64,000 nucleotides of DNA from Ornithinimicrobium avium (GTDB lineage Bacteria > Actinomycetota > Actinomycetes > Actinomycetales > Dermatophilaceae), in NCBI RefSeq assembly GCF_003351765.1, contig NZ_CP031229.1:2376916-2440915 (forward strand). Direction: 5' to 3'. Within the stretch, counting starts at the first letter, position 1. The number at the start of each line of letters is the position of its first letter. A model generated the notes under the pieces. It made no database searches. It was not told the origin of the DNA and was given only the letters and a program-made list of their open reading frames with translations. Positions 1-64,000 of the stretch are shown here, in pieces. Both the position numbers and the translations under genes were made by a program.

Positions 1-1363
<1,363 letters not shown>

Positions 1364-1494
1364 GCCTCCTCGCGTCGTGACGTTCCCTTCGAGAGTATGC
1401 CGTCACGCCCGCACGCGCGGGGTCGGGGACCTGTCGGGCGGTCCGCGCCTGCGACGAGCGGTCGGACGTGCGCGACGAGCGGGCTGCGACTCCC

Positions 1495-2067
1495 TCAGCC
1501 CTGGAAGCTGTCCGCGACCTCCTGCAGGCGCACCCGGTAGTCGGCCCACCACTGCGCGTCCTCGCTGGCCATGTTGCCGTTGTCGGCGCGCAGCCCGACG
1601 GCGCCGTCGAGCTCCTCGCGCAGGATGTCGGCGTGGCCGGCGTGCCGGGCCAGGTCGGTGGTGACGTGGACGAGCACGTCCCCGAGCGTGGTGTCCGACC
1701 TGCGCCCCCACCACGGAACCCGCCCGGGCGCGTCCAGCTCCAGCGCCTCGATCGTGGCGTCGGCGTGCTGCTGGACGCGGGTGTAGAGGTCGAGCACCTC
1801 CTGGGTCGAGACGTCGGCCGGCACCCAGAAGTCGGCGTTGTCCTCGCCCTCCAGGTCGAAGCCGAGGTCGAAGGGGACGGGACGGCCGAAGACGGAGCCG
1901 AAGTAGTCGGCCTCGACCCCCGTGGCGTGCCGGAGCAGGCCCAGCAGGTTGGTGCCGGTGGAGGTCAGCGGGGTGCGCACCGCCCGCTCGCCGAGGCCCT
2001 CCAGCTTCCAGATCAGCGCGTCGCGCTCGGTGCGCAGGTAGCGGTGCAGGGTCGCCTTGAGCTCCAT
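1495..2067 (-). CDS. DinB_2/DUF664 family protein (mycothiol-transferase-like four-helix bundle)
   Basis: 190-aa ORF. N-terminus LHRYLRTERDALIWKLEGL...LLGLLRHATGVEADYF matches the DUF664 signature. His-rich C-terminus HAGHAD. Confidence 0.6.
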   Translation of the reverse strand: MELKATLHRYLRTERDALIWKLEGLGERAVRTPLTSTGTNLLGLLRHATGVEADYFGSVFGRPVPFDLGFDLEGEDNADFWVPADVSTQEVLDLYTRVQQHADATIEALELDAPGRVPWWGRRSDTTLGDVLVHVTTDLARHAGHADILREELDGAVGLRADNGNMASEDAQWWADYRVRLQEVADSFQG

Positions 2068-2077
2068 GCAGACGAGA

Positions 2078-3658
2078 CTAGACGTGGTCGCGGACGGACC
2101 CCGTGCGAGGGACGGGCGACCCGGCCCTGCCCTGCGGGGCGAGCGGGGCGACGGTCACGACCTCCGGCGTGTGCAGCCGGACGAGGGTCCGCCGGGCGCC
2201 GGGAGGTATGCCGTGCGGCGTGGCCAGCGAGACGCCCACCGCCGCCAGCAGCGCCGCCGGGACGGTCCACGCCGCCGGGTGGGCCAGGAGCGCGTCGGGC
2301 CACCCGGTCTGCTGCGCGAGCAGGCCGGTGGCCACCAGCGCGCCGATCGCCAGCACGGCGCCCGTCGTCAGCCCGGCCGCGGCCCCCTGCACGGACAGCC
2401 GCGGCCACCACACCCCGAGCGCGAGCAGCGGGAAGAAGGTCGAGGCGGCGATGACGAACGCCAGGGTGACGAACGCCGCGAGCGGCACCTGCGGGAAGAA
2501 CCGGCTCACGGCATACGGGACGAGGACGGCGAGGACCGCGGCGAACCGGAACCCGCTCACCTCGGTGGAGTCGCCCTGCGTGACCCGCGCGAGGAGGGGG
2601 CGCACCAGGTCCTGGTTGAGCACGCCGGTCACCGCGACCGCCAGCCCCGAGGAGGTCGACAGGAAGGCCGCGAACGCGCCGCCGACCAGGGCCGCGGTCA
2701 GGATGTCCGAGGCCGGGGAGGCGAAGACCTCCGCCGGCAGCCGCAGCACGACGGTGTCGGCCCGGTCGCCGGCGCCGAGGACGGGCAGGTAGGCCCGGCC
2801 GAGCACCCCGTAGACGATCGTGAAGACGTAGAACAGGCCGAGCAGGGCGAGCACCCGCACGGTGGTCCGGCGGGCCGCGGCGCCGTCCGGGTTGGTGTAG
2901 TAGCGCACGACGACGTGCGGCAGGCCGGTCGTGCCCAGCGCGAGCGCGACGATGAGGGAGAAGGTGCGGTAGAGGTGGTGCTCCTCGGGCGCACGGCCGG
3001 TGAAGGGCTGGGTCCAGGCCTCGGCGACGGCCGGTGCGGGACCCTGCGTCGCCCACCAGGCGCCGAGGATCATCCCCGCGGGGACGGCCAGCGCGGTGAG
3101 CTTGACCCAGTACTGCACCGCCTGGACCAGGGTGATCGAGCGCATCCCGCCCGCCGCCACCGCCAGGATCACGACAACGGCCACGACGAGGCTGCCCACC
3201 CAGGTCGGGGCGCCGGTGACCAGGCGGAGGGTGAAGTCCGCCCCCTGGAACTGGGGGATGAGGTAGAGCCAGCCGATGAGCACCACCAGCAGCGTGCACA
3301 GCCGGCGCAGCGGCACCGAGCCGAGCCGGGCCTCGGCGAAGTCCGGCAGCGTGTAGGCCCCCGACCGCCGCATCGGCGCGGCGACGAGGATGAGCAGGAC
3401 GAGGTAGCCGACGGTGTAGCCGATGGGGTACCAGAGCGCGTCGACGCCCTGGTCGTAGATGAAACCGGCCACGCCGAGGAAGGAGGCGGCCGAGAGGTAC
3501 TCCCCGCCGATCGCCGCGGCGTTGCGCCCGGCCGACACGGTGCGCCCGGCGACGTAGAAGTCGCTGGTCCGCCGGGACAGCCGCAGCATGAACAGGCTCA
3601 GGCCGAGGGTGACCAGGCAGACGACGGCGACCGCGAGCGCCGACAGCGGACCGGTCAC
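2078..3658 (-). CDS. actP: Cation/acetate symporter ActP (sodium:solute symporter family)
   Basis: GTG start at 3658 overlaps the DUF485 stop (GTGA). Product VTGPLSALAV...DFYVAGRTVSAGRNAAAIGGEYLSAASFLGVAGF is a typical SSF/ActP N-terminus with 13-14 predicted TM helices. Sits next to acs and DUF485. Confidence 0.8.
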   Translation of the reverse strand: MTGPLSALAVAVVCLVTLGLSLFMLRLSRRTSDFYVAGRTVSAGRNAAAIGGEYLSAASFLGVAGFIYDQGVDALWYPIGYTVGYLVLLILVAAPMRRSGAYTLPDFAEARLGSVPLRRLCTLLVVLIGWLYLIPQFQGADFTLRLVTGAPTWVGSLVVAVVVILAVAAGGMRSITLVQAVQYWVKLTALAVPAGMILGAWWATQGPAPAVAEAWTQPFTGRAPEEHHLYRTFSLIVALALGTTGLPHVVVRYYTNPDGAAARRTTVRVLALLGLFYVFTIVYGVLGRAYLPVLGAGDRADTVVLRLPAEVFASPASDILTAALVGGAFAAFLSTSSGLAVAVTGVLNQDLVRPLLARVTQGDSTEVSGFRFAAVLAVLVPYAVSRFFPQVPLAAFVTLAFVIAASTFFPLLALGVWWPRLSVQGAAAGLTTGAVLAIGALVATGLLAQQTGWPDALLAHPAAWTVPAALLAAVGVSLATPHGIPPGARRTLVRLHTPEVVTVAPLAPQGRAGSPVPRTGSVRDHV

Positions 3659-4050
3659 CGCCGCTCCGTCCCCGCCTCGGAGACGAAGGCGACGAAGCGG
3701 CGCTCGGTGCGCTCCGTCTGGCGCGTGTAGAACGCCGCGGCCGCGACGACCGTCGGGTAGATCAGCACGCCGAGCACGAGCCACGGCAGCGGGAGAGGGC
3801 CCACGTGCAGCTGACGGGTGGCCGGGACGAGGGCGAAGATCAGCGGGATGCCGAGCAGGACCGCGGTGATGGTGCTGGCCACGGCGGCCGTCAGGCGCAG
3901 CTGGGCACGCAGCAGCCCCTGGAGGTAGAGCTCGCCCAGCCCGGTCTGCTCGGCCAGCGCGCTGGCGACCGGCCGCCGCAGGGCGGCGGGGGCGCCGCGC
4001 CGGGAGGCCGTCACCCGCACCCGCCGCGCCGGTCCCTCGGGCGCGGTCAC
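3655..4050 (-). CDS. DUF485 small membrane protein (YjcH-like ActP partner)
   Basis: 131 codons with two hydrophobic helices (ITAVLLGIPLIFALV / WLVLGVLIYPTVVAAAAFY). GTG start overlaps the response-regulator stop (GTGA). Conserved actP-upstream position. Confidence 0.7.
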   Translation of the reverse strand: MTAPEGPARRVRVTASRRGAPAALRRPVASALAEQTGLGELYLQGLLRAQLRLTAAVASTITAVLLGIPLIFALVPATRQLHVGPLPLPWLVLGVLIYPTVVAAAAFYTRQTERTERRFVAFVSEAGTERR

Positions 4051-4835
4051 GGCAGGCCGTCGGCACCGTCGGCGAGGACGCGCTCGCGCACCTCGCGCGC
4101 GTGGCGGCGCGCGACCGCCAGCTCGGTGCCGTCCGGCGCGAGCACCAGGCTGACCTTGCCGTGGCCCTGGCGGACCTCTCCGACGTGCCGCAGCGAGACG
4201 AGCGTGGAGCGGTGGATCCGGACGAACCCGGCGTCCGCCCAGCGCTCCTCCAGCGTCGACAGCGGCACCCGGATCAGGTGCGAGCCGGTCAGGGTGAACA
4301 GCCGGGCGTAGTCGCCCTGGGCCTGGACGTAGCGCACGTCCGAGCGGCGCACGAAGCGGGTGACGCCGCCGAGCTCGACCGCGATCCGCTCGTCGGCCGG
4401 CTCGGCCGGCGCGCTGCCGGCCACCTCCCCCGCACCCGGGGCGACCGGCCCCGGGGAGGCGGCGGGCTTCATACCCTCCACGACGCGGTCGACCGCCCGC
4501 GCGAGGCGCTCGCGGGAGACCGGCTTGAGGAGGTAGTCGGTGGCCTGCACCGCGAAGGCGTCGACGGCGTGCTCCTCGTGGGCGGTGACGAAGACGACCT
4601 GCGGCCGGCGGGCGAAGCGGGCGATGACGCGGGCCAGCTCCATGCCGTCCAGCCCCGGCATCGAGATGTCGGAGAAGACGACGTCGACCTCCCCGTCCTC
4701 CAGCGCGCGCAGGGCGTCGGTGCCGGACCCGGCGGCGACCACGCCGGAGAACCGGCCGTCCTGCTCGAGCAGGTAGGTCAGCTCGGACAGGGCCGGTGGT
4801 TCGTCGTCGACGACGAGGGCACGCATAGGGGACAT
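4047..4835 (-). CDS. LytTR-family two-component response regulator
   Basis: 262-aa ORF. N-terminal receiver domain (VVDDEPPAL...DVVFSDISMPGLDG). C-terminal LytTR DNA-binding domain (IRVPLSTLEERWADAGFVRIHRS). Confidence 0.85.
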   Translation of the reverse strand: MSPMRALVVDDEPPALSELTYLLEQDGRFSGVVAAGSGTDALRALEDGEVDVVFSDISMPGLDGMELARVIARFARRPQVVFVTAHEEHAVDAFAVQATDYLLKPVSRERLARAVDRVVEGMKPAASPGPVAPGAGEVAGSAPAEPADERIAVELGGVTRFVRRSDVRYVQAQGDYARLFTLTGSHLIRVPLSTLEERWADAGFVRIHRSTLVSLRHVGEVRQGHGKVSLVLAPDGTELAVARRHAREVRERVLADGADGLP

Positions 4836-4865
4836 CGTAGGGAGCGGCGCAAGGGGTGGGCGGAT

Positions 4866-6077
4866 CTACCCGGGATGGACGCCCGGTGCGTACTTGGGGA
4901 CCCGGAAGGTGACCTTGGTCCCCAGGCCCGGGGCCGTCTCCACGACGAGCCCGTGGTCGTCGCCGTAGACGCGCCGCAGGCGGGCGTCGACGTTGCCCAG
5001 GCCGACGGACTCGTTCGTGCCTGCCCCGTCCACCGCGTCCTCCCCGTCGAGGGCGCGGCGCACGTCCTCGGGGTCCGACCCGGCCCCGTCGTCCTCGACG
5101 CTGATCTCGGCCTGGTCGCCCAGGTCGGTGGCGGTGATCGTCACCGTGCCGGTGCCGACCTTGTCGGCCAGTCCGTGGCGGACGGCGTTCTCGACGAGCG
5201 GCTGGACGGCCAGGTAGGGCAGCACGACGGTGAGGACCTCCGGCGCGACGAGCAGGTTGACCTGGAGCCGGTCGCCGAAGCGCGCCTGCTCGAGCACCAG
5301 GTAGCGCTCGATGTTGCGCAGCTCGTCGGCGAGCGTGGTGAAGGCGCCGCCGCGCCGCAGCGCGTAGCGGGTGAAGTCGGCGAACTCCAGCAGCAGCTCG
5401 CGGGCCCGCTCGGGGTCGGTGCGCACGAAGCTGGCGATCGCGGCCAGGGAGTTGTAGATGAAGTGCGGGCTGATCTGCGCCCGCAGGCTGCGCAGCTCGG
5501 CCTCGACCGCGCGGGTGCGCTCCCGGTCCAGCTCGCCCAGCTCGAGCTGGTCGCTCACCCAGGAGGCCACCTGCTCCAGGGCGCGGGCCAGCCCCGGGGA
5601 CGGACGGTCGGAGTATGCGGTGAGGGTCCCGATCACGCGGTCCTCCACCACCAGGGGCGCGACCACGCCGGCGCGCACGTCGCAGTCGGGCCGGGCGCAC
5701 GGCAGGTCCCGCCGGCCCAGCACCGCCGTGTCGCCGGACTCCAGCGTCTGGCGGGCGTGCCCGAGGGCCTGGTCGCGGTGGTGCTCGCCGTGGCCGGTCC
5801 AGGTCAGGACCTCCTGGCCGTCGCAGACCGCGAGCGCGGAGCCGCCGAGGACGAGGCGCAGGTGCCGCGCCGCCTTCTCGGCGGTGTCTGCGGTGAGCCC
5901 GGAGCGCAGGTGCCGGCCGGCCTGGAAGCCCGAGCGCAGCGCCTCGTGGGTGAGCTGGTCGGCCTCGGAGAGGAAGCCGTGGGCGATCCGGCGCCGGCGC
6001 AGCCACAGCACGAGCAGGAGCAGCACGAAGCCCGCTGCCACGACGACGGCCGTGGGCAGGTGGAAGGTGGCGGGCAT
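4866..6077 (-). CDS. LytS/His_kinase-family sensor histidine kinase with GAF-like sensor
   Basis: 403-aa ORF. N-terminal TM helix, HFIYNSL phospho-acceptor box (His_kinase/LytS type) and HATPase region (GLGNVDARLRRVYG). Confidence 0.8.
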   Translation of the reverse strand: MPATFHLPTAVVVAAGFVLLLLVLWLRRRRIAHGFLSEADQLTHEALRSGFQAGRHLRSGLTADTAEKAARHLRLVLGGSALAVCDGQEVLTWTGHGEHHRDQALGHARQTLESGDTAVLGRRDLPCARPDCDVRAGVVAPLVVEDRVIGTLTAYSDRPSPGLARALEQVASWVSDQLELGELDRERTRAVEAELRSLRAQISPHFIYNSLAAIASFVRTDPERARELLLEFADFTRYALRRGGAFTTLADELRNIERYLVLEQARFGDRLQVNLLVAPEVLTVVLPYLAVQPLVENAVRHGLADKVGTGTVTITATDLGDQAEISVEDDGAGSDPEDVRRALDGEDAVDGAGTNESVGLGNVDARLRRVYGDDHGLVVETAPGLGTKVTFRVPKYAPGVHPG

Positions 6078-6112
6078 GGCGGGAGCCTACGATGCGCGCC
6101 GCCACCGCCCCC

Positions 6113-6445
6113 TGGTTCGAGGTGATGGAGGCCCGGGATAGGGCCGCCGTATACCTCGATCCCGGTCCCCCTTCCCGGTTCGAGGTAATGGAGGCCCGGG
6201 ATAGGGCCGCCGTATACCTCGATCCCGGGGATGGACGCTGCGGTGCAGGGTCGTCCCCTGATGGGGAAGTGGGGACATCGCGCCTCGACGAGGACCCGGC
6301 GCGCCCAGCGTTGGACCGGCTCTCCCCACCCGGTTCGAGGTAATCGACCACCACATCACGGCTGCCGCATACCTCGACTCCGGCGCCGCTGGCCCGGTTC
6401 GAGGTATGTCACGGCAGCGGCCCGGCGGTCGGTTACCTCGACCCG
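6113..6445. repeat. Four REP-like palindromic units (~52-55 bp each: CCGGTTCGAGGTA-N27-30-TACCTCGAnCCGG). Units 1 and 2 are near-identical tandem copies.
   Basis: Units read directly at about 6113-6166, 6176-6230, 6329-6383 and 6394-6445. Inverted-repeat arms GGTTCGAGGTA / TACCTCGA(A/T/C)CC. The last unit overlaps the stop of the DUF559 gene. Confidence 0.8.
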
Positions 6446-7359
6446 AAGCGGTGCTGGCAGATCCAGTAGCCGGCGCACACCTGGTCCAGGAACTCCTCCC
6501 GGAAGAGCCGCCACCCGACGAGGTCGATCCGGAGCACGGTGTCGTCGGTCAAGGTCACCGCGTTGGCGCGCAGGTTGTCGTTGGCGACGGACAGTCCCTG
6601 GTGATGCCCGGAGCCGTCGATCTCGACCACCAGTCCGTTGGGCCACCTGGCGTCGAGGTAGACCTTGTTGCCGACCCCGCGCCGGACGACCTGCCGCTCC
6701 GGCTCGGGCAGCCCGCGCATCCGGCAGCCCTCGGCGAAGTCAAGCTCACCCAACGACTGTGCCCCCAGGGCGATGTCGCGGATCACGAGTTCGATGAAGC
6801 GCCGTCTCGTCCGGCCCCTGACCGTCTTCCGGGCCGCGAGCAGCTGTTGGCCGGTGACGAGCCGCTGCTGCACCGGCATGCAGAGGATCAGCGCGGCCTG
6901 CCGGTCGGAGACCGCCCAGTGGGCACCGTGGATGGCGGCGACGGCCGGGCGGACCCGTGGGATCCCGTTCGTGAGGAGGTCCGCCTCCGGACGGCGGATG
7001 AGCTTGTGGATCCGCACCCCGGGGACGTCCTCGATGTCGTGCCGATGGAGCACGCTGACGTGGGTCGCATGCTCGGTGAAGCCGGTCATGCCCGCCTCGG
7101 TCAGCGCCGTCACCCCGTCCAGCGCAGCGATCCCCGCCCCGACCTCCCATATGGCCCGCCAGCGATCGGCGCGCGCGCCAAGCTCGCCCGTGTGCATGGC
7201 GATGGTCTGCCGCCCGTGCACGCGCCATCGCTGCGCAGCCTCCTCGCGGCGGACCATGCGGTTGTCGACCCCGATCCTGCGCAGTCGTTCTCGCGACAGT
7301 GCCCCGCCGAAGTCGTCCGCGGTCGCCCGCGCCAGCTCCCTGCGCTCCCTGGTACCCAT
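6433..7359 (-). CDS. DUF559 (Vsr-like endonuclease fold) protein with AbiEi-like N-terminal domain
   Basis: 308-aa ORF. C-terminus LVVEIDGSGHH...DNLRANAVTLTDDTVLRIDLVGWRL fits the DUF559 pattern. Bracketed by the REP-like units. Confidence 0.6.
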   Translation of the reverse strand: MGTRERRELARATADDFGGALSRERLRRIGVDNRMVRREEAAQRWRVHGRQTIAMHTGELGARADRWRAIWEVGAGIAALDGVTALTEAGMTGFTEHATHVSVLHRHDIEDVPGVRIHKLIRRPEADLLTNGIPRVRPAVAAIHGAHWAVSDRQAALILCMPVQQRLVTGQQLLAARKTVRGRTRRRFIELVIRDIALGAQSLGELDFAEGCRMRGLPEPERQVVRRGVGNKVYLDARWPNGLVVEIDGSGHHQGLSVANDNLRANAVTLTDDTVLRIDLVGWRLFREEFLDQVCAGYWICQHRFGSR

Positions 7360-7521
7360 GCTCCAGCACCGTGCCCGCTGGACCGCCCCGGCCCAACCAC
7401 GTCACGCCCGGCTGTGGACGACGGTCGCGCTCGCGGGTTCCTGTGGATGCGCGCCGCGGAGGGGCGAGGTGATGGAGCACCGACGGGCAGCTGCGCTTCA
7501 CCTCGACCACGCGGCGATGGC

Positions 7522-7577
7522 CACGGTTCGAGGTATTGCACTGCCCGAGCATGGCCGTGCATTACCTCGAACCGGGG
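7522..7577. repeat. Fifth REP-like palindromic unit, plus a partial half-site at about 7493-7513
   Basis: CACGGTTCGAGGTATTGCACTGCCCGAGCATGGCCGTGCATTACCTCGAACCGGGG. Same arms as the units at 6113-6445. Confidence 0.75.
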
Positions 7578-7585
7578 TCTTGACC

Positions 7586-8716
7586 TCAGGAGGAGGGGAA
7601 GACGCGCACCGGTCCCACGACGTTGATGCCCACGACGTCTCCCACCTCGGGCAGCCGCAGCCCGACGGTGCGCGCGCGCAGGCCGTTGACCGGCACGCCG
7701 CTGACCAGCTCGAGGTCGGCGACGCTGTCGTGGCCGAAGAAGGTCACCGAGCGCACCCGGGCGTCCACCGATCCCGTCCCCGGCGGGACGATCTGCAGCT
7801 GCTCGGGGCGCAGCAGCGCCTCGACCGCGCCGCGGGTGACGAACCCGGCCGTCTGCAGGTTGCCCAGCGCGCAGCGGAACTGGTCCCGGCTGGCCAGGCC
7901 GTGCACGTAGATGGCGTCGCCGAGGAAGGTGGCCACGTGCGCGTCGACCGGCTCGCCGTAGACGGCCCGCGGTGCGGCGACCTGGCGGAACCGGCCCTGG
8001 CGCAGGATCGCCACCTCGTCGGCGAAGGACAGCGCCTCCCCCTGGTCGTGGGTGACCAGGACGGCGGTCGCGCCGGCCGCCCGCAGCGCCCGGGCGGTGG
8101 CCTCGCGGGTGGCGGCGCGCAGCGCGGTGTCCAGGGAGGAGAACGGCTCGTCGAGCAGCACGAGGTCCGGGTGCGGGGCCAGCGCCCTGGCCAGCGCCAC
8201 CCGCTGCTGCTGGCCGCCGGAGAGCTGGTCTGGCCGGCGTCCGGCCACCTCGGGCGGCAGCTCGACCAGCTCGAGCAGCTCGGCGATCCGCTCGCGGTGG
8301 TGGCGGTCACGGCGTCCGATCGCGGGCCGCGGCAGGCCGAAGGCGATGTTGCCGGCGACGGTCAGGTGCGGGAACAGCCCGCCGTCCTGGCGCACGTAGC
8401 CGATGCCGCGCCGCTCGGGCGGCACGAGGGTGTGCTCGTCGGCGACCACGCGGCCACCGATCGACACCGACCCCGTGGTCGGCCGCAGGAACCCGGAGAT
8501 CACCCGCAGCAGCGTCGTCTTGCCGGAGCCGGAGCCGCCCAGCACGGCCGTGGTGGTGCCGGCCCGCACGGTGAGGTCGACGTCGTGCAGCACCTGGTTG
8601 CCCCCGTAGCCGGCCCGGACGCCGCGCACGCGCACCTCGCTCACCGGTGCCACCTCCGTCTGCGCGCTCGTCGTCCGCTCGGTCCGCCCTTCGGGCAGGG
8701 TCGCCACCATTGTCAT
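7586..8716 (-). CDS. ABC transporter ATP-binding protein, FbpC/PotA-type with C-terminal TOBE domain
   Basis: 376 codons from ATG 8716 (ATGA overlap with the permease stop). Walker A GGSGSGKTT, signature LSGGQQQRVALARAL, Walker B LVLLDEP. Confidence 0.85.
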   Translation of the reverse strand: MTMVATLPEGRTERTTSAQTEVAPVSEVRVRGVRAGYGGNQVLHDVDLTVRAGTTTAVLGGSGSGKTTLLRVISGFLRPTTGSVSIGGRVVADEHTLVPPERRGIGYVRQDGGLFPHLTVAGNIAFGLPRPAIGRRDRHHRERIAELLELVELPPEVAGRRPDQLSGGQQQRVALARALAPHPDLVLLDEPFSSLDTALRAATREATARALRAAGATAVLVTHDQGEALSFADEVAILRQGRFRQVAAPRAVYGEPVDAHVATFLGDAIYVHGLASRDQFRCALGNLQTAGFVTRGAVEALLRPEQLQIVPPGTGSVDARVRSVTFFGHDSVADLELVSGVPVNGLRARTVGLRLPEVGDVVGINVVGPVRVFPSS

Positions 8717-10245
8717 CCTTCCTTCGTGATCTGCCGGCGCAGCACCACGGTCAGCGGCACGGACAGGGCGATCATCATCGCGGCGTAGGGCGCCGCAGCC
8801 GTGTAGTCCAGCTCGTCCGCCGCGCCCCAGAACGCCAGGGCCAGCGTCTCGACCCCGGTCGGCGCGAGCAGCAGGGTCGCGGTCAGCTCGGTCGTGATCG
8901 CCAGCGCGACGAGCACGAAGCCACCGAGCACGGAGGGCGCGGCCAGCGGCAGCACGACCCGGGTGAGCACCGAGACGCCGCGCGCGCCCAGGGCCCGCGC
9001 CGCCTCCGACAGCTCCGGGGGCGCCGCAGCCAGTCCCGCGCGCAGCGACACCATCGCGCGCGGGATGAACAGGATGGCGTAGGCGAGGACGAGCAGCAGC
9101 GCGGTCTGGTAGATCGCGGGGGCGACGTCGACGGCCACGCCGATCAGGGCGAGGGCGATGACCACGCCCGGCAGCGCGCTGGCCAGGAAGGTCGAGCGCT
9201 CCAGCAGGATCGCCAGCGGCCCGTGGCGGCGGGCGAGCAGCAGCGCGCCGGGCAGGGCGAGCGCGACCGCGAGCACCCCGCCGGCCAGGGCCAGGGCCAG
9301 GGTGGAGAGGGTGACCGGCCCCAGGTCGCTCAGGTCGACACCACGCTGGCTCTGGCCGACGAGCAGCCAGCGCAGCACCATGACGACCGGGACGGCCACC
9401 GCCAGGGCGGCGACCGCGCCGAGGAAGACCAGTGCCGGGGCGCGCCACCCTCGCAGCGGCACGGGGTCGGCGCGTCGCCCCGCCCCGGAGCCGACCCGCG
9501 CCACCCTGCGCCGGCCGCGCGCGGCCACCTCGAGCGCGAGCACGACCAGGCACAGCCCGACCAGGACGGTCGCCAGCAGCGAGCCGGGGGTGTCGCTGAA
9601 CCCCACGGCATACTGCTGCAGGATCGCGGTCGTGAAGGTCTGGTAGCGCATCATCTCCAGCACGCCGTACTCGGCGAGCAGGTGCAGCGCGACCAGCAGC
9701 GCTCCCCCGCTGATCGCCGGTCGCAGCCGGGGCAGGACGGTGCGCAGCGCGGCGCGCAGCGGCCCCAGGCCCAGCGAGCGGGCGGCCTCCTCCTCTCCGC
9801 CGTCCAGCGCGCGCAGCAGCGAGGCGACGGGCAGGAAGACGAAGGGGAAGTAGGCCAGCGTCGTCACCAGCACCGCGCCGCCCAGGCCCACGAGCTGGGG
9901 CTGCCAGGAGATCCAGGCATAGCTGCTGACGAACGCCGGGACGGCCAGCGGCGCGAGCATGAGCGTGCGCCACAGTCCTGCCAGCGGCAGGTCGGTGCGC
10001 TCGACCAGCCAGGCCGCGACGATGCCGAGGACCATGGCCGCGGGCACGGTGAGCAGCAGCAGCCAGCCGGTGTGGGCCAGCAGCTCACCGATCCGCGGCC
10101 GCACCAGGTAGTCGACCGCCGCGGACCAGCCGTCGGCGCCTCCGCGGACGACGACCACGACGACGGGCAGGAGCGTGAGCGCCGCGACGAGCGTCGCGAG
10201 CGGCCCGAGCACCCGTGCGGGTGCATGGTCAGAGGATGCCGGCAT
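8713..10245 (-). CDS. Fe3+-type ABC transporter permease (fused double transmembrane domain, FbpB-like)
   Basis: 510-aa polytopic protein with two EAA-like loops (EAARSLG / SEAARALG). Confidence 0.85.
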   Translation of the reverse strand: MPASSDHAPARVLGPLATLVAALTLLPVVVVVVRGGADGWSAAVDYLVRPRIGELLAHTGWLLLLTVPAAMVLGIVAAWLVERTDLPLAGLWRTLMLAPLAVPAFVSSYAWISWQPQLVGLGGAVLVTTLAYFPFVFLPVASLLRALDGGEEEAARSLGLGPLRAALRTVLPRLRPAISGGALLVALHLLAEYGVLEMMRYQTFTTAILQQYAVGFSDTPGSLLATVLVGLCLVVLALEVAARGRRRVARVGSGAGRRADPVPLRGWRAPALVFLGAVAALAVAVPVVMVLRWLLVGQSQRGVDLSDLGPVTLSTLALALAGGVLAVALALPGALLLARRHGPLAILLERSTFLASALPGVVIALALIGVAVDVAPAIYQTALLLVLAYAILFIPRAMVSLRAGLAAAPPELSEAARALGARGVSVLTRVVLPLAAPSVLGGFVLVALAITTELTATLLLAPTGVETLALAFWGAADELDYTAAAPYAAMMIALSVPLTVVLRRQITKEG

Positions 10246-11257
10246 CCGTCATCATCATGACGACCTTGTCCGAGTCCAGCGCCGAGGGGTCCACGAGCGG
10301 CGCGTCCAGGCTGTCCAGCGGGGGCAGGGCGGGGTCGGCGGGCACCCCCCGGGCGACGGGGTACTCCATCGACCCGCTGCTGACCAGGACCTCCTGGCCC
10401 TCGGGGCTGGTCAGGTAGGCGAGGAACTGCTGGGCCTCGTCGGCCTTGTCGGTGGTGGCGAGCACCCCGCCCGCGGACAGCGAGACGAAGGCACCCGGGT
10501 CCTGGTCGCCGAAGTAGTGGAGCTCGGTATTGCCCGAGCCCTCCTTGGTGCCGGCCTGGTCGCGGTACCAGTAGTAGTGGTACATGATCCCGACCGGGAC
10601 CTCGCCGGCGTTGACGGCCTTCATCGTGGCGATGTTGTTCTGGTAGATCTCGGCGCCGTCCTTGAGCCCCTCGAGCCAGGCGGCGGTCTCCTCCTCGCCG
10701 CGGTCGACCAGCATGCCGGCGACGATCGCCTGGAAGTCGGCGCCGCCGGGGGCGCAGCCCCACCTCCCGGCCCAGGCCGCGTCCTGCAGGTCCATCATCG
10801 AGGCGGGCAGCTCGGCCGGCGTGATCATCGAGGTGTTGTAGACGAGCACGGTGGAGCGCGCGGCGATGCCGGTCCACATGCCGCTGGAGGGCGCCCGGCC
10901 CTCGCCGACCTGCTCCAGGGTGGTCTCCTCGACCGGCGCGAGCATGCCGGCGCGCTCGACGACCGTCATCGCCGGGGAGTTCTCGGTGAGGAAGACGTCG
11001 GCGGGCGAGGCGTCGCCCTCCTGGACGATCATGTGCCCCATCGAGGAGTCCGTGCCGGAGCGCACCTGGGTCTTGATCCCGGTCGCGTCGGTGAACGCCC
11101 TGGCCCATGCCTCGGTGACGTTCTGGTGCTGGCTGGAGTAGATCTGCAGCGCCTCGGGGTCGGGGACGTACTTCTCGTCCCCGCTGCACGCGCTGAGAAC
11201 GACGGGGCTGGCCAGGAGCGCGGCGATCAGGGTGCGGCGGCTCAGGGTGGGGGTCAC
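10229..11257 (-). CDS. Fe3+ ABC transporter substrate-binding lipoprotein (SfuA/FbpA/AfuA family)
   Basis: GTG 11257 overlaps the upstream stop (GTGA). Lipobox LSAC. LQIYSSQHQNVTEAWARAFTDATGIKTQVRSG...SPADVFLTEN resembles SfuA/FbpA. Confidence 0.8.
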   Translation of the reverse strand: MTPTLSRRTLIAALLASPVVLSACSGDEKYVPDPEALQIYSSQHQNVTEAWARAFTDATGIKTQVRSGTDSSMGHMIVQEGDASPADVFLTENSPAMTVVERAGMLAPVEETTLEQVGEGRAPSSGMWTGIAARSTVLVYNTSMITPAELPASMMDLQDAAWAGRWGCAPGGADFQAIVAGMLVDRGEEETAAWLEGLKDGAEIYQNNIATMKAVNAGEVPVGIMYHYYWYRDQAGTKEGSGNTELHYFGDQDPGAFVSLSAGGVLATTDKADEAQQFLAYLTSPEGQEVLVSSGSMEYPVARGVPADPALPPLDSLDAPLVDPSALDSDKVVMMMTDAGIL

Positions 11258-13932
11258 GCGGCGGTCCTCTCGGGGGTGGGGTCGCAGGCAGGGGTACGGG
11301 GTCGCACCAGCCGGTCCGCCAGCCGCCGCAGCGGGGCGTCCGTCCAGCGCCAGACCACGACCCCGACGGCCAGGGCGGCCAGCGTCTTCAGGGGCGGGGT
11401 GGGCACGAGGTCGAGCACCTGGAACTGGACCAGGTAGATGATCAGGCTGGCGGCGGCGAGCGTCGCGACCGCCGGCACCAGCCGGGAGGGCACCCTGATC
11501 GAGGGCAGCAGGGCGAGGGCCAGCACGCCGGCGAGGATGGTCGCGTTGCGGACCGGGTCGTCGGGGAAGTACCACGCGATGCCGAGCACCATCGCGCCGA
11601 GCGTCCACCGGCGGCGGGCCACGGTCCTCGCGGTGGCCAGGGCCAGGCCGACCGCGAAGAGCCAGAAGACGGTCGGCATCATGCCGCGCAGCACGCCGTC
11701 GGCGAAGGTGAGGATGAGGAAGCGGGGCACGAGGCCGGCCAGCACGAGGCCGAAGGCGACCTGCCAGGGGTCGACCCGCCAGCGGCGCGACACCCCGGGC
11801 AGGGAGAGCACCACGGTGGTGACCAGCACGCAGGCGAGCAGGGAGTCGATGAACCACAGCTCGTTGTGCTTGCCGTAGGAGATGTCGTCGACGAGCCAGT
11901 TGGCCATGAGGACGTTGTCCCAGCCGTAGCGCCCGTAGCTCAGCCCGACCAGCGCGACGAGCATCGTGGGGACCGCGATGCCGACCAGGAGCCGGGTGCT
12001 GCCGCGCCAGCGGCCGCGGGCGGTCGCCGCGGACAGGCCGAAGAGGGCGGCGTTGTAGCCAGCCACCACGAGGAGCGTGTGGGCACCGCCGAGCAGCCGG
12101 AAGAGTCCGGCGTGGGTGCCGCAGATCATCACCACGGCGAGCGCGCGGAGCACGACGGAGGTCTCCAGGCGGACCGGCCCGCCGAGCCAGCGCGCGAGGC
12201 GTCCGGTGGCGGGCTGCTCGTCCTGGTCGGTCCGACCGCCGGCGACCGCGGCGGTGACCAGGTCCTGGAGCGGTCGGTGGTGCCAGTCGGGCGGCAGGGT
12301 GCCGAGGAGCGCGGTGAGCCGGGTGGAGGCCTGCACGTGGGAGAGCGAGTCGCCGCCCTGGGCGACGAAGGAGCGGGCGAGGTCGATCTCGTCCCGGCCC
12401 AGGACCGTGGACAGCGCCGCCCCGACGCGGACCTGCAGGGGCGGGGCGTCCATCTGCTGGCGGGCGTCCACGCACTCCTCGGGGTCGCTGGCCCGCACGA
12501 GGACGTCGCACCCGGCGCGGTCGACCTTGCCGTTGGACAGCCGGGCGAGCGGCAGGACGGCCACCCGGACGTGGCCCACGCCCAGGCCGCAGGCGTGCGC
12601 GGCGGTGCGGCGCGCCATACCGGAGAGGTCGGTGGTGGAGGTGCCCCCGACCGGCTCGACGGCGACGCGCAGCCCGTCGTCGTCGCCGGTGACGCAGACG
12701 ACGAGGCCCTCGCGCTCGAGCGCGGTCTCGACCCGGGCGAGGTCGATGCGCAGGCCGAGGACCTTGACGAAGCCGGAGCGGCGCCCCACGATCCGCAGCA
12801 CGCCGTCCTCGTCCAGCCGGCCCAGGTCGCCGGTGCGCAGCTCGGTGAGCATCGGGCCGGGCGCGAGCTCGTCGGGGTGCTGGGCGTAGCCCATCATCAC
12901 GCCGGGGCCCCGCACGACGACCTCGCCGGTGCCGGCGTGCGGGTCGGCCTCGGGGACGTCGCGGTCGAGGACGACCTGGGTGCCCGGGACGGGGCGGCCG
13001 ACGGCGTCGGGCGCGGTCAGGGCGGCGGCCGGGTCGTGGACGGCGATCCGGGCGGTGGCCTCGGTCTGGCCGTACATGACGGCCAGGCCCCAGCCGTGCT
13101 CGGCGCCGAGGCGGGCGGTGCGCTCGACCCGCTCGGGGGCCAGCCGGCCGCCGGCCTGGGTGATCAGGCGCAGGCTCGGGTGCGGGCGCTGCAGGACGCC
13201 GGTGGTCTCCATCAGCTCGACCATGTGCGGCACCACGGCGATGTCGGTGACGCGGTGGTCGTCGACGACCGACCAGAAGGCCTCCTCGACGACGGAGGCG
13301 GTGGTGAGCGCGACGGAGGCACCGACCGTGAGGTGGGAGTGCAGGACCGAGAGCCCGAAGCAGTAGTGCAGCGGCAGGCTCGTCACCCCGCGGTCCGAGG
13401 CGGTGAGACTCAGCGCCTGGGCGATGGCCGCGGCGTTGGAGAGGACGTTCTCGTGGGAGAGCCGGACCAGCTTGGGCGAGCCGGTGCTGCCGGAGGTGGA
13501 CAGCAGGAGCGCGAGGTCGGGGTGGAGCAGGTGCCGGGGCGAGGCGTCCGCCGAGGTCTCGAACGTCCCGTGGGCCGTCATCGCCAGGTCGACCGGCCAG
13601 GCGTCGGTGACGGCGGCGGAGGCCGTCGGGTCGGCGCTGGTGACGAGCGCCACGTGCCCGGCCTCCAGCACGGCGAGGTAGCCCACCACCGCCTCGACGG
13701 TCGACGGCATCGGGACGTGGACGAGCAGCCTCTCCCCCGCGGCCCGGGCGTCCAGCTCCTCGGCGAGGGCGTCGACCCGCCGGCGCAGCGTGCCGTGGTC
13801 CAAGACCGTCCCGTCGGCCCCGACCAGGGCGGGGGCGGCCGGTTCGACCTGCCCGGCCACCGGCAGCGGCGAGCGCCGCACGTCCGGTCGGAGGACCGGG
13901 CGCGGTGCGAGACCGAGCATGGTGGGGGACAC
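11254..13932 (-). CDS. NRPS-like tri-domain protein: adenylation domain, peptidyl-carrier domain, and C-terminal polytopic membrane domain (acyltransferase-3/OafA-like)
   Basis: 892 aa. A-domain cores LSTSGSTGSPK, LRTGDLGR, GRRSGFVKVLGLRIDL, LPLARLSNGKVDR. Carrier motif FVAQGGDSLSHVQ. From about residue 590 there are 8-10 hydrophobic helices, opening with LRALAVVMICGTHAG (R-x11-H spacing as in AT3 TM1). Confidence 0.75.
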   Translation of the reverse strand: MSPTMLGLAPRPVLRPDVRRSPLPVAGQVEPAAPALVGADGTVLDHGTLRRRVDALAEELDARAAGERLLVHVPMPSTVEAVVGYLAVLEAGHVALVTSADPTASAAVTDAWPVDLAMTAHGTFETSADASPRHLLHPDLALLLSTSGSTGSPKLVRLSHENVLSNAAAIAQALSLTASDRGVTSLPLHYCFGLSVLHSHLTVGASVALTTASVVEEAFWSVVDDHRVTDIAVVPHMVELMETTGVLQRPHPSLRLITQAGGRLAPERVERTARLGAEHGWGLAVMYGQTEATARIAVHDPAAALTAPDAVGRPVPGTQVVLDRDVPEADPHAGTGEVVVRGPGVMMGYAQHPDELAPGPMLTELRTGDLGRLDEDGVLRIVGRRSGFVKVLGLRIDLARVETALEREGLVVCVTGDDDGLRVAVEPVGGTSTTDLSGMARRTAAHACGLGVGHVRVAVLPLARLSNGKVDRAGCDVLVRASDPEECVDARQQMDAPPLQVRVGAALSTVLGRDEIDLARSFVAQGGDSLSHVQASTRLTALLGTLPPDWHHRPLQDLVTAAVAGGRTDQDEQPATGRLARWLGGPVRLETSVVLRALAVVMICGTHAGLFRLLGGAHTLLVVAGYNAALFGLSAATARGRWRGSTRLLVGIAVPTMLVALVGLSYGRYGWDNVLMANWLVDDISYGKHNELWFIDSLLACVLVTTVVLSLPGVSRRWRVDPWQVAFGLVLAGLVPRFLILTFADGVLRGMMPTVFWLFAVGLALATARTVARRRWTLGAMVLGIAWYFPDDPVRNATILAGVLALALLPSIRVPSRLVPAVATLAAASLIIYLVQFQVLDLVPTPPLKTLAALAVGVVVWRWTDAPLRRLADRLVRPRTPACDPTPERTAA

Positions 13933-13940
13933 GACTGCTT

Positions 13941-13950
13941 AGGCTAGCCT
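13941..13950. promoter_or_regulatory. Perfect 10-bp palindrome AGGCTAGCCT in the 50-bp divergent promoter region between the A-T-membrane gene and the PPTase gene. Candidate operator.
   Basis: Read directly in the only AT-richer stretch (ttaggctagcctcaccaaatatcgtgag) between the divergent starts at 13932 and 13982. Confidence 0.35.
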
Positions 13951-13981
13951 CACCAAATATCGTGAGCCAAACGCGAGGTAT

Positions 13982-14554
13982 ATGAGGAGGGTGGTGTCGG
14001 CTGTGGACGTGCACCTGTGGTGGGCCGACCTCACCTGCGCCGACGCCGCCATGGAGGCGGAGCTGCCCGCCCCGGAGCGCGCGCGGCTGGAGAGGCTCAC
14101 CGGCGCCGAGCGGGCCCGCCGCGCCGTCGGCGCTGCCCTGCTGCAGCACGCCGTGCAGGCGCACCGGGCGCGGTCCGGGCCGGTCGTGGTCGACCGCACC
14201 TGCGAGGGGTGCGGGGCCCAGCACGGACGGCCCGTGGTGGAGGGCGGCCCCCACGTCTCCGTCGCCCACGCAGGCGTGCTGGTGGTCGTCGCGACCTGCC
14301 AGGACTCACCCGTGGGCATCGACGTGGAGCGGGTCTCGCGGTTCGAGGGCGCGGCCGACGCGCGGCAGGACGCCGGCAGCGGCGACCTCACGGCTGAGGT
14401 CCTCGCCGCGCAGGCGTGGGTGGGCGACGAGGCACGGCTCAAGGCCGGCACGGCCGGTGCGGTGCTCCCGGTGGACGCGCCGCTGCGCGGCTACGCGGCC
14501 GCGCTCTGCGTCGCGGGCGAGGAGTCCGAGGTCCGGCTGGTGGAGCACCGCTGA
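13982..14554 (+). CDS. 4'-phosphopantetheinyl transferase, Sfp-type
   Basis: 190-aa ORF. VHLWW...GIDVE...EARLKA motifs. Divergent from the carrier-domain gene. Confidence 0.8.
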   Translation: MRRVVSAVDVHLWWADLTCADAAMEAELPAPERARLERLTGAERARRAVGAALLQHAVQAHRARSGPVVVDRTCEGCGAQHGRPVVEGGPHVSVAHAGVLVVVATCQDSPVGIDVERVSRFEGAADARQDAGSGDLTAEVLAAQAWVGDEARLKAGTAGAVLPVDAPLRGYAAALCVAGEESEVRLVEHR

Positions 14555-14585
14555 CCGGGTCGCGCACGAGGGGTCTGCGGGGGAC

Positions 14586-14650
14586 ATGCAACGTCCTGCA
14601 CGTCATGCAGCGTTGCCGACGTTGTCTGACCGTGCAGGACGTTGTCTGTT
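14586..14650. repeat. Nested palindromic element, copy A (CAACGTCCTGCAC ... GTGCAGGACGTTGTCTG), between the convergent PPTase and MFS genes
   Basis: Inverted-repeat arms at 14589-14601 and 14632-14648. Related to the element at 31168-31236. Confidence 0.7.
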
Positions 14651-14728
14651 GCCCGGGCGGGCAGCGTCGGGCGCTGCCCCGGGGGCGCGATGCGCCAGGA
14701 GTGGCCGTCCAGGGGGCCGGGGAGCAGC

Positions 14729-16813
14729 TCAGGCCCGCGCAGGCTCCTCCTCCGGGTGCACCGTGTCCACCAGGAGCGCCGTCGACAGCTCGGACGCGGC
14801 CTGCCGTACCTGGGCGAGGTCCACGGCGGCGTGCCGCTCGGCGACGGTCGGCTCGACGGCGGTCAGCACCTCCTGCCGGGTCCGCTCCGCCGCGCGGACC
14901 GCGAGCTCCTGGCGCAGCGCGTCGCTGAGCAGACCGCCCTCGACACCGGCGCGCCGACCCAGCTCCACGGCATACCTCTCCGCAGCGGCGACCTCGTGCT
15001 CGTCGTCGCTGGTGAGCATCAGGGAGGCGTGCTGGAGGATCCGGCGGCCCTTCTCCACGTCGCCGTCGCCGAGCTCGGCGACCGCGCGGGCGAGCAGCGG
15101 ACGGTCCGGCCGCCCGGCGCTGCGGGCGAGCATCGCCAGCTGGATGCCCAGGACCCGCTCACGGGTGCGGGCCCCCAGGTCGCCGTGGCGCAGACCCGGC
15201 ACGTAGTCCTTGTCCGGGGCGCTCTGGGCCATGGTGTCGAGGTACTCCTGCTGCGCCTCGCCGGCCGTGTGCACGGTCTCGCGCAGCGGGATCGCCCGGA
15301 TCGCCAGGGTGGCCACGAAGACCACGAGCATGATCGGCAGGCCGAGCATGAAGGTCGCGTGCAGCTGGTCGGCCAGGCCGGCCCGGATCGCCTCCAGCAC
15401 CTGCGGCGGCATGCCGGCCGTCGCGGCCGGGTCGAGGGCGGCGCCGGCGTCGAGGTTGTCCAGGCCGCCACCGGCCTTCTCGAGGAGGTCCGGGGGCAGG
15501 TGCCCGGCGATGGCGCCGGCCAGCCCGTTGGTCATCACGCTGCCGAAGACCGCCACGCCCACGGTGTTGCCGACGTTGCGGAAGAACTGCAGCGTGGCGG
15601 TGCCCACGCCGAGGTCGGCGCGGGACACGGCGTTCTGGACGACGAGCGTGTACTGCTGCATCGCCATGCCCAGGCCGGTGCCCATGACCGCGATCGCCGC
15701 GGTGAGCTCCCACTCCGAGGAGTCCACGCCGAGGCGGGTCAGCATCCACAGGCCGACGGTCAGCACCACGGTGCCCAGCAGCATGAACTCCTTGTAGCGG
15801 CCGGTCTTGGTGATCAGGACGCCGGTGACGATGCCGAAGACGATGAGGCCCAGCATCATCGGCATGAGGATCAGCCCGGACGCGGTGGCGTCGACGCCGA
15901 GCACGCCCTGGGCGAAGACCGGCACGTAGATGATCGCCGCGAACATCACCATCGCCAGCGCGAACGCGGCGATGTTGGAGGCGGTGAAGATGCTGTTGCG
16001 GAAGAGCCGCAGCGGCAGGAGCGGGTTCTCGGCGTGCAGCTCGGCCCAGGCGAAGACGGCCAGCAGCACGCCGCCGACGACGAGCAGCCCGATGATGACG
16101 GCCGATCCCCAGGGGTAGGTCGTGCCGCCCCAGGAGGTCGCCAGCAGGATCGCGACCAGCGCCGGGACGAGCGTGACGATGCCGAGCACGTCGATCCGGC
16201 CGCGGTGCGGCGTGTGCTCCAGGTGCAGGAAGCGGGCGATGACGAAGACGGCGAAGATCCCGACCGGCAGCGCGGCGAAGAACAGCCAGCGCCAGCCCCA
16301 GTGGTCGGTGATCCAGCCGCCGGCGATCGGGCCAGCGACCGAGGTGACGCCGAAGACAGCGCCCATGAGGCCCTGGTACTTCCCGCGCTGCCGCGCCGGG
16401 ATGATGTCGCCGATGATCGTCTGCGACAGCGGCATCAGCGTGCCCATGCCCAGTCCCTGCACGGCGCGGCCGGCGACCAGAGTCCAGAAGTTGGGGGCCA
16501 GCCCGGAGATGATCGAGCCGATCATGAACACGACCAGGCCGGCGAGGTAGAACTCGCGCCGGCCGAACATGTCGGACAGCTTTCCCACCACGGGCACGAC
16601 GATCGCCGAGACCAGCATCGCCGCGGTCGCGACCCAGCTGTAGTGGGCCATCCCACCCAGCTCGGCGACGATGCGCGGCATCGCGGGCCCGACGATCGTC
16701 TGGCTGATGGAGGCGACGAACATGCCCAGCATCAGGCCGACGAAGACGCGACGGTGCTCGGGGGTCATCCGGTATGGGGTGGCGCCGGTGGGCGCCGTGG
16801 TGGTCGTGCTCAC
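14729..16813 (-). CDS. MFS transporter, DHA2 (EmrB/QacA, 14-TM) family with a long cytoplasmic C-terminal extension
   Basis: 694-aa ORF with MFS motifs (GKLSDMFGRR, 14 hydrophobic segments). GTG start overlaps the MarR stop (GTGA). Confidence 0.8.
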   Translation of the reverse strand: MSTTTTAPTGATPYRMTPEHRRVFVGLMLGMFVASISQTIVGPAMPRIVAELGGMAHYSWVATAAMLVSAIVVPVVGKLSDMFGRREFYLAGLVVFMIGSIISGLAPNFWTLVAGRAVQGLGMGTLMPLSQTIIGDIIPARQRGKYQGLMGAVFGVTSVAGPIAGGWITDHWGWRWLFFAALPVGIFAVFVIARFLHLEHTPHRGRIDVLGIVTLVPALVAILLATSWGGTTYPWGSAVIIGLLVVGGVLLAVFAWAELHAENPLLPLRLFRNSIFTASNIAAFALAMVMFAAIIYVPVFAQGVLGVDATASGLILMPMMLGLIVFGIVTGVLITKTGRYKEFMLLGTVVLTVGLWMLTRLGVDSSEWELTAAIAVMGTGLGMAMQQYTLVVQNAVSRADLGVGTATLQFFRNVGNTVGVAVFGSVMTNGLAGAIAGHLPPDLLEKAGGGLDNLDAGAALDPAATAGMPPQVLEAIRAGLADQLHATFMLGLPIMLVVFVATLAIRAIPLRETVHTAGEAQQEYLDTMAQSAPDKDYVPGLRHGDLGARTRERVLGIQLAMLARSAGRPDRPLLARAVAELGDGDVEKGRRILQHASLMLTSDDEHEVAAAERYAVELGRRAGVEGGLLSDALRQELAVRAAERTRQEVLTAVEPTVAERHAAVDLAQVRQAASELSTALLVDTVHPEEEPARA

Positions 16814-17244
16814 GGGGCGGGGGTCCTTCGGGACTCGAGGGTGTCGCTGAGCTTGCCGAGCAGCCGGGCGAGCTGGTCCTTGTCGGACTCCTCCCAGCCG
16901 GCCAGGGCGTCGGTGACGAGGGCGACCCGGCGGTGGCGTTCGACGCGCAGAGCCTCGGCACCGACGACCGTCAGCCGCAGCCGGTGGGCGCGGCGGTCGT
17001 CAGGGTCGGTCTCCCGCTCGACCAGGCCGCGCTCGGTCAACGAGGCGACGCGGCGGCTCATCGTCGAGGGGTCCAGGCCCTCGGCGTGGGCGAGGTCGCT
17101 GGGGCGGCAGGGACCCTCGCCCTCGACCGCGTTCGCCAGCCGGACGAGCGTGAGGTAGTCGGACCTCGGAAGCTCGGCATCCCGCTCGTTGATCGCGCGG
17201 CCCATGGCGGCGAAGGCGCGCGCGAGCTGCTCAGTCAGTTGCAT
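16810..17244 (-). CDS. MarR-family transcriptional regulator
   Basis: 144 aa from ATG 17244 (MQLTEQLARAF...). Winged-HTH region LTERGLVERETDPDDRRAHRLRLT. Upstream of, and coupled to, the MFS gene. Confidence 0.75.
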   Translation of the reverse strand: MQLTEQLARAFAAMGRAINERDAELPRSDYLTLVRLANAVEGEGPCRPSDLAHAEGLDPSTMSRRVASLTERGLVERETDPDDRRAHRLRLTVVGAEALRVERHRRVALVTDALAGWEESDKDQLARLLGKLSDTLESRRTPAP

Positions 17245-17403
17245 GATGCATGCAATCTTACCAGCCGTGAGCGGTGCCGGTGACCACGTGCAGGCCCTGG
17301 GACGGGACGGCGCGCCGCCAGGGGTGGACCGGTGTCGGCGCCGGATGAGACCGTGGGGGCTGGCGCCGGACCGCGCCGGACCGCGCCGGGCGGAGGGAGA
17401 GCG

Positions 17404-18222
17404 ATGACCACGATCGGGGGTGCGGGACTGATCCGGCGGCGGACCCTGCTGCGGGCCGGCGCGCTCGCCGTGGCGGGCGCCGCGGGCCTTCCGCTGTCCG
17501 CGTGCTCGCCGCGCACCGACGACCGCCTCGCCCCGGTGCTGGAGGGTCGGCTGAGCTCGGCGCACCTGCCCGGGACCGAGCCGCGGTGGCGGCTGGCGCT
17601 GCCGGAGGGAGCGGTGGCCACGGTGGTGGCGCTGCACGGCCACGGCGGCAGCTTGCGGACCTGGTTCGAGCCACCGCTCGGGCCCGCCCTGGCACAGCGC
17701 CTGGGCCTGGCGGTGGCCGCGGTCGACGGCGGCGACAGCTACTGGCACGCCCGCGCCGACGGCACCGACGCCGGCACGATGGTGCTGGAGGACCTGCTGC
17801 CGGTGCTGGAGCGGGAGGGGGCCCCGGTGGACCGGGTCGGCTTCACCGGCTTCTCGATGGGCGGCTACGGCGCGCTGCTGCTGGCCACCCGGCTGCCGCC
17901 CGAGCGGGTCCTGGGCGTGGCCGCGATGAGCTCCGCGCTCTTTCTCTCGCCCGCGGAGACGTCGGCGGGCGCGTTCGACGACGCCGCCGACTTCGCCGAG
18001 CACGACGTGCGCGCCAGGGTGGACGCGCTGCGACGGCTCCCGGTGTGGATGGCCTGCGGCGCCGACGACGAGTTCGTCGAGGCCAACCATGCGCTCGCCG
18101 AGCAGCTCCCCGAGGCGGTCACGGTGTTCGACGAGGGGCGGCACGACCGCGCCTACCTCGAGGGGCACTGGCCTGCGGGTATGGAGTTCCTCGCCGGGCA
18201 GGTTGGTCCGGGCCGTGCCTGA
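17404..18222 (+). CDS. Secreted putative esterase (alpha/beta hydrolase, esterase-D/PF00756-like) with Tat signal
   Basis: RRRTLLRAGALAVAGAAG twin-arginine signal. GFSMGG nucleophile elbow. The longest ORF starts at 17332; the ATG at 17404 is preferred. Confidence 0.7.
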   Translation: MTTIGGAGLIRRRTLLRAGALAVAGAAGLPLSACSPRTDDRLAPVLEGRLSSAHLPGTEPRWRLALPEGAVATVVALHGHGGSLRTWFEPPLGPALAQRLGLAVAAVDGGDSYWHARADGTDAGTMVLEDLLPVLEREGAPVDRVGFTGFSMGGYGALLLATRLPPERVLGVAAMSSALFLSPAETSAGAFDDAADFAEHDVRARVDALRRLPVWMACGADDEFVEANHALAEQLPEAVTVFDEGRHDRAYLEGHWPAGMEFLAGQVGPGRA

Positions 18223-18325
18223 CCCCCTCACCGGAGTGGCCCGTGCACGCCATACCGTCTCCTCGCGTGCCTGACCCACTCACGGGAGTGGCTCGTGCAC
18301 GCCATACCCGTCCGTCGCGGACGCT
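18220..18325. repeat. Tandem ~52-bp duplication, about 85% identical, beginning at the esterase stop codon
   Basis: Unit 1 TGACCCCCTCACCGGAGTGGCCCGTGCACGCCATACCGTC... and unit 2 TGACCCACTCACGGGAGTGGCTCGTGCACGCCATACCCGTC.... Each unit holds a short inverted repeat CACTCACGGGAGTG. Confidence 0.75.
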
Positions 18326-18330
18326 CGGCG

Positions 18331-18957
18331 TCAGGCCGACCGGCCCGCCACCGACGCGATGCCGAGCCAGGTGTGCCGGTTGCCCGCCCAGCACCAGCCG
18401 AGCTTGGGCGCGTCCTTGCGCTCCTTGCCGTCCCGGCCCGTGCCGTTGCTGATCCACAGGGCGGGGACGCGCGCGTCGAGCCGGCCGCGGCGGGAGCCCG
18501 GTCTGCGCGAACCGGTCGTCATGAAGCAGTGGTTGCGCTCGAGCACCTCCGGCACCTGCAGGGCCCAGGCCACCCCCTCGGCCGCGGTCATCAGGTCGCG
18601 GCCGCGCGCCCGGACCTGCGGGTCGACCTCGTCGGGGCTCTGGTCGGCGTACTCGTCCCCGCGCTGGGGGTCGAGCACCGCATACAGGTCGGCGTCCGGG
18701 ACCTCGACCCCCGGAGCAGGGACGAACTGCGCCAGGTCGGTCAGGTCCTCCACGACGAACCCGGGCCGCTCGCGCAGACGCAGCAGCGCGACGAGGTCGA
18801 CCACCGGGGTGTGCCGCGGGTGCACCACGAGCAGGTCGCCCGCCAGGTCCTCGGGCAGGGCCGGCAGGTCGACGCCGAGGGCGAGCAGACGGGCGTGCTG
18901 GTCGGCGAGCGCGGGCAGCGTCACGGGGCCTCCTGGGCGGGTGGTGGACCCACGCAA
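18331..18957 (-). CDS. Hypothetical protein
   Basis: 208-aa ORF with plausible codon bias. No motif recognised (NHCFM...GWCWAGNRHTWLG). Confidence 0.45.
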   Translation of the reverse strand: MRGSTTRPGGPVTLPALADQHARLLALGVDLPALPEDLAGDLLVVHPRHTPVVDLVALLRLRERPGFVVEDLTDLAQFVPAPGVEVPDADLYAVLDPQRGDEYADQSPDEVDPQVRARGRDLMTAAEGVAWALQVPEVLERNHCFMTTGSRRPGSRRGRLDARVPALWISNGTGRDGKERKDAPKLGWCWAGNRHTWLGIASVAGRSA

Positions 18958-19014
18958 ACGCCCGCGGGCGCAGGGGCATTCCCCTTGACATGCGGCCGTG
19001 CGACCGCAGGCGGG

Positions 19015-19710
19015 TCAGCCCGGCCGGTCGCCCAGGCGCACCTCGCGCTCGTCCCAGTCGATCTGCGCGACCTGCTCCATGGGGACGTATGCCGTGTCCC
19101 GGTGGATCCGGCGCACCAGCACGGCCAGGGCGGCCGGCCCCTGGTCCTCGTCGCGTTCGTAGCCCATGAGCGAGCCCGGCCTGCCCACCCGGCCGACGAT
19201 CAGACCCACGGCGCGCACCCGTCCCGAGGCGAGCTCCCCGGCCGGCGCCATCCGCACGTCGAGGACCTGCCCGAGGCGCTCACCGTCGGCCGAGGTCACG
19301 CGCACCGCGAGCAGGTCGCCCAGGCGGTGGCGCACGTCGTCCTCATCCTCCTCCGGGCCCGACGCCAGCTGCACGAGGCCGTCGCGCTCGCGGTCGAGGC
19401 GCACCTCCTGGTCGAGCTCGGCGACCCTCTCGATGCCGATCCGCCCGGGCGTGGTCCGGTGGGCCCTGGTCACGCCCAGGAGGCGCCACCACTCCAGCAA
19501 CCACGGGCCGAACCGGGGCCCCAGCCGCGGGAGCCAGGCGGGGACGCCGACGAGGATGCCGGTGACCCGCAGCCCGCCCCCGTCCTGCGTGAGCTCCACG
19601 TCGTCGACCTTGCCGGCCAGCCGGCCCTCGGAGTCGACGAGCTGGCGGTCGAGCAGCTGCAGCGCCGCGTCCAGGAACCCCTCCGGCCGGGCCAGGTCGT
19701 CCTTCCTCAT
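19015..19710 (-). CDS. Hypothetical protein (two internal repeats; possibly PRC-barrel-like)
   Basis: 231-aa ORF. The repeated G-x-V-x-D-V motif is only weakly suggestive. Confidence 0.45.
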   Translation of the reverse strand: MRKDDLARPEGFLDAALQLLDRQLVDSEGRLAGKVDDVELTQDGGGLRVTGILVGVPAWLPRLGPRFGPWLLEWWRLLGVTRAHRTTPGRIGIERVAELDQEVRLDRERDGLVQLASGPEEDEDDVRHRLGDLLAVRVTSADGERLGQVLDVRMAPAGELASGRVRAVGLIVGRVGRPGSLMGYERDEDQGPAALAVLVRRIHRDTAYVPMEQVAQIDWDEREVRLGDRPG

Positions 19711-19717
19711 TCCTGCC

Positions 19718-20947
19718 TCACTTCCCCATCCCGGTGACGATCATCAGCGGGATCGCCGCGAGGGAGACCACCAGGATGATCACCAGGTAGATCATGCCCA
19801 TCACGTTGGCGAGCCGGCCGTTGACGTGGTCGCCGAGGTAGTCGCGGTCGTTGGCGACGACGAGGATCGGCAGGTAGGTCAGGGGCAGCGCGAGGGCGGA
19901 GAAGACCACCGAGGCCTCGGTGACCATGACGGGGTCGACCGTCGTCATGAGCACCCCCGTCGCGGCGATGATCGACACCCCGACGACGACGTGGAAGGTG
20001 GTGGCCTCACCGGCCCGGACGTACTTGCCCCACTGGAAGCCGAAGTACTGCGCGACGCTGTAGCCGATCGACAGGCCGGTCTCGCAGGCCGCGCCGAAGG
20101 TCGCCGCGACGAAGCCGAGGATCACCACGGCCAGCCCGATCTTGCCCAGGGCCACGGCCACCGGCAGCGCGACCTGGCCGAGGGAGTCGACCGTGACGCC
20201 CTCGGGCATGAGGACCACGCCCGCGCTGCCCGCGATCGCCAGGGACAGCAGCCCGCCGAGGGGGAAGCCGACGAGGACGTTGGCGCGCATGACGCCGATG
20301 TCCTTCGGCGTCCACTTCTCCTCCACGCCTCCGGAGGAGAAGAAGAACACCTCGTAGGGGGTCATCGCCGCACCGAAGAGCGCCACCGCGTAGAAGGCGT
20401 AGGTGGTCCAGCTCTCCTGCGAGGGCTTGCGGGCCATCAGGGCGTCCTTGCCGAGCTCGGCCCAGTCGGGTCCCAGCTGCCACAGGGCGACCGCGAACAC
20501 GACGAGGGCCAGGCCGAGCAGTCCCACGACGTTCTCCATCGCGGAGAACTTGGCCCGCCACAGGACCAGCCAGAGCAGGACCGCGATGAACGGCGCGACG
20601 AGCAGGTAGTGCACCGAGCTGAGCAGCTGCAGGGCCAGCGCGACACCGCCGATCTCGGCGACGAGGGTCAGGAAGGTCACCGCCATCGAGGCGACCAGGT
20701 TGAGCAGGCCGACCCGCGGGCCGAGCCGCTCGCGCACCAGGTCGAAGGTGGCCCGCCCGCTGACGGCGGCGATCCGGCCGGACATCTCGGAATAGACACA
20801 GATGCCGATGACGCCGATCACCACGACCCACGCCAGCGACAGGCCGAACCGTGAGCCGACGACCGCGTTGGTGACGAGGTCGCCGATGTCGACGAAACCG
20901 CCGATCGCGGTGAGGATGCCGAGGGCGACGGCGAGGTACTTCTTCAT
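19718..20947 (-). CDS. mntH: NRAMP-family divalent metal (Mn2+/Fe2+) transporter MntH
   Basis: 409 aa from ATG 20947 (MKKYLAVALGILTAIGGFVDIGDLVTNA...). DPGN-equivalent region and 11 TM segments. The longest ORF (531 aa) has an Arg-rich spurious N-terminal extension. Confidence 0.8.
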   Translation of the reverse strand: MKKYLAVALGILTAIGGFVDIGDLVTNAVVGSRFGLSLAWVVVIGVIGICVYSEMSGRIAAVSGRATFDLVRERLGPRVGLLNLVASMAVTFLTLVAEIGGVALALQLLSSVHYLLVAPFIAVLLWLVLWRAKFSAMENVVGLLGLALVVFAVALWQLGPDWAELGKDALMARKPSQESWTTYAFYAVALFGAAMTPYEVFFFSSGGVEEKWTPKDIGVMRANVLVGFPLGGLLSLAIAGSAGVVLMPEGVTVDSLGQVALPVAVALGKIGLAVVILGFVAATFGAACETGLSIGYSVAQYFGFQWGKYVRAGEATTFHVVVGVSIIAATGVLMTTVDPVMVTEASVVFSALALPLTYLPILVVANDRDYLGDHVNGRLANVMGMIYLVIILVVSLAAIPLMIVTGMGK

Positions 20948-21396
20948 CCGCCCGCCCTCCGCAGCGGCTCGGCGGCCTGCTCGAGCTCCTGGCCGACCTT
21001 CTGCAGCCGGACCTGGAGCCCGGCGTAGTCGGCCTGCGCCCCGGTGGCGAACGCGATCCGCGCGTCGACGAGGACGGACTCGGCCTGCCGGAGGAGCTCG
21101 GCCAGCCGACGGAAGTCCTCGGCCCGCCCGGGTGCGGGCTGGCTGCCCAGGTAGCCCCGCGCGGCACCAGCCGCCGAGCTCTCCGCGTCCTGGGCGAGCA
21201 CGAGGCCGGAACGGCCCAGGAGGTGGCCCTTCTGCGCCTCGTCCAGGGCCAGCCGGCTGCTCGCCACGCTGCCGGCGACGTCGTCGAGCACCTGCACCGA
21301 GGACCTGACCCATGCCTGATCGTCCGGGGGCGAGGACGTCCCGCAGCCCGTGAGCAGGAGCACGGCGAGCGCCGCAGCGAGGGGTCGACGATCCAT
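20944..21396 (-). CDS. Lipoprotein of unknown function
   Basis: 150 aa with LLTGC lipobox. ATGA overlap with the mntH start. Confidence 0.55.
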   Translation of the reverse strand: MDRRPLAAALAVLLLTGCGTSSPPDDQAWVRSSVQVLDDVAGSVASSRLALDEAQKGHLLGRSGLVLAQDAESSAAGAARGYLGSQPAPGRAEDFRRLAELLRQAESVLVDARIAFATGAQADYAGLQVRLQKVGQELEQAAEPLRRAGG

Positions 21397-21711
21397 CTCG
21401 AGGCTGAGATTACGCCCGGGTCGACGCGTCTTCCTGTCGACGCGTCACCGTCCCCGACCCGGTGCGCTCCCACCCCGGCGTGGCGATGGAGGGCTACTTC
21501 TGGCGGGTCACGGACGCGGTGGCCGGCCGCGCGCACGGGTTCGACGAGCCGGGCGCGTGCGTCGCCTTCGCCGGCGGGCGGGTGCACGCCCGGCCCCTGG
21601 GTATGCCGTTGCGCACCGAGGTCACCGCGCTCGTCGTGCGGCTCCCCTCGGGGCGTGTGCTCCGGCTGGGCGACCCGGGCCTGACGCCGGGCGCGGGAAG
21701 CCCTGAGGAGG

Positions 21712-22308
21712 TCAGGAGCGGGCGCTCCAGCGCCATCCGCGCGGCGGCTTGCCGCTGTCCGGGCCCGCCTCGCGCACCTTGATGTCGCCGATGAGCAGGT
21801 ACGCCTTGAGGATCAGCCGCGCCCCGGTCCGCGGAGTGGCCGGGTCGGCGTCGTTGGTCTGCTTGAAGCCGCCCATCAGGGCGCCACCCTCGACCGACAC
21901 CTCGGTCCCCGGGGGGACCACGACGGCCAGGTTGCCGATCAGGGACCAGGCCTCGATCTCGAGGGTCTCGCCGGGCTGGAGCACCTCGCGCAGGTCGAGA
22001 CGGACGTCGCCGATCGCCGACAGCGCGGTCGTGCGGCGGGCCGCCGGCCAGCGGCCGGTGCGGGTCACGTCGCCGATCAGCGCGAAGAACGGGTCGGACT
22101 TCTCCCGGCGGGCCGGCGGAGGTGCCGGCGTGCCGCGGTAGGCCGGTAGCGGCGTCGCCGCGTCCGGCACGATCTCGGGCAGGCCCTGGCCGGGGACGTT
22201 GGGGTCGGGCAGCGGCGGCGGTGGTCCGACCGTCTGCTCGTCGCCGATCTCGCTGGGCCCGCGCCACTGCTCGGGGCCCGCGCCCGCTCCACCGCCGGTT
22301 GACGTCAT
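21712..22308 (-). CDS. Hypothetical protein with Pro-rich N-terminus and LiaF/DUF2154-like beta-rich C-terminal domain
   Basis: 198 aa. C-terminus LSAIGDVRLDLREV...IEAWSLIGNLAVVVPPGTEVSVEGGALMGGF. Confidence 0.4.
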   Translation of the reverse strand: MTSTGGGAGAGPEQWRGPSEIGDEQTVGPPPPLPDPNVPGQGLPEIVPDAATPLPAYRGTPAPPPARREKSDPFFALIGDVTRTGRWPAARRTTALSAIGDVRLDLREVLQPGETLEIEAWSLIGNLAVVVPPGTEVSVEGGALMGGFKQTNDADPATPRTGARLILKAYLLIGDIKVREAGPDSGKPPRGWRWSARS

Positions 22309-22370
22309 GCTCCTACGGTAACCCCGGGCCCCCGTCGGACCCGCCGCCGAGGAGACCTAGGCTGCACGGT

Positions 22371-23375
22371 ATGGAGTTTCGATACCTCGGCAACAGCGGT
22401 CTGAAGATCTCGGAGATCACCTACGGCAACTGGCTCACGCACGGCAGCCAGGTCGAGAACGAGGTGGCCCTCCGGTGCGTGCGCGCCGCGCTCGAGGCTG
22501 GCATCTCCTCGTTCGACACGGCCGACGCCTACGCCAACACCAGGGCCGAGGAGGTGCTCGGGGAGGCCCTCAGGGGCGAGCGCCGGGAGAGCCTGGAGAT
22601 CTTCACCAAGGTCTACTGGCCGACCGGGCCGCGCGGGCACAACGACACCGGCCTGTCGCGCAAGCACGTCATGGAGTCGATCGACGGGTCGCTGCGGCGG
22701 CTGCAGACCGACTACGTCGACCTCTACCAGGCGCACCGCTTCGACACCGAGACGCCGCTGGAGGAGACGATGCAGGCCTTCGCCGACATCGTCCGCGCCG
22801 GCAAGGCGCTCTACATCGGCGTCTCGGAGTGGACCGCCGACCAGCTGCGCGAGGGCCACCGGCTGAGCAGGGAGCTCGGCTTCCAGCTCATCTCCTCCCA
22901 GCCCCAGTACTCCATGCTCTGGCGCGTCATCGAGCCCGAGGTCGTGCCGGCCTGCGAGGAGCTGGGCATGTCGCAGATCGTCTGGAGCCCGATGGCCCAG
23001 GGCGTGCTCTCCGGCAAGTACCTCCCCGGGCAGGCGCCGACCGAGGGTCGCGCCGCCGACGAGAAGATGGGTCAGGGCATGAGGGACCTGATGACCGACG
23101 AGGTGCTCACCGCCGTGCAGGGCCTGCGCCCGCTCGCCGAGGAGGCCGGCCTGACGATGCCGCAGCTCGCGGTCGCCTGGGTGCTGCAGAACCCGAACGT
23201 CGCGGCCGCGCTGGTCGGCGCCTCCCGCCCCGAGCAGGTGCAGGACAACGTGCAGGCCGCGGGCGTGAAGCTCGACGCCGACCTGATGGCCAAGATCGAC
23301 GAGGTGCTCGGCGACGTCGTCGTGCGCGACCCGGCCCAGACCGCGCAGAGGGCCCCGAAGAGCCGGGCGTCCTGA
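22371..23375 (+). CDS. Aldo/keto reductase (AKR) family oxidoreductase
   Basis: MEFRYLGNSGLKISEITYGNW...FDTADAYANTRAEEVLG...LYQAHRFD. Classic AKR motifs. Confidence 0.85.
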   Translation: MEFRYLGNSGLKISEITYGNWLTHGSQVENEVALRCVRAALEAGISSFDTADAYANTRAEEVLGEALRGERRESLEIFTKVYWPTGPRGHNDTGLSRKHVMESIDGSLRRLQTDYVDLYQAHRFDTETPLEETMQAFADIVRAGKALYIGVSEWTADQLREGHRLSRELGFQLISSQPQYSMLWRVIEPEVVPACEELGMSQIVWSPMAQGVLSGKYLPGQAPTEGRAADEKMGQGMRDLMTDEVLTAVQGLRPLAEEAGLTMPQLAVAWVLQNPNVAAALVGASRPEQVQDNVQAAGVKLDADLMAKIDEVLGDVVVRDPAQTAQRAPKSRAS

Positions 23376-23376
23376 T

Positions 23377-24504
23377 GTGGGCGCGCCCTTCGACCTGACG
23401 CTGGAACAGATGCGCGGGCACCGCTCGGCCAAGTGGAGCCTGGTGCCCGAGGACGTGCTGCCGGCGTGGACGGCCGAGATGGACGTCCGCACCGCACCCG
23501 CGGTCGCCGACGCGCTGCGGCTGGCTGTCGAGCGGTCCGACCTCGGCTACGCCGGCGACCCGGCCCCGGTGGCCGACGCGTTCGCCGGGTTCGCGCGGGA
23601 CACCTGGGGCTGGGACCCGGCGCAGGGCGGCGGGGAGCTGCGGATGTTCGGCGACGTCGGCCAGGCGGCCACCGCGGTGCTCGGGGCGCTGACCTCGCCC
23701 GGCGACCGGGTGGTCCTCACCCCGCCGGTCTACCTGGCCTTCTACCCGTGGCTCGCCTCGCTCCGGCTCGAGCCGCACGAGGTGCCGATGCTCGACGTCG
23801 CCTCGGGGGGACGCCTCGACCTGGACGGTATGGAGGACGCGCTCGCCTCGGGCACCCGCGTCGTCCTGCTGTGCCATCCCCACAACCCGCTCGGGCTGGT
23901 CGCTGCCCGCGAGGACCTCGAGGCACTGGCTCAGATGGCGGCCCACCACGGGGCGGTCGTCGTCTCCGACGAGATCCACGCGCCGCTGACCCACCCCGGC
24001 GGCCCCGCGTTCGTGCCCTGGCTGTCGGTGTCCGACGCCGCGCGCCAGGTCGGGTTCGCCCTGCACTCGCCCTCCAAGGCGTGGAACACCGCCGGGCTCA
24101 AGCTCGCGCTCGGCGTCACCGGCGTCGAAGGCCGCTGGCCGCAGATCCCCGAGGAGGTCGCCTGGGGCGCCTCGATCATGGGCCAGTACGCCGCGGTCGC
24201 CGCCTACACCGACGGCCGCGAGTGGCTGGCGACCGTGCGGTCGGTCCTCGAGCAGCGGACGGCACAGCTCGTCGACCTGCTCGCCGAGCAGCTGCCGGCG
24301 GTGCGCTTCCGGCCGGGCACCGCCTCCTACCTCGCCTGGCTGGACTGCCGCGAGCTCGGCCTGGGCGAGGACCCGGCGGCCGTCTTCCTCGAGCGCGGGC
24401 CCGCCTTCGGACCCGGTGGCGCCGGCTTCGCTCGGCTCAACTACGGCACCAGCGTGGAGCTGATGGGCGAGGCGGTCCGCCGGATGGCCCTGGCGGCGCG
24501 CTGA
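23377..24504 (+). CDS. PLP-dependent C-S lyase / class I-II aminotransferase (MalY/PatB-like cystathionine beta-lyase)
   Basis: 375 aa. PLP-Lys context SPSKAWNTAGLK. Confidence 0.75.
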   Translation: MGAPFDLTLEQMRGHRSAKWSLVPEDVLPAWTAEMDVRTAPAVADALRLAVERSDLGYAGDPAPVADAFAGFARDTWGWDPAQGGGELRMFGDVGQAATAVLGALTSPGDRVVLTPPVYLAFYPWLASLRLEPHEVPMLDVASGGRLDLDGMEDALASGTRVVLLCHPHNPLGLVAAREDLEALAQMAAHHGAVVVSDEIHAPLTHPGGPAFVPWLSVSDAARQVGFALHSPSKAWNTAGLKLALGVTGVEGRWPQIPEEVAWGASIMGQYAAVAAYTDGREWLATVRSVLEQRTAQLVDLLAEQLPAVRFRPGTASYLAWLDCRELGLGEDPAAVFLERGPAFGPGGAGFARLNYGTSVELMGEAVRRMALAAR

Positions 24505-24572
24505 GCCGGGGCGCAGCTCCGGAGCCGAGCCAGCGGGACCGGCCCCCCTCGGAGCCGGCGCTGCCACAGGGC

Positions 24573-25652
24573 TCACGGGCAGGAGATGGCGCCGAGCGCC
24601 GCGAGACCTTCGAGGTCTCCCGGGCCGAAGCCGGTCTGGCCCCGGTTGACCGCGGCCATCAGCTCGTGGGGGTCGTCGACGTGGTCGAGGCCGAGCACGT
24701 GCGCCAGCTCGTGGTCCAGCACGGTCGCGTGCTGCCGGGGCGAGGAGAGGTCGCCGACGTCGAGGACGACCTGCCCCGAGGCCGACCAGGACCTGTCGTC
24801 CGCGCCGGTCATCATGGTCGGCCCGCCCATGCCGGCCGGCTGGCCGGCGAGCTCGGGCACGTCGTCGGCGTCGGCCCATGAGACGAGCACGGGCAGGCCG
24901 GCCCGCCGGGCCTCGCCGCCGCGCCAGGTGTCGTCGGTCTCCCCGACGAGCACCAGCTGCAGGCCGCTGGCCGCGCTGAGCCGCGCGAGGCTGTCCTGGA
25001 CGAGCCGGGTGTAGCCGCGCGGCGCCCGGTCGGGGTTGACCGCGACCTCGACCGGCCCGCACGGGGAGAAGCCGACGGGCACGTCGGTGCCCGGCTGGGT
25101 CGCGACGAAGGCGTGCTCCCCTGACGTCCCCGGGTGGACGACCGGCAGCACGCGGTCCCCGCGGGCCGGCTCCCAGCCCCACGGCGTCCCCTGCAGGGCC
25201 GGGACGACGGCGTCCTGCAACCGGTCGCCGAGGTCGCCGAGGCGGGAGTCCCTGCCCCCCGCCGGGGCGAGGGCCTCCGGCTCCTGGGCGGGCAGGCCGA
25301 GCACCGCGCGACCGGCCGCCGTCGCCCGGTCGAGGACGACGCCGGCGGAGCCGGGATAGAGGTAGGCGCCCACCCCCAGCGCCACCACCAGGAGCAGCAC
25401 CAGCCACCGCCCGGTCCGGCGCCGCTGCCGCACCGGGCGGTGGCCCGGCGGGCGCGGCGAGGGGTCGAGGGCGCGCAGAGGTGCCTCGCCGGCGGGCGAG
25501 TGGTGCCGCCACGTCGTGTCCGGTCGGGCCGAGGGGTGGCCGGGCGGCGCACCACCCAGCCCGTAGCGCCGGTCCCACTCGTCGAGCTGGGCGAGCCGTC
25601 GCTGCATCTCGGCCGCGCGTCTGCGGCGGCCGGCCGACTCGAACATCCCCAT
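24573..25652 (-). CDS. Membrane-anchored metzincin-like zinc metalloprotease (matrixin/M10-like HExxHxxGxxH)
   Basis: About 360 aa from ATG 25652. TM helix WLVLLLVVALGVGAYL. Zinc site HELAHVLGLDHV. The listed 860-aa ORF is extended by an unrelated reading frame. Confidence 0.7.
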   Translation of the reverse strand: MGMFESAGRRRRAAEMQRRLAQLDEWDRRYGLGGAPPGHPSARPDTTWRHHSPAGEAPLRALDPSPRPPGHRPVRQRRRTGRWLVLLLVVALGVGAYLYPGSAGVVLDRATAAGRAVLGLPAQEPEALAPAGGRDSRLGDLGDRLQDAVVPALQGTPWGWEPARGDRVLPVVHPGTSGEHAFVATQPGTDVPVGFSPCGPVEVAVNPDRAPRGYTRLVQDSLARLSAASGLQLVLVGETDDTWRGGEARRAGLPVLVSWADADDVPELAGQPAGMGGPTMMTGADDRSWSASGQVVLDVGDLSSPRQHATVLDHELAHVLGLDHVDDPHELMAAVNRGQTGFGPGDLEGLAALGAISCP

Positions 25653-25775
25653 ACCCCAGATCCTGCACCACGTGACTGACACGGTCGAGAGGCCGGGTAC
25701 CTGCCTCACCACAGGACGTGGGTGCCAGCGTCGGCGACGCCGGACCATCCCTCCTGCGGCCCTACGCTTGTCCCC

Positions 25776-26807
25776 ATGACCCGACCGCACCTGTGGATCC
25801 GCGCCGAGGCCCGCCCCACCGAGCAGCGCGTGCCCATCGTCCCCGCGGACGCCGCACGGCTGGTCAAGGACGGCTTCCGCGTCACGGTCGAGGAGTCGCC
25901 GACGCGGATCGTCCCGGTCGAGGAGTACGTCGCGGTCGGCTGCCGGACCGCGCCGACCGGCTCCTGGACGGACGCCCCGGAGGGCACCGTCGTCGTGGGC
26001 ATCAAGGAGCTGCCGCAGGACCCCTCGGACCTGGCCCGCACGCACGTCTACTTCGCGCACGCCTACAAGGGGCAGGAGGGCGCCCAGGAGGTGCTCGAGC
26101 GCTTCCGTCGCGGCGGCGGGGAGCTGCTCGACGTCGAGTACCTCACCGTGGACGGCAAGCGCGTCGTCGCCTTCGGCTTCTGGGCAGGGTATGTGGGAGC
26201 CGCCCTCTCGGTCCTGCGTCACCGTGGTCTGCTGCCCGGCGGGGTGGCGCCGATGTCCCGCGCCGAGCTGGACGCGCAGCTGGTGGGCAGCGCGCCGGAC
26301 ACCCCGGAGCACGCGCTGGTGATCGGCCACCGCGGACGGTCCGGCCGGGGGGCGGCCGAGGCGCTCGAGGTGGCCGGCTGCGCCGTCACCCGGTGGGACC
26401 GGCCGGACACCGTGCTGGTGGACCGGAACGTCCTGCTCGACCACGACATCGTGGTCAACTGCGTCGTCAGCAGGGGGGCCGCCGGTCAGCAGCCGTTCGT
26501 GACCGCCGAGGACGTCGACGCGCCGCGCCGGCTGCGCGTGGTCGGGGACGTCACCTGCGACGTGACCTCCGAGGCCAACCTCGTCCCGATCAACACCGCG
26601 GTCACCACCTGGGAGGAGCCGGTCCGCCGCTTCGGCACGGATGAGAACCCCCTCGAGGTCATCGCCATCGACAACCTGCCCTCGCTCCTGCCCCGCGAGG
26701 CGAGCGAGAGCTTCAGCGCCGAGCTGACGCCGCTGCTGCCCGACCTGGCCGACCGGTCCGGCCCGTGGGCGGCGAGCCTGGAGTGGTTCCGCAAGCACGT
26801 GCACTGA
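25776..26807 (+). CDS. Saccharopine dehydrogenase (NAD+, L-lysine-forming), LYS1-like (alanine dehydrogenase/PNT fold)
   Basis: MTRPHLWIRAEARPTEQRVPIVPADAARLVKDGFRV... is typical of bacterial LYS1 homologues. Confidence 0.75.
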   Translation: MTRPHLWIRAEARPTEQRVPIVPADAARLVKDGFRVTVEESPTRIVPVEEYVAVGCRTAPTGSWTDAPEGTVVVGIKELPQDPSDLARTHVYFAHAYKGQEGAQEVLERFRRGGGELLDVEYLTVDGKRVVAFGFWAGYVGAALSVLRHRGLLPGGVAPMSRAELDAQLVGSAPDTPEHALVIGHRGRSGRGAAEALEVAGCAVTRWDRPDTVLVDRNVLLDHDIVVNCVVSRGAAGQQPFVTAEDVDAPRRLRVVGDVTCDVTSEANLVPINTAVTTWEEPVRRFGTDENPLEVIAIDNLPSLLPREASESFSAELTPLLPDLADRSGPWAASLEWFRKHVH

Positions 26808-26985
26808 GCCGTCTGCGTAACGATTGGATAACACCGGGTCCGGCCGGCGCCGGGGCGCTCGGCCGGCGTCAAGGCGCGCGCGCGTAGCCCACAGGACGGG
26901 TCGTTCGCAAGTCGGCGAGCGGGTGCCCGGCGCGGTGGCTACGTTGGCACAGAGACCTTGCCCATCTTCCTCGAAGGAGACCCGC

Positions 26986-27879
26986 ATGATCCCCACCACC
27001 CGACGCACCCACCGACGCAGCCTGGCCGTGGTGGCCGCGCTCAGCGCCGCCGCCCTCACGCTCAGCGCCTGCGGAGGCGACGGTGACGACGGCTCCGACG
27101 CCGGCACCGACGGCGGCACCGCCGCCGAGGGCTCCGGCGCGGACCTCAACCTCATCGACGACGGGACGCTCGTGGTGGCGATGAGCGGGGAGTTCCAGCC
27201 GTTCAGCTACTTCGAGGGCAACACCCTCACCGGCTTCGACTACGACATCGGCGCCGCGGTGGCCGACCAGCTGGGGCTGGAGCTGAAGTCCGAGACCGGT
27301 GCCTTCGACACCCTCATCGGCGGCATCAAGGCCGACCGCTACGACGTGCTCGTCGCCTCGATGACGCCGACCCCGGAGCGGGACGAGCAGGTCGACTTCA
27401 CGGACAGCTACTACGTCTCCGGCGCCCAGGCCTTCGTCGCCCCCGGCACCGAGTGCACCGACATCACCGAGATGGACAAGCCCTCGATCGGGGTGGCGAC
27501 GGGCACGACATACCAGGACTGGCTCAAGGACAACGGCGGCGACTGGGTGGGCGAGGTGCGCACCTTCTCCTCCGACATCACCGCCCTGCAGGACACCTCC
27601 GCCGGTCGCCTCGACGCCGCGATGACCGACCGCAACGTGGGTCTCTACCAGATCCAGGAGTCCGGTCTGGACCTCGTCGAGTGCGGCGAGCCGGTCTTCA
27701 CCGAGGAGCCGGCCTTCGCGGTCAAGGAGGGCAACGCCGCGCTGCAGGACGCGCTCAACGAGGCGCTGGCCGCCATCAAGGAGGACGGCACCTACGCGGA
27801 GATCTCCACCAAGTACTTCGGCAAGGACATCTCCACGACCGGCGGGTCCGACGAGGCCGCCGCGACCAGCGAGGGCTGA
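26986..27879 (+). CDS. Polar amino-acid ABC transporter substrate-binding lipoprotein
   Basis: RBS gaaggaga 6 nt upstream of ATG 26986. Lipobox LSAC. SBP_bac_3-like. Confidence 0.8.
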   Translation: MIPTTRRTHRRSLAVVAALSAAALTLSACGGDGDDGSDAGTDGGTAAEGSGADLNLIDDGTLVVAMSGEFQPFSYFEGNTLTGFDYDIGAAVADQLGLELKSETGAFDTLIGGIKADRYDVLVASMTPTPERDEQVDFTDSYYVSGAQAFVAPGTECTDITEMDKPSIGVATGTTYQDWLKDNGGDWVGEVRTFSSDITALQDTSAGRLDAAMTDRNVGLYQIQESGLDLVECGEPVFTEEPAFAVKEGNAALQDALNEALAAIKEDGTYAEISTKYFGKDISTTGGSDEAAATSEG

Positions 27880-27891
27880 GGAAGCACTCCG

Positions 27892-28560
27892 GTGCAGCAC
27901 TTCCTGGAGCTGTTCGCGCAGTACGCCCCGTTGTTCGTCGAGGCGTCGTGGGTGACGCTGCGGCTGACGGCCGCGGCCCTGGTCCTGGCGATGGTCGGGG
28001 GTGCGGTCGTCGCTGCGATGGCGATGAGCAGGCTCCGGCCGCTGCGGTGGCTGGCCACCGCCTACATCGGGCTGGTCCGTGGCACGCCGCTGATCACGCA
28101 GATCTTCATCATCTACTTCGGGCTGGTCGCCATCGTCACCCTGTCCGCCTTCTGGGCGGGCGCGCTGGCGCTGGCGTTCCACAACTCCGCCTACATCGCC
28201 GAGATCTTCCGCTCCGGCTTCCAGGCGGTCCCGAAGGGGCTGACGGAGGCCTCGCGCTCGCTCGGCATGTCGCGGACCAAGACCCTCAAGCGGGTGCAGG
28301 CGCCGCTGGCGCTGCGGACCACGCTGCCGGTCCTGGGCAACCAGTACATCATCGCGGTGAAGGACTCCTCGCTCGTCTCGTTCATCGGGATGACCGAGCT
28401 GTTCCAGACCTCGCGCAACATGGCGGCGTCCACCTACGAGCCGCTCACGGCCTACATCGTGGTCGCGATCTACTACCTGGTCATCGTGCTCGCCCTGACC
28501 GCACTGGTCAGCTGGCTCGAGCACCGGCTCAGCGCACACAGGAGGCCGGCAGCAGCATGA
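27892..28560 (+). CDS. Polar amino-acid ABC transporter permease (HisM/GlnP type)
   Basis: 222 aa with 5 TM segments. EAA loop TEASRSLGMSRTKTLKRV. Confidence 0.85.
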   Translation: MQHFLELFAQYAPLFVEASWVTLRLTAAALVLAMVGGAVVAAMAMSRLRPLRWLATAYIGLVRGTPLITQIFIIYFGLVAIVTLSAFWAGALALAFHNSAYIAEIFRSGFQAVPKGLTEASRSLGMSRTKTLKRVQAPLALRTTLPVLGNQYIIAVKDSSLVSFIGMTELFQTSRNMAASTYEPLTAYIVVAIYYLVIVLALTALVSWLEHRLSAHRRPAAA

Positions 28561-29345
28561 GCGAGCAGACGAGCCAGCAGGCGGCGCAGCCCCTGGACGG
28601 CCAGACCGGCCGACCGATGGTGCAGATGCGCGACATCGTCAAGAAGTTCGGCACCACCACGGTGCTCGACGGCATCGACCTCGACGTCCACGAGGGCGAG
28701 GTGGTCACCCTCATCGGCCCCTCCGGCGCCGGCAAGAGCACGCTGCTGAGGTGCGTCAACGGCCTGGAGCGGATCTCGGGCGGGACGATCGAGGTCGACG
28801 GCGAGCAGCTGTCCTACACCGAGAAGGGCCTCAACCGCCTGCGCGCGCGCATCGGGATGGTCTTCCAGTCCTTCAACCTCTTCCCGCACATGACCGTGAT
28901 GGACAACGTCACGGTCGCCCAGCGGGAGGTCCTCGGGCGCTCCTCCGCCGAGGCCAGGGAGCGTGGCCTCGAGCTGCTCGCGCGGGTGGGTCTGGACCAC
29001 AAGGCCGACGCCTACCCGGGCAACCTCTCCGGCGGCCAGCAGCAGCGGGTCGCGATCGCGCGCGCCCTGGCGATGGACCCGGCGGTGATGCTCTTCGACG
29101 AGCCCACCTCGGCCCTCGACCCCGAGCTGGTCGGCGAGGTCCTCGAGGTGATGCGCGTGCTGGCCGACGAGGGCATGACGATGATGGTGGTCACCCACGA
29201 GATGCGCTTCGCGCGCAAGGCCGCCGACCGGGTCGTGCTGCTGGCCGACGGCGGCATCGCCGAGGAGGGGCCGCCCGCCCAGGTGCTCGACGAGCCCACC
29301 AGCGAGCGCGGCCAGGCCTTCCTGCAGCAGCTCAACGAGACCTGA
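28557..29345 (+). CDS. Polar amino-acid ABC transporter ATP-binding protein (GlnQ/ArtP type)
   Basis: GPSGAGKST, LSGGQQQRVAIARAL, MLFDEPTSALD. ATGA overlap with the permease. Confidence 0.9.
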   Translation: MSEQTSQQAAQPLDGQTGRPMVQMRDIVKKFGTTTVLDGIDLDVHEGEVVTLIGPSGAGKSTLLRCVNGLERISGGTIEVDGEQLSYTEKGLNRLRARIGMVFQSFNLFPHMTVMDNVTVAQREVLGRSSAEARERGLELLARVGLDHKADAYPGNLSGGQQQRVAIARALAMDPAVMLFDEPTSALDPELVGEVLEVMRVLADEGMTMMVVTHEMRFARKAADRVVLLADGGIAEEGPPAQVLDEPTSERGQAFLQQLNET

Positions 29346-29413
29346 GAGCCCTGCGGGGTATGGCGTGCGCCGCCCGCTCCTGCGGGCGGCGCACCCCCTC
29401 GGTCACGATCCGG

Positions 29414-30210
29414 TCACGGGAAGGGTTCGCCGACGACGAGCCCCGGTGCCCGCCCGGGCTCGATGAACCACTCGTCGCCGAAGGCCGCCGCGAACTGCTC
29501 GGTCGGCATGGCGAGCATCCAGGCGACGTCCTCCTGGGACCCGTGGCAGGCCAGGGCCTCGCGCTTGACGTCCAGGACGCGCCGCACGTCGACGTGCCAG
29601 TGCAGCTCGGCCTCCGGCGTGCCGAACGGGTTGCCGTCGTCGGCGACCGCGTCAGGGTTCCAGTCGGCGTCCTCGGTGACCAGCCCGGCCTCCTTGGCGG
29701 CGAGGAACTGGCGACGGATCGCGTCACGGTTCATCGTGCCCTCGAGCAGGCGCGGGCGGCGGGCCGCGAGCCCGGCCGCACGGTGCACGACGTGGTGGAC
29801 CTTGACGTGGTCGGGGTGGCCGTAGCCGCCGTGCCAGTCGTAGCCCACGAGCACGTCGGCCTCCTCCTCGTCGACGACGGTCGCGAGCCGCCGGGCGGCC
29901 TCCTGCGTGTCCGCGCGGTGGAAGGACCGCTCGGCCTCGTTCTGCTCCCACCCGCTCATGCCCGAGTCCGCGTAGCCCAGCCACTCCGTCCTGGCGATGC
30001 CGAGGACCTGCGCCGCGGCCGCCGCCTCCCCGCGCCGGCGCAGGACGACGGTCTCGCCCTCGGCCAGGTCGGCCGGGACGGTGCCGTGGTCGCCGTCGGT
30101 GGCGAAGACGCAGACCACGCGGTGCCCCGCGTCGGCGGCCAGCCGCATGGTGCCGCCGCTGCCGGAGGCCTCGTCGTCGGGGTGGGCGTGGAGGAAGACG
30201 ATGGTGCTCA
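29414..30210 (-). CDS. PIG-L/LmbE-family N-acetylglucosaminyl deacetylase (MshB/Mca-like)
   Basis: GTG start 30210 (VSTIVFLHAHPDDEASGSGGTM). HPDDE motif and downstream HxxH. Confidence 0.75.
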
Positions 30211-30320
30211 CGAGGGTCCAGTGTGGTGCCTGGCGCGCCGCTGCGCCTCCCGGGCCCCCGGCGCGGCGGTCCGACGGACGATCCGTTGTGCCGCTCGGGG
30301 GTAAGTGGCAGGCTGGAGAC

Positions 30321-30944
30321 ATGGCCCTCTCAGACGTGTTCGCCAGGCGCAGCGACGGGAGCCCGGAAGCACCTCCCCCGGTCCCTCCACCCCACCGACC
30401 GTCCGTGGCCGAGCAGTTCGCGACCCTGACCCGGCTGGGCCTGGAGCCGCAGGCCGGCGTGACGGCGGCCGACGTGGCCAAGGACCGCGACGCCGCGCTC
30501 CTGCTCAAGCGCCACCCCTACGTGGCGGCCATGCACTGCCTCGCCCGGGACGCCGACGGCGACCTGACGAGCCACCCACGGGTCACCACCGTCGACCTGG
30601 AGCACATCGTCGGACCGGACTCCTACCCCGACCTGCTGCGCAAGCTCTCCACCGCGGCCGGCACGCGCTACCTCCTGCAGGACGTCAGCGGAGGGGTCCA
30701 CCCGGACCGCAGCCGCTGGGTGGTGCGCTTCACCTTCGACGGCCTGACCCGCGAGATCCACCCGCGACTGGACCACGACCGGGCCGACCCCGTCGTGATG
30801 CCGGAGCTCTTCGACGCGGTCGCAGGACCCGGCCAAGGCGCCGCCCACGTCCGTCACGGGCAGACGATCAGCGTGGCCTACGTGCCGCGCCGGCACGTCG
30901 CCGAGCTGCAGCGGGTGCTCGACCAGTGGGCGACCACAGCCTGA
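30321..30944 (+). CDS. Hypothetical protein
   Basis: 207-aa ORF. No recognised motif. Confidence 0.45.
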   Translation: MALSDVFARRSDGSPEAPPPVPPPHRPSVAEQFATLTRLGLEPQAGVTAADVAKDRDAALLLKRHPYVAAMHCLARDADGDLTSHPRVTTVDLEHIVGPDSYPDLLRKLSTAAGTRYLLQDVSGGVHPDRSRWVVRFTFDGLTREIHPRLDHDRADPVVMPELFDAVAGPGQGAAHVRHGQTISVAYVPRRHVAELQRVLDQWATTA

Positions 30945-31167
30945 CCGCCGTCGCCGGCCACGCTTCGCGCTGAGGGGGCGTGGCCGCTCGCTGCTCCACC
31001 GTGCCGGTGCACGTGACGTGGGTCAAGGGCGTGGAGTTCGTCGAGCACTTCGGCGAGGTCGGCGGCGGCACCGGTGGCTACCACGACGACCACGAGCACT
31101 TCGGCCACAGCCAGACGATCCGAGGCCGCGCCGGGACCGGCGTCACCCTCCGGCCGTCGACGAGGCA

Positions 31168-31236
31168 GGACAGACAACGTCCTGCACCACATGCAGCGTC
31201 GCCAGCGCTGCATAGCGTGCAGGACGTTGTCTGTCC
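31168..31236. repeat. Nested palindromic element, copy B: perfect 20-bp inverted-repeat arms (GGACAGACAACGTCCTGCAC / GTGCAGGACGTTGTCTGTCC) enclosing a second inverted repeat (TGCAGCG...CGCTGCA). Lies between convergent genes.
   Basis: Arms at 31168-31187 and 31217-31236. Shares CAACGTCCTGCAC / GTGCAGGACGTTGTCTG with the element at 14586-14650. Confidence 0.8.
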
Positions 31237-31243
31237 CAGGCCG

Positions 31244-32758
31244 CTACCCGTCTGTCTCGACCGGGAGGTCTTCCTCGTCGCCGCGCACGAGCTCGAGCAG
31301 GTCGATGCCGGCCTGGGCCTTGAGCAGCGTCGCCAGCTCCTGGACGCCGTCGGCGACCTGGTGGGTCAGCCGGGAGGCCCCGCCCTTGTCGATGACGGTG
31401 ATGTCGTCGATGCTGCCCAGCGCGTCGGCGTAGGGCTGGGCCATCCTCGGCAGCGCGTCGAGGACCATCTGGAGACGGGCGGACTCGGGGAAGGCCTGGT
31501 AGGCGTCGGACTCGGCCTTGATCGCGGCACCGCGCGCCTCACCCCTGGCGCGCTCGGCGGCCGCGTCCGCCTCGCCGCGGGCCTGGACACCGTCGGCCTC
31601 GGCCCGGGCGAGCGCGAGCGCACCCTCGGCACGGCGCTGCTGCTGCACCAGGTCCGCCTCGGCGCGGGCACGTGCCGCCGAGGCCTCGGCGTCCGCCTGA
31701 GCGGTCGTGCGCTGCGCCTCCGCCTCGGCCTTGCGGATCGCCGCGGTCTTGGCCGCCTCGGCCTCCTGCTCGGCGGCGTACTTGCGGGCGTCTGCCTCCT
31801 GCGCGGCCTCGTACTTGCGGGCCTCGGCCGGCTTGCGCACCTCGGTCTGCAGCTCCTGCTCGCGCAGGGCGGCACGCCGCTGCGCCACGATCTCCTGCTG
31901 CTCGAGCACCGCCTGCTGCGCCTCGGCCACGGCACGCTCCTGCTCGGCCTCGGCGTCGGCCTGGGCCGTCGCGGTCTCCTGGGTGATCTGCGCGTTGCGC
32001 AGCGCCAGGGCCTTGTTGGACTCGGCGATCTGGACGGCCGCCTCGTTGGAGCGCTCGGTGCTCTCCCGGCGGGCCTGGGCCTCGGCGATCTCGGCGTCGC
32101 GCGCCACGGCCGCGGCTCGCGGCCGGCCGAGGTTGCGGATGTAGTCGCCGGTGTCCTCGACGGTCTGGATCTCGAAGTTCTCCAGGACCAGCCCCCGCTC
32201 GGACAGCATGGGGACCGCGATGTCCTTGACCTCCTTGGAGAAGTCCTGGCGCTCGTAGAGGATCGACTCCACCGTCAGCGTGCCGGCGATGGTGCGCAGC
32301 ACACCGACCAGGACCTCGCTGGTCTGCTGCTCGATCACCTGCTCCTGGCTGCGTCCGGCGAAGCGCTGCGCCGCGGCCCGCACCATGCGCTCGGTGCCGC
32401 CGACCTTGACCACCGCGATGCTGCGCAGCGTGACACCCACGCCGCTCTTGGTCGTGGCGTCCTCGGCGGTCACCGAGAAGCTCTGCGAGGCGAGGGAGAG
32501 GCGGGCGACCTGCTCGAAGACGGGCTTGACGAAGGTGCCGCCACCGATCACGACGCGCTGCCCGGACAGGTCGGTGCTCTCCTCCCCGGTCTCCGGGTTG
32601 ATCACCGGGGTCCCGCTCTTGCGGCCGGTGATGATCAGCGCCTCGTCGGGCGTGGCGATCTTGAAGCGCACCTTGGCGTAGACGAAGGCGACGACGGCCA
32701 GGACCAGGAGGACCAGCACGATCGCGGAGACGATCAGGACGGGACGGGCGAACTCCAT
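31244..32758 (-). CDS. Flotillin / SPFH (band-7) domain protein with long Ala/Glu-rich coiled-coil
   Basis: 504 aa from ATG 32758. N-terminal TM helix, SPFH core, then AEAEQERAVAEAQQ... repeats. Confidence 0.8.
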   Translation of the reverse strand: MEFARPVLIVSAIVLVLLVLAVVAFVYAKVRFKIATPDEALIITGRKSGTPVINPETGEESTDLSGQRVVIGGGTFVKPVFEQVARLSLASQSFSVTAEDATTKSGVGVTLRSIAVVKVGGTERMVRAAAQRFAGRSQEQVIEQQTSEVLVGVLRTIAGTLTVESILYERQDFSKEVKDIAVPMLSERGLVLENFEIQTVEDTGDYIRNLGRPRAAAVARDAEIAEAQARRESTERSNEAAVQIAESNKALALRNAQITQETATAQADAEAEQERAVAEAQQAVLEQQEIVAQRRAALREQELQTEVRKPAEARKYEAAQEADARKYAAEQEAEAAKTAAIRKAEAEAQRTTAQADAEASAARARAEADLVQQQRRAEGALALARAEADGVQARGEADAAAERARGEARGAAIKAESDAYQAFPESARLQMVLDALPRMAQPYADALGSIDDITVIDKGGASRLTHQVADGVQELATLLKAQAGIDLLELVRGDEEDLPVETDG

Positions 32759-32881
32759 GGGACTCCTCAGGCAGAGCTGTGGGGCGAGAAGGAGCACCGG
32801 CTGCACCTCAGGGCCCCCTGCGCCGGCCCTGCGGGCCGGACCGGCAGCGCCAACCCTACCTGCGCCCGCCCGGCGACCGGG

Positions 32882-33817
32882 TCACCCGGTGAGCGCCTGC
32901 CTGAGCCGCTCCACCACATACCCCCGCGCCTCCCGACCCGCGGCCAGCCGGTCCCCGTAGAGCAGGAACGTGTGGAACATCCCGGCGGCGCGGTGCACCC
33001 CGACGGGGACGCCGGCGTCGCGGAGGCGCGCGGCATACGCCTCGCCCTCGTCGCGGAGGACGTCGCACCCGGCCGTGACGAAGGTCGCGGGAGCGACCCC
33101 GGAGAGGTCGGCGGCGCGCAGCGGCGCGAGCAGGGGGTCGTCGGGGTCGGTGCCGTGCGGGAGGTACTGCTCGTAGTACCAGTCCATGTCGCGCCGGGTG
33201 AGCGCCGGACCGTGCCCGAAGCGGGCGTAGCTGCCCCACTCCTCGGGCCGTGCGTCGGTCACCGGCACGAGCAGCACCTGGTGGAGCAGACGAGGATGGC
33301 CGCGCAGCTGCTGGGCCGCCACCGCCGCGAGGTTGCCGCCGGCGCTGTCCCCGCCGACGGCGACCGGGAGCCCGTCGAGCTCGAGGCCGGCGCGGTCCTC
33401 CAGCAGCGCCCCGACGACGTCGAGCACGTCCTCGACCGCGGCCGGGAACGGGCGCTCGGGCGGCTGCCGGTAGTCCACGGAGACCACCGCGCAGCCCGCC
33501 CCGTCGGCCAGGTCGCGGCACAGGGCGTCGTGGGTGTCGAGGTCGCCGAGCGCCCAGCCGCCGCCGTGCAGGAAGACCAGCACGCCAGACGGGTCCGGCG
33601 CGGGGAGGTAGACGCGGACCGGCACCGCACCGGACCTGCCGGCCACCTCGTCGTCGCGCACCGACCACAGCTGCGCGCCCGGCCCGAAGGAGCTGATCGC
33701 CTCGAGCATGGCGGCGCGGTTCTCCTCCACCGAGAGCTCGGCGCGCTCGGGCCGCACCGGGGCGGCCGCCAGCAGCTCGACCGCCTCGGGGCTGAGCACT
33801 TCGGAGTCGTCCGTCAC
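32882..33817 (-). CDS. Alpha/beta hydrolase, hormone-sensitive-lipase (Aes-like) esterase family
   Basis: GTG start 33817. HGGGW oxyanion motif and GDSAGG nucleophile elbow. Confidence 0.8.
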   Translation of the reverse strand: MTDDSEVLSPEAVELLAAAPVRPERAELSVEENRAAMLEAISSFGPGAQLWSVRDDEVAGRSGAVPVRVYLPAPDPSGVLVFLHGGGWALGDLDTHDALCRDLADGAGCAVVSVDYRQPPERPFPAAVEDVLDVVGALLEDRAGLELDGLPVAVGGDSAGGNLAAVAAQQLRGHPRLLHQVLLVPVTDARPEEWGSYARFGHGPALTRRDMDWYYEQYLPHGTDPDDPLLAPLRAADLSGVAPATFVTAGCDVLRDEGEAYAARLRDAGVPVGVHRAAGMFHTFLLYGDRLAAGREARGYVVERLRQALTG

Positions 33818-33824
33818 GCGCGAC

Positions 33825-35556
<1,732 letters not shown>

Positions 35557-35603
35557 TCCCTACCTTGCCCCGTCTGGCGCGGGACCGGTAGGGCAGGCAC
35601 GAT

Positions 35604-35969
35604 GTGAGGATGGCCACCTACGAGGTGAACGAGGCGGGCGTGGCGCGCTGCCGGGGGTTGATCGAGGCGCGGCAGTACGTCCTGGACAGCGAGTGGTCGG
35701 AGGTCCAGCCGGACGCCGCAGCGCAGAACGCCTACCTGGAGCGGCACAGCATGGAGGAGTACGCCGCCTGGCACCTCGGTCTCACCGTAGGCGCGACCGA
35801 TCTGACCAAGGGACGCTACGCCTTCGGGTACGGCGACTTCCGGCGCGTGCACCGCTCGGCGCTCATCGCCTGCGTGTTCCGGGCAGCGCAGTGGCGGCAC
35901 AAGGCGGTGGAGCTGGCCGCGCACGACCTGCTCCAGCGCCTCGACGCCCAGGCGCGGATCGGCACCTGA
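35604..35969 (+). CDS. Hypothetical protein
   Basis: 121-aa ORF. No motif recognised. Confidence 0.4.
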   Translation: MRMATYEVNEAGVARCRGLIEARQYVLDSEWSEVQPDAAAQNAYLERHSMEEYAAWHLGLTVGATDLTKGRYAFGYGDFRRVHRSALIACVFRAAQWRHKAVELAAHDLLQRLDAQARIGT

Positions 35970-36003
35970 GCGCCGCCCACCCGGCGGCGGCGACACTGGG
36001 ACG

Positions 36004-36720
36004 ATGGGCAGGAGCGAGGGCAGGGCCGGGTGCGCGACCGTGCTCGGCACCCTCGTGGTCGTCGGGGCGGTCATCGTGGGCGCCGTCGCAGCCTCGCCGC
36101 AGATGGACCTGGCCGACCTGTGGGAGGCCACCGTCGTGGACCCGCACGACGGCGAGGCCGGCTCGGGCGGCGAGGGCTACTCGTTCATGATCACCTCCTC
36201 CTCCGGCAGTCCCGTCACCTGGGGCTGCGACGCCCGCATCGAGATCGAGGTCAACCCCGAGGGGGCACCCAGGGGGTATGCCGAGCCGCTCACCTCCGCG
36301 GTCGCCCGGGTCAACGAGGCCAGCGGCTTCACGTTCGAGGTGACCGGGGAGACGACGGACCGGGACTTCGACGACCGGCACCGCCGGACCGTGCTGCTGG
36401 GCTGGGCCGACGAGGAGGAGGTGCCCGGCCTGGAGGGCACGGTGGCAGGGCTGGGCGGGTCGACCTACCTGACCGGGCCCGGTGGTGGCGGCCGTGCCGT
36501 CGGTGGCTCCGTGGTGGTGGACACCGACGACGGCGGCTGGCTGGGCTTCGGCGGCATCGACCTGGAGGTGCTGCTCGTCCACGAGCTGCTGCACGTGCTC
36601 GGGCTGGGCCACACCGAGGACACGACGCAGCTCATGGCGGCGGAGAACTCCGGCCAGAGCGAGCTCGGCGAGGGCGACCTGGCCGGGCTGGCGGCGCTGC
36701 GGGAGGCGGCCTGCTCGTAG
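36004..36720 (+). CDS. Membrane-anchored metzincin-like zinc metalloprotease, paralogue of 24573..25652
   Basis: N-terminal TM helix. HELLHVLGLGHT zinc motif. Shares VNPEGAPRGY...GDLAGLAAL with the other copy. Confidence 0.7.
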   Translation: MGRSEGRAGCATVLGTLVVVGAVIVGAVAASPQMDLADLWEATVVDPHDGEAGSGGEGYSFMITSSSGSPVTWGCDARIEIEVNPEGAPRGYAEPLTSAVARVNEASGFTFEVTGETTDRDFDDRHRRTVLLGWADEEEVPGLEGTVAGLGGSTYLTGPGGGGRAVGGSVVVDTDDGGWLGFGGIDLEVLLVHELLHVLGLGHTEDTTQLMAAENSGQSELGEGDLAGLAALREAACS

Positions 36721-36784
36721 GACGCCGGGCGCTGGGCCGGAGATCGTCACCGGACGCCACGAGATCGACGCAGCCACCAGTGGT

Positions 36785-37921
36785 CTAGGTGAAGGCTGGT
36801 TCGTAGGGCAGTTCGATCCAGCGGATGCGCGCACCGCCGCCGTCGGCTACGGCGTCGTGCAGGGCGTCGGCGGCGGACCCGATGGAGTCGAAGGCGTCGT
36901 CACCTCCGGAGCGCAGCGCAAGGGTCAGCTCTCCGTCCACCTCGCGCTCGACCGTGACCTTCGCACCGCCGAGGCCGTAGACCTCACCAGGCAGGTGGGT
37001 CACCGACACGCGCTCCAGGACCTTCAGCCACCGCTCGACGGCGGACGACACCGCCGGGTCACTCACATCGACCAGTGCCCGTAGGTCCGCGATCTGGTGG
37101 GCACCCAGCGGGCCGGCCCAGTCGTATTTGAAGTCCCAGCGCGTCATGCTCTGACCGGCAAGGTGCTGACGGCGTCGAGGCCGGAGCGCCGACATCCACG
37201 CGACGGTGTCCTCCCACCAGGGCGCGTCCGCCGCGATGAGCGCCAGGTGGTCGACGCCGGGGAGCGTGCGCAGCTCCACGTCGTCGCCGGCGGAGCGGGC
37301 CGCCGCGACGTAGTCCTGGCTGTGGGCCAGGGGCACCCGCACGTCGGCGTCGCCGTGCACGACGAGGACCGGCACGCCGACGGGGAGCTGGCCGAGCGCG
37401 GACCCGTCGCGCAGCAGCGACTCCTCCTGGCCGGGCGAGGCGGCGACCAGCTCCTCCACCGCGTCGTCGCCGAGGTGCTCCCGGCGGGTCCGGGGCAGGT
37501 CGGTGACCGGCGCGAGCGCCACCACCCCGTCGACGCCGCGCTCCGCCGTGAGCAGGGCGAGCTGCCCGCCGACCGAGTGGCCGACCGTCACCACCGGACC
37601 GGACCACCCGCGCTCGCTGGCCGTGACCACCGCCAGGTCGACCCCGGCGCGGGCGTCGTCGAGGATCACCGGCCAGCTGCCGCCGGCACCGACGCGGCGG
37701 TACTCCACGTTGGCCACCGCCCAGCCCCGCCGCACGAGGTCCGCGGCCATCGGGGCCATGAGATCGCAGGTGAACCTCGCCCGCCAGTAGCCGCCGTGCA
37801 CCAGCACCGCGACGCCCGTCGGGCCGTCGCCGTGCGCCGTCGGTCCGGGCTCGTGGAGCTCGAGCACCTGGTCATCGTGCACGCCATACCGGAGCAGCTC
37901 GCTCATCCGCCCAGTGTGCAC
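36785..37921 (-). CDS. Alpha/beta hydrolase (HGGYW / GHSVGG) fused to a ~130-aa C-terminal domain of unknown function
   Basis: 378-aa ORF. Hydrolase motifs in residues 1-245. The C-terminal part MTRWDFKYDWAGPLGAHQ... is in the same frame with no intervening stop. Confidence 0.6.
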   Translation of the reverse strand: MHTGRMSELLRYGVHDDQVLELHEPGPTAHGDGPTGVAVLVHGGYWRARFTCDLMAPMAADLVRRGWAVANVEYRRVGAGGSWPVILDDARAGVDLAVVTASERGWSGPVVTVGHSVGGQLALLTAERGVDGVVALAPVTDLPRTRREHLGDDAVEELVAASPGQEESLLRDGSALGQLPVGVPVLVVHGDADVRVPLAHSQDYVAAARSAGDDVELRTLPGVDHLALIAADAPWWEDTVAWMSALRPRRRQHLAGQSMTRWDFKYDWAGPLGAHQIADLRALVDVSDPAVSSAVERWLKVLERVSVTHLPGEVYGLGGAKVTVEREVDGELTLALRSGGDDAFDSIGSAADALHDAVADGGGARIRWIELPYEPAFT

Positions 37922-37935
37922 GGCAAGATGGACTC

Positions 37936-39120
37936 ATGCTCGGACAAGAGGTGTTCCTCCTCGACGCCGTGCGCACGCCGTTCGGCAAGCTGCGCGGCGG
38001 CCTGTCCCACGTGCGCACCGACGACCTCGCGGCCACGCCGCTGCGCGAGCTCGTGGCGCGCCACCCGGGGCTGGACCCGGCGAGGATCGAGGACGTCTAC
38101 TACGGCAACACCAACGGCGCCGGCGAGGAGAACCGCAACGTCGCCCGGATGGCCGCGCTCCTGGCGGGCCTGCCGGTCACGGTGCCCGGCGCCACGACGA
38201 ACCGGCTGTGCGCGTCCGGCTCGGAGGCGCTGGTCCAGGCCGCCCGGGCCGTCGCGGTCGGCGACGCCCGGCTCGTCGTCGCCGGCGGCGTGGAGGGGAT
38301 GAGCCGCGCGCCGTACGTCCTGCCCAAGCCTGACGAGGCGCTCCCCCGGCGGATGGAGCTGCACCAGAGCACGGTCGGGTGGCGGATGGTCAACCCCGCT
38401 TTCCCCGAGGCGTGGACGGCGTCGCTGGGCGCCAGCGCGGAGGCCGTCGCGACCGCTCGGGGCATCGACCGGGAGGAGATGGACGAGTATGCCGTGCGCT
38501 CCCACCAGCGCGTCCACGCCGCCTTCGAGGCAGGCCTGCACGACGGGTTCGTCGTACCGCTGGAGGGCGTGGAGCGCGACGAGTCGCTGCGCCCGGAGGC
38601 CTCGATGGAGACCCTCGGCGCCCTGCGGCCGGCCTTCACGCCGGACGGGACGGTCACGGCCGGCAACTCCTCGCCGATCAACGACGGCGCCCTGGCGGCG
38701 CTGGTCGGCACGGCAGAGGTCGCCGAGGAGCTGGACGTGGAGCCGCTCGCGCGGATCGTCGGGTCGCGGACGGTCGCGCTCTCGCCCGAGCTCTTCGCGG
38801 TGGCGCCGGTGCCGGCGGTGCGGCAGCTGCTGGAGCGGACCGGGGTCGGCTTCGACGACGTCGACCTGTGGGAGGTCAACGAGGCGTTCGCGGCGATGGT
38901 GCTCTCGGTCCTGCACGACCTGCCCGAGCTCGACCCCTCGATCGTCAACGTCAACGGCGGCGCGATCGCGATCGGGCATCCCCTTGGCGCGAGCGCACCG
39001 CGCGTCGTGGTCGACCTGGCACGAGAGCTGCGTCGGCGCGGCGGTGGCGTCGGCGTGGCCGCCGCGTGCATCGGGGTGGGCCAGGGCACGGCGGTCATGG
39101 TCGAGGTGCCCCGCGCTTGA
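37936..39120 (+). CDS. Acetyl-CoA C-acyltransferase (thiolase II family)
   Basis: 394 aa. NRLCASG active-site Cys region and C-terminal GHPLGASA / CIGVGQG. Confidence 0.85.
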   Translation: MLGQEVFLLDAVRTPFGKLRGGLSHVRTDDLAATPLRELVARHPGLDPARIEDVYYGNTNGAGEENRNVARMAALLAGLPVTVPGATTNRLCASGSEALVQAARAVAVGDARLVVAGGVEGMSRAPYVLPKPDEALPRRMELHQSTVGWRMVNPAFPEAWTASLGASAEAVATARGIDREEMDEYAVRSHQRVHAAFEAGLHDGFVVPLEGVERDESLRPEASMETLGALRPAFTPDGTVTAGNSSPINDGALAALVGTAEVAEELDVEPLARIVGSRTVALSPELFAVAPVPAVRQLLERTGVGFDDVDLWEVNEAFAAMVLSVLHDLPELDPSIVNVNGGAIAIGHPLGASAPRVVVDLARELRRRGGGVGVAAACIGVGQGTAVMVEVPRA

Positions 39121-39192
39121 GCAGGCAGGGTGGCCTCTGATCCTGGGGCTCTGCAAGAACTCCCACCCGACCGCCCGATACACGCGAGGAGG

Positions 39193-39208
39193 GTGCGTCA
39201 TTCCGCCC
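39193..39208 (+). repeat. Island motif copy a (GTGCGTCATTCCGCCC, degenerate) at the left island boundary
   Basis: Read directly. Followed by the direct repeat TTCCGCCCAcTATGGG / TTCCGCCCAgAATGGG. Confidence 0.6.
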
Positions 39209-39396
39209 ACTATGGGACGCGTCCTTCCGCCCAGAATGGGCTAAGAACGACCTCGCCGAGGACAGCTAGGAATGGGTCCACATTAGGCGGAGGCTCCAAC
39301 GTTCACATTCCGAGGCAGCCCCCGGGACGCCTGCGACCAAGTGCCGTCAGTCGATTAAAGTTCCCGAATTCCTAACTCGAAAGAACAATGAGAAAT

Positions 39397-39417
39397 GTTG
39401 TCGTCAAGCACGACAAC
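39397..39417 (-). terminator. Hairpin GTTGTCGT-caagc-ACGACAAC downstream of the minus-strand gene ending at 39460
   Basis: Perfect 8-bp stem with 5-nt loop in an AT-rich stretch about 45 nt past the stop. Confidence 0.5.
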
Positions 39418-39459
39418 GGCCCCCCCAAACCACCGGAGGGCAGTCGTCCTCTCAGTTGG

Positions 39460-40410
39460 TCAGCCGAGCGTAGTCAGCAGTCTGCCCAAGGCCTCCGCGA
39501 TCGCGATCCCGCCAGATGAGCCGAGCGCGGCCACCGCCGCGCCGGACGCGTTCTCCGCGAGTCGCCTGATCACACCCGGGTCGCGAGGGCCGTTCGCCTC
39601 CGCCTCGATTTCGTCCAGACTCTCAACTACCTTCGCACGGGCTGTCGCGTCATACTCCGGGTTGGCATCTAGCAAGGCCCGCACCGCTTGGACGTCGGCC
39701 AGAACTTGCTGCCTCTGGTCGTTGCTGATCGGAGCGACCATTACATTCTGATCGCCGATCTGAACGTTCCCGCCATGGTTCGTGAACGAGCCATGTACTC
39801 CGCTGCGCTGGTCGTACGTCACCGACGATGAACCCGAGAACAGCGAACCGGTCAGCGACACGTCAGGCCTACCAAGGACTACTCGACCCTTCGGTTCCAG
39901 CCTGGTTCGCACGAAGTCCTGCTGGGCGCTGTGGAACCCGTGGATATACCCCTGAGATTCGAGGACTTTCATGCACGTTTCGCGTTCCTGCTCCGTGACT
40001 TCCGGTAGCCCGGGCATGTGCAGGTTCCATGAAGCGACCTCGGTCCACGTGACGTCCTGGCCCTTCTCGGCCATGTGGCGCAGGATCTCACGAGCCGTGT
40101 GGTCGTAGCGGTCCTGACCGGTCGCCTGCGATTCCTGCAGTTCCCTCACAACCGTCCTCCCCATCGCCGTTGGTTGGTGACCGCCACTCATCCGGCCGCT
40201 TGACCGGAGAAGACCGAGGGCCTCAAGGTCTCTCGTGTGCTCCATCACGTCGCGAGTACCGAGCCCCACCGACTTCCCTGCAGATTCGGTAGAAACGTAC
40301 TCGTTAGGTTCGTCTCCCGGGTTGTCGCCCACGGCTTCAGCTACGGCTGCCAGCAACTTGAACTGGTCGGTGCCCCTAAGCCGTGCTTTCAAAGCAGTCT
40401 TATCCATCAT
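39460..40410 (-). CDS. Hypothetical protein, possibly two tandem winged-helix-like domains plus a C-terminal domain
   Basis: Low-GC ORF. Preferred start MMDKTALKARL at 40410 with a GAAGG RBS. The longest ORF extends to 40509. Confidence 0.5.
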   Translation of the reverse strand: MMDKTALKARLRGTDQFKLLAAVAEAVGDNPGDEPNEYVSTESAGKSVGLGTRDVMEHTRDLEALGLLRSSGRMSGGHQPTAMGRTVVRELQESQATGQDRYDHTAREILRHMAEKGQDVTWTEVASWNLHMPGLPEVTEQERETCMKVLESQGYIHGFHSAQQDFVRTRLEPKGRVVLGRPDVSLTGSLFSGSSSVTYDQRSGVHGSFTNHGGNVQIGDQNVMVAPISNDQRQQVLADVQAVRALLDANPEYDATARAKVVESLDEIEAEANGPRDPGVIRRLAENASGAAVAALGSSGGIAIAEALGRLLTTLG

Positions 40411-40531
40411 TCTCGCCTTCTCGCTCGCCGCCGGAACATGGATATCGGTCGGCGGCCCTCCCGATGTTGTCAAACGGTAGTCTTGCGGACCGACACACCC
40501 CCAGGGCACGGTCTCGGGCGACTCGTCATCG

Positions 40532-40550
40532 GTGCGTCATTCCGCCGCGA
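40532..40550 (+). repeat. Island motif copy b GTGCGTCATTCCGCCGCGA
   Basis: Read directly. Confidence 0.8.
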
Positions 40551-40693
40551 CTAACTGCTCTTCCCCATTGCAGCCAGTTTGGGTCCGCCTGCTCGGCCGT
40601 TGCGAGCGAAGCAGGAATTGGTCCGCGTAGCAGCTTGCCTTGTGGGGGCGACCGGTGATGGACGGTGGCCCTCTGCCACACTCAAAGTGGCGT

Positions 40694-41554
40694 TCAGTGC
40701 TCGAGCCCAGACGTTCTAACGAAGTTCGCTATCGCGATTCCATAAAGGCAGAACGCTAGCCCTGCGGCTACTAGGAAGATCAAGGACAATGAGTCGACTC
40801 TTCCAAACTCAGGGAAGGTCTCCAGTGCCGACGGTACTGGAGAAAGAATATAGGCACAGATAACGAACCCACCGGTCGTAACGCCGCACATGCGAAGGCG
40901 CCGCAAGAGAGTGCGCTCCCTTACACTAGGTGGAGTCTTCCAGGTTCGAACCACGCGAGTGCTGCCGCGGCATCCGAGCCAAACGACAACGAAGACATAC
41001 AAGGAGGTCGGGACGATCGATCTCTCGATCCCGTAGGCGTTGAGTGCGAACACTGTGAATACGGATACCTCGTAGGCAGCGAAAGCGACGAGTGCCATGA
41101 ATACCTCAGCCAGAAGTCGGTCAGAGCCAAATGTCGGCGTCCTTCCCATCGCTTCAAGCGCACCAGCGAAGAGGGCTAACGCCCCAGCCGCCATTAATAT
41201 AACCGCCATGGCCCCGACTGCGCTGCTTCGCGCTACTGCTCGAGAGAGCAGGTCTGAGTCCTGAGACTCCCGTGCAAATTCGCCAAGGTCACTGAGGCTA
41301 GGATGCCCAGTTAGGCCGCCCCAGATGATGGCGGCGAGTATCAAGAAGACGCAGGCCATTAGCAGGAGTTTGAGGACCTGCGCGATTCTCGTCTTGTCGC
41401 CTTCGGTAGAGTTGGGGGCAGCCTTCCAGGACCGCTCAGCAATAATCGACATCAGCACCAAGATGATGCTTGCCAGGACGCCAGATAGCGTACTGTGGGC
41501 AGTTGCTGCCTCGGTGACATCCCATCCCATCAGGCAAGTGTAGTGCCCGCACAT
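40694..41554 (-). CDS. Hypothetical integral membrane protein (6-7 TM)
   Basis: 286-aa hydrophobic ORF in the low-GC region. Confidence 0.5.
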   Translation of the reverse strand: MCGHYTCLMGWDVTEAATAHSTLSGVLASIILVLMSIIAERSWKAAPNSTEGDKTRIAQVLKLLLMACVFLILAAIIWGGLTGHPSLSDLGEFARESQDSDLLSRAVARSSAVGAMAVILMAAGALALFAGALEAMGRTPTFGSDRLLAEVFMALVAFAAYEVSVFTVFALNAYGIERSIVPTSLYVFVVVWLGCRGSTRVVRTWKTPPSVRERTLLRRLRMCGVTTGGFVICAYILSPVPSALETFPEFGRVDSLSLIFLVAAGLAFCLYGIAIANFVRTSGLEH

Positions 41555-41670
41555 GGGCTGCCGTCCTAGCGCGTATCAGTTCGTTGTGTCAATCAGCGAC
41601 TTAAGTTCCGTGCCACACCCACGCGCCGTGCGGTGTCAGGCCCGAATGAGCACCCGCCACCGAACTTCGG

Positions 41671-41688
41671 CGTGTCATTTCGCCGCAA
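41671..41688 (+). repeat. Island motif copy c CGTGTCATTTCGCCGCAAG
   Basis: Read directly. Confidence 0.7.
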
Positions 41689-41975
41689 GTGGCATGCGTG
41701 GCCGGTCGAGGGGGACCAGCCGATGCTGTCCTCTCGTGCACGTGCAGGCCAACGGTCGACGCTCGGGTGGCAGGGCTTGTCGGAGCCCGTCTCTAGCATC
41801 TCGGCATGGCTCAATGCACAGCGCCCGTCGACGGTCACCGCACGGCAAGCCTCCCGGCAAGCGGCCGCACCTGCCGCAGGCGTCGCTCTTACTGCCGCCC
41901 CACCTACCCCAACGCCACTCGGCGCCTGTTTGCGGCACTAAGCGTTGAAGAATCATTTGCGTTGCGGGAGAGGGT

Positions 41976-42554
41976 ATGGTAAAGCGCGCGTGGGGCAGTT
42001 GGAGGGAGGCTTCCCGCCTGTGGGACGCGTATCTATTGCGTGTTGGGCAATGGAGACTGCTACCGAAGCTCGCGGGCGTTGCAGTTGGCGACCTCGTGCT
42101 CAGCGTGTTGCTTGCCCGCCTTTCCTTTCTCCTTTGCCTACTCTTGGGCCTTCCTATGGTGTGGTTCGAGACGATCGTCAAGTTCATCGCCTTCACGGGG
42201 GCAATCGCTTTCGCTGTAGGTCTCGGCTCAATCTGCTGGATCGGCCTGAGGGACCTCGGGCTCAAGATTGGTGGTGTCGGCGCCTTGGCGATTGCAGTCG
42301 TGAACTTCTATGTGCTGAACTATGTTATCGACTATCAAGAGTGGATTTTGACTCAGGTCTCACGGGCGAGCCCGGATCCAGGTGGTTTTGCCGAGGGCAT
42401 TGACTGGGCCAATCCTTACGCTCGCTGGTACGTCGGAGTTGTTGCCCTGCTGGGAACTTTGATTGGATTCGTCTTCAAGATTAGGAACGCCTACGGACTG
42501 CTGCGCCACGGAGAGAAGCATAAGCAATCACCGACATGGAGCCGCCTCCAGTAG
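41976..42554 (+). CDS. Hypothetical integral membrane protein (4-5 TM)
   Basis: 192-aa hydrophobic ORF. Confidence 0.5.
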   Translation: MVKRAWGSWREASRLWDAYLLRVGQWRLLPKLAGVAVGDLVLSVLLARLSFLLCLLLGLPMVWFETIVKFIAFTGAIAFAVGLGSICWIGLRDLGLKIGGVGALAIAVVNFYVLNYVIDYQEWILTQVSRASPDPGGFAEGIDWANPYARWYVGVVALLGTLIGFVFKIRNAYGLLRHGEKHKQSPTWSRLQ

Positions 42555-42664
42555 GGACCATCCAAGCAAGTACTACGCCAGCTTGGTAACCCATCCGTAA
42601 GCGACCCGGGTGGGCACGTCCTTTTCCCGCGGACTCGCTTGTCGCGAGTCAGCGAGTCCGACCG

Positions 42665-42688
42665 GTGCGTCATTCCGCCGCGAGCGGA
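42665..42688 (+). repeat. Island motif copy d GTGCGTCATTCCGCCGCGAGCGGACG, directly 5' of the conserved integrase leader (42697-42786)
   Basis: Read directly. Confidence 0.8.
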
Positions 42689-42786
42689 CGCGGAGTCGGG
42701 CGCCGTAGCGTCGTTGGGGTCAGTGCCTCGTCGCGCTGGCGGCGGGCGTCGACAGTGGCCCTACGAGGTCGCCGCAGGAGGCGACC

Positions 42787-43710
42787 ATGTCCACCACGAC
42801 CAGCTCCACCGCGGCACTGCCGTTCCAGCCGTCCTCGATGAGCCCTGCGCAACTGGCAGCGGTCTCGTTCTTGGCTCGCTACTCCGGAGCGACTCACGCC
42901 CTGTACCGGGCACATCTGGGTCGCTGGTTCGCCTGGTGCGAGACCAACGCGTTGGACCCGTTGGTCGGGATACAGCGTGCGCACGTCGAGCTCTACATCC
43001 GTGACCTCGGGGACGCCGGCCTGATGGACTCCTCGGTGAACACGATGATGCACGCCGTGCGCGGGTACTTCCGGTTCGCGCACATCGACGGCACCATCCC
43101 CGCCGACCCGGCCGTGTACGCCCGGCTCCCGAAGGTCCACCGGGACGAGTCGCGCACCCAGGGCCTGGACCGGCTGGAGCTGATCCGCTTCCTCCAGGTC
43201 GCCCAGACGATCTCCGTCCACCACGGCGCGCTGGCCTACCTGCTCGGGATCAACGCCCTGCGCGCCTCCGAGGCCGCGGCCGTTCGCATCGAGGACTACA
43301 CCGACGTCCTGCGCGGCCACCGGGTGCTGCACCTGGTTGGCAAGGGCAACAAGCCCGCCACCATGCCGCTGACCGTTCCCGTCCTGCGGGTCCTGGAGGC
43401 CTGCCGCGGTGAGCGCACCACCGGGCCGCTGATCCTGCGACCGCTCTCCGGGAGACCGATCGACCGTCGTGACGTCTACCGGATGGTGCAGCGCATCGCG
43501 AGGAGCGCGCGGATCCCCAGGCACATCAGCCCCCACTCGCTACGGCACGCCGCCATCACCAACGCCCTGGACGCCGGCGTGCCCCTGCGCGACGCCCAGA
43601 TCCTCGCCCGTCACGCTGACCCCAGAACCACCGAGCACTACGACCGAGCCCGCGGCAACCTCGACCGCCACGGCGTCCACTTCCTCACCGCCTACGTCGC
43701 CGGCGTATAG
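42787..43710 (+). CDS. Tyrosine recombinase/integrase (XerD-like, 307 aa), copy 1
   Basis: N-terminal SAM-like core-binding domain. C-terminal catalytic R...HSLRHA...ARHADPRTTEHYD (R-H-R-Y). About 98% identical to the copy at 47742. Confidence 0.85.
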   Translation: MSTTTSSTAALPFQPSSMSPAQLAAVSFLARYSGATHALYRAHLGRWFAWCETNALDPLVGIQRAHVELYIRDLGDAGLMDSSVNTMMHAVRGYFRFAHIDGTIPADPAVYARLPKVHRDESRTQGLDRLELIRFLQVAQTISVHHGALAYLLGINALRASEAAAVRIEDYTDVLRGHRVLHLVGKGNKPATMPLTVPVLRVLEACRGERTTGPLILRPLSGRPIDRRDVYRMVQRIARSARIPRHISPHSLRHAAITNALDAGVPLRDAQILARHADPRTTEHYDRARGNLDRHGVHFLTAYVAGV

Positions 43711-43872
43711 GTACGCGGCCGACTACGTCAGATCCGCCCAGGATGATGTACCTGCGTGTGGGGCCTCAGGGGTCATCACAGGCCGCAGGTGACCAGCGCG
43801 TAGGCACCTGGGTTGGCGTGCAGGGAGAGGTGCGAGGAAACCCCGACTACTCTACGAAAGGATTATCTTACA

Positions 43873-44082
43873 TGAGAGCCGTCAACACCAGCACATTCCG
43901 CAGGAAACACGCCGATCAGATCACCGCTATGTCAGGAGTCCTGGGGGCAGCCGCCGAACCCCACGGCTCGGACAAGGAGTCGGCAGGGGCCGAGCGTTCG
44001 GCTACCTGTTGTGTCGCCCCGTATTGTCAATGGCCAAGAAGCCGACGTCAGGGTCCGGGTCTGGCCCTGTCCAGTCCTTGAT
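43873..44082 (+). CDS. Possible small Cys-containing ORF (69 aa)
   Basis: AAAGGA RBS 9 nt upstream of the ATG. Overlaps the 3' end of the antisense EF-hand pseudogene. Weak. Confidence 0.2.
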
Positions 44083-44306
44083 ACAGATCACCCCGTCCCC
44101 GTTCTTGTCGATGGTGTCAAAGAATCCCGGATTGTAAAGAATCCCGGATTGTCCGGGTTCACCAAGGTGGTGTTTTCCACCCACGGGCCCAGGCACTGTC
44201 CCCCCGCGGGAGGCACGGCCAAAGCGGTAACCGGTCCTACAGCGCCCAAGCCCAATGCAATCGCGACACATCCAAGAGCGCGGCGAGTGCGGTAATGACG
44301 ATCCAT
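44002..44306 (-). pseudogene. Secreted EF-hand calcium-binding protein gene inactivated by a 17-bp tandem duplication
   Basis: ATG 44306 with GGGAGG RBS. Signal peptide MDRHYRTRRALGCVAIALGLGAVGPVTALA. Frame breaks at the duplication, after which DTIDKNGDGVICIKDW (a DxNxDG loop) continues in another frame. NPGFF is encoded twice. Confidence 0.7.
44119..44152. repeat. Perfect 17-bp tandem duplication AAAGAATCCCGGATTGT x2
   Basis: Read directly. 17 is not a multiple of 3, so it causes a frameshift. Confidence 0.9.
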
Positions 44307-44763
44307 GACGACCTCCCTGTAAGCACGAAAGTGGGTCACCTCAGTGTTCTGCGGCCCTGCTCGCATGTCAACAGGCGGATCACAGCGGACGCCCGCCTCT
44401 GCCGCCGGTCGGTCGTTTCGGCGTGCGTCAATCCGCCGCATAGGGACGCGTCTTGGCGCCCGGACTGTGTGCTCCCTCCGTATCCAACGGAACCTCTGGC
44501 TCGCAGAAAACGCGCCGGTCGCCAACCTCGTCCCAGACAGGTGGAGCACCTGACCGCCCTCGCCCCTCCCTGACCCATCAGCGCTCATCCTGTCCCGACC
44601 AGCTAGCACACCGCCTGGGACCATGGAAAACTGACGTCGCGGAAGGCCGTCCGGAACTCTGTCCTACCCCAGTGCCAGAACTACCCCCCGACATCTCCTG
44701 CAACGCCGTCACACCACGGCCGACGGCGACCCACGAAAGAACGAGGATGGGCAATCTATTCAG

Positions 44764-45936
44764 CTAGTTTAGCGGTCGATTGCCGATCTTATCATGGATC
44801 GCGTCCTCATTCTCCATGTAAATTTGAGCTATGTCGCCGTCACCATTCGGCGCACCTAAGTAGTTTTGATTTATGGCGTTGGCCATCGAGTCGCTAGTAA
44901 AGGGCACTTCTAGTGGGTACAACATGAAGCGATTATCGACCGAAAATTCGGCGGTGAGTAGTTCACTGGTCGCACCATCGATGTAGTGGAGCGTGATGTC
45001 GTCATGTCGATTTCGCTCATCAGGGAAGAAATTGATCTGAGCGCCAAGGACAACGCTGTCAGCCGGCAAGGCGTCAGCCGTGGCGATCATCTGCCGGAGA
45101 CCAGCGTGGTCGAGCGCCGACGGACAGTCGAATTCATCCTCACAAAGTGTGCGGTCTTCGCCTGTCTCTGCCATGCCCCGTATCAGATAGGTACCCATAG
45201 CATCGAATATCCTTTGTGATTCTGGCATTACCCGATCGATATCTATGCCTAGCTCATCCTTGTTGACGAGATAGACGTTTAGGACGGCAGTGATATTTTC
45301 ACCAGCTGCCACCGCGATTTCAACCGATTCCGTCCCCCCACCAGGGGTCTCTAAGTCAGCCAGCCACGTGTTGTCTTCACGATCTATCAAGTCGGCGTGG
45401 TGGGCAAGAGGCGTCGATGCGCCCCTCTCGACCAGGAAGTTTTCGACATAATTACGCCCTGCTTCCGGTGCGGAACCTAGTATCCAATCGTGGTCCAGGC
45501 CCGCGTAGAAGGCTCGCATCTGGCTGATGTCCCCACCGTCATGAAAGTACGGCACCCGTTCAGTTGCAAATCTGAAGTCGACAGCTGCCGGCTCAGTATC
45601 GCTGGCTGTTGGGTCAACCACCTCTCCACCGGCCGGGCTGGGCGGGTCGATTTCGACAGGGGCGCTTGGCTGGACCCCAGCCGACGCGGTTGATACAGGT
45701 GGGGTTTGCTCGGCTCCGGGCTCGGTCTCGCCGTCGCCCAGGGTTGAGCCGACGAGTACGCCTCCACCCAGCAGCACCACTCCCGCCGCGACTCCGCCGA
45801 TTAATTTACTCCGGCTCTTTCGCTTGGCCTCCGCCTCACGCATGCGCGCAAGTTCGGCCCCTTCTTCGTCCACCACGTCGTGCTCCCTCAGTCCACGGAT
45901 GCCGGGATCGTACAACAACCCGCGTCGCGCCCGCAC
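44764..45936 (-). CDS. Hypothetical single-pass membrane-anchored protein with a large extracytoplasmic domain
   Basis: 390 aa, about 50% GC. Lys/Arg-rich N-terminus, TM helix LIGGVAAGVVLLGGGVLVG. Confidence 0.5.
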   Translation of the reverse strand: MRARRGLLYDPGIRGLREHDVVDEEGAELARMREAEAKRKSRSKLIGGVAAGVVLLGGGVLVGSTLGDGETEPGAEQTPPVSTASAGVQPSAPVEIDPPSPAGGEVVDPTASDTEPAAVDFRFATERVPYFHDGGDISQMRAFYAGLDHDWILGSAPEAGRNYVENFLVERGASTPLAHHADLIDREDNTWLADLETPGGGTESVEIAVAAGENITAVLNVYLVNKDELGIDIDRVMPESQRIFDAMGTYLIRGMAETGEDRTLCEDEFDCPSALDHAGLRQMIATADALPADSVVLGAQINFFPDERNRHDDITLHYIDGATSELLTAEFSVDNRFMLYPLEVPFTSDSMANAINQNYLGAPNGDGDIAQIYMENEDAIHDKIGNRPLN

Positions 45937-46181
45937 CGGACCGCTCGCGGCACCGAGAGTCCCTCCCGTAATCGATGAGCACCCGGGTTACGTGTTCAGT
46001 GTCTGTGTACTTCATCAGGACCCTCCTGCGCTACAACGTCGCTGTAGCCTTCGACGACCCTGATACGACGTTCTTGATGTCGTAGAAGCATTTGCCCGGA
46101 CGAGTGTGCCTTGGTCTCTTGTCTGCCATATCCGGGCTTGCTTCCCACTGAACTCATCGGCATTGGGTCGATCGTTGCGGA

Positions 46182-46207
46182 GTGCGTCATTTCGCCGCGA
46201 GCGGACC
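46182..46207 (+). repeat. Island motif copy e GTGCGTCATTTCGCCGCGAGCGGACC
   Basis: Read directly. Followed by GCGCCGGCGTAGTGGGACTCGG, resembling block 2 of copy d. Confidence 0.8.
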
Positions 46208-46237
46208 TGCGCCGGCGTAGTGGGACTCGGTGGATCG

Positions 46238-46501
46238 TCAGCGACGTTGGTAGATGTCGCGTCTGTGGCCGACGGCCACGACCAGGACGAGAAGGACGTC
46301 GTCGCGGATCTCGTAGATGATGCGGTAGTCGCCAGTGCGAACCCGCCACTCACCGTTTCCACCGACGAGTTTCTTCGCCGCATTGGGCCGGGGTTGGTCC
46401 GCGAGCAGCTCGACCGCTGCCTGCACGCGGCGCCGCGCATCTGGGTTGAGCTTACGCAGCTGGCGCACCGCGGCAGGCGCGACCTCGACGCGATATGTCA
46501 T
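46238..46501 (-). CDS. RelE/ParE-family type II toxin
   Basis: 87 aa: MTYRVEVAPAAVRQLRKL...GEWRVRTGDYRIIYEIRDDVLLVLVVAVGHRRDIY. ATGA overlap with the antitoxin. Confidence 0.8.
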   Translation of the reverse strand: MTYRVEVAPAAVRQLRKLNPDARRRVQAAVELLADQPRPNAAKKLVGGNGEWRVRTGDYRIIYEIRDDVLLVLVVAVGHRRDIYQRR

Positions 46502-46761
46502 GCCAGGCCGAGGTCGGCCTTGACCTGATCCCACGGGATGGCAGTCTCGCCCTCGTCCAGCTCGGCTCGGGCGGCCCGGGCGGCCTCGATGTCGGCAAGG
46601 TCCTCCGCGGCTGCGATCAACCCGTCCAGATCGTTGGCATCGATCACGGCAGCCACCCGCCGGCCACGACGGGTCAGGTAGATCGGGTCGTGCCCGATGC
46701 GGGCGGCATCGACGACATCCGCCAGTCGAGCTCGGGCGTCGCTGACAGTGATCTCTCTCAT
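46498..46761 (-). CDS. Phd/YefM-family type II antitoxin
   Basis: 87 aa: MREITVSDARARLADVVDAARIGHDPIYLTRRGRRVAAVIDANDLD. Confidence 0.8.
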   Translation of the reverse strand: MREITVSDARARLADVVDAARIGHDPIYLTRRGRRVAAVIDANDLDGLIAAAEDLADIEAARAARAELDEGETAIPWDQVKADLGLA

Positions 46762-46884
46762 GGATCAACGGTACCGCATAAACCGCGATTTTGTACAATA
46801 GAGCCTAGTTGGCGCACTTCTGTCGGGTAGGGCAGCACCCCAGCAGCACCCCAGCGTCGCGGCGGGTCACGTCATCAGGAGACC

Positions 46885-46902
46885 GCATCACTTCGCCGCG
46901 AG
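46885..46902 (+). repeat. Island motif copy f GCATCACTTCGCCGCGAG
   Basis: Read directly. Confidence 0.7.
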
Positions 46903-46952
46903 TAGGTATGGACGGTAGCGGCCCCGGAGAGGAAGTCCAGCTCGCCGTGGCC

Positions 46953-47558
46953 TCAGTGGCTCCGGCCAGCTTTGGCGGGGCAGTGCTCGACGCCGACTCC
47001 TCCCGGCCTCCAGGTGATTCCGGTGATCGAGCGCAGCGGCGCGAACGGGTCGCATGCTCGTGGCCAGGCCACCGGCAGGCTGGCCGAGATCTCTGTTGCC
47101 TCGCCCGGGGAGGCCCGAACGGCCAACCGGCGCAACGCCTCTACGTCAGTGAGCTTGACCGTGACACTCCAGGTCGCCGTCCCGTGGTCGACGGAGTCGC
47201 CGCCCTTGGCCTCGCTCTCCACCGACAGGATCCGCAAGGCGCCGGCCTCCACCGCCTCCTCCAGCCCATCGCTGGGCCAGATCAGCCAGGCAAGGGCATC
47301 GAAGACGTCATCGTCGGGCGCGGCATCCGGTGCCTCACGCTCGGCCTCCTCGACGCCGAGGTCACCGCCCGAGGCGGCGATCACGACGCCCTCGTTCGAC
47401 CGCGCCGCGGCCTGCAGGGCAGAAGCATCAGTGATGGTGACCTCTGCGGTGGCGGTCAGTTGCCACACCTGCCGGTTCTTCCCGCGCTGCGGTGGCTGGG
47501 GAGGGACCTGCGGCTGGTGGTCGGGCAGCTGAAAGAGACCTGGCTGGTCGGCATCCAT
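46953..47558 (-). CDS. Conserved hypothetical protein 'geneX' (201 aa), divergently paired with integrase copy 2
   Basis: ATG 47558 (MDADQPGLFQLPD...). An about 85%-identical paralogue is fragmented at 53342-53861 and 55313-55406. The listed 610-aa ORF is extended by the antisense of the integrase. Confidence 0.6.
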   Translation of the reverse strand: MDADQPGLFQLPDHQPQVPPQPPQRGKNRQVWQLTATAEVTITDASALQAAARSNEGVVIAASGGDLGVEEAEREAPDAAPDDDVFDALAWLIWPSDGLEEAVEAGALRILSVESEAKGGDSVDHGTATWSVTVKLTDVEALRRLAVRASPGEATEISASLPVAWPRACDPFAPLRSITGITWRPGGVGVEHCPAKAGRSH

Positions 47559-47741
47559 GCCGACCGACCCTATGCCCCTCAGCTCCGCTGGTCCGATGTC
47601 TGACGGAAGGTCGCGCGCTCCGTCGCACGTCTCATCGCCGGGCGGGTCCAGTGTTCGGCGTAGCGTCGTTGGGGTCAGTGCCTCGTCGCGCTGGCGGCGG
47701 GCGTCGACAGTGGCGCAACGAGGTCGCCGCAGGAGGCGACC

Positions 47742-48665
47742 ATGTCCACCACGTCCAGCTCCGAGACGATCCTGCCGTTCCAGCCGTCCTCGATGAGTGC
47801 CGCGCAGCTGGCAGCGGTCTCGTTCCTGGCGCGGTATTCCGGGGCCACGCATGCCCTGTACCGGGCGCAACTGGGTCGCTGGTTCGCCTGGTGCGGGACC
47901 AACGGGTTGGACCCGTTGGTCGGGATACAGCGAGCCCACGTCGAGCTCTACATCCGTGACCTCGGGGACGCCGGCCTGATGGACTCCTCGGTGAACACGA
48001 TGATGCACGCCGTCCGGGGCTACTTCCGGTTCGCCCACATCGACGGCACCATCCCCGCCGACCCGGCCGTGTACGCCCGGCTCCCGAAGGTCCACCGGGA
48101 CGAGTCGCGCACTCAGGGCCTGGACCGGCTGGAGCTGATCCGTTTCCTGCAGGTTGCTCAGACGATCTCCGTCCACCACGGCGCGCTGGCCTACCTGCTC
48201 GGGGTCAACGCGCTGCGTGCCTCCGAGGCCGCGGCGGTGCGGATCGAGGACTACACCGACGTGCTGCGAGGCCACCGGGTGCTGCACCTGGTTGGCAAGG
48301 GCAACAAGCCCGCCACCATGCCGCTGACCGTTCCCGTCCTGCGGGTCCTGGAGGCCTGCCGCGGTGAGCGCACCACCGGGCCGCTGATCCTGCGACCGCT
48401 CTCCGGGAGACCGATCGACCGTCGTGACGTCTACCGGATGGTGCAGCGCATCGCGAGGAGCGCGAGTATCCCCAGGCACATCAGCCCCCACTCGCTTCGG
48501 CACGCTGCCATCACCAACGCCCTGGACGCCGGCGTGCCCCTGCGCGACGCCCAGATCCTCGCCCGGCACGCTGACCCCAGAACCACCGAGCACTACGACC
48601 GAGCCCGCGGCAACCTCGACCGGCACGGCGTCCACTTCCTCACCGCCTACGTCGCCGGCGTATAG
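47742..48665 (+). CDS. Tyrosine recombinase/integrase (XerD-like, 307 aa), copy 2
   Basis: Near-identical to copy 1, including the 97-bp upstream leader (47645-47741). Confidence 0.85.
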   Translation: MSTTSSSETILPFQPSSMSAAQLAAVSFLARYSGATHALYRAQLGRWFAWCGTNGLDPLVGIQRAHVELYIRDLGDAGLMDSSVNTMMHAVRGYFRFAHIDGTIPADPAVYARLPKVHRDESRTQGLDRLELIRFLQVAQTISVHHGALAYLLGVNALRASEAAAVRIEDYTDVLRGHRVLHLVGKGNKPATMPLTVPVLRVLEACRGERTTGPLILRPLSGRPIDRRDVYRMVQRIARSASIPRHISPHSLRHAAITNALDAGVPLRDAQILARHADPRTTEHYDRARGNLDRHGVHFLTAYVAGV

Positions 48666-48711
48666 TCGGGCTGCCACGTCAGTTCCGCCCAGATAGACGC
48701 GCGCTTCGCTG

Positions 48712-49380
48712 CTATTGCTCAGCGCGTTGTCCGGGGGAGATGAATCCTGACTCGTAGGCGAAGATGACTGCTTGCACGCGGTCACGCACTCCGAGCTTGG
48801 CGAAGAGCCGGTTGATGTGTGTCTTCACCGTGGCTTCGGACACGAACATCACGCGGGCTATGTCGGCGTTCGAGCGGCCGTTGGCCAGGTGCTCGAACAC
48901 CTGTCGCTCCCGCTCGGTGAGCTCAGCGAGTCCGGGTGCTGTTTCGCCGGGGCGTGGTTTGGCCATGAACTGGCGCATCAGCTGCCTGGTCACGTCGGGA
49001 GCGATCAGCTCCGTCCCTGCGGCGACGGACCGTACCGCGTGGACGAGGTCACCGGCGGTCGTGGTCTTCAGGAGGAAGCCCGACGCGCCTGCGTGGAAGG
49101 CGTCCCAGACGTTCTCATCGGCCCCGTAGGTCGTCAGCACGATGACCCGTCCGGTCCAGTGCCGGTCGGAACAGATCCGACGGGTTGCCTCGACGCCGTC
49201 CAGCAGCGGCATCCTGATGTCCATCAGGACGACGTCCGGAGTCAGTCGAAGGGTCTGCTCGACAGCATCGACCCCGTCCTCCGCTGCGCCGACGACCTGG
49301 CAATCGGGTTGAGAGTCGAGGATTGCCTGGAACCCTTCGCGCACGAGTGCCTGGTCATCCACGACGAGGACGCGAATCAT
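48712..49380 (-). CDS. NarL/LuxR-family two-component response regulator
   Basis: Receiver domain (VLVVDDQALVREG...VLMDIRMP) and LuxR HTH (LTERERQVFEHLANGRSNADIA). Confidence 0.85.
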   Translation of the reverse strand: MIRVLVVDDQALVREGFQAILDSQPDCQVVGAAEDGVDAVEQTLRLTPDVVLMDIRMPLLDGVEATRRICSDRHWTGRVIVLTTYGADENVWDAFHAGASGFLLKTTTAGDLVHAVRSVAAGTELIAPDVTRQLMRQFMAKPRPGETAPGLAELTERERQVFEHLANGRSNADIARVMFVSEATVKTHINRLFAKLGVRDRVQAVIFAYESGFISPGQRAEQ

Positions 49381-50651
49381 GACTCACCCACGTGATGCTC
49401 CAAGGGGAACCGGCCCCGGACGACCCAGCTGCCATCCGGCAAGCGTGGTCCGGCTTCGAGTGTCCCGCCATAGAGCCGGGCACGTTCGCTCATGCCGATG
49501 ATCCCGAAGCCAGGACTCTCCGGGCGCTGGGGACGACCGCCTCCGTCGTCGATGATCTCCACCTGTAGGGCGACGGGGGTGTAGGTGATGATCACCTCGC
49601 AGCGGCTCCGGCTCGCGTGCTTGCGCACGTTGGTGAGTGATTCCTGGACGATCCGGAAGATCGAGAGAGCCAACCCGCGCGGCAGCTCACGAGGTGTGCC
49701 CTGGACGCTCAGGCTCACCGAGTGACCCACGGCCTGCTCGGCGGCGATGAGCTCGTGCACGTCATCGAGGGCCGGTTGAGGTCGGCGTCCGGCAGTCTCG
49801 CCTCCGCGCATCAGCCCCAACATGTGGCGCATCTCGAGCATCGCTTCAGCACCTGTCGCCTGGACCTCGTGCATGGCCTTACGAGCAGCCTCGGGTGAGT
49901 AGTCAATCAGCTCGGCGGCAGCAGCTGCCTGCACGACCATCGCAGAGAGGCCGTGAGAGACGATGTCATGAAGCTCTCGGGCGATGCGCTCTCGTTCGTC
50001 GTCGGCCGCCCGTCTCGTCCGGCGCTGCGCGCTGGCGACCGCCTCCGCCTCCGCGCCGGCGCGCGCGCGGACCAGGACACCAGCGATCCACGGACCAGTG
50101 ATGAGGAGCAGACCGAAACCGTAGTCGGAGCCGCCCACGCCTGTGGCCGCGATCGCAACCGAGACCAGCGTGGTGCCGATCGCGAGGCCGATGGCCGAGG
50201 CTTTCCGATCGAGGTGCGCGCCGACGGAATAGGCGGCGACGAGGATGAACGGGATCGTCATCAGCTGGGCGTTGACGGCGACGCCGAGGAATGACTGGAC
50301 GGTCAGCGCCAGCAGGACGAGCGTGAGGCACGTGCGCGGGCGCAGCCGCCGTATTATCAGCGCAGCGGTCATGACCAGCAGGGACAGGTTCGCGACCAAC
50401 GCGTGGCCGGGGACCGCCCCGAGCGTCACCTCGACCAGGCCAGCGAGTCCGATGACTCCCGCGAGCAGGATGTCCTCTCGACGCTCCGCACCCATCGTCC
50501 GGACCGACGAGCTGACGGAGTGGACGTCGAGCCCATCACCGACCCACCGCATGCCCATCAGCGTCTCAGGTACCGCCGCGGGATGCATCCACCTTGCGGC
50601 CAGCTCCCTCAACCTGCGGATGGAACAGGCTCCGCGATTTCTTGGAGCCAA
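49377..50651 (-). CDS. Sensor histidine kinase (HisKA_3/NarX-DesK type) with multi-TM sensor
   Basis: H-box ELHDIVSHGLS. HATPase region. ATGA overlap with the regulator. The exact start is uncertain (50651 is the longest ORF). Confidence 0.75.
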   Translation of the reverse strand: MAPRNRGACSIRRLRELAARWMHPAAVPETLMGMRWVGDGLDVHSVSSSVRTMGAERREDILLAGVIGLAGLVEVTLGAVPGHALVANLSLLVMTAALIIRRLRPRTCLTLVLLALTVQSFLGVAVNAQLMTIPFILVAAYSVGAHLDRKASAIGLAIGTTLVSVAIAATGVGGSDYGFGLLLITGPWIAGVLVRARAGAEAEAVASAQRRTRRAADDERERIARELHDIVSHGLSAMVVQAAAAAELIDYSPEAARKAMHEVQATGAEAMLEMRHMLGLMRGGETAGRRPQPALDDVHELIAAEQAVGHSVSLSVQGTPRELPRGLALSIFRIVQESLTNVRKHASRSRCEVIITYTPVALQVEIIDDGGGRPQRPESPGFGIIGMSERARLYGGTLEAGPRLPDGSWVVRGRFPLEHHVGES

Positions 50652-50743
50652 GAGCTACCGAAACTGCCTCTGCGGCCGACGCGCGAGCCAGCGAGAACGG
50701 ATGGACTTACCGGGTCCGATTCCGTCAATGAGGAGCCAAACCC

Positions 50744-51457
50744 ATGCGCAACGAACCACAGGCGTTGTCCGCAACAAGTCCAGTCGACACACACGCCTCA
50801 CACGCCCATCGCATCGTCACGGCAGCGGCGCTCGCCGGCTCCGCCATGCTCGTTGGCATCGGCGGACTCATCGCGCCGCCGAACGACGGGCAGGCAACTG
50901 GCCTGTACGACGTGGCGTCCTCGGCCCCCGGCCGCCTGACGGTCGAGGCCGTCGTACTCGTCATCTCATCCATCCTGCTCGTCGTCGGCGTGATCGGCGC
51001 CGCGCGGGTGGTCCGCGGCCGCGGGAGGCGGCTGGCCTGGGCCGCCGCCCTCTTCGGGGTGATGGGCGCCCTCGGCCACGTCGCCTACGCCACCTTCTCC
51101 CTCATCACGATCCAGGTCGTAGACGCAGCACCAGACCGCGCCGCGGCAATCGAGACTCTTGACAGTATCAACGGCGATGCGGCGATCGGACTGCTCGTGA
51201 TGCCGCTGGTCGTGGCGTACGGGCTGTCGGTGATCCTGCTCCCGATCGCCTTCTACCGTCGCCGGCTGGTGCCACTCTGGGTCGTCGGACTCGCCGGCGT
51301 GGCGTTCGTCCTCGAGGTGGTAGCCCCCGGCGGCGTCCTCGCGGTCCTCGGTCTAAAGTACGCACTCGGGGCGGCGGCAGGCCTGGCCCTAGGCTGGCGG
51401 ATCACACAGCTCTCCAACTCGGAATGGCGCAACCCAGAAACCATCGACCTAACCTGA
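50744..51457 (+). CDS. Hypothetical integral membrane protein (6 TM), divergent from the two-component system
   Basis: 237-aa hydrophobic ORF. Confidence 0.5.
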   Translation: MRNEPQALSATSPVDTHASHAHRIVTAAALAGSAMLVGIGGLIAPPNDGQATGLYDVASSAPGRLTVEAVVLVISSILLVVGVIGAARVVRGRGRRLAWAAALFGVMGALGHVAYATFSLITIQVVDAAPDRAAAIETLDSINGDAAIGLLVMPLVVAYGLSVILLPIAFYRRRLVPLWVVGLAGVAFVLEVVAPGGVLAVLGLKYALGAAAGLALGWRITQLSNSEWRNPETIDLT

Positions 51458-51587
51458 CCCGACACCGTCGCGGCGGACGCGCGTCACCAGGCGGGCCACA
51501 AGGAACCCTCGGGTCGGGATGGCCAACTGCACCCCGCTTCGCCCGTGCTGGTTAGTCACGAAACCCCTTGCACGCCGCAGCCGACAA

Positions 51588-51608
51588 GCGCGTCACTTCG
51601 CCGCGAGC
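51588..51608 (+). repeat. Island motif copy g GCGCGTCACTTCGCCGCGAGC
   Basis: Read directly. Confidence 0.75.
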
Positions 51609-51676
51609 CGGGCGCTTTTACTCGCGTCGTGGGTAGCAGTTGGAGGGCGAGCCGCCGTGTAGACGGAATCATCTAC

Positions 51677-51892
51677 ATGGCGTACCGTTGCCACATGGCC
51701 GAGACGACGACGATACGCATCAGCCGGGACACCCACGCCCGGGTCACCCGCTTGGCGGCCGAGCGCCACGAGACGATCGACGAGTTGGTGAGCAGCGCTC
51801 TGAGAGCGCTGCGCCAAGACGGCATGGGCCGCGACCTGTCCGAAGATCTCACTGAGGATGAGACGGCCTGGCTCGATGCTGACGCCGGGTGA
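51677..51892 (+). CDS. Ribbon-helix-helix (MazE/CopG-like) antitoxin
   Basis: TTIRISRDTHARVTRLAAERHETIDELVSSAL. Start at 51677 or 51695. 17-nt overlap with the toxin gene. Confidence 0.65.
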   Translation: MAYRCHMAETTTIRISRDTHARVTRLAAERHETIDELVSSALRALRQDGMGRDLSEDLTEDETAWLDADAG

Positions 51893-52214
51893 CGTCGTCG
51901 AGCTCGACCTCGGCACTCCGGCCGGTAGCGAGGCGGGGCTACATCGTCCCGCGGTCGTCGTCACTGCCGCACGGGTGCTGGCGGGTGGACCGAACGTCGT
52001 GCAGGTAGTGCCGCTGACCCGCACCATCCGGTCCAGCAGCACCGAAGTGGTCATCGACCCTGATCACGGCAACCGTCTTGCAGAGCGTTCCTCGGCGCAG
52101 TGCCAGCACGTGCGATCTGTGGCCACCTCGCGTATCCAGCACCGCACCGGAAATGTCGGCCCCGTAGTACTCGGCGAGGTCCGAGAGACCCTCGCGCTGC
52201 TGCTGGACCTCTAA
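51876..52214 (+). CDS. MazF/PemK-family endoribonuclease toxin
   Basis: MLTPGDVVELDLGTPAGSEAGLHRPAVVVTA...VQVVPLTRTIR. Confidence 0.75.
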   Translation: MLTPGDVVELDLGTPAGSEAGLHRPAVVVTAARVLAGGPNVVQVVPLTRTIRSSSTEVVIDPDHGNRLAERSSAQCQHVRSVATSRIQHRTGNVGPVVLGEVRETLALLLDL

Positions 52215-52265
52215 CGTCCCTCGGCGCGGGCCCTCGACGAGAGTCCAGCGCTTCGACGTAGCCCC

Positions 52266-52280
52266 TTCCGCCGCGTTTCG
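52266..52280 (+). repeat. Degenerate island motif copy h (CCTTCCGCCGCGTTT), preceded by block 2 GCGCTTCGACGTAGC
   Basis: Read directly. The block order is reversed relative to copies d and e. Confidence 0.45.
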
Positions 52281-52381
52281 CCATTTGTAGGCCTTGTCGA
52301 AGTCCGTCTAGACCTCGAGAAGTTGGATGTTGGACTCGCTTGATCGGTCACTGTTGGAGAGGGCTTGGCTACGAGGGTTGG

Positions 52382-52684
52382 TCAGCCCCAGAAGATGTGG
52401 GTGGGGTCGCGGTCTATCTCGTCTAGGAGGGACTCGATGGTGCGTGCGGACCCGACCCGGTCGTACAGGTGGAAGCGGAGGTTGCGGTCCCTCCAGTACA
52501 AGGTCCAGGCCTTGTCCTTTGCGGTGTATCGCAGGCGCGCGATGGGCAGGCTCGTCCATTCGGGTCCGAAGTCCTCGCGCCAGGGCGCGCGCCGCTCGAC
52601 GATGGTCAGGTGTCGGTCGCTCTGGAACGGCCACCGGTCAGGCTCCGTTGCTGCCGGCTGCGGCGTTGAGCGCTTCGAAGGCAA
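52382..52684 (-). CDS. Small hypothetical protein (DUF3024-like?)
   Basis: 100 aa: WTLYWRDRNLRFHLYD. Confidence 0.4.
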   Translation of the reverse strand: MPSKRSTPQPAATEPDRWPFQSDRHLTIVERRAPWREDFGPEWTSLPIARLRYTAKDKAWTLYWRDRNLRFHLYDRVGSARTIESLLDEIDRDPTHIFWG

Positions 52685-53222
52685 CGTCGAGTCGCCGCTG
52701 GCGACGCATGTCAGTTTCGTGGTTGGCTTCGGCTGCGAGGGACCCGATGAGTTCCTCCAGTCCGTCTTCGGTGGCAGGCAGGACGACCTTGCCGGTGGCG
52801 TGAGGATGGATCCGGAACACCAACCGTTGAGAGTCGACGTCGAGCAGGTTCAGTTCGCGCAGCGTCGCTGCCACCTCGGTGGGGATGAGGATCTGGTGGA
52901 CGGGCTCGGCGCGAGCGAGCCGTCGCGGTCGCAGGTCGAACGGTGAATCGGCCCAGTTACTGATGCGGCCCTGGTCTGCGCAGCTGCTGCACTGCCAACG
53001 GATCGGAACCGAGACGTCGAGGTCGCGGTGCAGAACCATCCGGCCCGGGCAGGCACGGTGGCCGGGGCGGCGGCGACATGGCAGCGCGCTCTCCCAAGCT
53101 GTACCCGCGTCGCCTGCGGTGGCCGCGCTGACGAGGTCGCCCAGCTGCTCGGCAAGCCGGCGTGCGGGGCCTGGTGCATCCAGGGGCAGGTCGAGGAAGT
53201 GCTGCAGATCGGTGACCATCAT
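52638..53222 (-). CDS. Hypothetical Cys-rich protein
   Basis: 194 aa. CRRRPGHRACPGR...WQCSSCADQGR is a possible Zn ribbon. 47-nt overlap with the downstream ORF. Confidence 0.4.
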   Translation of the reverse strand: MMVTDLQHFLDLPLDAPGPARRLAEQLGDLVSAATAGDAGTAWESALPCRRRPGHRACPGRMVLHRDLDVSVPIRWQCSSCADQGRISNWADSPFDLRPRRLARAEPVHQILIPTEVAATLRELNLLDVDSQRLVFRIHPHATGKVVLPATEDGLEELIGSLAAEANHETDMRRQRRLDVAFEALNAAAGSNGA

Positions 53223-53341
53223 CGCCCCGGAACTGTACCTGCCGCCAGGGCTGGGCTACGGCTCGGTGTACACCCGCGTCACCGCCGCGAGAAGACCTGG
53301 AGGGTTGCGGTCCCACCGGATGGAGCCAGCTCTGCGTGGCT

Positions 53342-53861
53342 TCAGGGATTCCGGTTAGCCCTTGCCGGGAGGTGCTCGACGAGGACTCGCCCCGGCTTCC
53401 AGGTGATTCCGGCGACCGAGCGCAGCGGCGCGAACGGGTCGGCTGCCCGCTGCCAGGCCACCGCCAGGCTGGCCGAGATCTCCGTTGCCTCGTCCGGGCA
53501 TGCCCGGGCGGCCAACCGGCGCAGCGCCTGCACGTCAGTGAGCTTGGCCGTGACGCTCCACGTGGCCGTCCCGTGATCGACGGAGTCGCCCCTGGCCTCG
53601 CTCTCCACCGACAGCATCCGCAGGGCGCCGGCCTCCAGCGCCCCCTCCAGTCCATGACTGGGCCAGATCAGCCAGGCAAGTGCATCGAAGACGTCATCGC
53701 CGGGCGCGGTATCCGGTGCCTCACCCTCGGCGTCGTCGAGGCCGAGGTCTCCGCCCGAGGCGGCGATCACGACACCCTCGTCCGCCCGCGCCGCGGCCTG
53801 CAGGGCTGCAGGATCAGTGATGGTGATCTCCGCGGTGGCGGTCAGTTCCCACAGACCCGTG
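53342..53861 (-). pseudogene. geneX paralogue B, 3' fragment (disrupted by IS110)
   Basis: WELTATAEITITDPAALQAAARADEGVVIAASGGDLG... is about 85% identical to the copy at 46953. It joins in-frame to the IS110 transposase C-terminus, producing the chimeric 502-aa ORF. Confidence 0.7.
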
Positions 53862-55081
53862 AATAACCCGGGCCAGGGCGTGCGCGGGAGCGCGTCGGGC
53901 GGAGCCCGACACGTCGTTCCGGTATACTGGTTGCGGCGGGCCAACCAGTCCGCACCGACGTCAAGGTAGGGCTCGTCGTTCTTGAGCATGTGGTAGGCGC
54001 ACACCAGAATCGAGTGCGCGACCGCGACCTGAGCCCGACCCGCCCCGCGGCGCTTGGTCAGGCGGGCGTGCTGGGCCGCGAGATAGTTCTTGCCCTTCAT
54101 CCGTCCCACCGAGCCAGCGGACTCGACCAGCATCGCGCATAGCCACTTGTTGCCATGCCGGGTACCGGAGGGTCGAGTGCGGCCCGCTGACTGGTACACC
54201 GAGGGTGCCAGCCCTGCCCAGGAGGCCAGGTGCGCCGCGGAAGGAAAGCGCGACATATCGGCTCCGGTCTCAGCCACGATCACCTGGGCGACGCGTTCAC
54301 CGACAGAAGGGATCGTCTGCAACAGCTCGATCTGGTGAGCCCACGGCGCGCAGGCGACCGTGATCGCCTCGTCGGCCTCGACCAGGTCCTGCTCGACCAT
54401 GTCCAGCCGGTTCAGGATGGAGCGGGCCAGCTGGGCGTGGTGGGCGTCGAAGTGCCCCTCCAACGCCTGGGCCAGGTCGGGGATCTTGCGGCGCATCTTG
54501 CCCTTGGCCAGCTCGGCCAGCACCAGCGGGTCCCGTTCCCCGGCGATCATCGCCGCCAGCATCGCCCGGGCCGAGACCGTGGTCAGCGTGGACGCGACCG
54601 ATGACAGCTTGATGGAGGCGTCCTCCAGCATCATTTCCAGGCGGATGCACTCCCGGGTCCGGTCGCCCATCAGCTGCACCCGGTAGCGGGTCAGCATCCG
54701 CAGCGAGCGGATCCCCGGCGGCGGCACGAACGAGGGCGCCAGCAATCCGTGCTCCAGCAGCTGGGCGATCCACTCCGCGTCCCGCACGTCGGTCTTGCGA
54801 CCCGGCACCGCCTTCATGTGCGCGGCGTTGAGCAACCACACCTCCATCACCTCCTCCAGGCAGTAGAACGGCTTTCAGTACGTCGAGGTCGACTCCATCG
54901 CCGCGATCGTGACCCCGCACTCGGTCAGCCAGTCCCGCATCACCCGCAACGACCCGGTCGTCGTCTTGAACGTGCGCGTCTCCGCGTGCCGGCCACGCCG
55001 GGCTCCCGGGGTGCGCACGCACACCGTCACCGAGTCCTTGCCGACGTCCAACCCGGCCACCCGCTCGAAGAGCACTTGCAT
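53862..55081 (-). pseudogene. IS110 transposase with an in-frame TGA (W-to-stop) at 54875-54877 and an aberrant 3' end
   Basis: MESTSTY*KPFYCLEEVMEVWLLNAAHMKAVPGRKTDV. The expected SYWKP tryptophan codon reads TGA. The C-terminus diverges from the second copy after DEPYLDVGADW. Confidence 0.7.
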
Positions 55082-55312
55082 CTGTCCCAGCTCCCTTCCC
55101 AGTCATCGGCCGCGACCATCGCGACCCGACGCCGTCCGGAAGACCCTCTGCCAGGACACAGACCCGCGTGCTCGTAGCAACAATCCAGCGACACCCGAGG
55201 ACCTCGCGTCATACACCTCTACGGGCTCACCCGCACCAGTGTGTGTCGACGTCGCCGGACGACACCCCCATTCTCAGCGACCGGCACAGGGACCGCAGGT
55301 CCCAAGTCCGTT
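53862..55312 (-). mobile_element. IS110-family insertion sequence (1451 bp, no inverted or direct repeats) inserted in geneX-B
   Basis: Flanks reconstruct an uninterrupted geneX (agagaggtgt|IS|gggaactgacc). The transposase has the DEDD N-terminus VAGLDVGKD and LLQTIPSVG...LASWAGLAPS. Confidence 0.75.
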
Positions 55313-55406
55313 ACACCTCTCGGGTCCTCCCGCGGTGCCCTCGTTCGGCAGGAAGTTGCGTCTCGCGATCGGGCAGCTCAAAGAGCCCAGGCTGGTCGGG
55401 ATCCAT
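55313..55406 (-). pseudogene. geneX paralogue B, 5' fragment (MDPDQPGLFELPDRETQLPAERGHRGRTREV)
   Basis: ATG at 55406. It ends at the IS110 right end. Confidence 0.65.
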
Positions 55407-55600
55407 GGCGACCCACCCTATGCCCGTCATCCCACTGGTTTGATGTCTGGCGGGCACGGTCGCGCGGGCGCGTCATAGCGTGCTCATCGCCGGAGGCGAT
55501 GCTTGTGCGCTTCGACGTAGCGTCGAAGTCGTTCAGAGCCTCGTCGCGCTAGCCGCGGGCACCGCTGAGGCCCCAGTCCAGGTCGCCGCAGGAGGCGACC

Positions 55601-56161
55601 ACGTCCACCACGACCACCTCAAGGACGGTGCCGCCGTTCCAGCCGTCCTCGATGAGCCGCACGGCTCGCGGCGGTCTCGTTCCTGGCCCGGTACTCCGGG
55701 GCCACGCATAACGCATGCCCTGTCAACACGATGATGCACGCCGTCCGGGGCTACTTCCGGTTCGCGCACATCGACGGCACCATCCCGGCCGACCCGGCCG
55801 TGTACGCCCGGCTCCCGAGAGTCCAGCGGGACAAGTCCCGCACCCAGGGCCGGGCCTGGACCGGCTGGAGCTGATCCGCTTCCTTCAGGTCGCCCAGACC
55901 ATCGTCCACCACGGCGCACTGGCCTACCTGCTCGGGATCAAATCACTGCGCGTCTCCGAGGCCGCAGCCGTGCGCCTCGAGGACTACACCGACGTCCTGC
56001 GGGGCCACCCGGTGCTGCACCTGCTCGGCAAGGGCAACAGGCCGCGCCACGATGCCGCTAATGGTCCCAGTCTTGCGGGTCCTCGAAGTCCGCCGCAGGG
56101 GAGCGCACCACAGGCCCGCTGATCCTGCGCTCGCTCTCTGTGCTATGGCACGCCGCCATCA
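55601..56161 (+). pseudogene. Tyrosine recombinase copy 3, decayed (start ATG to ACG, internal ~140-bp deletion, frameshifts, 3' truncation by IS110 fragment)
   Basis: Leader and coding sequence align to copies 1 and 2 (LDRLELIRFLQVAQTI-VHHGALAYLLGI...). The start reads gcgaccACGtccacc. Confidence 0.75.
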
Positions 56162-56690
56162 CTAACGCCCTGGACGCAGGTCATCGTGGCCGAGACCGGC
56201 GCGGACATGTCCCGCTTCCCTTCCGCCGCGCACCTGGCCTCCTGGGTCGGGATCGCCCCCGGCGTGTACGAGTCCGCGGGCAAGACCCGTCCGGCCGGCA
56301 CCCGGCACGGCAACAAGTGGCTCTGCGCGATGCTCGTCGAGGCCGCCGGATCGGTGGCGCGAGGGCACGGGAAGAACTACCTCGCCGCGCAGCACACCCG
56401 CCTGGCCAAACGCCGCGGCCGGGGCAGAAGCCAGGTCGCGGTCGCGCACTCGTTCCTGGTGTCGGCCTACCACATGCTCATCAACGACGAGCCCTACCGC
56501 GACCTCGGCGCTCACTGGGTGTCGCGCCGGACCCAGGAAGCCCACACCCGCCGCCTCGCCGCACAGCTGGAACGGCTCGGTCATATGGTCGTCATCGACC
56601 CAGCCGCCTGACCCTCCGGTCCGGAACGACGTGCCGGTCTCCGCCCGCGCCCTCACGGGCACGCCTCGGCCGGGTTATTCACGGGTCTGT
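56162..56690 (+). mobile_element. IS110-family fragment (3' half; transposase C-terminal 141 codons at 56186..56611) in opposite orientation to the first copy
   Basis: AETGADMSRFPSAAHLASWVGIAPGVYESAG... is about 85% identical to the first copy. It shares the terminal sequence CCCGGGTTATTCACGGGTCTGT. Confidence 0.7.
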
Positions 56691-56691
56691 G

Positions 56692-57069
56692 TCAGTGCAC
56701 CCCGAAGCAGAGCGGGTGGCCTGCTGGGCTGGCGTAGACAGCAAACATCTCGTTGCCATCGGGGTTGTCGGCTGGTCTCTTCGCTGCCTGCAGTTGGCGA
56801 CCTCCGAGAGCGACCGCAAGCCGACCGGCCTGCGCCAAGTCCTCCACGTGCAGGTCCAGGTGCACCTGTTGCTGTTGTTGGCCGCTGGGCCATTCCGGGG
56901 CCGCGTGGTTGGGGGCGAGCTGCACACCCATCACCCACTCGCCGTTGACCACGATGCTGTGCCAGTCCTCGTCGCGGTGCACCTCACCACCCAGGAGGCC
57001 CGCCCAAAATCTGCTCTCGGCCTCGATATCGCTGGCGTCGAACACGATCACCCGCCTGATGACCTTCAC
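56692..57069 (-). CDS. VOC-family (glyoxalase/bleomycin-resistance fold) protein
   Basis: 125 aa. GTG start overlaps the upstream stop (GTGA). Confidence 0.6.
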   Translation of the reverse strand: MKVIRRVIVFDASDIEAESRFWAGLLGGEVHRDEDWHSIVVNGEWVMGVQLAPNHAAPEWPSGQQQQQVHLDLHVEDLAQAGRLAVALGGRQLQAAKRPADNPDGNEMFAVYASPAGHPLCFGVH

Positions 57070-57896
57070 GTCGGCTCCTGTTCTCGCACCAACGATGCAA
57101 CGTACGAAATGTACGACTGACTGCGGAGTGCTGGCATCCACCAGATGCGCCAACGATGCACTGCTCGGGCCGCGGGGGACGCTGACCGCGAACGCAAGGC
57201 TATGCCGCTGAGCCAGAATCGACGTATGAAGCGACTGATCAAGGCGGTGCCGCTGTGTTCCGCGACGAGGATGGCCGCCAGTGCCCAGCTGATGAGGAGG
57301 CCAACGGTGAGCGCTGGCGGCAGGTACCAGAAGACGAGGAACCCAGCAACCGCCGTCAGTGGCAGCGCGCAGATCAACGACCACGCCACTGGTTTCGGCA
57401 GGACCCCGTGACGCAGTGCCGAGACACCGCAGGCCTCGGTCCCTCCGATGGCCAGGAGCAGCGCCGCCAGGTCGATCAACCAGCCGTAGCTCGGAGTGCT
57501 GTACTCCAAGCCGATGGCCGCCGTCGCCACGAGAAGGCCGATGCGGGTGCCCCAACGCGCGAGCGTCCATGGCACCAAGCTGGTGACCGACCACACGAAG
57601 GGAAGCGCTGCTGCGAGAGAGAGGAAGAAAGGTCCGCGCCACCACCACACCGGCTGTCCGCCGGCCACGAGGGGGAGGGTCTCTGCCATCCATCGGCCTA
57701 CGGTCGACGCTCCGGGAGGCATCTCGTGGAAGGCACCCCCGGCGCTCAGTTCCCACTGGACGGCCATCGCGGCACCGAGCACGGTGGCCCACACGGGGGC
57801 CACCACGGCGAGGGCGCGCTTCCACACAGGAACTCGCATACCCCATTCTGCGGCAGAGGTCGGCGACAATGCCCCGGCCATGTAGGAGTGACGCAA
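57066..57896 (-). CDS. Hypothetical integral membrane protein
   Basis: 276-aa Trp-rich hydrophobic ORF. The start is uncertain. Confidence 0.45.
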   Translation of the reverse strand: MRHSYMAGALSPTSAAEWGMRVPVWKRALAVVAPVWATVLGAAMAVQWELSAGGAFHEMPPGASTVGRWMAETLPLVAGGQPVWWWRGPFFLSLAAALPFVWSVTSLVPWTLARWGTRIGLLVATAAIGLEYSTPSYGWLIDLAALLLAIGGTEACGVSALRHGVLPKPVAWSLICALPLTAVAGFLVFWYLPPALTVGLLISWALAAILVAEHSGTALISRFIRRFWLSGIALRSRSASPAARAVHRWRIWWMPALRSQSYISYVASLVREQEPT

Positions 57897-58014
57897 CTAC
57901 TGAGCCCCACGCTGCCAGCGAAGCCCCCGACGAACGCGCGCATCCGCCGCCGGGCGGACGTCCCAGTAGGAAGGCTGACTCCCGCGGCACATGGCGGCAG
58001 CGCGGCATTCGGGT

Positions 58015-58230
58015 TCAGCGGGCGCAGATCTGGTTGTTGCGGGCCTGGTGAGTTAGTTCTGCGAGGTCGAGCGCCTCGAGGAGCGGCGGAAGGTACATGC
58101 CGAATCTGCGGCGGTATCCCTTGCGCAGTCGGTACCAGCCCCCGACCGGGTTGTCCGGGGAACGGCCCCAGGCCTCCACGGTGCCAGGGGCAGGGTCCTT
58201 CTTCTCGTCGGCAGCACCTTCCTCAGCCAT
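58015..58230 (-). CDS. Small hypothetical protein (71 aa)
   Basis: AAGAGG RBS 7 nt upstream of the ATG. Confidence 0.4.
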   Translation of the reverse strand: MAEEGAADEKKDPAPGTVEAWGRSPDNPVGGWYRLRKGYRRRFGMYLPPLLEALDLAELTHQARNNQICAR

Positions 58231-58545
58231 GAGTACCTCTTAGTGGAGTCCACCAAAGTGGTGCACGACGATCCCCGGTGAGCGTGTCCTACCAGCCGGT
58301 CAAAGCGACCGCCTCGTCCAGCATCCGGCGCCGATCCCTCTTAGACGACCTCACGTACGCCCTTGGCGTATCGCGTCGTGATCTGCGTACGGCGACCTCA
58401 CCGACAACACACCGTCCATGTCCTAGGGTGCACCCGTCGACACGATTTCGCGAGCAGTCCCTCGTTGAGGCACCGGACCACGTACTCTGGGCATTGGTGT
58501 CATCGGGGTGTTGCGGAGGTGGGGGCGGCCTGCGAACCTCGACGC

Positions 58546-58896
58546 ATGAGAGTCGTGCGCATCATTCCCGACCTGCCCGTCGACAGCATCGCCGCGGCGG
58601 ATGAGTTCTACGGCGGCTTCCTCGGCCTGGAGCGCCAAGAAATGGGCCTTGACTGGGTAGCGCGTTACCTCGCGCCTTCGGGGGCAAGCTTGCAGATCCT
58701 CACGCACGATGCGTCAGCTGCGGACGTCCCCGCTGTCTCCATCGCGGTCGATGACGTGGACGAGGCCTACGAGGAAGCACTCCGCCGCGGCTACGAAGTC
58801 GTGCACCCGCTGACGACCGAGCCGTGGGGGGTTCGACGCTTCTTCGTGCGAACGCCTGATGGGCAGGTTCTGAACATCTTGCGTCACCACCAGTAG
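58546..58896 (+). CDS. VOC-family (glyoxalase-like) protein
   Basis: 116 aa: MRVVRIIPDLPVDSIAAADEFYGGFLGLE.... Confidence 0.6.
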   Translation: MRVVRIIPDLPVDSIAAADEFYGGFLGLERQEMGLDWVARYLAPSGASLQILTHDASAADVPAVSIAVDDVDEAYEEALRRGYEVVHPLTTEPWGVRRFFVRTPDGQVLNILRHHQ

Positions 58897-59041
58897 GCAT
58901 CCGCTCCTGCCGCGGATCGCTCGTTCGTGGGTGCGGCCAGCTGCACGAGGGCGTCGAGCGGCACGCCGCATCACCGGGTGCCAGGTCCCGTCCTGCGTCG
59001 ACCGGGCGGCGGGCCAACCGTGTCGCCGGTCGGTGTGGGGA

Positions 59042-59065
59042 GGCGCTGCTCCGCGGAGCAGCGCC
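59042..59065 (-). terminator. Perfect 24-bp palindrome GGCGCTGCTCCGCGGAGCAGCGCC immediately downstream of the mutase gene. Likely an intrinsic terminator or attachment-adjacent hairpin.
   Basis: Read directly, 16 nt after the stop at 59081. Confidence 0.55.
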
Positions 59066-59080
59066 AGCCCCGCGTCCGGG

Positions 59081-60616
59081 TCAGAACTCCGCGCTCGGCT
59101 GCCAGCTGCCGAACTCCTCCTTGAGCACCGCCACGACCTCGCCGAGCGTCGCGTAGGCCTTGACCGCCTCGATCGTCGCCGGCATTACCGAGCGCCCGGC
59201 CTGCACGTCGGTCCGCAACCGCTCCAGAGCAGCCTCCACCGCCGCCTGGTCCCGCGTCTGACGCAGCCTCCGCACCGAGGCCGCCTGGGACTCCTCGGTC
59301 GCGGGGTCGATCGCAAAGACTTCCAGCGGCTCGGTCGGGGCCGGGAAGCGGTTGACCCCGACGACGGTCTTCTCCCCCGACTCCACCCGCTGGGCCAGCC
59401 GGTAGGCCGCCTCGGAAAGGTCGCGCGCGAACCGGCCCGACCCGATCGCCTCCAGCGCGCCGCCGCACTCCTCGATGTCGTCCATCAGGGCCCAGATGGA
59501 CGCCTCGAGCTCGTCGGTGAGCTGCTCCACGGCATACGAGCCGGCGAGCGGGTCGAGGGTGGTGGTGAGCCCGGTCTCGAAGGCGACCACCTGTTGGGTG
59601 CGCAGGGCCAGCGTCGCCGCGGCCTCGGTCGGCACGCCGAGCGCCTCGTCGTAGGCCGACACGTGCAGCGTCTGCACGCCCGCGAGCGCGGCGACGGTCG
59701 CCTCGACGGAGGCGCGCACCACGTTGTTCATCGGCTGCTGCGCGGTCAGGGTCGAGCCGGCGGTGAAGGCGAAGATCCGCAGCTGCTCGCTGCGCGGGTC
59801 CTTCGCGCCGTAGCGCTCCCGCATCAGCCGCGCCCACACCCGTCGGGCCGCGCGGAACTTCGCGACCTCGGGCAGCACGTCGGTGGTGATCGCCAGGAAG
59901 GTGAACAGCGTCGGCGCCACCTGGTCGACGTCCACCCCGCGGCGCACGCACTCGTCCAGGTAGGCCCGCGCGTTGGCGAACGTGAAGGCGATCTCCTGCG
60001 TGGCCGAGGCCCCGGACTCGCGGATGTGGTAGCCGCTCATGGCGAGCGGCACCCAGCTCGGGGTCTCGCGGGCGACGTGCTCGATGCAGTCGACGGCCAG
60101 CCGCAGCGAGGGCTGCGGCGGGAAGATCTGCGTGCCGCGGGCGATGAACTCCTTGAGCACGTCGTTCTGGATGAACATCCCGAACTCGTCCGGGTGGACG
60201 CCGCGCTTCTCGGCCAGCGCGACGAAGAGCGCCGCCCACAGGTAGCCGATCGAGTTGGCGGTCGTGCGCACCTGGGACAGCTCCTCCAGCGGGATGCCGT
60301 CCATGAGCACCTCGATGTCGGCCAGGCTGTCGATGGCCACGCCGACCCGGCCCACCTCGCCGGCCGCCCGCGGGTCGTCGGAGTCGATGCCCATCTGGCT
60401 GGGCAGGTCCATCGCGACGGAGAAGCCGGTGACGCCGGCGTCGAGCAGCGCCCGGAAGCGCGCGTTGGACTCCTTGGCGGTGCCGAAGCCGGCGTACTGC
60501 CCCATGATCCAGACCTTCGGCTCGTCGCTGACGCCGCGGGTGTAGGGGTACTCGCCGGGCCGCTCGGCGCCCTCGGGGGCGTAGTCGACCTGGAGGTGCG
60601 GGTCGTCCCAGCTCAC
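59081..60616 (-). CDS. Methylmalonyl-CoA-mutase-family acyl-CoA mutase large (substrate-binding TIM-barrel) subunit, without B12-binding domain
   Basis: GTG 60616 overlaps the upstream stop (GTGA). PGEYPYTRGV...IMGQYAGFGTAKESNARFRALLDAGVTGFSVAMDLPSQMGIDSDDP. Confidence 0.75.
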   Translation of the reverse strand: MSWDDPHLQVDYAPEGAERPGEYPYTRGVSDEPKVWIMGQYAGFGTAKESNARFRALLDAGVTGFSVAMDLPSQMGIDSDDPRAAGEVGRVGVAIDSLADIEVLMDGIPLEELSQVRTTANSIGYLWAALFVALAEKRGVHPDEFGMFIQNDVLKEFIARGTQIFPPQPSLRLAVDCIEHVARETPSWVPLAMSGYHIRESGASATQEIAFTFANARAYLDECVRRGVDVDQVAPTLFTFLAITTDVLPEVAKFRAARRVWARLMRERYGAKDPRSEQLRIFAFTAGSTLTAQQPMNNVVRASVEATVAALAGVQTLHVSAYDEALGVPTEAAATLALRTQQVVAFETGLTTTLDPLAGSYAVEQLTDELEASIWALMDDIEECGGALEAIGSGRFARDLSEAAYRLAQRVESGEKTVVGVNRFPAPTEPLEVFAIDPATEESQAASVRRLRQTRDQAAVEAALERLRTDVQAGRSVMPATIEAVKAYATLGEVVAVLKEEFGSWQPSAEF

Positions 60617-62154
60617 CTCATACCCTCCTCGAGCTGTGCGCGGAGCACCTTCTTGGCGATCTTGCCGGTCGAGTTGAGCGGGAACTCCTGCACGACCCGG
60701 ACCTCCTTGGGCTTCTTGTATGACGCGAGCCGGCTCGCGCAGTGCTCGCGCACCGCCTCCTCGGTCACCCCCGCACCGGACCGGGGCGTGACGAAGGCGA
60801 CGACGCGCTGGCCCCAGTCGCAGTCCGCGACGCCGACGACCGCGACCTGCGCCACGTCCGGCACCTCGGCGATGACCTCCTCGACCTCGCGGGGATAGAT
60901 GTTGTAGCCGCCACTGATGATCATGTCGCCCTTGCGGTCGATGAGCCACAGGTGTCCGCTCCCGGACAGCCGGCCCAGGTCGCCGGTGTGCAGCCAGCCG
61001 TCGACGACCGCCTTGGACAGGTCGGTGCGCTCGGCGGCGTTGTAGTAGCCGGCCATGACGTGGTCGCCACGGGTGATGACCTCGCCGACCTCGCCCGGCG
61101 GGAGGCGGCGGCCGTCCTCGTCGACGACGGCGAGCTCGACGCCGAGCGCGGGGCGGCCGGCGCTGGTGAGCAGCTCGGGGTCGGAGGTGAGGCCGCGCTC
61201 GTGGTCGGGGGCGTCGAGGACGGTGACGGGCGGGATGGCCTCGACGAGGCCGTAGTACTGGACGAGGTGGGGCGTGAGCTCGTCGTGCGCGCGGCGCATC
61301 TGCTCCGGCGGCATCGGCGCGCCGGCGTAGCCGAGCATCTTCAGCCCCGCCAGGTCCTCCCGCGTGGCGCCGTGGGACAGCAGGCGCGCGACCATCGTCG
61401 GCACCAGCGCGGTGTGGGTGGCGCCGCGCTCGAGGACGGCCTCGAGGAAGGTCTGCGGGTCCCAGGTCGGCAGCACGATCTGCCGGGCGCCGGCGACGAG
61501 GAAGGGCAGCACGAACAGGCCGGACGTGTGCGTGACCGGGCCCGCGTGGACGTAGCAGTCGGCGTCGGGGTCCGGCGGCCCGCCGAGCACGTCCTGGGTC
61601 ATGTTGACGATGGAGGCGAACCAGTTGCGGTGCGTGCGCTGCGCGCCCTTGGGGTGCCCGGTCGTCCCCGAGGAGTAGTGCAGCCCGCACAGGTCGTCGG
61701 GCGCGCGCACCGGGAGCCGGCCGGCGGTGGCGCCGGCGACGAGCTGCTCCAGGGAGGTCTCGGGCCCGTCGCCGACCACGACGACGTGCGGCACCTGCTC
61801 GCGCACCGCGGCGACGTCGTCGGCGAACCGCTCGTGGTAGATCAGCCCGCGCGCGGCGGAGTCGGTGGCGATCCGCTCCCAGTCGCTCGGGTGCAGCCGG
61901 TGGTTGAGGGCGACCCGCACCAGGCCGGCGGCGCGGATCGCCAGGTCGGTCTCCAGGTAGGTCGTGCTGTTGCTCTGCAGGTCCAGCACCCGGTCCCCGG
62001 GCTCCAGACCGAGGGCGAGCAGCCCGCCGGCGATCGCGGTGACGCGGTCGGCCAGCTGCGCGAAGGTGCGCCGGTCGCCGGGTTCTGTGCCCTCGACGGC
62101 CACCCGGTCGCCGAAGCGGTGGCCGGCGCGGGTGAGCAGCGTGCCGATGTCCAT
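60613..62154 (-). CDS. AMP-dependent fatty-acyl-CoA ligase
   Basis: 513 aa from ATG 62154. YSSGTTGHPKG, GYGLVE-like YYGLVE, ISGGYNIYPREVE, GKIAKK. Confidence 0.8.
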   Translation of the reverse strand: MDIGTLLTRAGHRFGDRVAVEGTEPGDRRTFAQLADRVTAIAGGLLALGLEPGDRVLDLQSNSTTYLETDLAIRAAGLVRVALNHRLHPSDWERIATDSAARGLIYHERFADDVAAVREQVPHVVVVGDGPETSLEQLVAGATAGRLPVRAPDDLCGLHYSSGTTGHPKGAQRTHRNWFASIVNMTQDVLGGPPDPDADCYVHAGPVTHTSGLFVLPFLVAGARQIVLPTWDPQTFLEAVLERGATHTALVPTMVARLLSHGATREDLAGLKMLGYAGAPMPPEQMRRAHDELTPHLVQYYGLVEAIPPVTVLDAPDHERGLTSDPELLTSAGRPALGVELAVVDEDGRRLPPGEVGEVITRGDHVMAGYYNAAERTDLSKAVVDGWLHTGDLGRLSGSGHLWLIDRKGDMIISGGYNIYPREVEEVIAEVPDVAQVAVVGVADCDWGQRVVAFVTPRSGAGVTEEAVREHCASRLASYKKPKEVRVVQEFPLNSTGKIAKKVLRAQLEEGMR

Positions 62155-62158
62155 CTGG

Positions 62159-64000
62159 TCAGTCTCCCGCTTCGTCCGCCGTGGCGAGGGCCGCGTCGAG
62201 GATCCGCACGCCGTCGCCCTGCGCGAGGACGGTGACGGGGTTGAGGTCGAGCTCGGCGCCCGGCGGCAGGGTGGCGGCGACGCCGGCGACCGCCAGGACC
62301 GTGTCGACGAGCGCGGCACGGTCGGCGGGGCCCTGGCCTCGGACACCGGCGAGCAGCCGGCCCAGGCGGGTCTCGTCGAGCATCTCCTCGACGTCCTGCC
62401 GGTCGACGGGCAGCAGCCGGAGCGCGACGTCGGCGACGACCTCGGTGAGCACGCCCCCGACGCCGACGGTGAGCACCCGGCCCAGCGGGCTGTCGGTGGA
62501 GCCGACGAGGGCCTCGAGGCCGCCGGGCACCAGCTCCTCGACGAGCACCTCCCCGCCCATCGCGGCGAGCCGGTCGAAGACCTCGGGCGCCTGCTCGGCG
62601 GTGACGTCGAGGACGACGCCTCCGGCGTCGGACTTGTGCAGCAGCCCGGGCACGACGGCCTTGAGCACGGCGCGACCGCCGGCCTCGGCCACGGCGGTGA
62701 CGGCGTCGTCCCGGTCGGCCGCGACCCGGCCCACGGGGACGGGCAGGCCGAGACGGGCGAGGGTCGCCTTGAGCTCGTCCTCCCCCATGTCCGCGGTCAG
62801 GTGCGCGTCGACCGCGGGCGGCGCCGGACGCTCGCGCACGTCCGGCCGGGCCATCTGGCTGAGCGCGGCGAGCGCCCGGACGGCGCGCTCGGGCGTGGTG
62901 TAGACCGGCAGGCCGGCGGCGCGCATGGTCGCGGCGGCCTGCGGGGCGAGGTGGTCGGCACCGGTGCGCACGACGACGACGGGCACCCCGGTGGCCTCGC
63001 GCACCCGGGCCAGCGCGGCGACGACGTCGTCGACGTCCTTGCCCGTCAGCACGCAGAAGCAGGCGACGACGGCGTCGACGCCGGGGTCACCGGCGATCGT
63101 GGTCAGCGCCCGGTCGAAGAGTGCGGGGTTGCTCATCACCGAGGCGGTGACGTCGACCGGGTTGCCGGTCGCGCCGTAGGCCGGGACGATCTCCTCCAGC
63201 GCGGCGGTCGTCGCCGCGGACAGCGCGGCGAGCTCCAGCCGGTCGCCGTGCGTCTCGATCGCGTCGGCGGTGAGGATGCCCGACCCGCCGGAGGTGGTGA
63301 CGACCGCGACCCGGCGCACCCGCCGCCCGCGCACCGACGGGACCAGGCCCATGACGTCACCGACGTCGAGCAGCTCCTCGACGTCGTCGACCCGCACGAC
63401 ACCGGCCCGGCGCAGCGCGACGTCGACGACCGTGTCCCCTGCCGCGAGCGCACCGGTGTGCGAGGCGGCGGCGCGGGCACCGGCGTCCGAGCGCCCCGCC
63501 TTGAGCAGGGCGACCGGGACCCCGGAGGCGACCACCCGGGCGAGGGCGTGCACGTCGGTGAGCGACTCGGCATACCCGAGCAGGCCGGTGCAGCCCTCCT
63601 CCCCGGCGACGGCCGCCATGACCTCGGCCGCGGAGAGGTCGGCCTCGTTGCCGGTGTTGACCACCCAGCCCAGGCCGAGGCCGCGCTCGAAGGCGAGCGA
63701 GACCGCGCCATAGCCGAGCGCACCGCTCTGGCTGACGAACCCCAGCCCGCCGGGGACGAGCTCGGTGCGCTCGCCGGAGAAGAGCGGGGAGAACGAGCTG
63801 ACCTGCCCGGTCGCGGTGCCGACCGTGCCGATGCAGTTGGGCCCGAGGACCCGCACGCCGAGCTCGCCGGCGACGGTGACCAGCTCGTCCTGCAGGAGCG
63901 CGCCGCCCTCGCCGGTCTCGGCGAAGCCGCTGGAGCAGACGACGACGACCGGCACGCCGGCGGCGGCGCAGTCGCGCACGGCGGCGGTCACCTTGTCGGC
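62159..64000 (-). CDS. NDP-forming acyl-CoA synthetase (CoA-binding + ATP-grasp), C-terminal ~610 codons; 5' end beyond window
   Basis: GFAETGEGGALLQDEL...GPNCIG...NTGNEADL motifs of the acetate--CoA ligase (ADP-forming) family. The ORF reaches the window edge. Confidence 0.75.
   Translation of the reverse strand, partial: ADKVTAAVRDCAAAGVPVVVVCSSGFAETGEGGALLQDELVTVAGELGVRVLGPNCIGTVGTATGQVSSFSPLFSGERTELVPGGLGFVSQSGALGYGAVSLAFERGLGLGWVVNTGNEADLSAAEVMAAVAGEEGCTGLLGYAESLTDVHALARVVASGVPVALLKAGRSDAGARAAASHTGALAAGDTVVDVALRRAGVVRVDDVEELLDVGDVMGLVPSVRGRRVRRVAVVTTSGGSGILTADAIETHGDRLELAALSAATTAALEEIVPAYGATGNPVDVTASVMSNPALFDRALTTIAGDPGVDAVVACFCVLTGKDVDDVVAALARVREATGVPVVVVRTGADHLAPQAAATMRAAGLPVYTTPERAVRALAALSQMARPDVRERPAPPAVDAHLTADMGEDELKATLARLGLPVPVGRVAADRDDAVTAVAEAGGRAVLKAVVPGLLHKSDAGGVVLDVTAEQAPEVFDRLAAMGGEVLVEELVPGGLEALVGSTDSPLGRVLTVGVGGVLTEVVADVALRLLPVDRQDVEEMLDETRLGRLLAGVRGQGPADRAALVDTVLAVAGVAATLPPGAELDLNPVTVLAQGDGVRILDAALATADEAGD

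Follow-up and report, generated by a model that had tools for sequence, protein, structure and literature searches.

What is a single protein which joins an adenylation domain, a carrier domain and a membrane acyltransferase doing between the genes for a ferric-iron ABC importer and a divergent phosphopantetheinyl transferase (PPTase)? We addressed this question for a locus in a 64 kb stretch of the Ornithinimicrobium avium genome (hereafter the window) by computation alone, which shows the domain architecture, the folds, the residue conservation, the overlap of genes in an operon, the conserved synteny and the conserved iron boxes described below.

An adenylation-carrier-AT3 protein

The gene at 11254..13932 (minus strand) encodes an 892-aa product named 'AMP-binding protein' in Ornithinimicrobium avium (100% identical to P0001), in which ORF analysis and domain searches delimited three domains: adenylation, carrier and a C-terminal AT3-type transmembrane acyltransferase (A-T-AT3). 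An initial annotation, made from the sequence alone, had placed an 892-aa product at this position and read it as A-T-AT3 on one chain, and both claims held, the latter through Pfam searches, orthologue matches, predicted structure and conservation. Residues S529, R596, H607, K469, G193 and R295 are each kept in 81/81 relatives (38-100% identity), while the family as a whole comprises 316 clusters (50% identity) at E<=1e-30 and is carried by >600 species genomes across the Actinomycetota, including Streptomyces, Rhodococcus, Nocardia and Mycolicibacterium. Some sources call family members 'non-ribosomal peptide synthetase', and in the relative P0232 a T-AT3 unit is fused to a PhoD-like phosphatase/phosphodiesterase. 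No description of the A-T-AT3 architecture was found in the literature searched, and to that extent the earlier remark that this is not a textbook locus also held.

The adenylation domain (approximately residues 35-480; 12493..13830, minus strand) could be aligned to LgrA and matched Pfam AMP-binding (PF00501) at E=1.7e-43, and scored 168.6 bits against TIGR01733, under the cut-off of 317 for that model. Its core motifs are LSTSGSTGSPK (A3), MYGQTEATARI (A5), LRTGDLG (A7), GRRSGFVKVLGLRIDL (A8) and NGKVDR (A10, containing K469), with E291, D369, R384 and K469 kept in 81/81 relatives. The A3, A5, A7 and A8 motifs, the A10 Lys and the family HMM match together meet the criteria for an ANL/NRPS-type adenylation domain, and the NRPS-type adenylation cores of the initial annotation thus held on the motifs and PF00501.

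Its substrate class is less easily read. We assigned the pocket positions by hand, using two HMMER alignments to LgrA; these lie 2 residues apart at A4, leaving the specificity code uncertain. The A4 motif reads FGLS, and the equivalent of Asp235 (FDxS) is either Gly193, kept in 81/81 relatives, or in the other alignment register Cys191, which is also invariant and also not Asp; the criterion for activation of an alpha-amino acid (Asp235 of FDxS) is therefore not met. Pocket position 331 is occupied by Arg295, invariant in 81/81 relatives. The initial annotation had proposed that an amino or aryl acid is activated: an alpha-amino acid is disfavoured by the absence of the FDxS Asp, and by the specificity code of aryl-acid enzymes the pocket would also be a misfit for that class. 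Because the alpha-amino-binding Asp is absent and an invariant Arg is present in the pocket, we infer that the substrate is likely to be a non-amino, maybe acidic, carboxylic acid. The better non-NRPS matches include dicarboxylic or keto acid ligases, which in the PDB are oxalate-CoA ligase, MenE and malonyl-CoA synthetase and in NCBIfam the 2-oxoglutaryl-ACP ligase AmcH; they count in favour of this substrate class. The dicarboxylate-ligase matches were no stronger than those to fatty-acid ligases.

The carrier (thiolation) domain spans 12253..12450 (minus strand) and contains the GGDSL motif (12343..12357, minus strand) with the codon for the phosphopantetheine-attachment Ser529 (12346..12348, minus strand), both with checked coordinates. 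On the isolated segment PP-binding (PF00550) scored 22.1 bits against a cut-off of 20.8, and this model was matched by 15/28 orthologues. The HMM match and the conserved Ser in (G)GxDS(L/I) meet the criteria for a carrier domain, as the initial annotation had claimed from GGDSL while naming a non-conserved Ser as grounds for refutation; Ser529 is conserved in 81/81 relatives.

The membrane domain spans approximately residues 586-880, with about 10 TM helices (11293..12177, minus strand). In the window copy the C-terminal 316 aa matched Pfam Acyl_transf_3 (PF01757) only weakly (E=0.0029, 17.2 bits, under the cut-off of 31). Orthologues did better, with 19/28 matching at E<1e-3 (best 1.7e-9), and the relatives P0199 (46.8 bits) and P0234 (44.6 bits) score above the cut-off. 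The only matches for the predicted structure were HGSNAT and GWT1, both acyl-CoA-dependent transmembrane acyltransferases, with HGSNAT solved with acetyl-CoA. The structural criteria for AT3 are met by the approximately 10 TM helices, the TM1 Arg-X10-His and the transmembrane acyltransferase superfamily fold, and there are no soluble condensation-like domains between the helices. The AT3 assignment of the last ~300 residues, which the initial annotation could not confirm without an HMM, is thus supported by the orthologue HMM matches and the fold, with the score of the window copy itself remaining below the cut-off. The TM1 spacing which it gave as R-x11-H was wrong, as the motif is R596-X10-H607 (RALAVVMICGTH; 12112..12147, minus strand). 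An MBOAT (DltB-like) identity was rejected, as its HMM/fold criterion was not met, and the earlier view of a module unlike DltB held. Since the A-T pair is fused to the AT3 domain, a carrier-bound donor is favoured over acyl-CoA; this is an inference, and both donor use and O-acylation need biochemistry.

Neighbouring genes and iron boxes

The stop of the A-T-AT3 gene overlaps (GTGA) the GTG start of the gene for a lipoprotein substrate-binding protein of the YfuA/SfuA ferric-binding class (10229..11257, minus strand; Pfam SBP_bac_6). The latter is overlapped by 17 nt by the gene for a fused two-domain ABC permease of 510 aa (8713..10245, minus strand; two BPD_transp_1 stretches), itself joined by an ATGA overlap to that for a 376-aa ABC ATPase with a C-terminal TOBE_2 domain (7586..8716, minus strand; PF00005 1e-35, PF08402 4.9e-6). 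This is the arrangement which the initial annotation had described, as a stop overlapping the GTG of an SfuA/FbpA-like protein followed by a fused permease and a TOBE ATPase. The substrate-binding protein has a signal peptide with SRRTLI and the lipobox LSAC, and matched 1xvx (YfuA, E=1.2e-103) and 1xvy (SfuA, 1.5e-100). Its H44, E92, D174, Y228 and Y229 line up with positions 14, 62, 144, 198 and 199 of YfuA, which we take to be metal ligands, making these residues candidate ligands here. The strong sequence match and the His/Glu/Asp/Tyr/Tyr set meet the criteria for the YfuA/SfuA class. YfuA-like substrate-binding proteins reportedly take up bare Fe3+ with no helper anion, so the protein may need no added ligand. 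In another class of linked substrate-binding proteins the Tyr-Tyr pair alone is retained (N/Q/S/Y/Y, 22-23 loci).

Divergent from this operon is the gene for a compact Sfp-type 4'-phosphopantetheinyl transferase (13982..14554, plus strand), of 190 aa in our reading and 183 aa in the NCBI call (DV701_10895). The window copy alone has no Pfam match, with PF22624 (11/12 and 18/38 relatives) and PF01648 (9/38) matching relatives only. The orthologue profile matched Sfp (8e-6) and AASDHPPT (6e-5), the AlphaFold model has a pLDDT of 92.4, and its top 33 Foldseek PDB matches are all Sfp-type PPTases. Motifs are SVAHAG, VGIDVE and W146-x3-E150-x3-K154, with an extra C74-x2-C77-x3-H81 insertion. The two-lobed PPTase fold, GxDxE, W-x3-E-x3-K and the HMM match via the orthologue profile meet the Sfp-type criteria, and the divergent Sfp-type PPTase claimed by the initial annotation held on profile and structure. 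As a neighbour of A-T-AT3 the PPTase gene is confined to one clade (14/81 loci).

The ferric importer adjoins the A-T-AT3 gene in 50/80 loci from many orders, in 19 cases downstream on the same strand, in 21 divergently, in 8 upstream on the same strand and in 2 convergently, while an adjacent importer is absent in 29/80. No other neighbour is conserved among the orthologous loci, and neither acceptor-related or acid-biosynthesis genes nor NRPS or condensation genes are conserved near them. The MFS, esterase and Nramp genes which also occur in the window are not syntenic in relatives.

These data bear on one alternative, in which the membrane domain is just an anchor, and the A-T pair either supplies an independent siderophore NRPS or makes a homopolymer in the manner of epsilon-poly-lysine synthetase (Pls). 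It can be argued for from the 'non-ribosomal peptide synthetase' name of some members, and from the Pls-type enzymes, which are also A-T-membrane proteins of actinomycetes. Against it stand the AT3 fold with its invariant R-X10-H and lack of condensation-like domains between helices, the absence of conserved NRPS or condensation genes nearby, and the missing amino-binding Asp, and we consider it very unlikely.

The 49-bp divergent intergenic region contains an IdeR/DtxR-type iron box, TTAGGCTAGCCTCACCAAA (13939..13957), which matches the consensus TWAGGTWAGSCTWACCTWA (PMC4598388, PMC7174319) at 16/19 bases (3 mismatches). It encloses the 10-bp palindrome AGGCTAGCCT (13941..13950), the perfect palindrome which the initial annotation had noted in a 50-bp promoter region; the palindrome is present as the core of the iron box, but alone is within chance expectation, whereas the 19-bp iron box exceeds it, being the sole match in 64 kb at <=3 mismatches, with 0/100 shuffles containing any match. 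Iron boxes were found at the promoter of A-T-AT3 or of the linked ABC operon in 69/80 orthologous loci in the Actinomycetota, including 24/29 loci without an adjacent importer. In total the 80 loci contain 98 iron boxes, versus 2-4 in shuffles, and 92/98 lie within promoter windows. The sequence criterion for membership of the IdeR/DtxR (DmdR1) regulon is thus met, while repression is inferred, with no binding or expression data.

The locus could also be no functional unit, its neighbourhood and palindrome being coincidental in Ornithinimicrobium avium. The 10-bp palindrome is indeed expected by chance, and the MFS, esterase and Nramp genes are not syntenic, but the synteny (50/80), the iron boxes (69/80, with 92/98 boxes in promoter windows) and the overlapping genes all but exclude this explanation.

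Proposed function and alternatives

The initial annotation had left a choice between envelope modification and a minimal siderophore-like system, of which the iron-linked option gains strong support because of the conserved synteny and iron boxes, with the function itself untested. We consider it likely that A-T-AT3 is an AT3 acyl-transfer enzyme which depends on its carrier, is regulated by iron and has a functional tie to Fe3+ import, although expression, binding and biochemical data are lacking. In our proposed scheme the five genes would form one iron-starvation-induced unit with a single IdeR/DtxR-controlled divergent promoter, at which low iron would release the repressor from the iron box and allow expression of the PPTase and of the operon encoding A-T-AT3, substrate-binding protein, permease and ATPase. 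The PPTase would convert carrier Ser529 to the holo form, and the adenylation domain would use ATP to activate a common cytoplasmic carboxylic acid and attach it in thioester linkage to the phosphopantetheine arm. This acid would not be an alpha-amino acid but most likely a hydroxy-, keto- or di-carboxylic acid, bound through the invariant Arg295 of the pocket. The loaded arm, which has the same chemistry as the pantetheine arm of acyl-CoA, would enter the fused AT3 domain at its cytoplasmic mouth, where Arg596 and His607 of TM1 would transfer the acyl group to an acceptor at the outer face (envelope glycan, lipid or small extracellular molecule). Finally, the carboxylate-rich group may serve as a surface Fe3+ ligand or relay to the YfuA-like lipoprotein, for ABC import without a classical siderophore. 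IdeR repression, the identity of the acid, the direction of transfer, the acceptor and the role in iron capture are all inferred, and for the whole scheme including the surface-ligand step we see the chances as slightly less than even.

One rival is iron-regulated envelope remodelling without chelation, in which A-T-AT3 esterifies peptidoglycan, lipoglycan or a teichoic-type polymer in a Dlt-like manner and so alters surface charge or permeability in iron starvation, with the importer link being mere co-regulation. Its logic parallels DltA/DltC/DltB, envelope glycans are the usual O-acylation targets of AT3 enzymes (PMC9558356), and 24 of the 29 loci lacking the importer next door still have an iron box. 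The fusion to a PhoD-like enzyme in P0232 also fits, as enzymes of this type work on polymers with phosphodiester links, teichoic acids among them. On the other hand, importer adjacency persists through four arrangements across orders, beyond what is usual for co-regulation, and the pocket Asp of the D-alanine type is missing. Envelope remodelling remains possible but is rather unlikely.

A second rival is chelator secretion by group translocation, whereby AT3 hands the activated acid over to water, or to some small soluble acceptor beyond the cell, making A-T-AT3 a one-protein siderophore synthetase and exporter whose free or simply derivatised organic acid solubilises Fe3+ for the importer. 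In its favour, the Tyr-Tyr-only substrate-binding proteins leave coordination sites which a ligand from outside could fill, none of the genes conserved near the loci relates to an acceptor, and AT3 enzymes also acylate secreted small molecules (PMC9558356). However, spending ATP and a carrier arm on export of a common acid looks wasteful compared with simple exporters, no AT3 is known with a role in hydrolysis or export, and the substrate-binding protein in the window has the full H/E/D/Y/Y ligand set, making this explanation unlikely.

Returning to the carrier-dependent AT3 linked to Fe3+ import, the locus possibly points, by inference, to an undescribed step in iron uptake, and its tie to iron boxes and a bare-Fe3+ importer suggests that such a step in Gram-positive iron acquisition was overlooked; the question concerned is by what route insoluble Fe3+, in the absence of a siderophore, gets to a lipoprotein binding protein. 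A bolder reading, which we consider less likely than not, is a widespread siderophore-free iron-capture pathway in the Actinomycetota, in which one protein would activate a small hydroxy-, keto- or di-carboxylic acid, carry it and pass it through the AT3 pore, and the acid, surface-attached or released, would be the ferric ligand feeding Fe3+ to the YfuA-like lipoprotein and ABC importer. If true, it would give the AT3 enzymes their first member that depends on a carrier protein, and would add a cell-bound chelator of a new kind.

Comparison with known systems

With the AT3 enzymes (PF01757; OafA, OatA, TmaT, CmmA) A-T-AT3 shares the ten-helix domain, the TM1 Arg-X10-His, the Arg cluster at TM3 and the presumed transfer of an acyl group, bound as a pantetheine thioester in the cytoplasm, to an acceptor beyond the membrane (PMC9558356). 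Known AT3 enzymes take acyl-CoA from the cellular pool, whereas the donor of A-T-AT3 would be its fused adenylation-carrier pair; A-T-AT3 also lacks an SGNH domain, and its gene is associated with iron boxes and a ferric importer. A 2022 review (PMC9558356) gives only stand-alone AT3, AT3-SGNH and AT3-racemase forms and, as a point against our scheme, argues against carrier proteins as donors. AT3 enzymes are thought to be acyl-CoA-dependent, and the acyl route to and across AT3 is an open mechanistic question. A natural A-carrier-AT3 fusion would be evidence that the AT3 pore can be fed by a pantetheine arm bound to a protein, and would offer structural and biochemical studies a self-contained model enzyme. 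The structural matches HGSNAT and GWT1 differ in being eukaryotic acyl-CoA users of 9-11% identity without a fused activation module.

DltABCD of Firmicutes D-alanylation shares the order from adenylation enzyme via phosphopantetheinyl carrier and polytopic membrane acyltransferase to extracytoplasmic acceptor, and the functional analogy to DltA, DltC and DltB drawn by the initial annotation stands as a likeness of chemical logic, with function untested. Pls (epsilon-poly-L-lysine synthetase) is known to combine a single A-T module with a polytopic membrane region in actinomycetes, but has six TM helices alternating with three soluble condensation-like domains and activates an amino acid, whereas A-T-AT3 has a compact AT3 fold and no amino-binding Asp. 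The PPTase shares its fold (TM-score 0.62-0.67), GxDxE and W-x3-E-x3-K with the Sfp-type enzymes Sfp, AASDHPPT and PptT, and differs in being shorter (~190 aa) and in its CxxC...H insertion, while many of its orthologues, unlike Sfp-type PPTases, have Gln instead of the motif Glu. Finally, the importer resembles SfuABC, YfuABC and FbpABC in its YfuA match, the H, E, D, Y and Y at ligand positions, the fused permease and the TOBE ATPase, but is a Gram-positive lipoprotein version of these systems which is genetically coupled to an acyl-transfer enzyme.

Domain architecture and spread of the A-T-AT3 protein

The A-T-AT3 gene (11254..13932, minus strand) encodes adenylation, carrier (T) and AT3-type membrane acyltransferase domains on a single chain of 892 aa. 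The product is 100% identical to an Ornithinimicrobium avium NCBI protein named there just 'AMP-binding protein', and an exact-sequence look-up found no recorded gene with such a product. The gene belongs to a minus-strand run of four head-to-tail genes with overlapping stops and starts, together with those for a substrate-binding protein (10229..11257, minus strand, GTGA overlap with the A-T-AT3 gene), a 510-aa fused permease (8713..10245, minus strand, 17-nt overlap) and an ATPase (7586..8716, minus strand, ATGA overlap). An ORF of 190 aa (13982..14554, plus strand) is divergent to it across a 49-bp gap. GC content around the locus is high (about 0.72-0.75), and a sigma-70 promoter scan gave no match.

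The last 316 residues match the Pfam Acyl_transf_3 model weakly (E=0.0029, 17.2 bits, under the curated cut-off), and the window copy taken by itself would give an AT3 assignment little support, but the assignment is settled by further evidence, part of it model-predicted. PF01757 was matched at E<1e-3 by 19 of the 28 aligned orthologues (alignment A1; best match 1.7e-9), and the AlphaFold model of residues 583-892 (pLDDT 89.4, pTM 0.88) has about ten long helices. HGSNAT and GWT1, which the predicted structure of this domain matches, are solved transmembrane acyltransferases which transfer from cytosolic acyl-CoA to an acceptor across the membrane. MBOAT was absent from both searches with the membrane domain, and an MBOAT/DltB identity was rejected for lack of such a match. 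TM1 reads RALAVVMICGTH, i.e. Arg596-X10-His607, the spacing of the published AT3 TM1 motif; the R-x11-H spacing claimed in the initial annotation was off by one residue.

With one genome scanned for each species, at least 600 encoded relatives were recovered. The best 80, all with near full-length coverage, come from Micrococcales, Propionibacteriales, Streptomyces, Micromonospora, Nocardioides, Rhodococcus, Nocardia, Mycolicibacterium, Frankiales and Acidimicrobiia. When 1.84 billion representatives were searched with a membrane-domain profile, 316 clusters (50% identity) scored E<=1e-30; most are 810-1000 aa in length with the membrane domain at the C-terminus. Relatives of the membrane domain also include T-AT3 proteins without an adenylation domain (the P0204, P0216, P0234 and P0232 group), of 383-475 aa apart from P0232, which has 1121 aa and is fused to a PhoD-like phosphatase; they might represent split systems or truncated gene calls, or point to a phosphodiester-polymer acceptor. 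Separately, an A-T-AT3 relative (P0003, 84% identical) and a relative of the divergent ORF (P0125, 60%) share one 21-kb contig of an 'Acidobacteria bacterium' MAG, which, given the high identity to Ornithinimicrobium, is probably mis-binned actinobacterial DNA.

Inferred carrier priming and substrate class

The adenylation domain is recognised by the Pfam AMP-binding model (E=1.7e-43) and the carrier, as an isolated segment, by PP-binding (22.1 bits vs a cut-off of 20.8). In NCBIfam, the model for amino-acid adenylation domains scores highest (168.6 bits, under its cut-off). Among solved sequences, NRPS modules come closest (LgrA, 7.5e-38), with oxalate-CoA ligase, MenE and others ranking next. 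The GGDSL motif of the carrier was verified at 12343..12357 (minus strand). Loss of the carrier serine in orthologues would have refuted the initial annotation, a test which it passed, since Ser529 is kept in 81/81 sequences (38-100% identity). The same holds for R596, H607 and A10 Lys469, and for the predicted pocket residues G193, A260, M286, A294 and R295, and one substrate is very likely common to the whole family.

The ten classical specificity positions were mapped by hand from two HMMER alignments to LgrA, using GrsA numbering: 235=G193, 236=L194, 239=L197, 278=A232, 299=T258, 301=A260, 322=M286, 330=A294, 331=R295 and 517=K469. At the A4 motif the alignments are two residues out of step, which leaves either G193 (FGLS vs FDxS) or C191 for position 235; it is not Asp in either register, and the Asp which binds the alpha-amino group is absent. 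The invariant pocket Arg points to a substrate bearing an anionic or polar group, and the two features together disfavour amino acids, whose activation was rejected on the missing Asp. Activation of an aryl acid (DHB or salicylate) was set aside provisionally, on the aryl-acid specificity code alone, which does not appear to fit the pocket. What may fit, judging from sequence alone, is a hydroxy-, keto- or di-carboxylic acid, which is a lead rather than a result, and one weakened by fatty-acid ligase models scoring equal to dicarboxylate ligases. That the protein serves as a loading module or polymer synthetase is unlikely; for a Pls-like polymer synthetase, rejection rests on the AT3 fold, the absence of condensation-like domains and the missing amino-binding Asp.

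The divergent ORF (13982..14554) has no Pfam or NCBIfam match by itself, but is an Sfp-type PPTase by profile, fold model and motifs, its activity being inferred. In PDB, a profile of 12 orthologues from related loci recovers Sfp (8e-6) and human AASDHPPT (6e-5) and nothing else, and 11 of the 12 match the Pfam PPTase N-terminal domain model; database relatives are named 4'-phosphopantetheinyl transferase, more distant ones carrying PF01648. The top 33 Foldseek matches of the AlphaFold model (pLDDT 92.4) are all Sfp-type PPTases, with TM-scores up to 0.67, and VGIDVE and W146-x3-E150-x3-K154 follow the Sfp spacing. Members of this family are short and share an invariant insertion, DRTCxxCGxxHG (C74, C77, H81; residues 71-84), which Sfp lacks. 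Most orthologues have GVDVQ for the Mg-binding GxDxE, with Gln replacing the motif Glu. The insertion or the Gln change may reflect a metal site or altered catalysis. The PPTase is a neighbour in only the closest clade (14/81 loci).

A linked ferric importer and iron boxes

The claim of an Fe3+-type ABC importer in the initial annotation held. Along its whole length, the substrate-binding protein (10229..11257, minus strand) is similar to YfuA of Yersinia (1xvx, E=1.2e-103) and SfuA of Serratia (1xvy, 1.5e-100), with H44, E92, D174, Y228 and Y229 aligned to YfuA residues 14, 62, 144, 198 and 199, the iron ligands of YfuA. Pfam places two BPD_transp_1 halves in the permease and a TOBE_2 domain in the ATPase; the nearest named NCBIfam models, PhnS2, PhnT2 and PhnU2, score far under their cut-offs. 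The N-terminus of the substrate-binding protein has an SRRTLI motif and an LSAC lipobox, typical of a Gram-positive lipoprotein. SRRTLI in this signal peptide resembles a twin-arginine motif, and with the lipobox suggests a Tat-exported lipoprotein, a possibility resting on sequence alone.

With the window importer proteins as tblastn queries, the complete set of three subunits was located beside the A-T-AT3 gene in 50 of the 80 orthologous loci, with one further partial case. The arrangements vary (19 same-strand downstream, 21 divergent, 8 same-strand upstream and 2 convergent), and adjacency maintained through this much rearrangement in different orders is a sign of a functional link; a coincidental neighbourhood is all but excluded. 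No other conserved neighbour was found around the A-T-AT3 gene in the 80 loci: six-frame ORF clustering, noisy because of high-GC antisense ORFs, left the ABC genes as the sole conserved neighbours, and importer-less loci are flanked by unrelated housekeeping genes. Among the linked substrate-binding proteins two classes can be told apart, H/E/D/Y/Y (YfuA-like) vs N/Q/S/Y/Y, the latter mainly in the divergent arrangement; upstream, divergent genes occur at loci L015, L017, L025, L026, L028, L036-L041 and others. The Tyr-Tyr pair is kept in 52/52, and in the N/Q/S/Y/Y class, which retains this pair alone, Fe3+ coordination may have to be completed by an external ligand.

Adjoining the locus in the window are a 14-TM-type MFS transporter (14729..16813, minus strand) and an esterase-family hydrolase (17332..18222, plus strand), with an Nramp metal transporter nearby (19718..21313, minus strand); the 14729..21313 stretch also encodes DUF5701 and PRC-barrel proteins. 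On the other side, a 308-aa ORF (6433..7359, minus strand) with good codon bias (GC3 0.91) and without a Pfam match separates the ABC operon from a LytS/LytT-like two-component pair. The MFS, esterase, DUF5701, PRC-barrel, Nramp and LytS/LytT genes were rejected as members of the system, as their synteny is absent in relatives. Further away, GC falls to 0.60-0.65 at 40001..46000, vs 0.70-0.77 in the rest of the window, and this DNA might be horizontally acquired.

The perfect palindrome AGGCTAGCCT singled out in the initial annotation is not significant alone, and held only in part, as the centre of a larger site, TTAGGCTAGCCTCACCAAA (13939..13957). This site matches the 19-bp IdeR/DmdR1 iron-box consensus TTAGGTTAGGCTAACCTAA (quoted in PMC4598388 and PMC7174319) at 16/19 positions and is the sole one within 3 mismatches of it anywhere in the 64-kb window, with none in any of 100 shuffles. 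Given its place between the divergent start codons, it could govern both transcripts. At 4 mismatches or fewer the 80 loci contain 98 boxes, vs 2-4 in shuffled sequence, and 92 of these fall either between -300 and +60 relative to the A-T-AT3 start or a short way upstream of a linked ABC operon. Boxes are present at 69/80 loci, including 24 of the 29 without an importer nearby, and therefore the A-T-AT3 gene family itself appears to belong to an iron-repressor regulon across the phylum, an inference made without binding data.

A possible scheme and comparison with known systems

The observation of this architecture and neighbourhood in the initial annotation is confirmed, and its interpretation as a system which activates, tethers and transfers an acyl group across the membrane is supported. 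The parts may fit a single scheme, in which low iron would lift repression, the PPTase would prime Ser529, and the adenylation domain would load a non-amino carboxylic acid on the pantetheine arm, which would take the place of acyl-CoA where the AT3 domain opens to the cytoplasm, so that the acyl group would be handed to an acceptor outside the membrane. These five steps follow established domain-family chemistry and are backed by architecture and conservation; they are inferred and not demonstrated. In a sixth, the product would help Fe3+ reach the lipoprotein and importer, for which genomic association is the only basis. Among the rivals to this scheme are a Dlt-like remodelling of the envelope which is merely co-regulated with iron uptake, and the release of a free organic-acid chelator.

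No paper on the A-T-AT3 fusion or its iron link was found in the literature searched, and the S. coelicolor DmdR1 regulon paper and a Rhodococcus BGC survey mention no A-T-AT3 gene; as most subscription journals were outside coverage, prior work cannot be excluded. We regard A-T-AT3 as a genuine variant within a known enzyme class, one that is widespread but uncharacterised and whose link to iron is well supported. A 2022 systematic review (PMC9558356) lists stand-alone, AT3-SGNH and AT3-racemase forms and no others, and argues for acyl-CoA as the donor rather than carrier proteins; set against those forms, A-T-AT3 is likely a new architecture among AT3 enzymes. The functional likeness to Dlt would be that an acid is adenylated, tethered and passed through a membrane acyltransferase, which in Dlt is an MBOAT, whereas in the system described here it is an AT3.

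Follow-up and report, generated by a model that had tools for sequence, protein, structure and literature searches.

In the pdif modules of Acinetobacter plasmids and in IMEX elements, which use XerC/XerD, core-type sites of ~28 bp bound small recurring gene modules. Complete integrons have been reported absent from Actinomycetota (PMC4889954), and IS1111/IS110 elements are known to target one specific sequence (PMC11187229). Brujita-type phage integrases have been described as simple and directionless (PMC8138268); the tycheposons of Prochlorococcus target tRNA genes (10.1101/2020.12.28.424599), and PAISt of Streptomyces turgidiscabies targets one 8-bp palindrome in bacA (PMC4057263). Here a genomic island within a 64,000-nucleotide stretch of Ornithinimicrobium avium DNA (termed the window) is compared with these systems. 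Very probably, it is foreign DNA that accumulated in the spacer between two convergent genes and whose left two thirds (39.19-52.29 kb) form a cassette array with ~28-bp sites and a dedicated recombinase. No published description of this system was found in the literature.

The island (39121-59080; 19,960 bp) is an insertion of foreign DNA between two metabolic genes: a thiolase (37936-39120, + strand) and a convergent methylmalonyl-CoA-mutase-family gene (MM_CoA_mutase; 59081 to about 60610, - strand, stop codon 59081-59083), the latter accompanied on the right flank by an AMP-dependent ligase and an NDP-forming acyl-CoA synthetase. This follows from the corresponding locus of O. cavernae (L082), where the thiolase ortholog (88% amino-acid identity) is separated by 39 bp from convergent MM_CoA_mutase, AMP-ligase and acyl-CoA synthetase genes, and from the breaks in synteny at 39120 and 59084: by tblastx, 85-87% orthology extends to 39120 and resumes from 59084, with zero orthologous sequence in between. 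The original prediction, made from the sequence alone, had described an island with CoA-metabolism genes on both flanks, inserted into a once-contiguous metabolic neighbourhood rather than at a tRNA gene, and had proposed looking for an empty site in relatives; that site exists, the predicted boundaries are correct to within tens of bases, and the sole ARAGORN tRNA call in the island (44601-44679) lacks Rfam support even at E ≤ 1. At the same spacer O. faecis carries a different 1.3-kb filler and a related metagenome-assembled genome (MAG L081) different low-GC DNA, with no visible sites in the 2.5 kb available; because of the latter, the spacer may be a general hot spot. The empty O. cavernae spacer contains no site-like sequence at ≥6 bits, and a position weight matrix (PWM) scan detects no recognisable site at the right end of the island. 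A perfect 24-bp palindrome lies at 59042-59065, as predicted (GGCGCTGCTCCGCGGAGCAGCGCC; 12+12); being probably the terminator of the mutase gene, it is assigned to the host flank and not to the island.

The sharp drop in GC content that had been noted is real, although every value given for it was too low. GC is 0.658 within the island versus 0.736 and 0.743 in the left (1-39120) and right (59081-64000) flanks, for which about 72% had been stated, and 44 of the 78 500-nt segments within the island fall below 0.674, the minimum of the 173 segments outside it. The mean over 39.1-46.2 kb is 0.617 (0.52-0.71 in 500-nt segments, with a local rise to 0.70 over a recombinase gene) rather than the 50-58% given for 39.2-46.1 kb, and over 46.2-59.1 kb it is 0.68 rather than 62-66%.

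What had been called a mosaic has a regular grammar, namely a co-oriented recombination site that delimits single cassettes, together with a dedicated recombinase family. The site, with consensus GTGCGTCATTCCGCCGC(gagcGGACGC), separates at least 10 units of 0.7-2.9 kb each. The PWM scan identifies nine copies at ≥17.9 bits and two weaker ones at 10.5-13 bits, all of them on the + strand and within 39.19-52.29 kb; the remaining 44 kb of the window contain no copy at ≥15 bits on either strand, and a 19-mer has four matches where 0.11 are expected by chance. In this ~28-bp site the left arm and centre, tGCGTCAtT-CCGCCGC, are conserved; the right arm is weakly so, and in some copies it is an inverted GACGC, which stands at +18/+19 in just 10% of sites, or in 19% when G[AG]CGC is also accepted.

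The array opens, 75 nt past the thiolase stop, with a double site (39193-39244; GTGCGTCATTCCGCCCACTATGGGACGC then GCGTCCTTCCGCCCAGAATGGGC; 19.3 and 13.0 bits), the second half of which is one of the two weaker copies; it carries the right half CCGCCCA, which in other genomes occurs immediately 3' of the recombinase gene. It continues with S2 (40532-40559; GTGCGTCATTCCGCCGCGACTAAC; 26.0 bits), S3 (41670-41697; GCGTGTCATTTCGCCGCAAGTGGC; 23.3 bits) and S4 (42665-42692; GTGCGTCATTCCGCCGCGAGCGGACGCG), which at 29.7 bits is the best in the window, has an outer dyad GCGTC..N15..GACGC, and lies 95 nt upstream of the recombinase gene intA, about the same distance at which a site occurs upstream of the recombinase gene in many other loci. 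Beyond these lie S5 (44423-44450; GTGCGTCAATCCGCCGCATAGGGACGCG; 24.7 bits), S6 (46182-46209; GTGCGTCATTTCGCCGCGAGCGGACC; 28.3 bits), S6' (46883-46910; CCGCATCACTTCGCCGCGAGTAGG; 17.9 bits), S8 (51588-51615; GCGCGTCACTTCGCCGCGAGCCGG; 22.8 bits) and, right after the stop codon of a MazF gene, the other weak copy, which is the last (52258-52285; GTAGCCCCTTCCGCCGCGTTTCGC; 10.5 bits).

Recombinase copies had been predicted, and there are three, two intact and one broken. The first, intA (42787-43710, +; PF00589, PF02899), encodes an arm-less tyrosine recombinase of 307 aa and occupies a unit (42669 to about 43728) with a GC content of 0.703; the second is intB (47742-48665, +), and the third, intC (55601-56180, +; recognised in alignment A1), has decayed through a start-codon change from ATG to ACG, internal deletions, and loss of its 3' end to an IS110 fragment. 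Each copy is itself a site-flanked unit. Sequence comparison places a degenerate site just 3' of intA (43723-43750, +; ACGTCAGATCCGCCCAGGATGATG), and the same variant also comes after the stop codon of the recombinase gene in roughly half of 84 copies; another lies just 3' of intB (48674-48702, +; ACGTCAGTTCCGCCCAGATAGACGC), and a third, upstream of intB (47624-47650, +; CACGTCTCATCGCCGGGCGGGTCC), aligns with S4 in the three-copy alignment. The enzyme is distantly Xer-like and consists of just two domains, one core-binding and SAM-like, the other catalytic. Its best matches, 85-97% identical, are spread across many Actinomycetota genera, and among annotated proteins it is nearest to integrases of Arthrobacter and Gordonia phages (51-53% identity across 94% of the length); a search of IMG/VR yielded no close relative. 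The arrays are chromosomal, with zero matches in PLSDB, and two ~1.05-1.1-kb metagenomic contigs bearing the recombinase gene show no circularity. IntB is 96.7% identical to IntA in amino acids and 94.7% in nucleotides, with 33 synonymous versus 10 nonsynonymous codon differences, which suggests purifying selection on both. Together with an alignment to XerA (4a8e) that covers the conserved catalytic motifs LRxSE, GKGxK, HxLRH and H..Y, this synonymous excess makes the recombinase look functional, and the O. avium copies may be active today.

Most of the units between sites are 0.7-1.8 kb long, hold one or two ORFs, and contain no trace of a recombinase. Cassette 1 (39197-40535; GC 0.618) encodes a 349-aa protein (39460-40509, -) with no match in Pfam, NCBIfam or PADLOC and with only 4 homologues among 5.8 billion proteins; one of these (L093; 95% identical) has a site in the same relative position, and sites are absent near the distant homologues (61% and 42% identity). 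Cassettes 2 (40536-41673; GC 0.585) and 3 (41674-42668; GC 0.606) encode membrane-protein-like ORFs of 286 aa (40694-41554, -; no family match) and 192 aa (41976-42554, +), and that at 44427-46185 (GC 0.588) a 390-aa ORF (44764-45936, -; no family match). As predicted, there are toxin-antitoxin pairs, of which two were found: a cassette at 46186-46886 (genes at 46238-46761, -) with ParE (46238-46501; PF05016, 2e-15) and a Phd/YefM antitoxin (46498-46761; PF02604, 9e-17), and one at 51592-52261 (genes at 51695-52214, +) with an antitoxin (about 51695-51892) and MazF/PemK (51858-52214; PF02452, 2.6e-16). Divergent from intB is a 201-aa ORF (46953-47559, -; repeats D4, D5 and D8; no family match), a relative of which adjoins the recombinase gene in another genome (L072). 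A three-gene unit (48712-51457) comprises a LuxR-type response regulator (48712-49380, -), a HisKA_3 histidine kinase (49377-50651, -) and a 237-aa ORF (50744-51457, +). Because its regulator and kinase share only about 50% identity with the O. cavernae pair, the two pairs are not orthologous, and the island regulator is, judging by this divergence, a paralogue. The MazF cassette has 78% nucleotide identity to cassettes in two other loci (L042 and L074) and, together with the L093 homologue of the cassette-1 protein, indicates that the window cassettes belong to a shared pool. GC contents of neighbouring units range from 0.585 to 0.703, with gaps of up to 12 points, which is what piecemeal acquisition would produce.

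The right third (52.3-59.08 kb) is interpreted as an older or degraded part that was reworked by IS110 and whose sites are no longer recognisable. Here the predicted IS110 copies amount to one copy and one fragment. The copy (53854-55312, -; 1,459 bp; PF01548, PF02371), delimited by repeats D4, D5 and D8, splits a second copy of the 201-aa gene (53326-53853 plus 55313-55429); the N-terminal 70 residues of its DEDD domain were not found. The fragment is an inverted partial copy (56177-56691, +; inverted repeats I1, I9 and I11) with part of Transposase_20 (PF02371, 9e-13) and terminal sequence. Cargo or debris without recognisable sites follows (56692-58896; GC 0.64-0.69): a Glyoxalase_6 domain (about 56704-57048, -), a C-terminal DUF6855 fragment (58015-58230, -) and a glyoxalase-family ORF (58363-58896, +), none of this stretch having a counterpart between thiolase and mutase in O. 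cavernae or O. faecis. The DUF6855 fragment, intC and the split 201-aa gene are the pseudogenes that had been anticipated.

An ordinary genomic island acquired in one piece (for example, a decayed integrative element, ICE or prophage remnant), with generic integrases and incidental short repeats, would display these same hallmarks of lower GC, integrase genes, toxin-antitoxin pairs, IS copies and pseudogenes, would leave the right third without sites, and would accord with the other foreign DNA that MAG L081 carries at the same spot. Such a history is nevertheless quite improbable: phage, conjugation and defence families were not found, neighbouring units differ too widely in GC content, cassettes move individually, and the same motif is arrayed around the same recombinase elsewhere. 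In a comparison set of 80 loci (1.3 Mb) from other Actinomycetota genera, whose recombinases are 83-95% identical in amino acids, such arrays surround the recombinase in about 75, with up to 12 sites per 20 kb and a median spacing of 1.7 kb; of the sites at ≥15 bits, 326 lie on the recombinase strand versus 5 on the opposite strand. The site and its recombinase move together across hundreds of actinobacterial genomes.

Individual movement of cassettes is seen by comparing these loci. The same cassettes turn up in several genera, in differing orders and both upstream and downstream of the recombinase, and homology stops at sites. A 1,119-nt cassette is common to two loci (L017 and L077; 87.7% identity); the homology runs from the CCGCCGC of one site to the next site, and the flanks are unrelated. 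Across the set, 19 homology ends fall within -10 to +30 nt of a site versus 3.7 expected, and never more than 11 did so in 1000 randomisations; the majority of BLAST homology ends lie away from sites, since the alignments peter out within diverged genes. Two other loci (L041 and L066) retain the order int-P-Q with one and five cassettes, respectively, between P and Q, and a cassette that is 97.4% identical between L041 and L074 follows int in the former and precedes it in the latter, while the int genes of these two loci are only 89% identical. The cargo is highly diverse: 131 ORFs represent 96 Pfam families, none of them present in more than 3.

In Humibacillus xanthopallidus and in Pedococcus bigeumensis, the two strains compared have in common essentially only the ~1.04-kb int unit, which begins at the upstream site and ends at the stop codon. 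A site-flanked recombinase unit whose surroundings are unrelated between conspecific strains is what one would expect if independent small integrative elements, each with its own integrase, had accreted in tandem at one attachment site, and if the integrase-less units were deletion derivatives (CIME- or tycheposon-like) that are not mobilised in trans; the three recombinase copies in one array, and the comparable tandem arrays of tycheposons, point the same way. Against this proposal, which is rated a little less probable still, stand the short units without any trace of a recombinase, the occurrence in several genomes of identical cassette types with no adjacent recombinase, and the location of the island away from any tRNA gene or other conserved target. 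Tandem accretion and a cassette array differ mainly in history and not in chemistry.

Least probable of all is that the motif is a regulatory or structural element (an operator, REP-like repeat or terminator) that merely sits between genes, for, although it is intergenic and the single-strand fold around it is slightly more stable than that of controls (-15.1 vs -13.4 kcal/mol), its orientation tracks the recombinase gene and not the neighbouring ORFs (unbiased, 100 to 86), it exhibits no base-pair covariation at any fixed register, inter-genome homology starts and stops at it, neither the remainder of the window nor the empty-site loci contain it, and it is an insertion target. Specifically, an IS110-family element lies exactly inside the site, between GCGTCATTT and CCGCGTG, in three loci (L028, L037 and L075), with related copies in two more (L053 and L032), which fits the known single-target habit of IS1111/IS110 elements.

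Under the cassette-array interpretation, the dedicated arm-less tyrosine recombinase would recombine any two such candidate sites, with strand exchange presumably near ...GTCAT/TCCGCC..., so that cassettes could excise as circles and re-insert at other sites. Through such excision and re-insertion the array would grow, shrink and shuffle cassette by cassette, and cassettes would pass between genomes. Because cassette ORFs face either way, they presumably rely on promoters of their own; the toxin-antitoxin cassettes probably keep the array stable.

Among known systems, the arrays resemble integrons in being strings of largely single-gene cassettes that recombination sites delimit; in a diverse, largely unannotated cargo pool that includes toxin-antitoxin cassettes; in having cassettes that are common to several hosts in shuffled order; and in sites that are targeted by IS110/IS1111-type elements (PMC11187229). 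They differ from integrons in that the recombinase is not IntI (45 bits for TIGR02249 versus a cutoff of 265, with only the C-terminal 60 residues matching); in that the sites share a conserved 16-20-nt sequence, whereas attC sites are structure-defined, sequence-variable hairpins; in that the recombinase gene lies inside the array, site-flanked, often in several copies and co-oriented with the sites; in that cassette ORFs face both ways, and therefore follow no common Pc promoter logic; and in that the hosts are Actinomycetota. With pdif modules and IMEX elements they share short (~28-bp) sites, with two arms around a central region, that bound small modules in varied contexts, as well as a Xer-like recombinase; however, the element brings its own enzyme rather than using host XerCD, this enzyme scores far below the XerC and XerD cutoffs (101 vs 335 bits and 88 vs 330 bits), the sites are all in direct orientation whereas pdif sites alternate, and the arrays are chromosomal. 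To our knowledge, the motif does not resemble actinobacterial dif sites. Like the arm-less phage integrases of the Brujita type (the IntBrujita subgroup), the recombinase is a protein of about 300 aa with core-binding SAM-like and catalytic domains only, and Brujita gp33 is detectable in a PDB search with it; simple, directionless chemistry would suit a cassette system. Unlike that type, it is unaccompanied by phage genes and would act at many sites in each genome, not at a single attP/attB pair, and around the integrase of phage Seahorse the site motif is missing. Tycheposons (10.1101/2020.12.28.424599) and PAISt (PMC4057263) likewise involve cargo units that are driven by tyrosine recombinases, pile up in tandem and reshape a genomic island, with repeated short sites that allow modular excision, but their units are larger, and each tycheposon normally has its own integrase, whereas the units described here are mostly integrase-less single genes whose specific ~28-bp site is carried by the cassettes themselves. 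The system would represent integron-like gene capture by small cassettes in actinobacteria.

The 20 kb between the thiolase gene and the convergent mutase gene (39121-59080) are a genuine genomic island, that is, accessory DNA that breaks up a conserved neighborhood of CoA metabolism. In sliding windows and segment averages, the GC fraction is 0.736 for 1-39120 and 0.743 for 59081-64000, as against 0.658 for the island, and 44 of the 78 overlapping 500-nt windows within the island fall below the minimum (0.674) of the 173 windows outside it. The drop in GC reported in the original prediction is therefore real, although the values given there for the two parts of the island (50-58% and 62-66%) both underestimate GC by several points: by segment, the averages are 0.617 (39121-46185), 0.679 (46186-52261) and 0.681 (52262-59080), and GC contents below 58% are limited to a few 500-nt windows at about 40.5-41.5, 42.0-42.5 and 44.5-45.5 kb. 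Its boundaries are correct: the thiolase gene (PF00108/PF02803) has its stop at 39120, the palindrome at 59042-59065 is perfect (12+12), and frame analysis identifies the gene on the right as an MM_CoA_mutase gene (PF01642, 2e-176) on the minus strand, with its stop codon at 59081-59083. The predicted contents are likewise all present, pseudogenes included: three tyrosine-recombinase copies; one ParE/Phd and one antitoxin/MazF toxin-antitoxin pair; and one copy plus one inverted fragment of IS110.

Insertion into a once-contiguous CoA-metabolism neighborhood, which had been proposed, is borne out by the corresponding loci of relatives. The thiolase of the window matches that of Ornithinimicrobium avium at 394/394 residues in a homologue search; exact-sequence look-ups with this thiolase and with the recombinase gave no match. 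In O. cavernae the break in synteny is exact: 39 bp separate the thiolase gene from convergent genes for the mutase, an AMP-dependent ligase and an NDP-forming acyl-CoA synthetase. In O. faecis the 1.3 kb between thiolase and mutase hold a Zn-dependent alcohol dehydrogenase gene and a small ORF, and differ from the island. Because tblastx orthology (85-87%) stops at 39120 and restarts at 59084, with nothing orthologous in between, the island is almost certainly an insertion. Its response regulator shares only about 50% identity with the counterpart in O. cavernae; at that level of identity to the O. cavernae pair, the notion that the response regulator and the kinase of the island are core genes that were displaced was rejected. 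Nor, as had been anticipated, was the target a tRNA gene: the sole ARAGORN call within the island, a 79-nt tRNA-Gly(TCC) at 44601-44679 (-), lies in a cassette and is probably a false positive, since a search with Rfam yields no tRNA at that position even at E<=1.

Most of the island is probably an array of cassettes bounded by a repeated, co-oriented site. This site was found as a short direct repeat by repeat analysis, then by fuzzy search, and then by a position weight matrix scored in bits. The matrix places sites on the plus strand at 39197 and 39221 (a double site, 75 nt past the thiolase stop), 40536, 41674, 42669, 44427, 46186, 46887, 51592 and, weakly, 52262; no site of at least 15 bits occurs on either strand of the remaining 44 kb of the window. 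The double site (39193-39244) lies at the left edge of the island, and at the right edge there is no recognizable site. Degenerate copies follow the stop codons of the two intact recombinase genes, intA (42787-43710) and intB (47742-48665), and another precedes intB. The sites divide 39.19-52.29 kb into units of 670-2,908 bp, with one to three ORFs apiece, and GC shifts from unit to unit (range 0.585-0.703). Three units (39197-40535, 40536-41673 and 41674-42668) carry ORFs that match no family; these are followed by the site-flanked intA unit (42669-43728), a small unit with no convincing gene (43729-44426), a unit with a 390-aa ORF lacking a family match (44427-46185), the ParE/Phd unit (46186-46886), a unit with a 201-aa ORF and intB (from the site at 46887 to the degenerate site 3' of intB), a unit with a two-component pair and a 237-aa ORF (from there to the site at 51592), and the antitoxin/MazF unit (51592-52261). 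The recombinase genes themselves are site-flanked units, and most cassette ORFs in the window lie on the strand opposite to that of the sites. Cassettes at two other actinobacterial loci (L042 and L074) match the MazF cassette at 78% identity, and the sole close homologue of the protein of the first cassette is encoded on a contig with a site at the same relative position. The 201-aa ORF, which matches no family, is present at 46953-47559 (-) and again at 53326-53853 + 55313-55429 (-); it sits divergently upstream both of intB and of the decayed third recombinase copy, intC (55601-56180), and a relative adjoins the recombinase gene in another locus (L072). Its product may act as an accessory factor, or the ORF may just be a passenger cassette.

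Between 52.3 and 59.08 kb no site exceeds 10.5 bits. This right third contains two overlapping ORFs without assignment, the second copy of the 201-aa gene (interrupted by an IS110 of 1,459 bp), intC, the inverted IS110 fragment, a Glyoxalase_6 domain, a DUF6855 fragment and a glyoxalase-family ORF. We infer that it is an older part of the same array, now decayed and rearranged; alternatively, it could be unrelated cargo that was acquired separately. The IS110 at 53854-55312 has the two domains of that family, DEDD (PF01548, 3e-14, profile positions 72-152 only) and Transposase_20 (PF02371, 4e-19); a search for the N-terminal part of its transposase found none, so the gene is probably damaged.

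The recombinase, of 307 aa, is covered by PF02899 and PF00589--that is, by SAM-like core-binding and catalytic domains only--and its catalytic motifs (the R-K-H-R-H-Y residues) align with those of Pyrococcus XerA (4a8e). In domains and catalytic residues it is a simple, arm-less tyrosine recombinase (Xer/Brujita-like), the type example of such integrases being Brujita (PMC8138268), and its closest annotated relatives are tyrosine integrases of Arthrobacter and Gordonia phages, at 51-53% identity. Because intA and intB differ at 33 codons synonymously and at 10 nonsynonymously, both are under purifying selection; intC has lost its start codon, has suffered deletions and is truncated by the IS110 fragment. 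The leader 5' of the start codon is conserved, reading GGTCGCCGC(A/G)(G/T)GAGG(C/T)GACC ATG, both in the window (42766-42789, 47721-47744 and 55580-55603) and in most of the 80 loci of other Actinomycetota that carry a related recombinase (L001-L080). An RBS hairpin could form in this leader, but the alignment contains no compensatory changes, and the hairpin was rejected.

Other identities for the enzyme and other origins for the island fare less well. As an orthologue of XerC or XerD, the recombinase scores 100.8 bits against a XerC cutoff of 335 and 87.9 against a XerD cutoff of 330, and its several copies per locus, as well as the absence of the gene at the syntenic loci of relatives, argue against its being the host XerC/XerD. 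As an integron integrase it scores 45.4 bits with TIGR02249 (cutoff 265), over residues 226-287 only, and 18.6 with NF011946 (cutoff 435), and its alignment with IntI4 (2a3v) spans only 58 C-terminal residues. A resemblance of the site to a phage attP was sought near the integrase of Arthrobacter phage Seahorse, where the motif is lacking. An origin as prophage, ICE remnant, defense island or plasmid is opposed by searches of the island with PHROGs (integrase only, no other phage match), PADLOC (no match) and Pfam (no phage structural or replication families and no conjugation families), and of the recombinase against PLSDB (no match at E<=1e-40) and IMG/VR (no close relative found).

Homologues of the recombinase number in the thousands; the best matches, 85-97% identical, occur in Ornithinimicrobium, Nocardioides, Terrabacter, Pedococcus, Humibacillus, Flexivirga and many MAGs; across several orders, identities are 83-97%. 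At least 413 copies are found among 185,579 species-representative genomes, and metagenomes contain more than 4,600 protein clusters. From the scan of one genome per species, which yielded the 413 relatives, 80 loci with 10-kb flanks were kept. The motif is present in about 75 of these 80, with up to 12 occurrences per 20 kb, and it is linked to the recombinase by strand: in 1.3 Mb, the matrix finds 326 sites of at least 15 bits on the recombinase strand versus 5 on the opposite strand. The median spacing of sites is 1.7 kb, and the start codon of the recombinase gene is commonly preceded, at a distance of about 100-130 nt, by a site. Many of the close homologues (among P0003-P0120) are on metagenomic contigs of 1.0-2.5 kb, very often of 1-2 kb; this suggests that the repeated recombinase units are a systematic cause of breaks in short-read assemblies of soil Actinomycetota. 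Two metagenomic contigs of 1.05-1.1 kb, considered as circular excised recombinase units, lack terminal overlap and are linear fragments. A larger element of about 7 kb was also considered, in view of CCGCCCA-type sites about 6.0 kb upstream of the recombinase in three loci (L002, L029 and L049), but this spacing is taken as coincidence because the intervening DNA is unrelated.

Several comparisons between loci indicate that the units move individually, with cassette homology bounded by these sites. A Phycicoccus genome (L077) and an unrelated MAG (L017) have in common a cassette of 1,119 nt (87.7% identity), the homology running from the CCGCCGC of the left site to the end of the right site between unrelated flanks. 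Since the left halves of the two left sites differ, whereas the right sites agree in a variant base of their GCGTCAC, the exchange is placed between GTCA(T) and (T)CCGCC. More generally, when all non-recombinase homologies between loci are taken in, 19 alignment ends lie at -10 to +30 nt of a site, versus 3.7 expected (with a maximum of 11 in 1000 randomizations). Cassettes are also reordered: two loci (L041 and L066) keep the order recombinase-P-Q with one versus five cassettes between P and Q, and a 920-nt cassette, 97.4% identical, is downstream of the recombinase in L041 and upstream of it in L074, the recombinase genes of which are only 89% identical. Within Humibacillus xanthopallidus and Pedococcus bigeumensis (two strains each), essentially only the recombinase unit of about 1.04 kb, from its upstream site to its stop codon, is common to the strains of a pair, in otherwise unrelated surroundings. 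The cargo is diverse: the largest ORFs of 131 cassettes represent 96 Pfam families, none more than three times, among them GNAT acetyltransferases, GmrSD and HNH nucleases, PIN domains, luciferase-like monooxygenases, hydrolases, a GntP permease and many DUFs; many cassette ORFs, as with most of those in the window, match no family. The largest ORF per cassette is unbiased with respect to the site strand (100 on the minus strand, 86 on the plus strand).

The information of the site is concentrated in 16 nt, tGCGTCATTCCGCCGC. An inverted GACGC occurs 15 nt further on in 10% of sites (19% if G[AG]CGC is allowed), and such sites form a dyad of about 28 bp, GCGTC-N15-GACGC. A second class of right half, (T)CCGCCCA(C/G)nnnG(G/A)C(GC), has better symmetry, often reads CCGCCCACTATGGG and is sometimes doubled. 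This class, represented in the window by the site at 39193-39244, occurs immediately downstream of the recombinase gene in roughly half of 84 copies (as in L001, L004, L022, L046, L065, L080, L085 and L086), and might serve as a preferred target or as an attI-like site. The site that opens a recombinase unit usually reads CCGCCGC(C/G)TGCGGACGC. An attC-like, folded site was considered as well and set aside: there are no covarying base pairs at any fixed register, single-strand folding is only 1.8 kcal/mol more stable than that of controls, and no Rfam family matches. The simpler reading is that the enzyme would recognize a double-stranded core site rather than a folded strand.

An independent pointer to the importance of the site comes from a ~1.46-kb IS110-family element (DEDD_Tnp_IS110 + Transposase_20), which is present in at least five loci. 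In three of these it lies within a site (L028:16181-17646, L037:2263-3705 and L075:8424-9890), flanked by GCGTCATTT (left) and CCGCGTG... (right), and its insertion point is the presumptive crossover point; related copies occur in two more (L053 and L032). Given these three insertions, the element appears to target the site itself. IS1111/IS110 elements pick specific targets by means of a guide RNA, and one group targets the attC sites of integrons (PMC11187229), a striking parallel to the insertions described here.

The spacer into which the island was inserted contains no site-like target of at least 6 bits in either O. cavernae or O. faecis. The 39-bp spacer of O. cavernae (L082:11186-11224) carries an inverted repeat of its own, GACGCCcggggtGGCGTC, which is presumably the shared terminator of the convergent genes; the GGCGTCA of this spacer resembles the left arm of the site, yet scores below 6 bits. 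In the closest relative, a MAG (L081) with a 93% identical thiolase and the same upstream synteny, the thiolase gene is followed directly by lower-GC foreign DNA (0.59-0.66; L081:11186-13673, QEUR01000023.1), with genes unlike those of the island and no recognizable sites. Because other foreign DNA is found there, the thiolase-mutase spacer may be a recurrent insertion hot spot. QEUR01000023.1 is labeled 'Acidobacteria bacterium' but is clearly Ornithinimicrobium-like, and was probably mis-binned.

The mechanism proposed here is that the recombinase would pair two sites and exchange strands in the central TCCGCC region, whereby a cassette would leave as a circle, or a circle would enter at any site; the junction of an excised circle would be expected to join ...GCGTCAT to TCCGCCGC.... 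A recombinase unit that inserts at a secondary site--in this genome, the thiolase-mutase spacer--would found a new array, and toxin-antitoxin cassettes would hinder loss. More broadly, an arm-less tyrosine recombinase related to actinophage integrases would move both itself and diverse one- or two-gene cassettes via a ~28-bp site, building chromosomal arrays at varying loci in Micrococcales, Propionibacteriales, Jiangellales and many soil MAGs. Whether this amounts to a widespread and so far undescribed mode of gene capture in Actinomycetota, integron-like in function and independently evolved, we regard as about evenly balanced. Searches of openly accessible full texts, also with the motif sequence, found no description of such a system; that the system is both real and undescribed we would put at one chance in two.

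Because complete integrons are reported to be absent from Actinobacteria (PMC4889954), the assembly of small accessory-gene islets in soil actinobacteria is poorly explained. If the reading proposed here is true, a cassette system with a simple, sequence-defined site and a small recombinase would provide a mechanism for islet assembly and a second natural case of 'gene cassette' evolution to set beside integrons; it would also account for the breaks in short-read assemblies at these regions, where homologues sit on 1-2-kb contigs. The motif is a handle for mining a large pool of unannotated cassette genes, and the compact recombinase-site pair could serve the engineering of high-GC Gram-positive bacteria.

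Among known systems, the one that organizes this island belongs with the cassette arrays built by site-specific recombination. Like an integron, it consists of arrays of site-bounded cassettes that are exchangeable between arrays; unlike an integron, it has no IntI-type integrase with the integron-specific additional domain. Moreover, attC sites are imperfect palindromes conserved in structure, whereas the site here is conserved in sequence; and integron cassettes are promoterless and co-oriented behind a common promoter near attI, whereas here the two orientations stand at 100:86. With XerCD/dif modules it shares the idea of a core-type site of about 28 bp, but it carries its own enzyme and its sites are direct repeats. 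Finally, it resembles tycheposons and PAISt-type modular islands in its tandem accretion, but differs from them in that its units are mostly single genes without an integrase.

Follow-up and report, generated by a model that had tools for sequence, protein, structure and literature searches.

A one-orientation intergenic motif in Ornithinimicrobium avium is likely the core att site of an adjacent Xer-like tyrosine recombinase in an integron-like cassette array

Introduction

In Ornithinimicrobium avium, a motif of about 20 bp recurs in one orientation in the gaps between short gene cassettes next to tyrosine recombinase genes, which raises the question of what kind of element it is. The original prediction, made from the sequence alone, had read the motif as repeated att cores left by tandem accretion or as part of an integron-like cassette array, rather than as a promoter motif. 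Here, we examined the window, i.e., the whole 64,000-nucleotide stretch of DNA analysed (NZ_CP031229.1:2376916-2440915), together with related loci in other genomes. The motif, referred to as M, has the 20-base consensus sTGCGTCwywyCGCCGCswg. Our analysis supports the original reading and indicates that the Xer-like tyrosine recombinase encoded next to M likely uses it as its core recombination (att) site, in an integron-like cassette array built by accretion. No experiment was performed, and exchange by this enzyme is inferred. We found no published description of such a system.

Results

The window was searched with the pattern GYGCGTCAYTYCGCCGCGAG, allowing up to three mismatches, and the outcome was compared with shuffled sequence. 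Six matches were obtained (40532, 41670, 42665, 46182, 46883, and 51588), every one on the plus strand, against an expectation of 0.35 and a maximum of 2 in the shuffles, and chance is therefore excluded in the window. As an independent test, an nhmmer profile trained exclusively on copies from other genomes was run on the window and returned eight matches with E<0.05, all on the plus strand and all within 39192-51612, namely the six pattern copies and two further ones at 44422 (E=0.007) and 39192 (E=0.03). A ninth copy at 53273 carries a 2-nt deletion (E=1.2), and outside the island the profile found no significant match to M in the window. All copies in the window are intergenic, and the island holding them (39.2-51.6 kb) has a low GC content of 0.59-0.70, compared with 0.70-0.78 in the flanks. 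The genes between the sites form eight units on the minus and three on the plus strand. No promoter or terminator consensus was found at any copy of M.

These results largely confirm what had been predicted. Seven to eight copies had been claimed, and eight are significant with the independent profile; the positions given as 40532, 41671, 42665, 46182, 46885, and 51588 were correct within 1-2 nt, and a copy at 39193 described as degenerate was also significant. The claim that the copies lie on the same strand and only in intergenic gaps of the island held for the eight significant copies. A supposedly scrambled copy at 52266 is not supported by its own score (E=13); it retains CTTCCGCCGCG and is located in an expected gap. 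A second block, CGNCGTAGYG, had been placed at the edge of the integrase leader, and indeed CGTAGCG starts this conserved leader at 42704 and 47659, at 55516 in the decayed third copy, and as a relic at 46214. The proposed imperfect palindrome CCGC-GA-GCGG is not conserved, positions 18-19 being S and W across sites. The copy at 44423, the weaker one at 53273, and degenerate copies at 47625 (between geneX and int2) and 55468 (before int3) had been missed, as had M', another type of site located behind both integrase stop codons (43725 and 48676). The features are listed in Table 1.

Table 1. Sites and genes of the cassette array, numbered from the first nucleotide of the window
Feature	Position	Strand	Remarks
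Array left end, two overlapping CGCCCA (M'/attB-like) sites, GTGCGTCATTCCGCCCACTATGGGACGC then GCGTCCTTCCGCCCAGAATGGG	39193..39240	+	E=0.03; 73 bp past thiolase stop
M site GTGCGTCATTCCGCCGCGAC	40532..40551	+	E=7e-5; separates 317/349-aa gene (-) from 286-aa membrane gene (-)
M site GCGTGTCATTTCGCCGCAAG	41670..41689	+	E=1e-3
Integrase-proximal M with both arms, GTGCGTC-ATTCCGCCGCGAGCG-GACGCGG	42665..42693	+	E=7e-6; 122 bp upstream of int1 ATG
Conserved integrase leader including CGTAGCGTCGTTGGGG (42704)	42694..42786	+	hairpin at 42767-42786, RBS within loop
int1, 307-aa simple Xer-like tyrosine recombinase	42787..43710	+	catalytic residues complete
M' site ACGTCAGATCCGCCCAGGATG	43725..43745	+	after int1 stop; int1/int2 homology stops here
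M site GTGCGTCAATCCGCCGCATAGGGACGCG	44423..44450	+	E=7e-3; absent from original prediction
M site GTGCGTCATTTCGCCGCGAG, then relic of integrase leader start GGCGTAGTGGGACTCGG	46182..46230	+	E=2e-6
M site CCGCATCACTTCGCCGCGAG	46883..46902	+	left boundary of duplicated geneX-int unit
geneX, 203 aa	46953..47564	-	
Decayed M GCACGTCTCATCGCCGGGCGGGTCC, geneX/int2 leader	47625..47649	+	weak, E=4.3; aligned by eye to 42665
int2, 307 aa	47742..48665	+	
M' site with dyad arms, ACGTC-AGTTCCGCCCAGATA-GACGC	48676..48700	+	
M site GCGCGTCACTTCGCCGCGAG	51588..51607	+	E=2e-6; separates MazEF pair from three-gene module (response regulator, histidine kinase, membrane protein)
Possible decayed site GTAGCCCCTTCCGCCGCGTTTCGC	52258..52281	+	E=13, not significant alone; based on position only
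M site with 2-nt deletion, CCCGCGTCACCGCCGCGAGAAG	53273..53294	+	E=1.2; left boundary of second geneX copy
Decayed site, leader, and int3 pseudogene	55468..56180	+	frameshifted, truncated by IS110-family fragment

The integrase of the array consists of 307 aa with the Pfam domains Phage_integrase (PF00589) and SAM-like (PF02899) and no arm-binding domain. It aligns colinearly with XerD (1a0p) without insertion or extra domain, and in this alignment the catalytic set R, K, HxxR, H, Y is complete (LRASE, GKGNK, HSLRHA, RHAD, and EHY). From its domains and catalytic residues we infer that the enzyme is active. Identity as IntI was rejected, as the NCBIfam models TIGR02249 and NF011946 gave 45 and 19 bits against cutoffs of 265 and 435, respectively, the former covering merely the last ~60 residues. 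The best family matches were XerC and XerD, both far under cutoff (101 bits against 335 and 88 against 330), and these identities were rejected as well. The gene is not single-copy and vertically inherited in pattern, with three copies inside a 14-kb part of the window and 85-97% protein identity across several genera. The int2 and int1 units share 94% nucleotide identity. The window integrase also matches Brujita gp33 (5vfz) and is 51-53% identical to the integrases of 109 Arthrobacter and Gordonia phages. No family match was found for geneX, which we infer, from sequence alone, to be a passenger fused to int2 through decay of the site between them.

M is not specific to this window; many genomes of Actinomycetota contain arrays of M with a common strand, and all copies lie on one strand in 29 of 29 array loci. 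When 80 metagenomic loci, picked solely for encoding the integrase, were scanned, 157 copies of M shared the strand of the integrase and 2 did not. Five isolate or MAG loci retrieved via the integrase gave the same picture, with 32 of 33 copies on the integrase strand and 32 of 33 outside called genes. In 46 of the 70 loci with room for it, M lies upstream of the integrase match, in 44 of these at 112-160 bp, the usual distance to the ATG being about 125 bp. The association with tyrosine recombinases and the orientation lock claimed for the window are thereby shown to hold in other genomes. Arrays may precede or follow the integrase, and their genes show an orientation bias rather than a uniform direction, about 27 of them running opposite to M and 17 in the same direction in the five isolate or MAG loci by our count. 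The cassettes are 0.4-5 kb long (median 1.2 kb, many of 0.4-0.7 kb) and carry toxin-antitoxin pairs, regulators, small enzymes, and unknown genes. The site at 40532 recurs with the same neighbour in another locus (L212), and no M was found in the short flanks of homologues (56-61%) of one window cassette protein. Many of the comparison loci are metagenome or MAG contigs, in which mis-joining at repeats is possible.

The most conserved part of M is its centre. GCGTC/GACGC dyad arms are present at the integrase-proximal M and at M', which has the form GCGTC-N15-GACGC with the centre CGCCCA. Behind the integrase stop, the complete M' pattern was present in 33 of 83 loci, compared with 0.95% of random windows; with M upstream, the integrase itself is therefore a cassette of ~1.1 kb. 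The right arm shows only weak conservation at passenger sites (GACGCAC at +22/23, mean score 2.49 against a background of 1.97±0.14), and a complete two-arm site is therefore demonstrated only beside the integrase. Base-pair probabilities over 72 sites revealed no consistent stem pairing M with either flank, and about 7% of sites have flanking inverted modules, A and B, that are able to pair. The counting PWM was trained on sites selected by motif, which makes the logos circular in part but does not affect the statistics on strand and position.

Comparison of loci showed that near-identical sequences turn unrelated within M, between position 11 and about position 16, in the invariant CGCC, and this was seen both for the integrase gene and for passenger cassettes. 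Loci L165 and L169 are 98.6% identical to L174 over 6.4 kb from position 12 of M, while the left arms (ATGCGTCTCAA and GTGAGTCCTTC) and all upstream sequence are unrelated. The same pattern was found for L142/L155 compared with L187/L188, and six loci have a common centre, right arm, and leader behind six unrelated left contexts. Conversely, L158 and L179 are 93% identical as far as position 15 and unrelated beyond. A passenger cassette shared by L146 and L172 has 94% identity over the stretch between position 12 of its first M and position 16 of the following one, while its flanks in the two loci are unrelated, and a 91-aa-gene cassette in L062 and L125 has M on both sides in each and unrelated neighbours. 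Among HSPs with ≥96% identity, 9 of 24 internal ends fall within M in both partners, where ~1% is expected. In the window, the homology of the duplicated geneX-int units (46883 region with 53274) starts at -2 of M, and that of int1 with int2 ends inside M'. Cassette boundaries in other genomes, whose failure to coincide with the motif would have refuted the original prediction, coincide with it at nucleotide resolution. As expected of accretion, direct repeats of the att core flank the units and sequence relatedness breaks within the core. This switch inside M shows that M behaves as a duplex crossover site, not as a promoter or an attC hairpin.

Discussion

In the reading that we favour, the full site would comprise ~25-30 bp, with a well-conserved left arm ((G)TGCGTCwywy), a centre (CGCCGC) that is asymmetric and does not vary, and a right arm that would be a good inverted copy of the left one at integrase-linked sites (GACGC, 15 nt from GCGTC) and weak and cassette-specific elsewhere. 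Strand exchange is predicted to take place within the centre, the left arm staying with the 5' DNA and the centre and right arm with the 3' DNA. Since the asymmetric centre has to be the same in both partners, productive integrations would all give one site orientation, which would account for the orientation lock regardless of gene direction. Two direct copies would recombine to excise the interval as a circle with one site, the reverse reaction would insert the circle at any copy, and repeated rounds would yield a cassette array. The integrase would itself form a unit of ~1.1 kb between an upstream M and a downstream M' (centre CGCCCA), and three of these units, including a decayed one, are present in the window. 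This refines the original prediction in that the integrase is no integron integrase, the sites are not attC-like hairpins, the crossover falls in the CGCC(GC) centre, and the integrase itself is bracketed by sites. The data themselves show the motif statistics, the linkage to the integrase, the strand lock, the breakpoint positions, and the intact catalytic residues; exchange by this enzyme, the existence of circles, and movement of passenger cassettes in trans are inferences. No circular junction or pair of occupied and empty sites was recovered, and short integrase contigs bore no circular signature, although this was only an indirect look. A simple one-attB order of accretion does not account for the CGCCCA-type site at the left end of the array, and the roles of the two site types remain unresolved.

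The most serious rival is a graveyard of integrative elements that inserted independently at the same att site, each of them complete and equipped with an integrase; the integrases would later have been deleted, leaving the "cassettes" as inert, immobile remnants. The window does hold three integrase units, one decayed and cut by IS110 copies, the integrase unit is bracketed by sites and found in many contexts, and in tycheposons older elements are known to be pushed inward at a single att site (10.1101/2020.12.28.424599). We nevertheless regard this as unlikely: the intervals are short (median 1.2 kb, many of 0.4-0.7 kb), tblastn of the intervals found no integrase remnants, and integrase-less passengers recur across arrays with both boundaries in M (L146/L172 and L062/L125), which is hard to obtain by independent decay. 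Even less probable is that M is a chromosome-dimer-resolution site of the host XerC/XerD, exploited by the cassettes in the manner of IMEX or pdif modules, with the nearby integrase incidental. XerC and XerD are the top family matches of the integrase, though far under cutoff, and M has the size and layout of an Xer-type core site. Against this, M is tightly linked, at a fixed ~125 bp, to a dedicated, horizontally spread integrase, its centre is GC-rich, and each locus has many sites in direct orientation; dif is single-copy with an AT-rich centre, and pdif modules alternate in orientation. M was not compared with the host dif.

A true integron-type site, in which M would belong to an attC-like element that recombines in folded, single-stranded form, is similarly improbable. 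Read on the opposite strand, the locus does present an integrase followed by an ORF array with a site after each ORF, and modules A and B could pair at ~7% of sites. However, the integrase does not reach the cutoff of the integron-integrase models (45 bits against 265, last 60 residues only) and is colinear with XerD without an additional domain, no consistent stem involving M emerged from the 72 sites, and conservation peaks in the centre rather than in paired R and L boxes. Finally, a short, intergenic repeat abundant in a low-GC island could be an operator, a promoter element, or a REP-like structure common in horizontally acquired DNA. This, too, we consider very unlikely, since the strand of M is fixed relative to the integrase and not to the flanking genes, a promoter or terminator consensus is absent at every copy, and a regulatory element does not explain why relatedness switches on and off inside M.

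Among known systems, integrons share a tyrosine recombinase beside a one-directional array of short, site-delimited cassettes, mostly of one or two genes and ~1 kb, with toxin-antitoxin pairs, small enzymes, and unknown genes as cargo. In contrast to integrons, the integrase here is no IntI (the family models failed and the extra domain is missing), the sites are duplex-type cores of ~25-30 bp with a conserved centre rather than folded attC hairpins, and the integrase is itself site-bracketed and cassette-like, with arrays on either side. The cassette genes lie on both strands instead of being co-oriented, so they presumably have their own promoters. Complete integrons were not found in Actinomycetota (PMC9024848). 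Tycheposons share repeated site-specific integration, direct att repeats between elements, and newer elements pushing older ones (10.1101/2020.12.28.424599), and repeated integration leaving direct att repeats is also known from CIME and SCC elements. Integrase-less units between att repeats occur in these accreted elements (tycheposons, ICE/CIME, and SCC) as well, but the elements range in size from several kb to tens of kb, their usual target is a tRNA or a conserved gene end, and genes for replication or transfer are frequent in them; SCC relies on serine recombinases. Here, the units measure ~0.4-5 kb, their site is a free-standing sequence of 25-30 bp in varied intergenic positions, and an autonomous unit consists merely of site plus integrase (~1.1 kb).

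Xer/dif elements and the pdif modules of Acinetobacter are likewise small modules bounded by Xer-type core sites, and the recombinase here is Xer-like. These systems depend on the host XerC/XerD, whereas M is linked to a dedicated, horizontally spread integrase and its sites are all direct repeats. The sites of the R64 shufflon (Rci, sfx) have a conserved spacer and two unequal arms, one conserved and the other poorly so, an asymmetry shared by M; however, shufflon sites are inverted and mediate inversions in one gene region, whereas M sites are direct and delimit unrelated cassettes. The Brujita-type arm-less actinophage integrases have the two-domain architecture of the window integrase, but the phage homologues of the latter have no M nearby. 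The phage genomes examined also carry a second, larger integrase, and Brujita-type phage integrases are, to our knowledge, not known to have cassette arrays. If M is, as is likely, the att site of its integrase, then the one-directional arrays seen in many actinobacteria, a phylum reported to be without integron-type gene capture, would have been assembled by this integrase from cassettes of one or two genes.

Results

The original prediction described a repeated motif of about 20 bases (M, consensus sTGCGTCwywyCGCCGCswg) that occurs in seven or eight same-strand copies between the genes of an island next to integrase genes. The GC content of the window is 0.70-0.78, with an island of lower GC (0.59-0.70) from about 39.1 to 59 kb. 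When up to 3 mismatches were allowed (<=3), the predicted pattern matched six times, always on the + strand, against a mean of 0.35 and a maximum of 2 matches in dinucleotide-preserving shuffles, and a shorter core pattern added three copies. Because circularity was to be avoided, an nhmmer profile was trained only on copies from other genomes, without those of the window. With this profile, eight copies in the window reached E<0.05, every one of them on the + strand and between 39192 and 51612, while a ninth copy at 53273 carries a 2-nt deletion (E=1.2); no other credible copy was found by the profile over the full 64 kb. The claim of a single strand held for all six pattern matches and all eight profile copies, and the claim of intergenic placement held as well, since each copy sits between gene units. 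A copy described as scrambled, at 52266, was not significant alone (nhmmer E=13).

Genes and sites of the window (M, repeated motif; M', second site type; int1 and int2, complete 307-aa integrase genes; geneX, 203-aa passenger gene without family match)
Feature	Position	Strand	Remark
M, predicted pattern	40532, 41670, 42665, 46182, 46883, 51588	+	<=3 mismatches
M, shorter core pattern	39195, 39219, 44425		additional copies
Thiolase	37936-39120	+	
Left-most site of array	39193-39240		39193 (GTGCGTCATTCCGCCCACTATGGGACGC) and overlapping neighbour 39219; centre CGCCCA
317/349-aa gene	39460-40509	-	
286-aa membrane gene	40694-41554	-	
192-aa membrane gene	41976-42554	+	
int1	42787-43710	+	
M'	43725-43745		3' of int1 stop
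Small secreted protein	44002-44307	-	
390-aa gene	44764-45936	-	
ParE/Phd	46238-46761	-	type II toxin-antitoxin pair, ~0.7-kb cassette
geneX	46953-47564	-	
int2	47742-48665	+	
M'	48676-48700		3' of int2 stop
LuxR-type response regulator and histidine kinase	48712-50651	-	
Membrane protein	50744-51457	+	
RHH antitoxin and MazF	51677-52214	+	type II toxin-antitoxin pair, ~0.7-kb cassette
Two genes of unknown function	52308-53222	-	
geneX, second copy	from 53342	-	interrupted by IS110-family element
Third integrase	55580-56180	+	decayed

Several observations concern the gene content of the island. The two toxin-antitoxin cassettes of the window recall those of chromosomal integrons, to which an array-stabilising effect is ascribed. 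An IS110-family copy at about 53870-55100 (-) splits the second geneX, and an IS110 fragment at 56180-56690 (+) truncates the third integrase. Inverted repeats of 28 nt (53850-53877 and 56664-56691) delimit the region (53850-56691); its appearance is that of two insertions and a later rearrangement. The three-gene module at 48712-51457 (LuxR-type response regulator, DUF7134/HisKA_3 histidine kinase and divergent membrane protein) recurs in an unrelated MAG (L123, 2776-5681), where it adjoins the integrase family, with ~67% nucleotide identity in the regulator and kinase genes. A 95% homologue of the 317-aa protein lies in the same context as in the window, and no M was found in the flanks, which are short, of its 56-61% homologues; neither observation speaks for or against mobility of this cassette.

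When the exact pattern was scanned against a set with one genome for each prokaryotic species (596 Gb), at least 120 stretches matched. Lone matches were spread over many phyla and agreed with the chance expectation for an 18-mer in 596 Gb. Among these stretches, loci with two or more copies (>=2) came almost exclusively from Actinomycetota, including Terrabacter, Lapillicoccus, Ornithinibacter, Ornithinicoccus, Nocardioides, Micrococcales and many soil MAGs. The motif is thus not private to the window, and all 29 of the 29 multi-copy array loci carried their copies on a single strand. In five array blocks (8 kb), a gene product with 85-90% identity to the window integrase is encoded as well. 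In the beta-proteobacterium Viridibacterium curvum (L019), two - strand matches at 2902 and 4064 fall in two repeat copies with near-identical flanks about 1.16 kb apart; this locus was rejected as an array of the actinobacterial type and its matches were regarded as chance matches within a repeat.

The association was also seen in loci chosen by the integrase. Five genomic loci were obtained via exact integrase homologues (two Nocardioides, Pedococcus bigeumensis, Flexivirga endophytica and one MAG), and 32 of their 33 motif copies (PWM ≥8) lay on the integrase strand, with 32/33 outside called genes and many of them 30-140 nt past the stop of an opposite-strand gene. A metagenome scan with the integrase protein yielded 80 further loci (578,772 bp), each of which was turned so that the integrase lies on the + strand. 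Here, matches at PWM ≥12 numbered 157 on the + and 2 on the - strand, and an upstream M copy was present in 46 of the 70 loci with upstream room, in 44 of these 46 at a distance of 112-160 bp from where the integrase match begins. The PWM had been trained on motif-selected sites. Successive motif copies are spaced by a median of 1,187 bp (interquartile range 706-2,472), and among the array cargo are many genes of unknown function, toxin-antitoxin genes and TetR/MarR regulators, enzymes of the glyoxalase, DinB, SnoaL and RibD_C types, a ThiF/JAB set and an nSTAND NTPase.

The window integrase is a two-domain tyrosine recombinase of 307 aa (PF02899 and PF00589). Its closest solved structures are an XerC-like protein, XerD and the Brujita phage integrase, and the alignment to XerD is colinear, with R, K, HxxR, H and Y all placed and no inserted domain. 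The family cutoffs are far from reached (XerC 101 vs 335, XerD 88 vs 330, integron integrase 45 vs 265). At E≤1e-20, more than 4,600 relatives were retrieved from the protein collection. The top 120 share 85-97% identity and come from various genera, namely Ornithinimicrobium avium (97%), Nocardioides, Flexivirga, Pedococcus, a Nanopelagicales MAG and a MAG labelled Chloroflexota. Such identity between genera points to horizontal spread. Among the first 600 candidate stretches from metagenomes, 546 code for an integrase relative. Directly 5' of each integrase ATG in the window is a perfect 7-bp hairpin, GGTCGCC-GCAGGAG-GCGACC (42767-42786, 47722-47741 and 55581-55600), the loop and 3' arm of which contain a Shine-Dalgarno-like GGAGG; this arrangement suggests that the integrase is under translational control.

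The 20-mer was numbered G1 T2 G3 C4 G5 T6 C7 w8 y9 w10 y11 C12 G13 C14 C15 G16 C17 s18 w19 g20. The left arm TGCGTC is conserved to 88-97% and the centre CGCCGC to 93-99%, absolute values that are inflated by PWM selection, while positions 8-11 are rich in A/T and pyrimidine and positions 21-26 show weak conservation (ySGGCC). A good inverted right arm is found at the integrase-proximal M, as in GCGTC-ATTCCGCCGCCTGCG-GACGC, and enrichment of this arm (GACGCAC) is no more than weak at passenger sites. A strong two-arm palindrome was accordingly rejected for the sites as a whole and retained for the integrase-proximal M and M' alone. M' (consensus GCGTCGACTCCGCCCAGAATGACGC) has dyad arms GCGTC/GACGC around a CGCCCA centre and lies 3-41 nt past the integrase stop in most loci (L126-L205). 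Of 83 distinct loci, 49 have the short form of M' ≤110 nt from the stop vs 7% of random windows, and the full dyad follows the stop in 33/83 vs 0.95%. We infer that the left-most site of the window array and its overlapping neighbour may combine the left arm of M with the right half of M', the product expected once an integrase cassette has been excised.

Two further modules accompany some copies of M. Module A (CGCTCATGCCGCGATCCGCGCG) lies upstream in about 7% of sites and module B (ACCGGATCTGCCGATGAGCGG) downstream in about 7%, at -16..-45 and +25..+60 of M (L041, L062, L073, L122, L125, L135, L158, L159 and others), and both occur together at 2 sites only. They are rough inverted copies of each other with a non-complementary GCCG centre, 20-30 times over background, and could be accessory binding sites or the mark of a cassette subfamily.

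The comparison of related loci located the breakpoints inside the motif. L165/L169 and L174 are 98.6% identical over 6.4 kb from position 12 onward (CGCCGCCTG...), with unrelated left arms (ATGCGTCTCAA and GTGAGTCCTTC) and entirely unrelated upstream DNA. The same left boundary separates L142/L155 from L187/L188 (96.6%), and six more loci have centre, right arm and leader in common behind six unrelated left contexts. Viewed from the opposite side, L158 and L179 match at 93% identity through position 15 and show no relatedness beyond, and L200 and L203 (98%) split just past a site 3' of the integrase. A 570-bp passenger cassette occurs in both L146 and L172 with 94% identity that starts at position 12 of one site and stops at position 16 of the following site; its flanks are unrelated and its place relative to the integrase differs. 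Likewise, a cassette with a 91-aa gene, common to L062 and L125 (78%), has sites at both ends in both loci and different neighbours. Within the window, the geneX-int duplication (46883... vs 53274...) sets in 2 nt before the site, and the homology of int1 and int2 starts just past the 42665 site, the counterpart of which before int2 (47625) has decayed, and ends at 43741/48692. Among alignments of ≥96% identity, 9 of 24 internal ends fell within a site in both partners, although only about 1% of the sequence is that near a site. Only this high-identity subset is informative; the statistic on all HSPs was dropped, as integrase alignments fading at ~80% identity swamp the signal. Since relatedness switches within M, the exchange point lies between positions 11 and 16, an interval that corresponds to the invariant CGCC(G), which is 99% conserved.

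Discussion

Many comparison loci are metagenome contigs, in which mis-joining at repeats is possible. Even if single contigs are chimeric, the repeat boundary at position 11/12 is a biological fact, as it recurs in many contexts and in isolate genomes. Other origins of M were considered. A tRNA-derived att was rejected: the window has a single tRNA call (44601-44679), which lies clear of M and is unsupported by Rfam. This ARAGORN call, a 79-nt tRNA-Gly(TCC) on the - strand, is likely false. A promoter or terminator was likewise rejected, as no such consensus coincides with any motif copy, and an Rfam scan of the window revealed no known RNA family at the gathering threshold. Folding of the sites in the manner of attC was rejected as a general feature, as mean base-pair probabilities over 72 sites gave no consistent stem.

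A phage attP would be another source, and 109 Arthrobacter and Gordonia phages do carry genes 51-53% identical to the integrase (simple type). No M was found near these homologues, and this origin was rejected. Both phage genomes inspected, Arthrobacter phage Seahorse (L206) and phage AbbyDaisy (L207), have, besides the small integrase, another and larger tyrosine integrase only a few genes away, with no M near either. Carriage on plasmids was rejected as well, with 0 integrase homologues among 72,556 plasmids.

Integrons are the nearest concept for function and layout; read on the opposite strand, the array presents the integrase, then ORF-site, ORF-site. Unlike integrons, the system has neither IntI nor attC folding, its genes lie on both strands (roughly 27 vs 17 by manual count in five loci) and the integrase sits within the array. 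The accretion of integrative elements at one att site (tycheposons) and Xer-dependent modules are two other near concepts. We class the system as a site-specific-recombination cassette array outside the integron family. Such arrays are not described in a broad classification of tyrosine recombinases (PMC8138268), and no prior description was found in the full-text literature searched.

The simplest account of this cassette array, which we consider likely, albeit without experimental support, is classical tyrosine-recombinase chemistry at a core site of ~25-30 bp with an asymmetric overlap region. Overlap asymmetry would set site orientation, direct repeats would allow the excision of circles and their re-integration, and repeated rounds would build the array. 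The integrase and its leader would form a cassette of ~1.07-1.1 kb between M and M', and passenger cassettes, which lack the integrase, would move in trans. The assignment of enzyme to site, the circles and the mobilisation in trans are all inferred, and no terminal overlaps indicating circular integrase cassettes were found in metagenome contigs of ~1.0-1.5 kb. The account also leaves the two site types and the presence of arrays on both sides of the integrase unexplained.

A bolder reading, against which we lean slightly when all its elements are taken jointly, is that Actinomycetota possess a second gene-capture platform, of independent evolutionary origin, which serves as an integron does but is built from other parts. 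A self-contained cassette of ~1.1 kb, consisting of site and Xer-like integrase, would mobilise others in trans, the passengers would be integrase-less and promoter-bearing, recombination at the 25-30 bp site would be of the ordinary duplex kind, and the CGCCGC and CGCCCA centres would have roles analogous to attC and attI/attB. For genome engineering in actinomycetes, such a compact integrase and its directional site of ~25-30 bp would be a candidate tool.

Surveys have found complete integrons to be absent from Actinobacteria, for reasons called unclear (PMC9024848). If true, the bolder reading would account for the missing classical integrons, and a widespread, mechanistically different cassette array would fill this gap. 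It would also mean that an array-of-cassettes architecture can emerge from an ordinary Xer-like recombinase, that thousands of 'XerC/XerD' or 'integrase' annotations would be re-labelled, and that M and M' would provide a simple signature for hotspots of accessory and defence genes in high-GC Gram-positive genomes.
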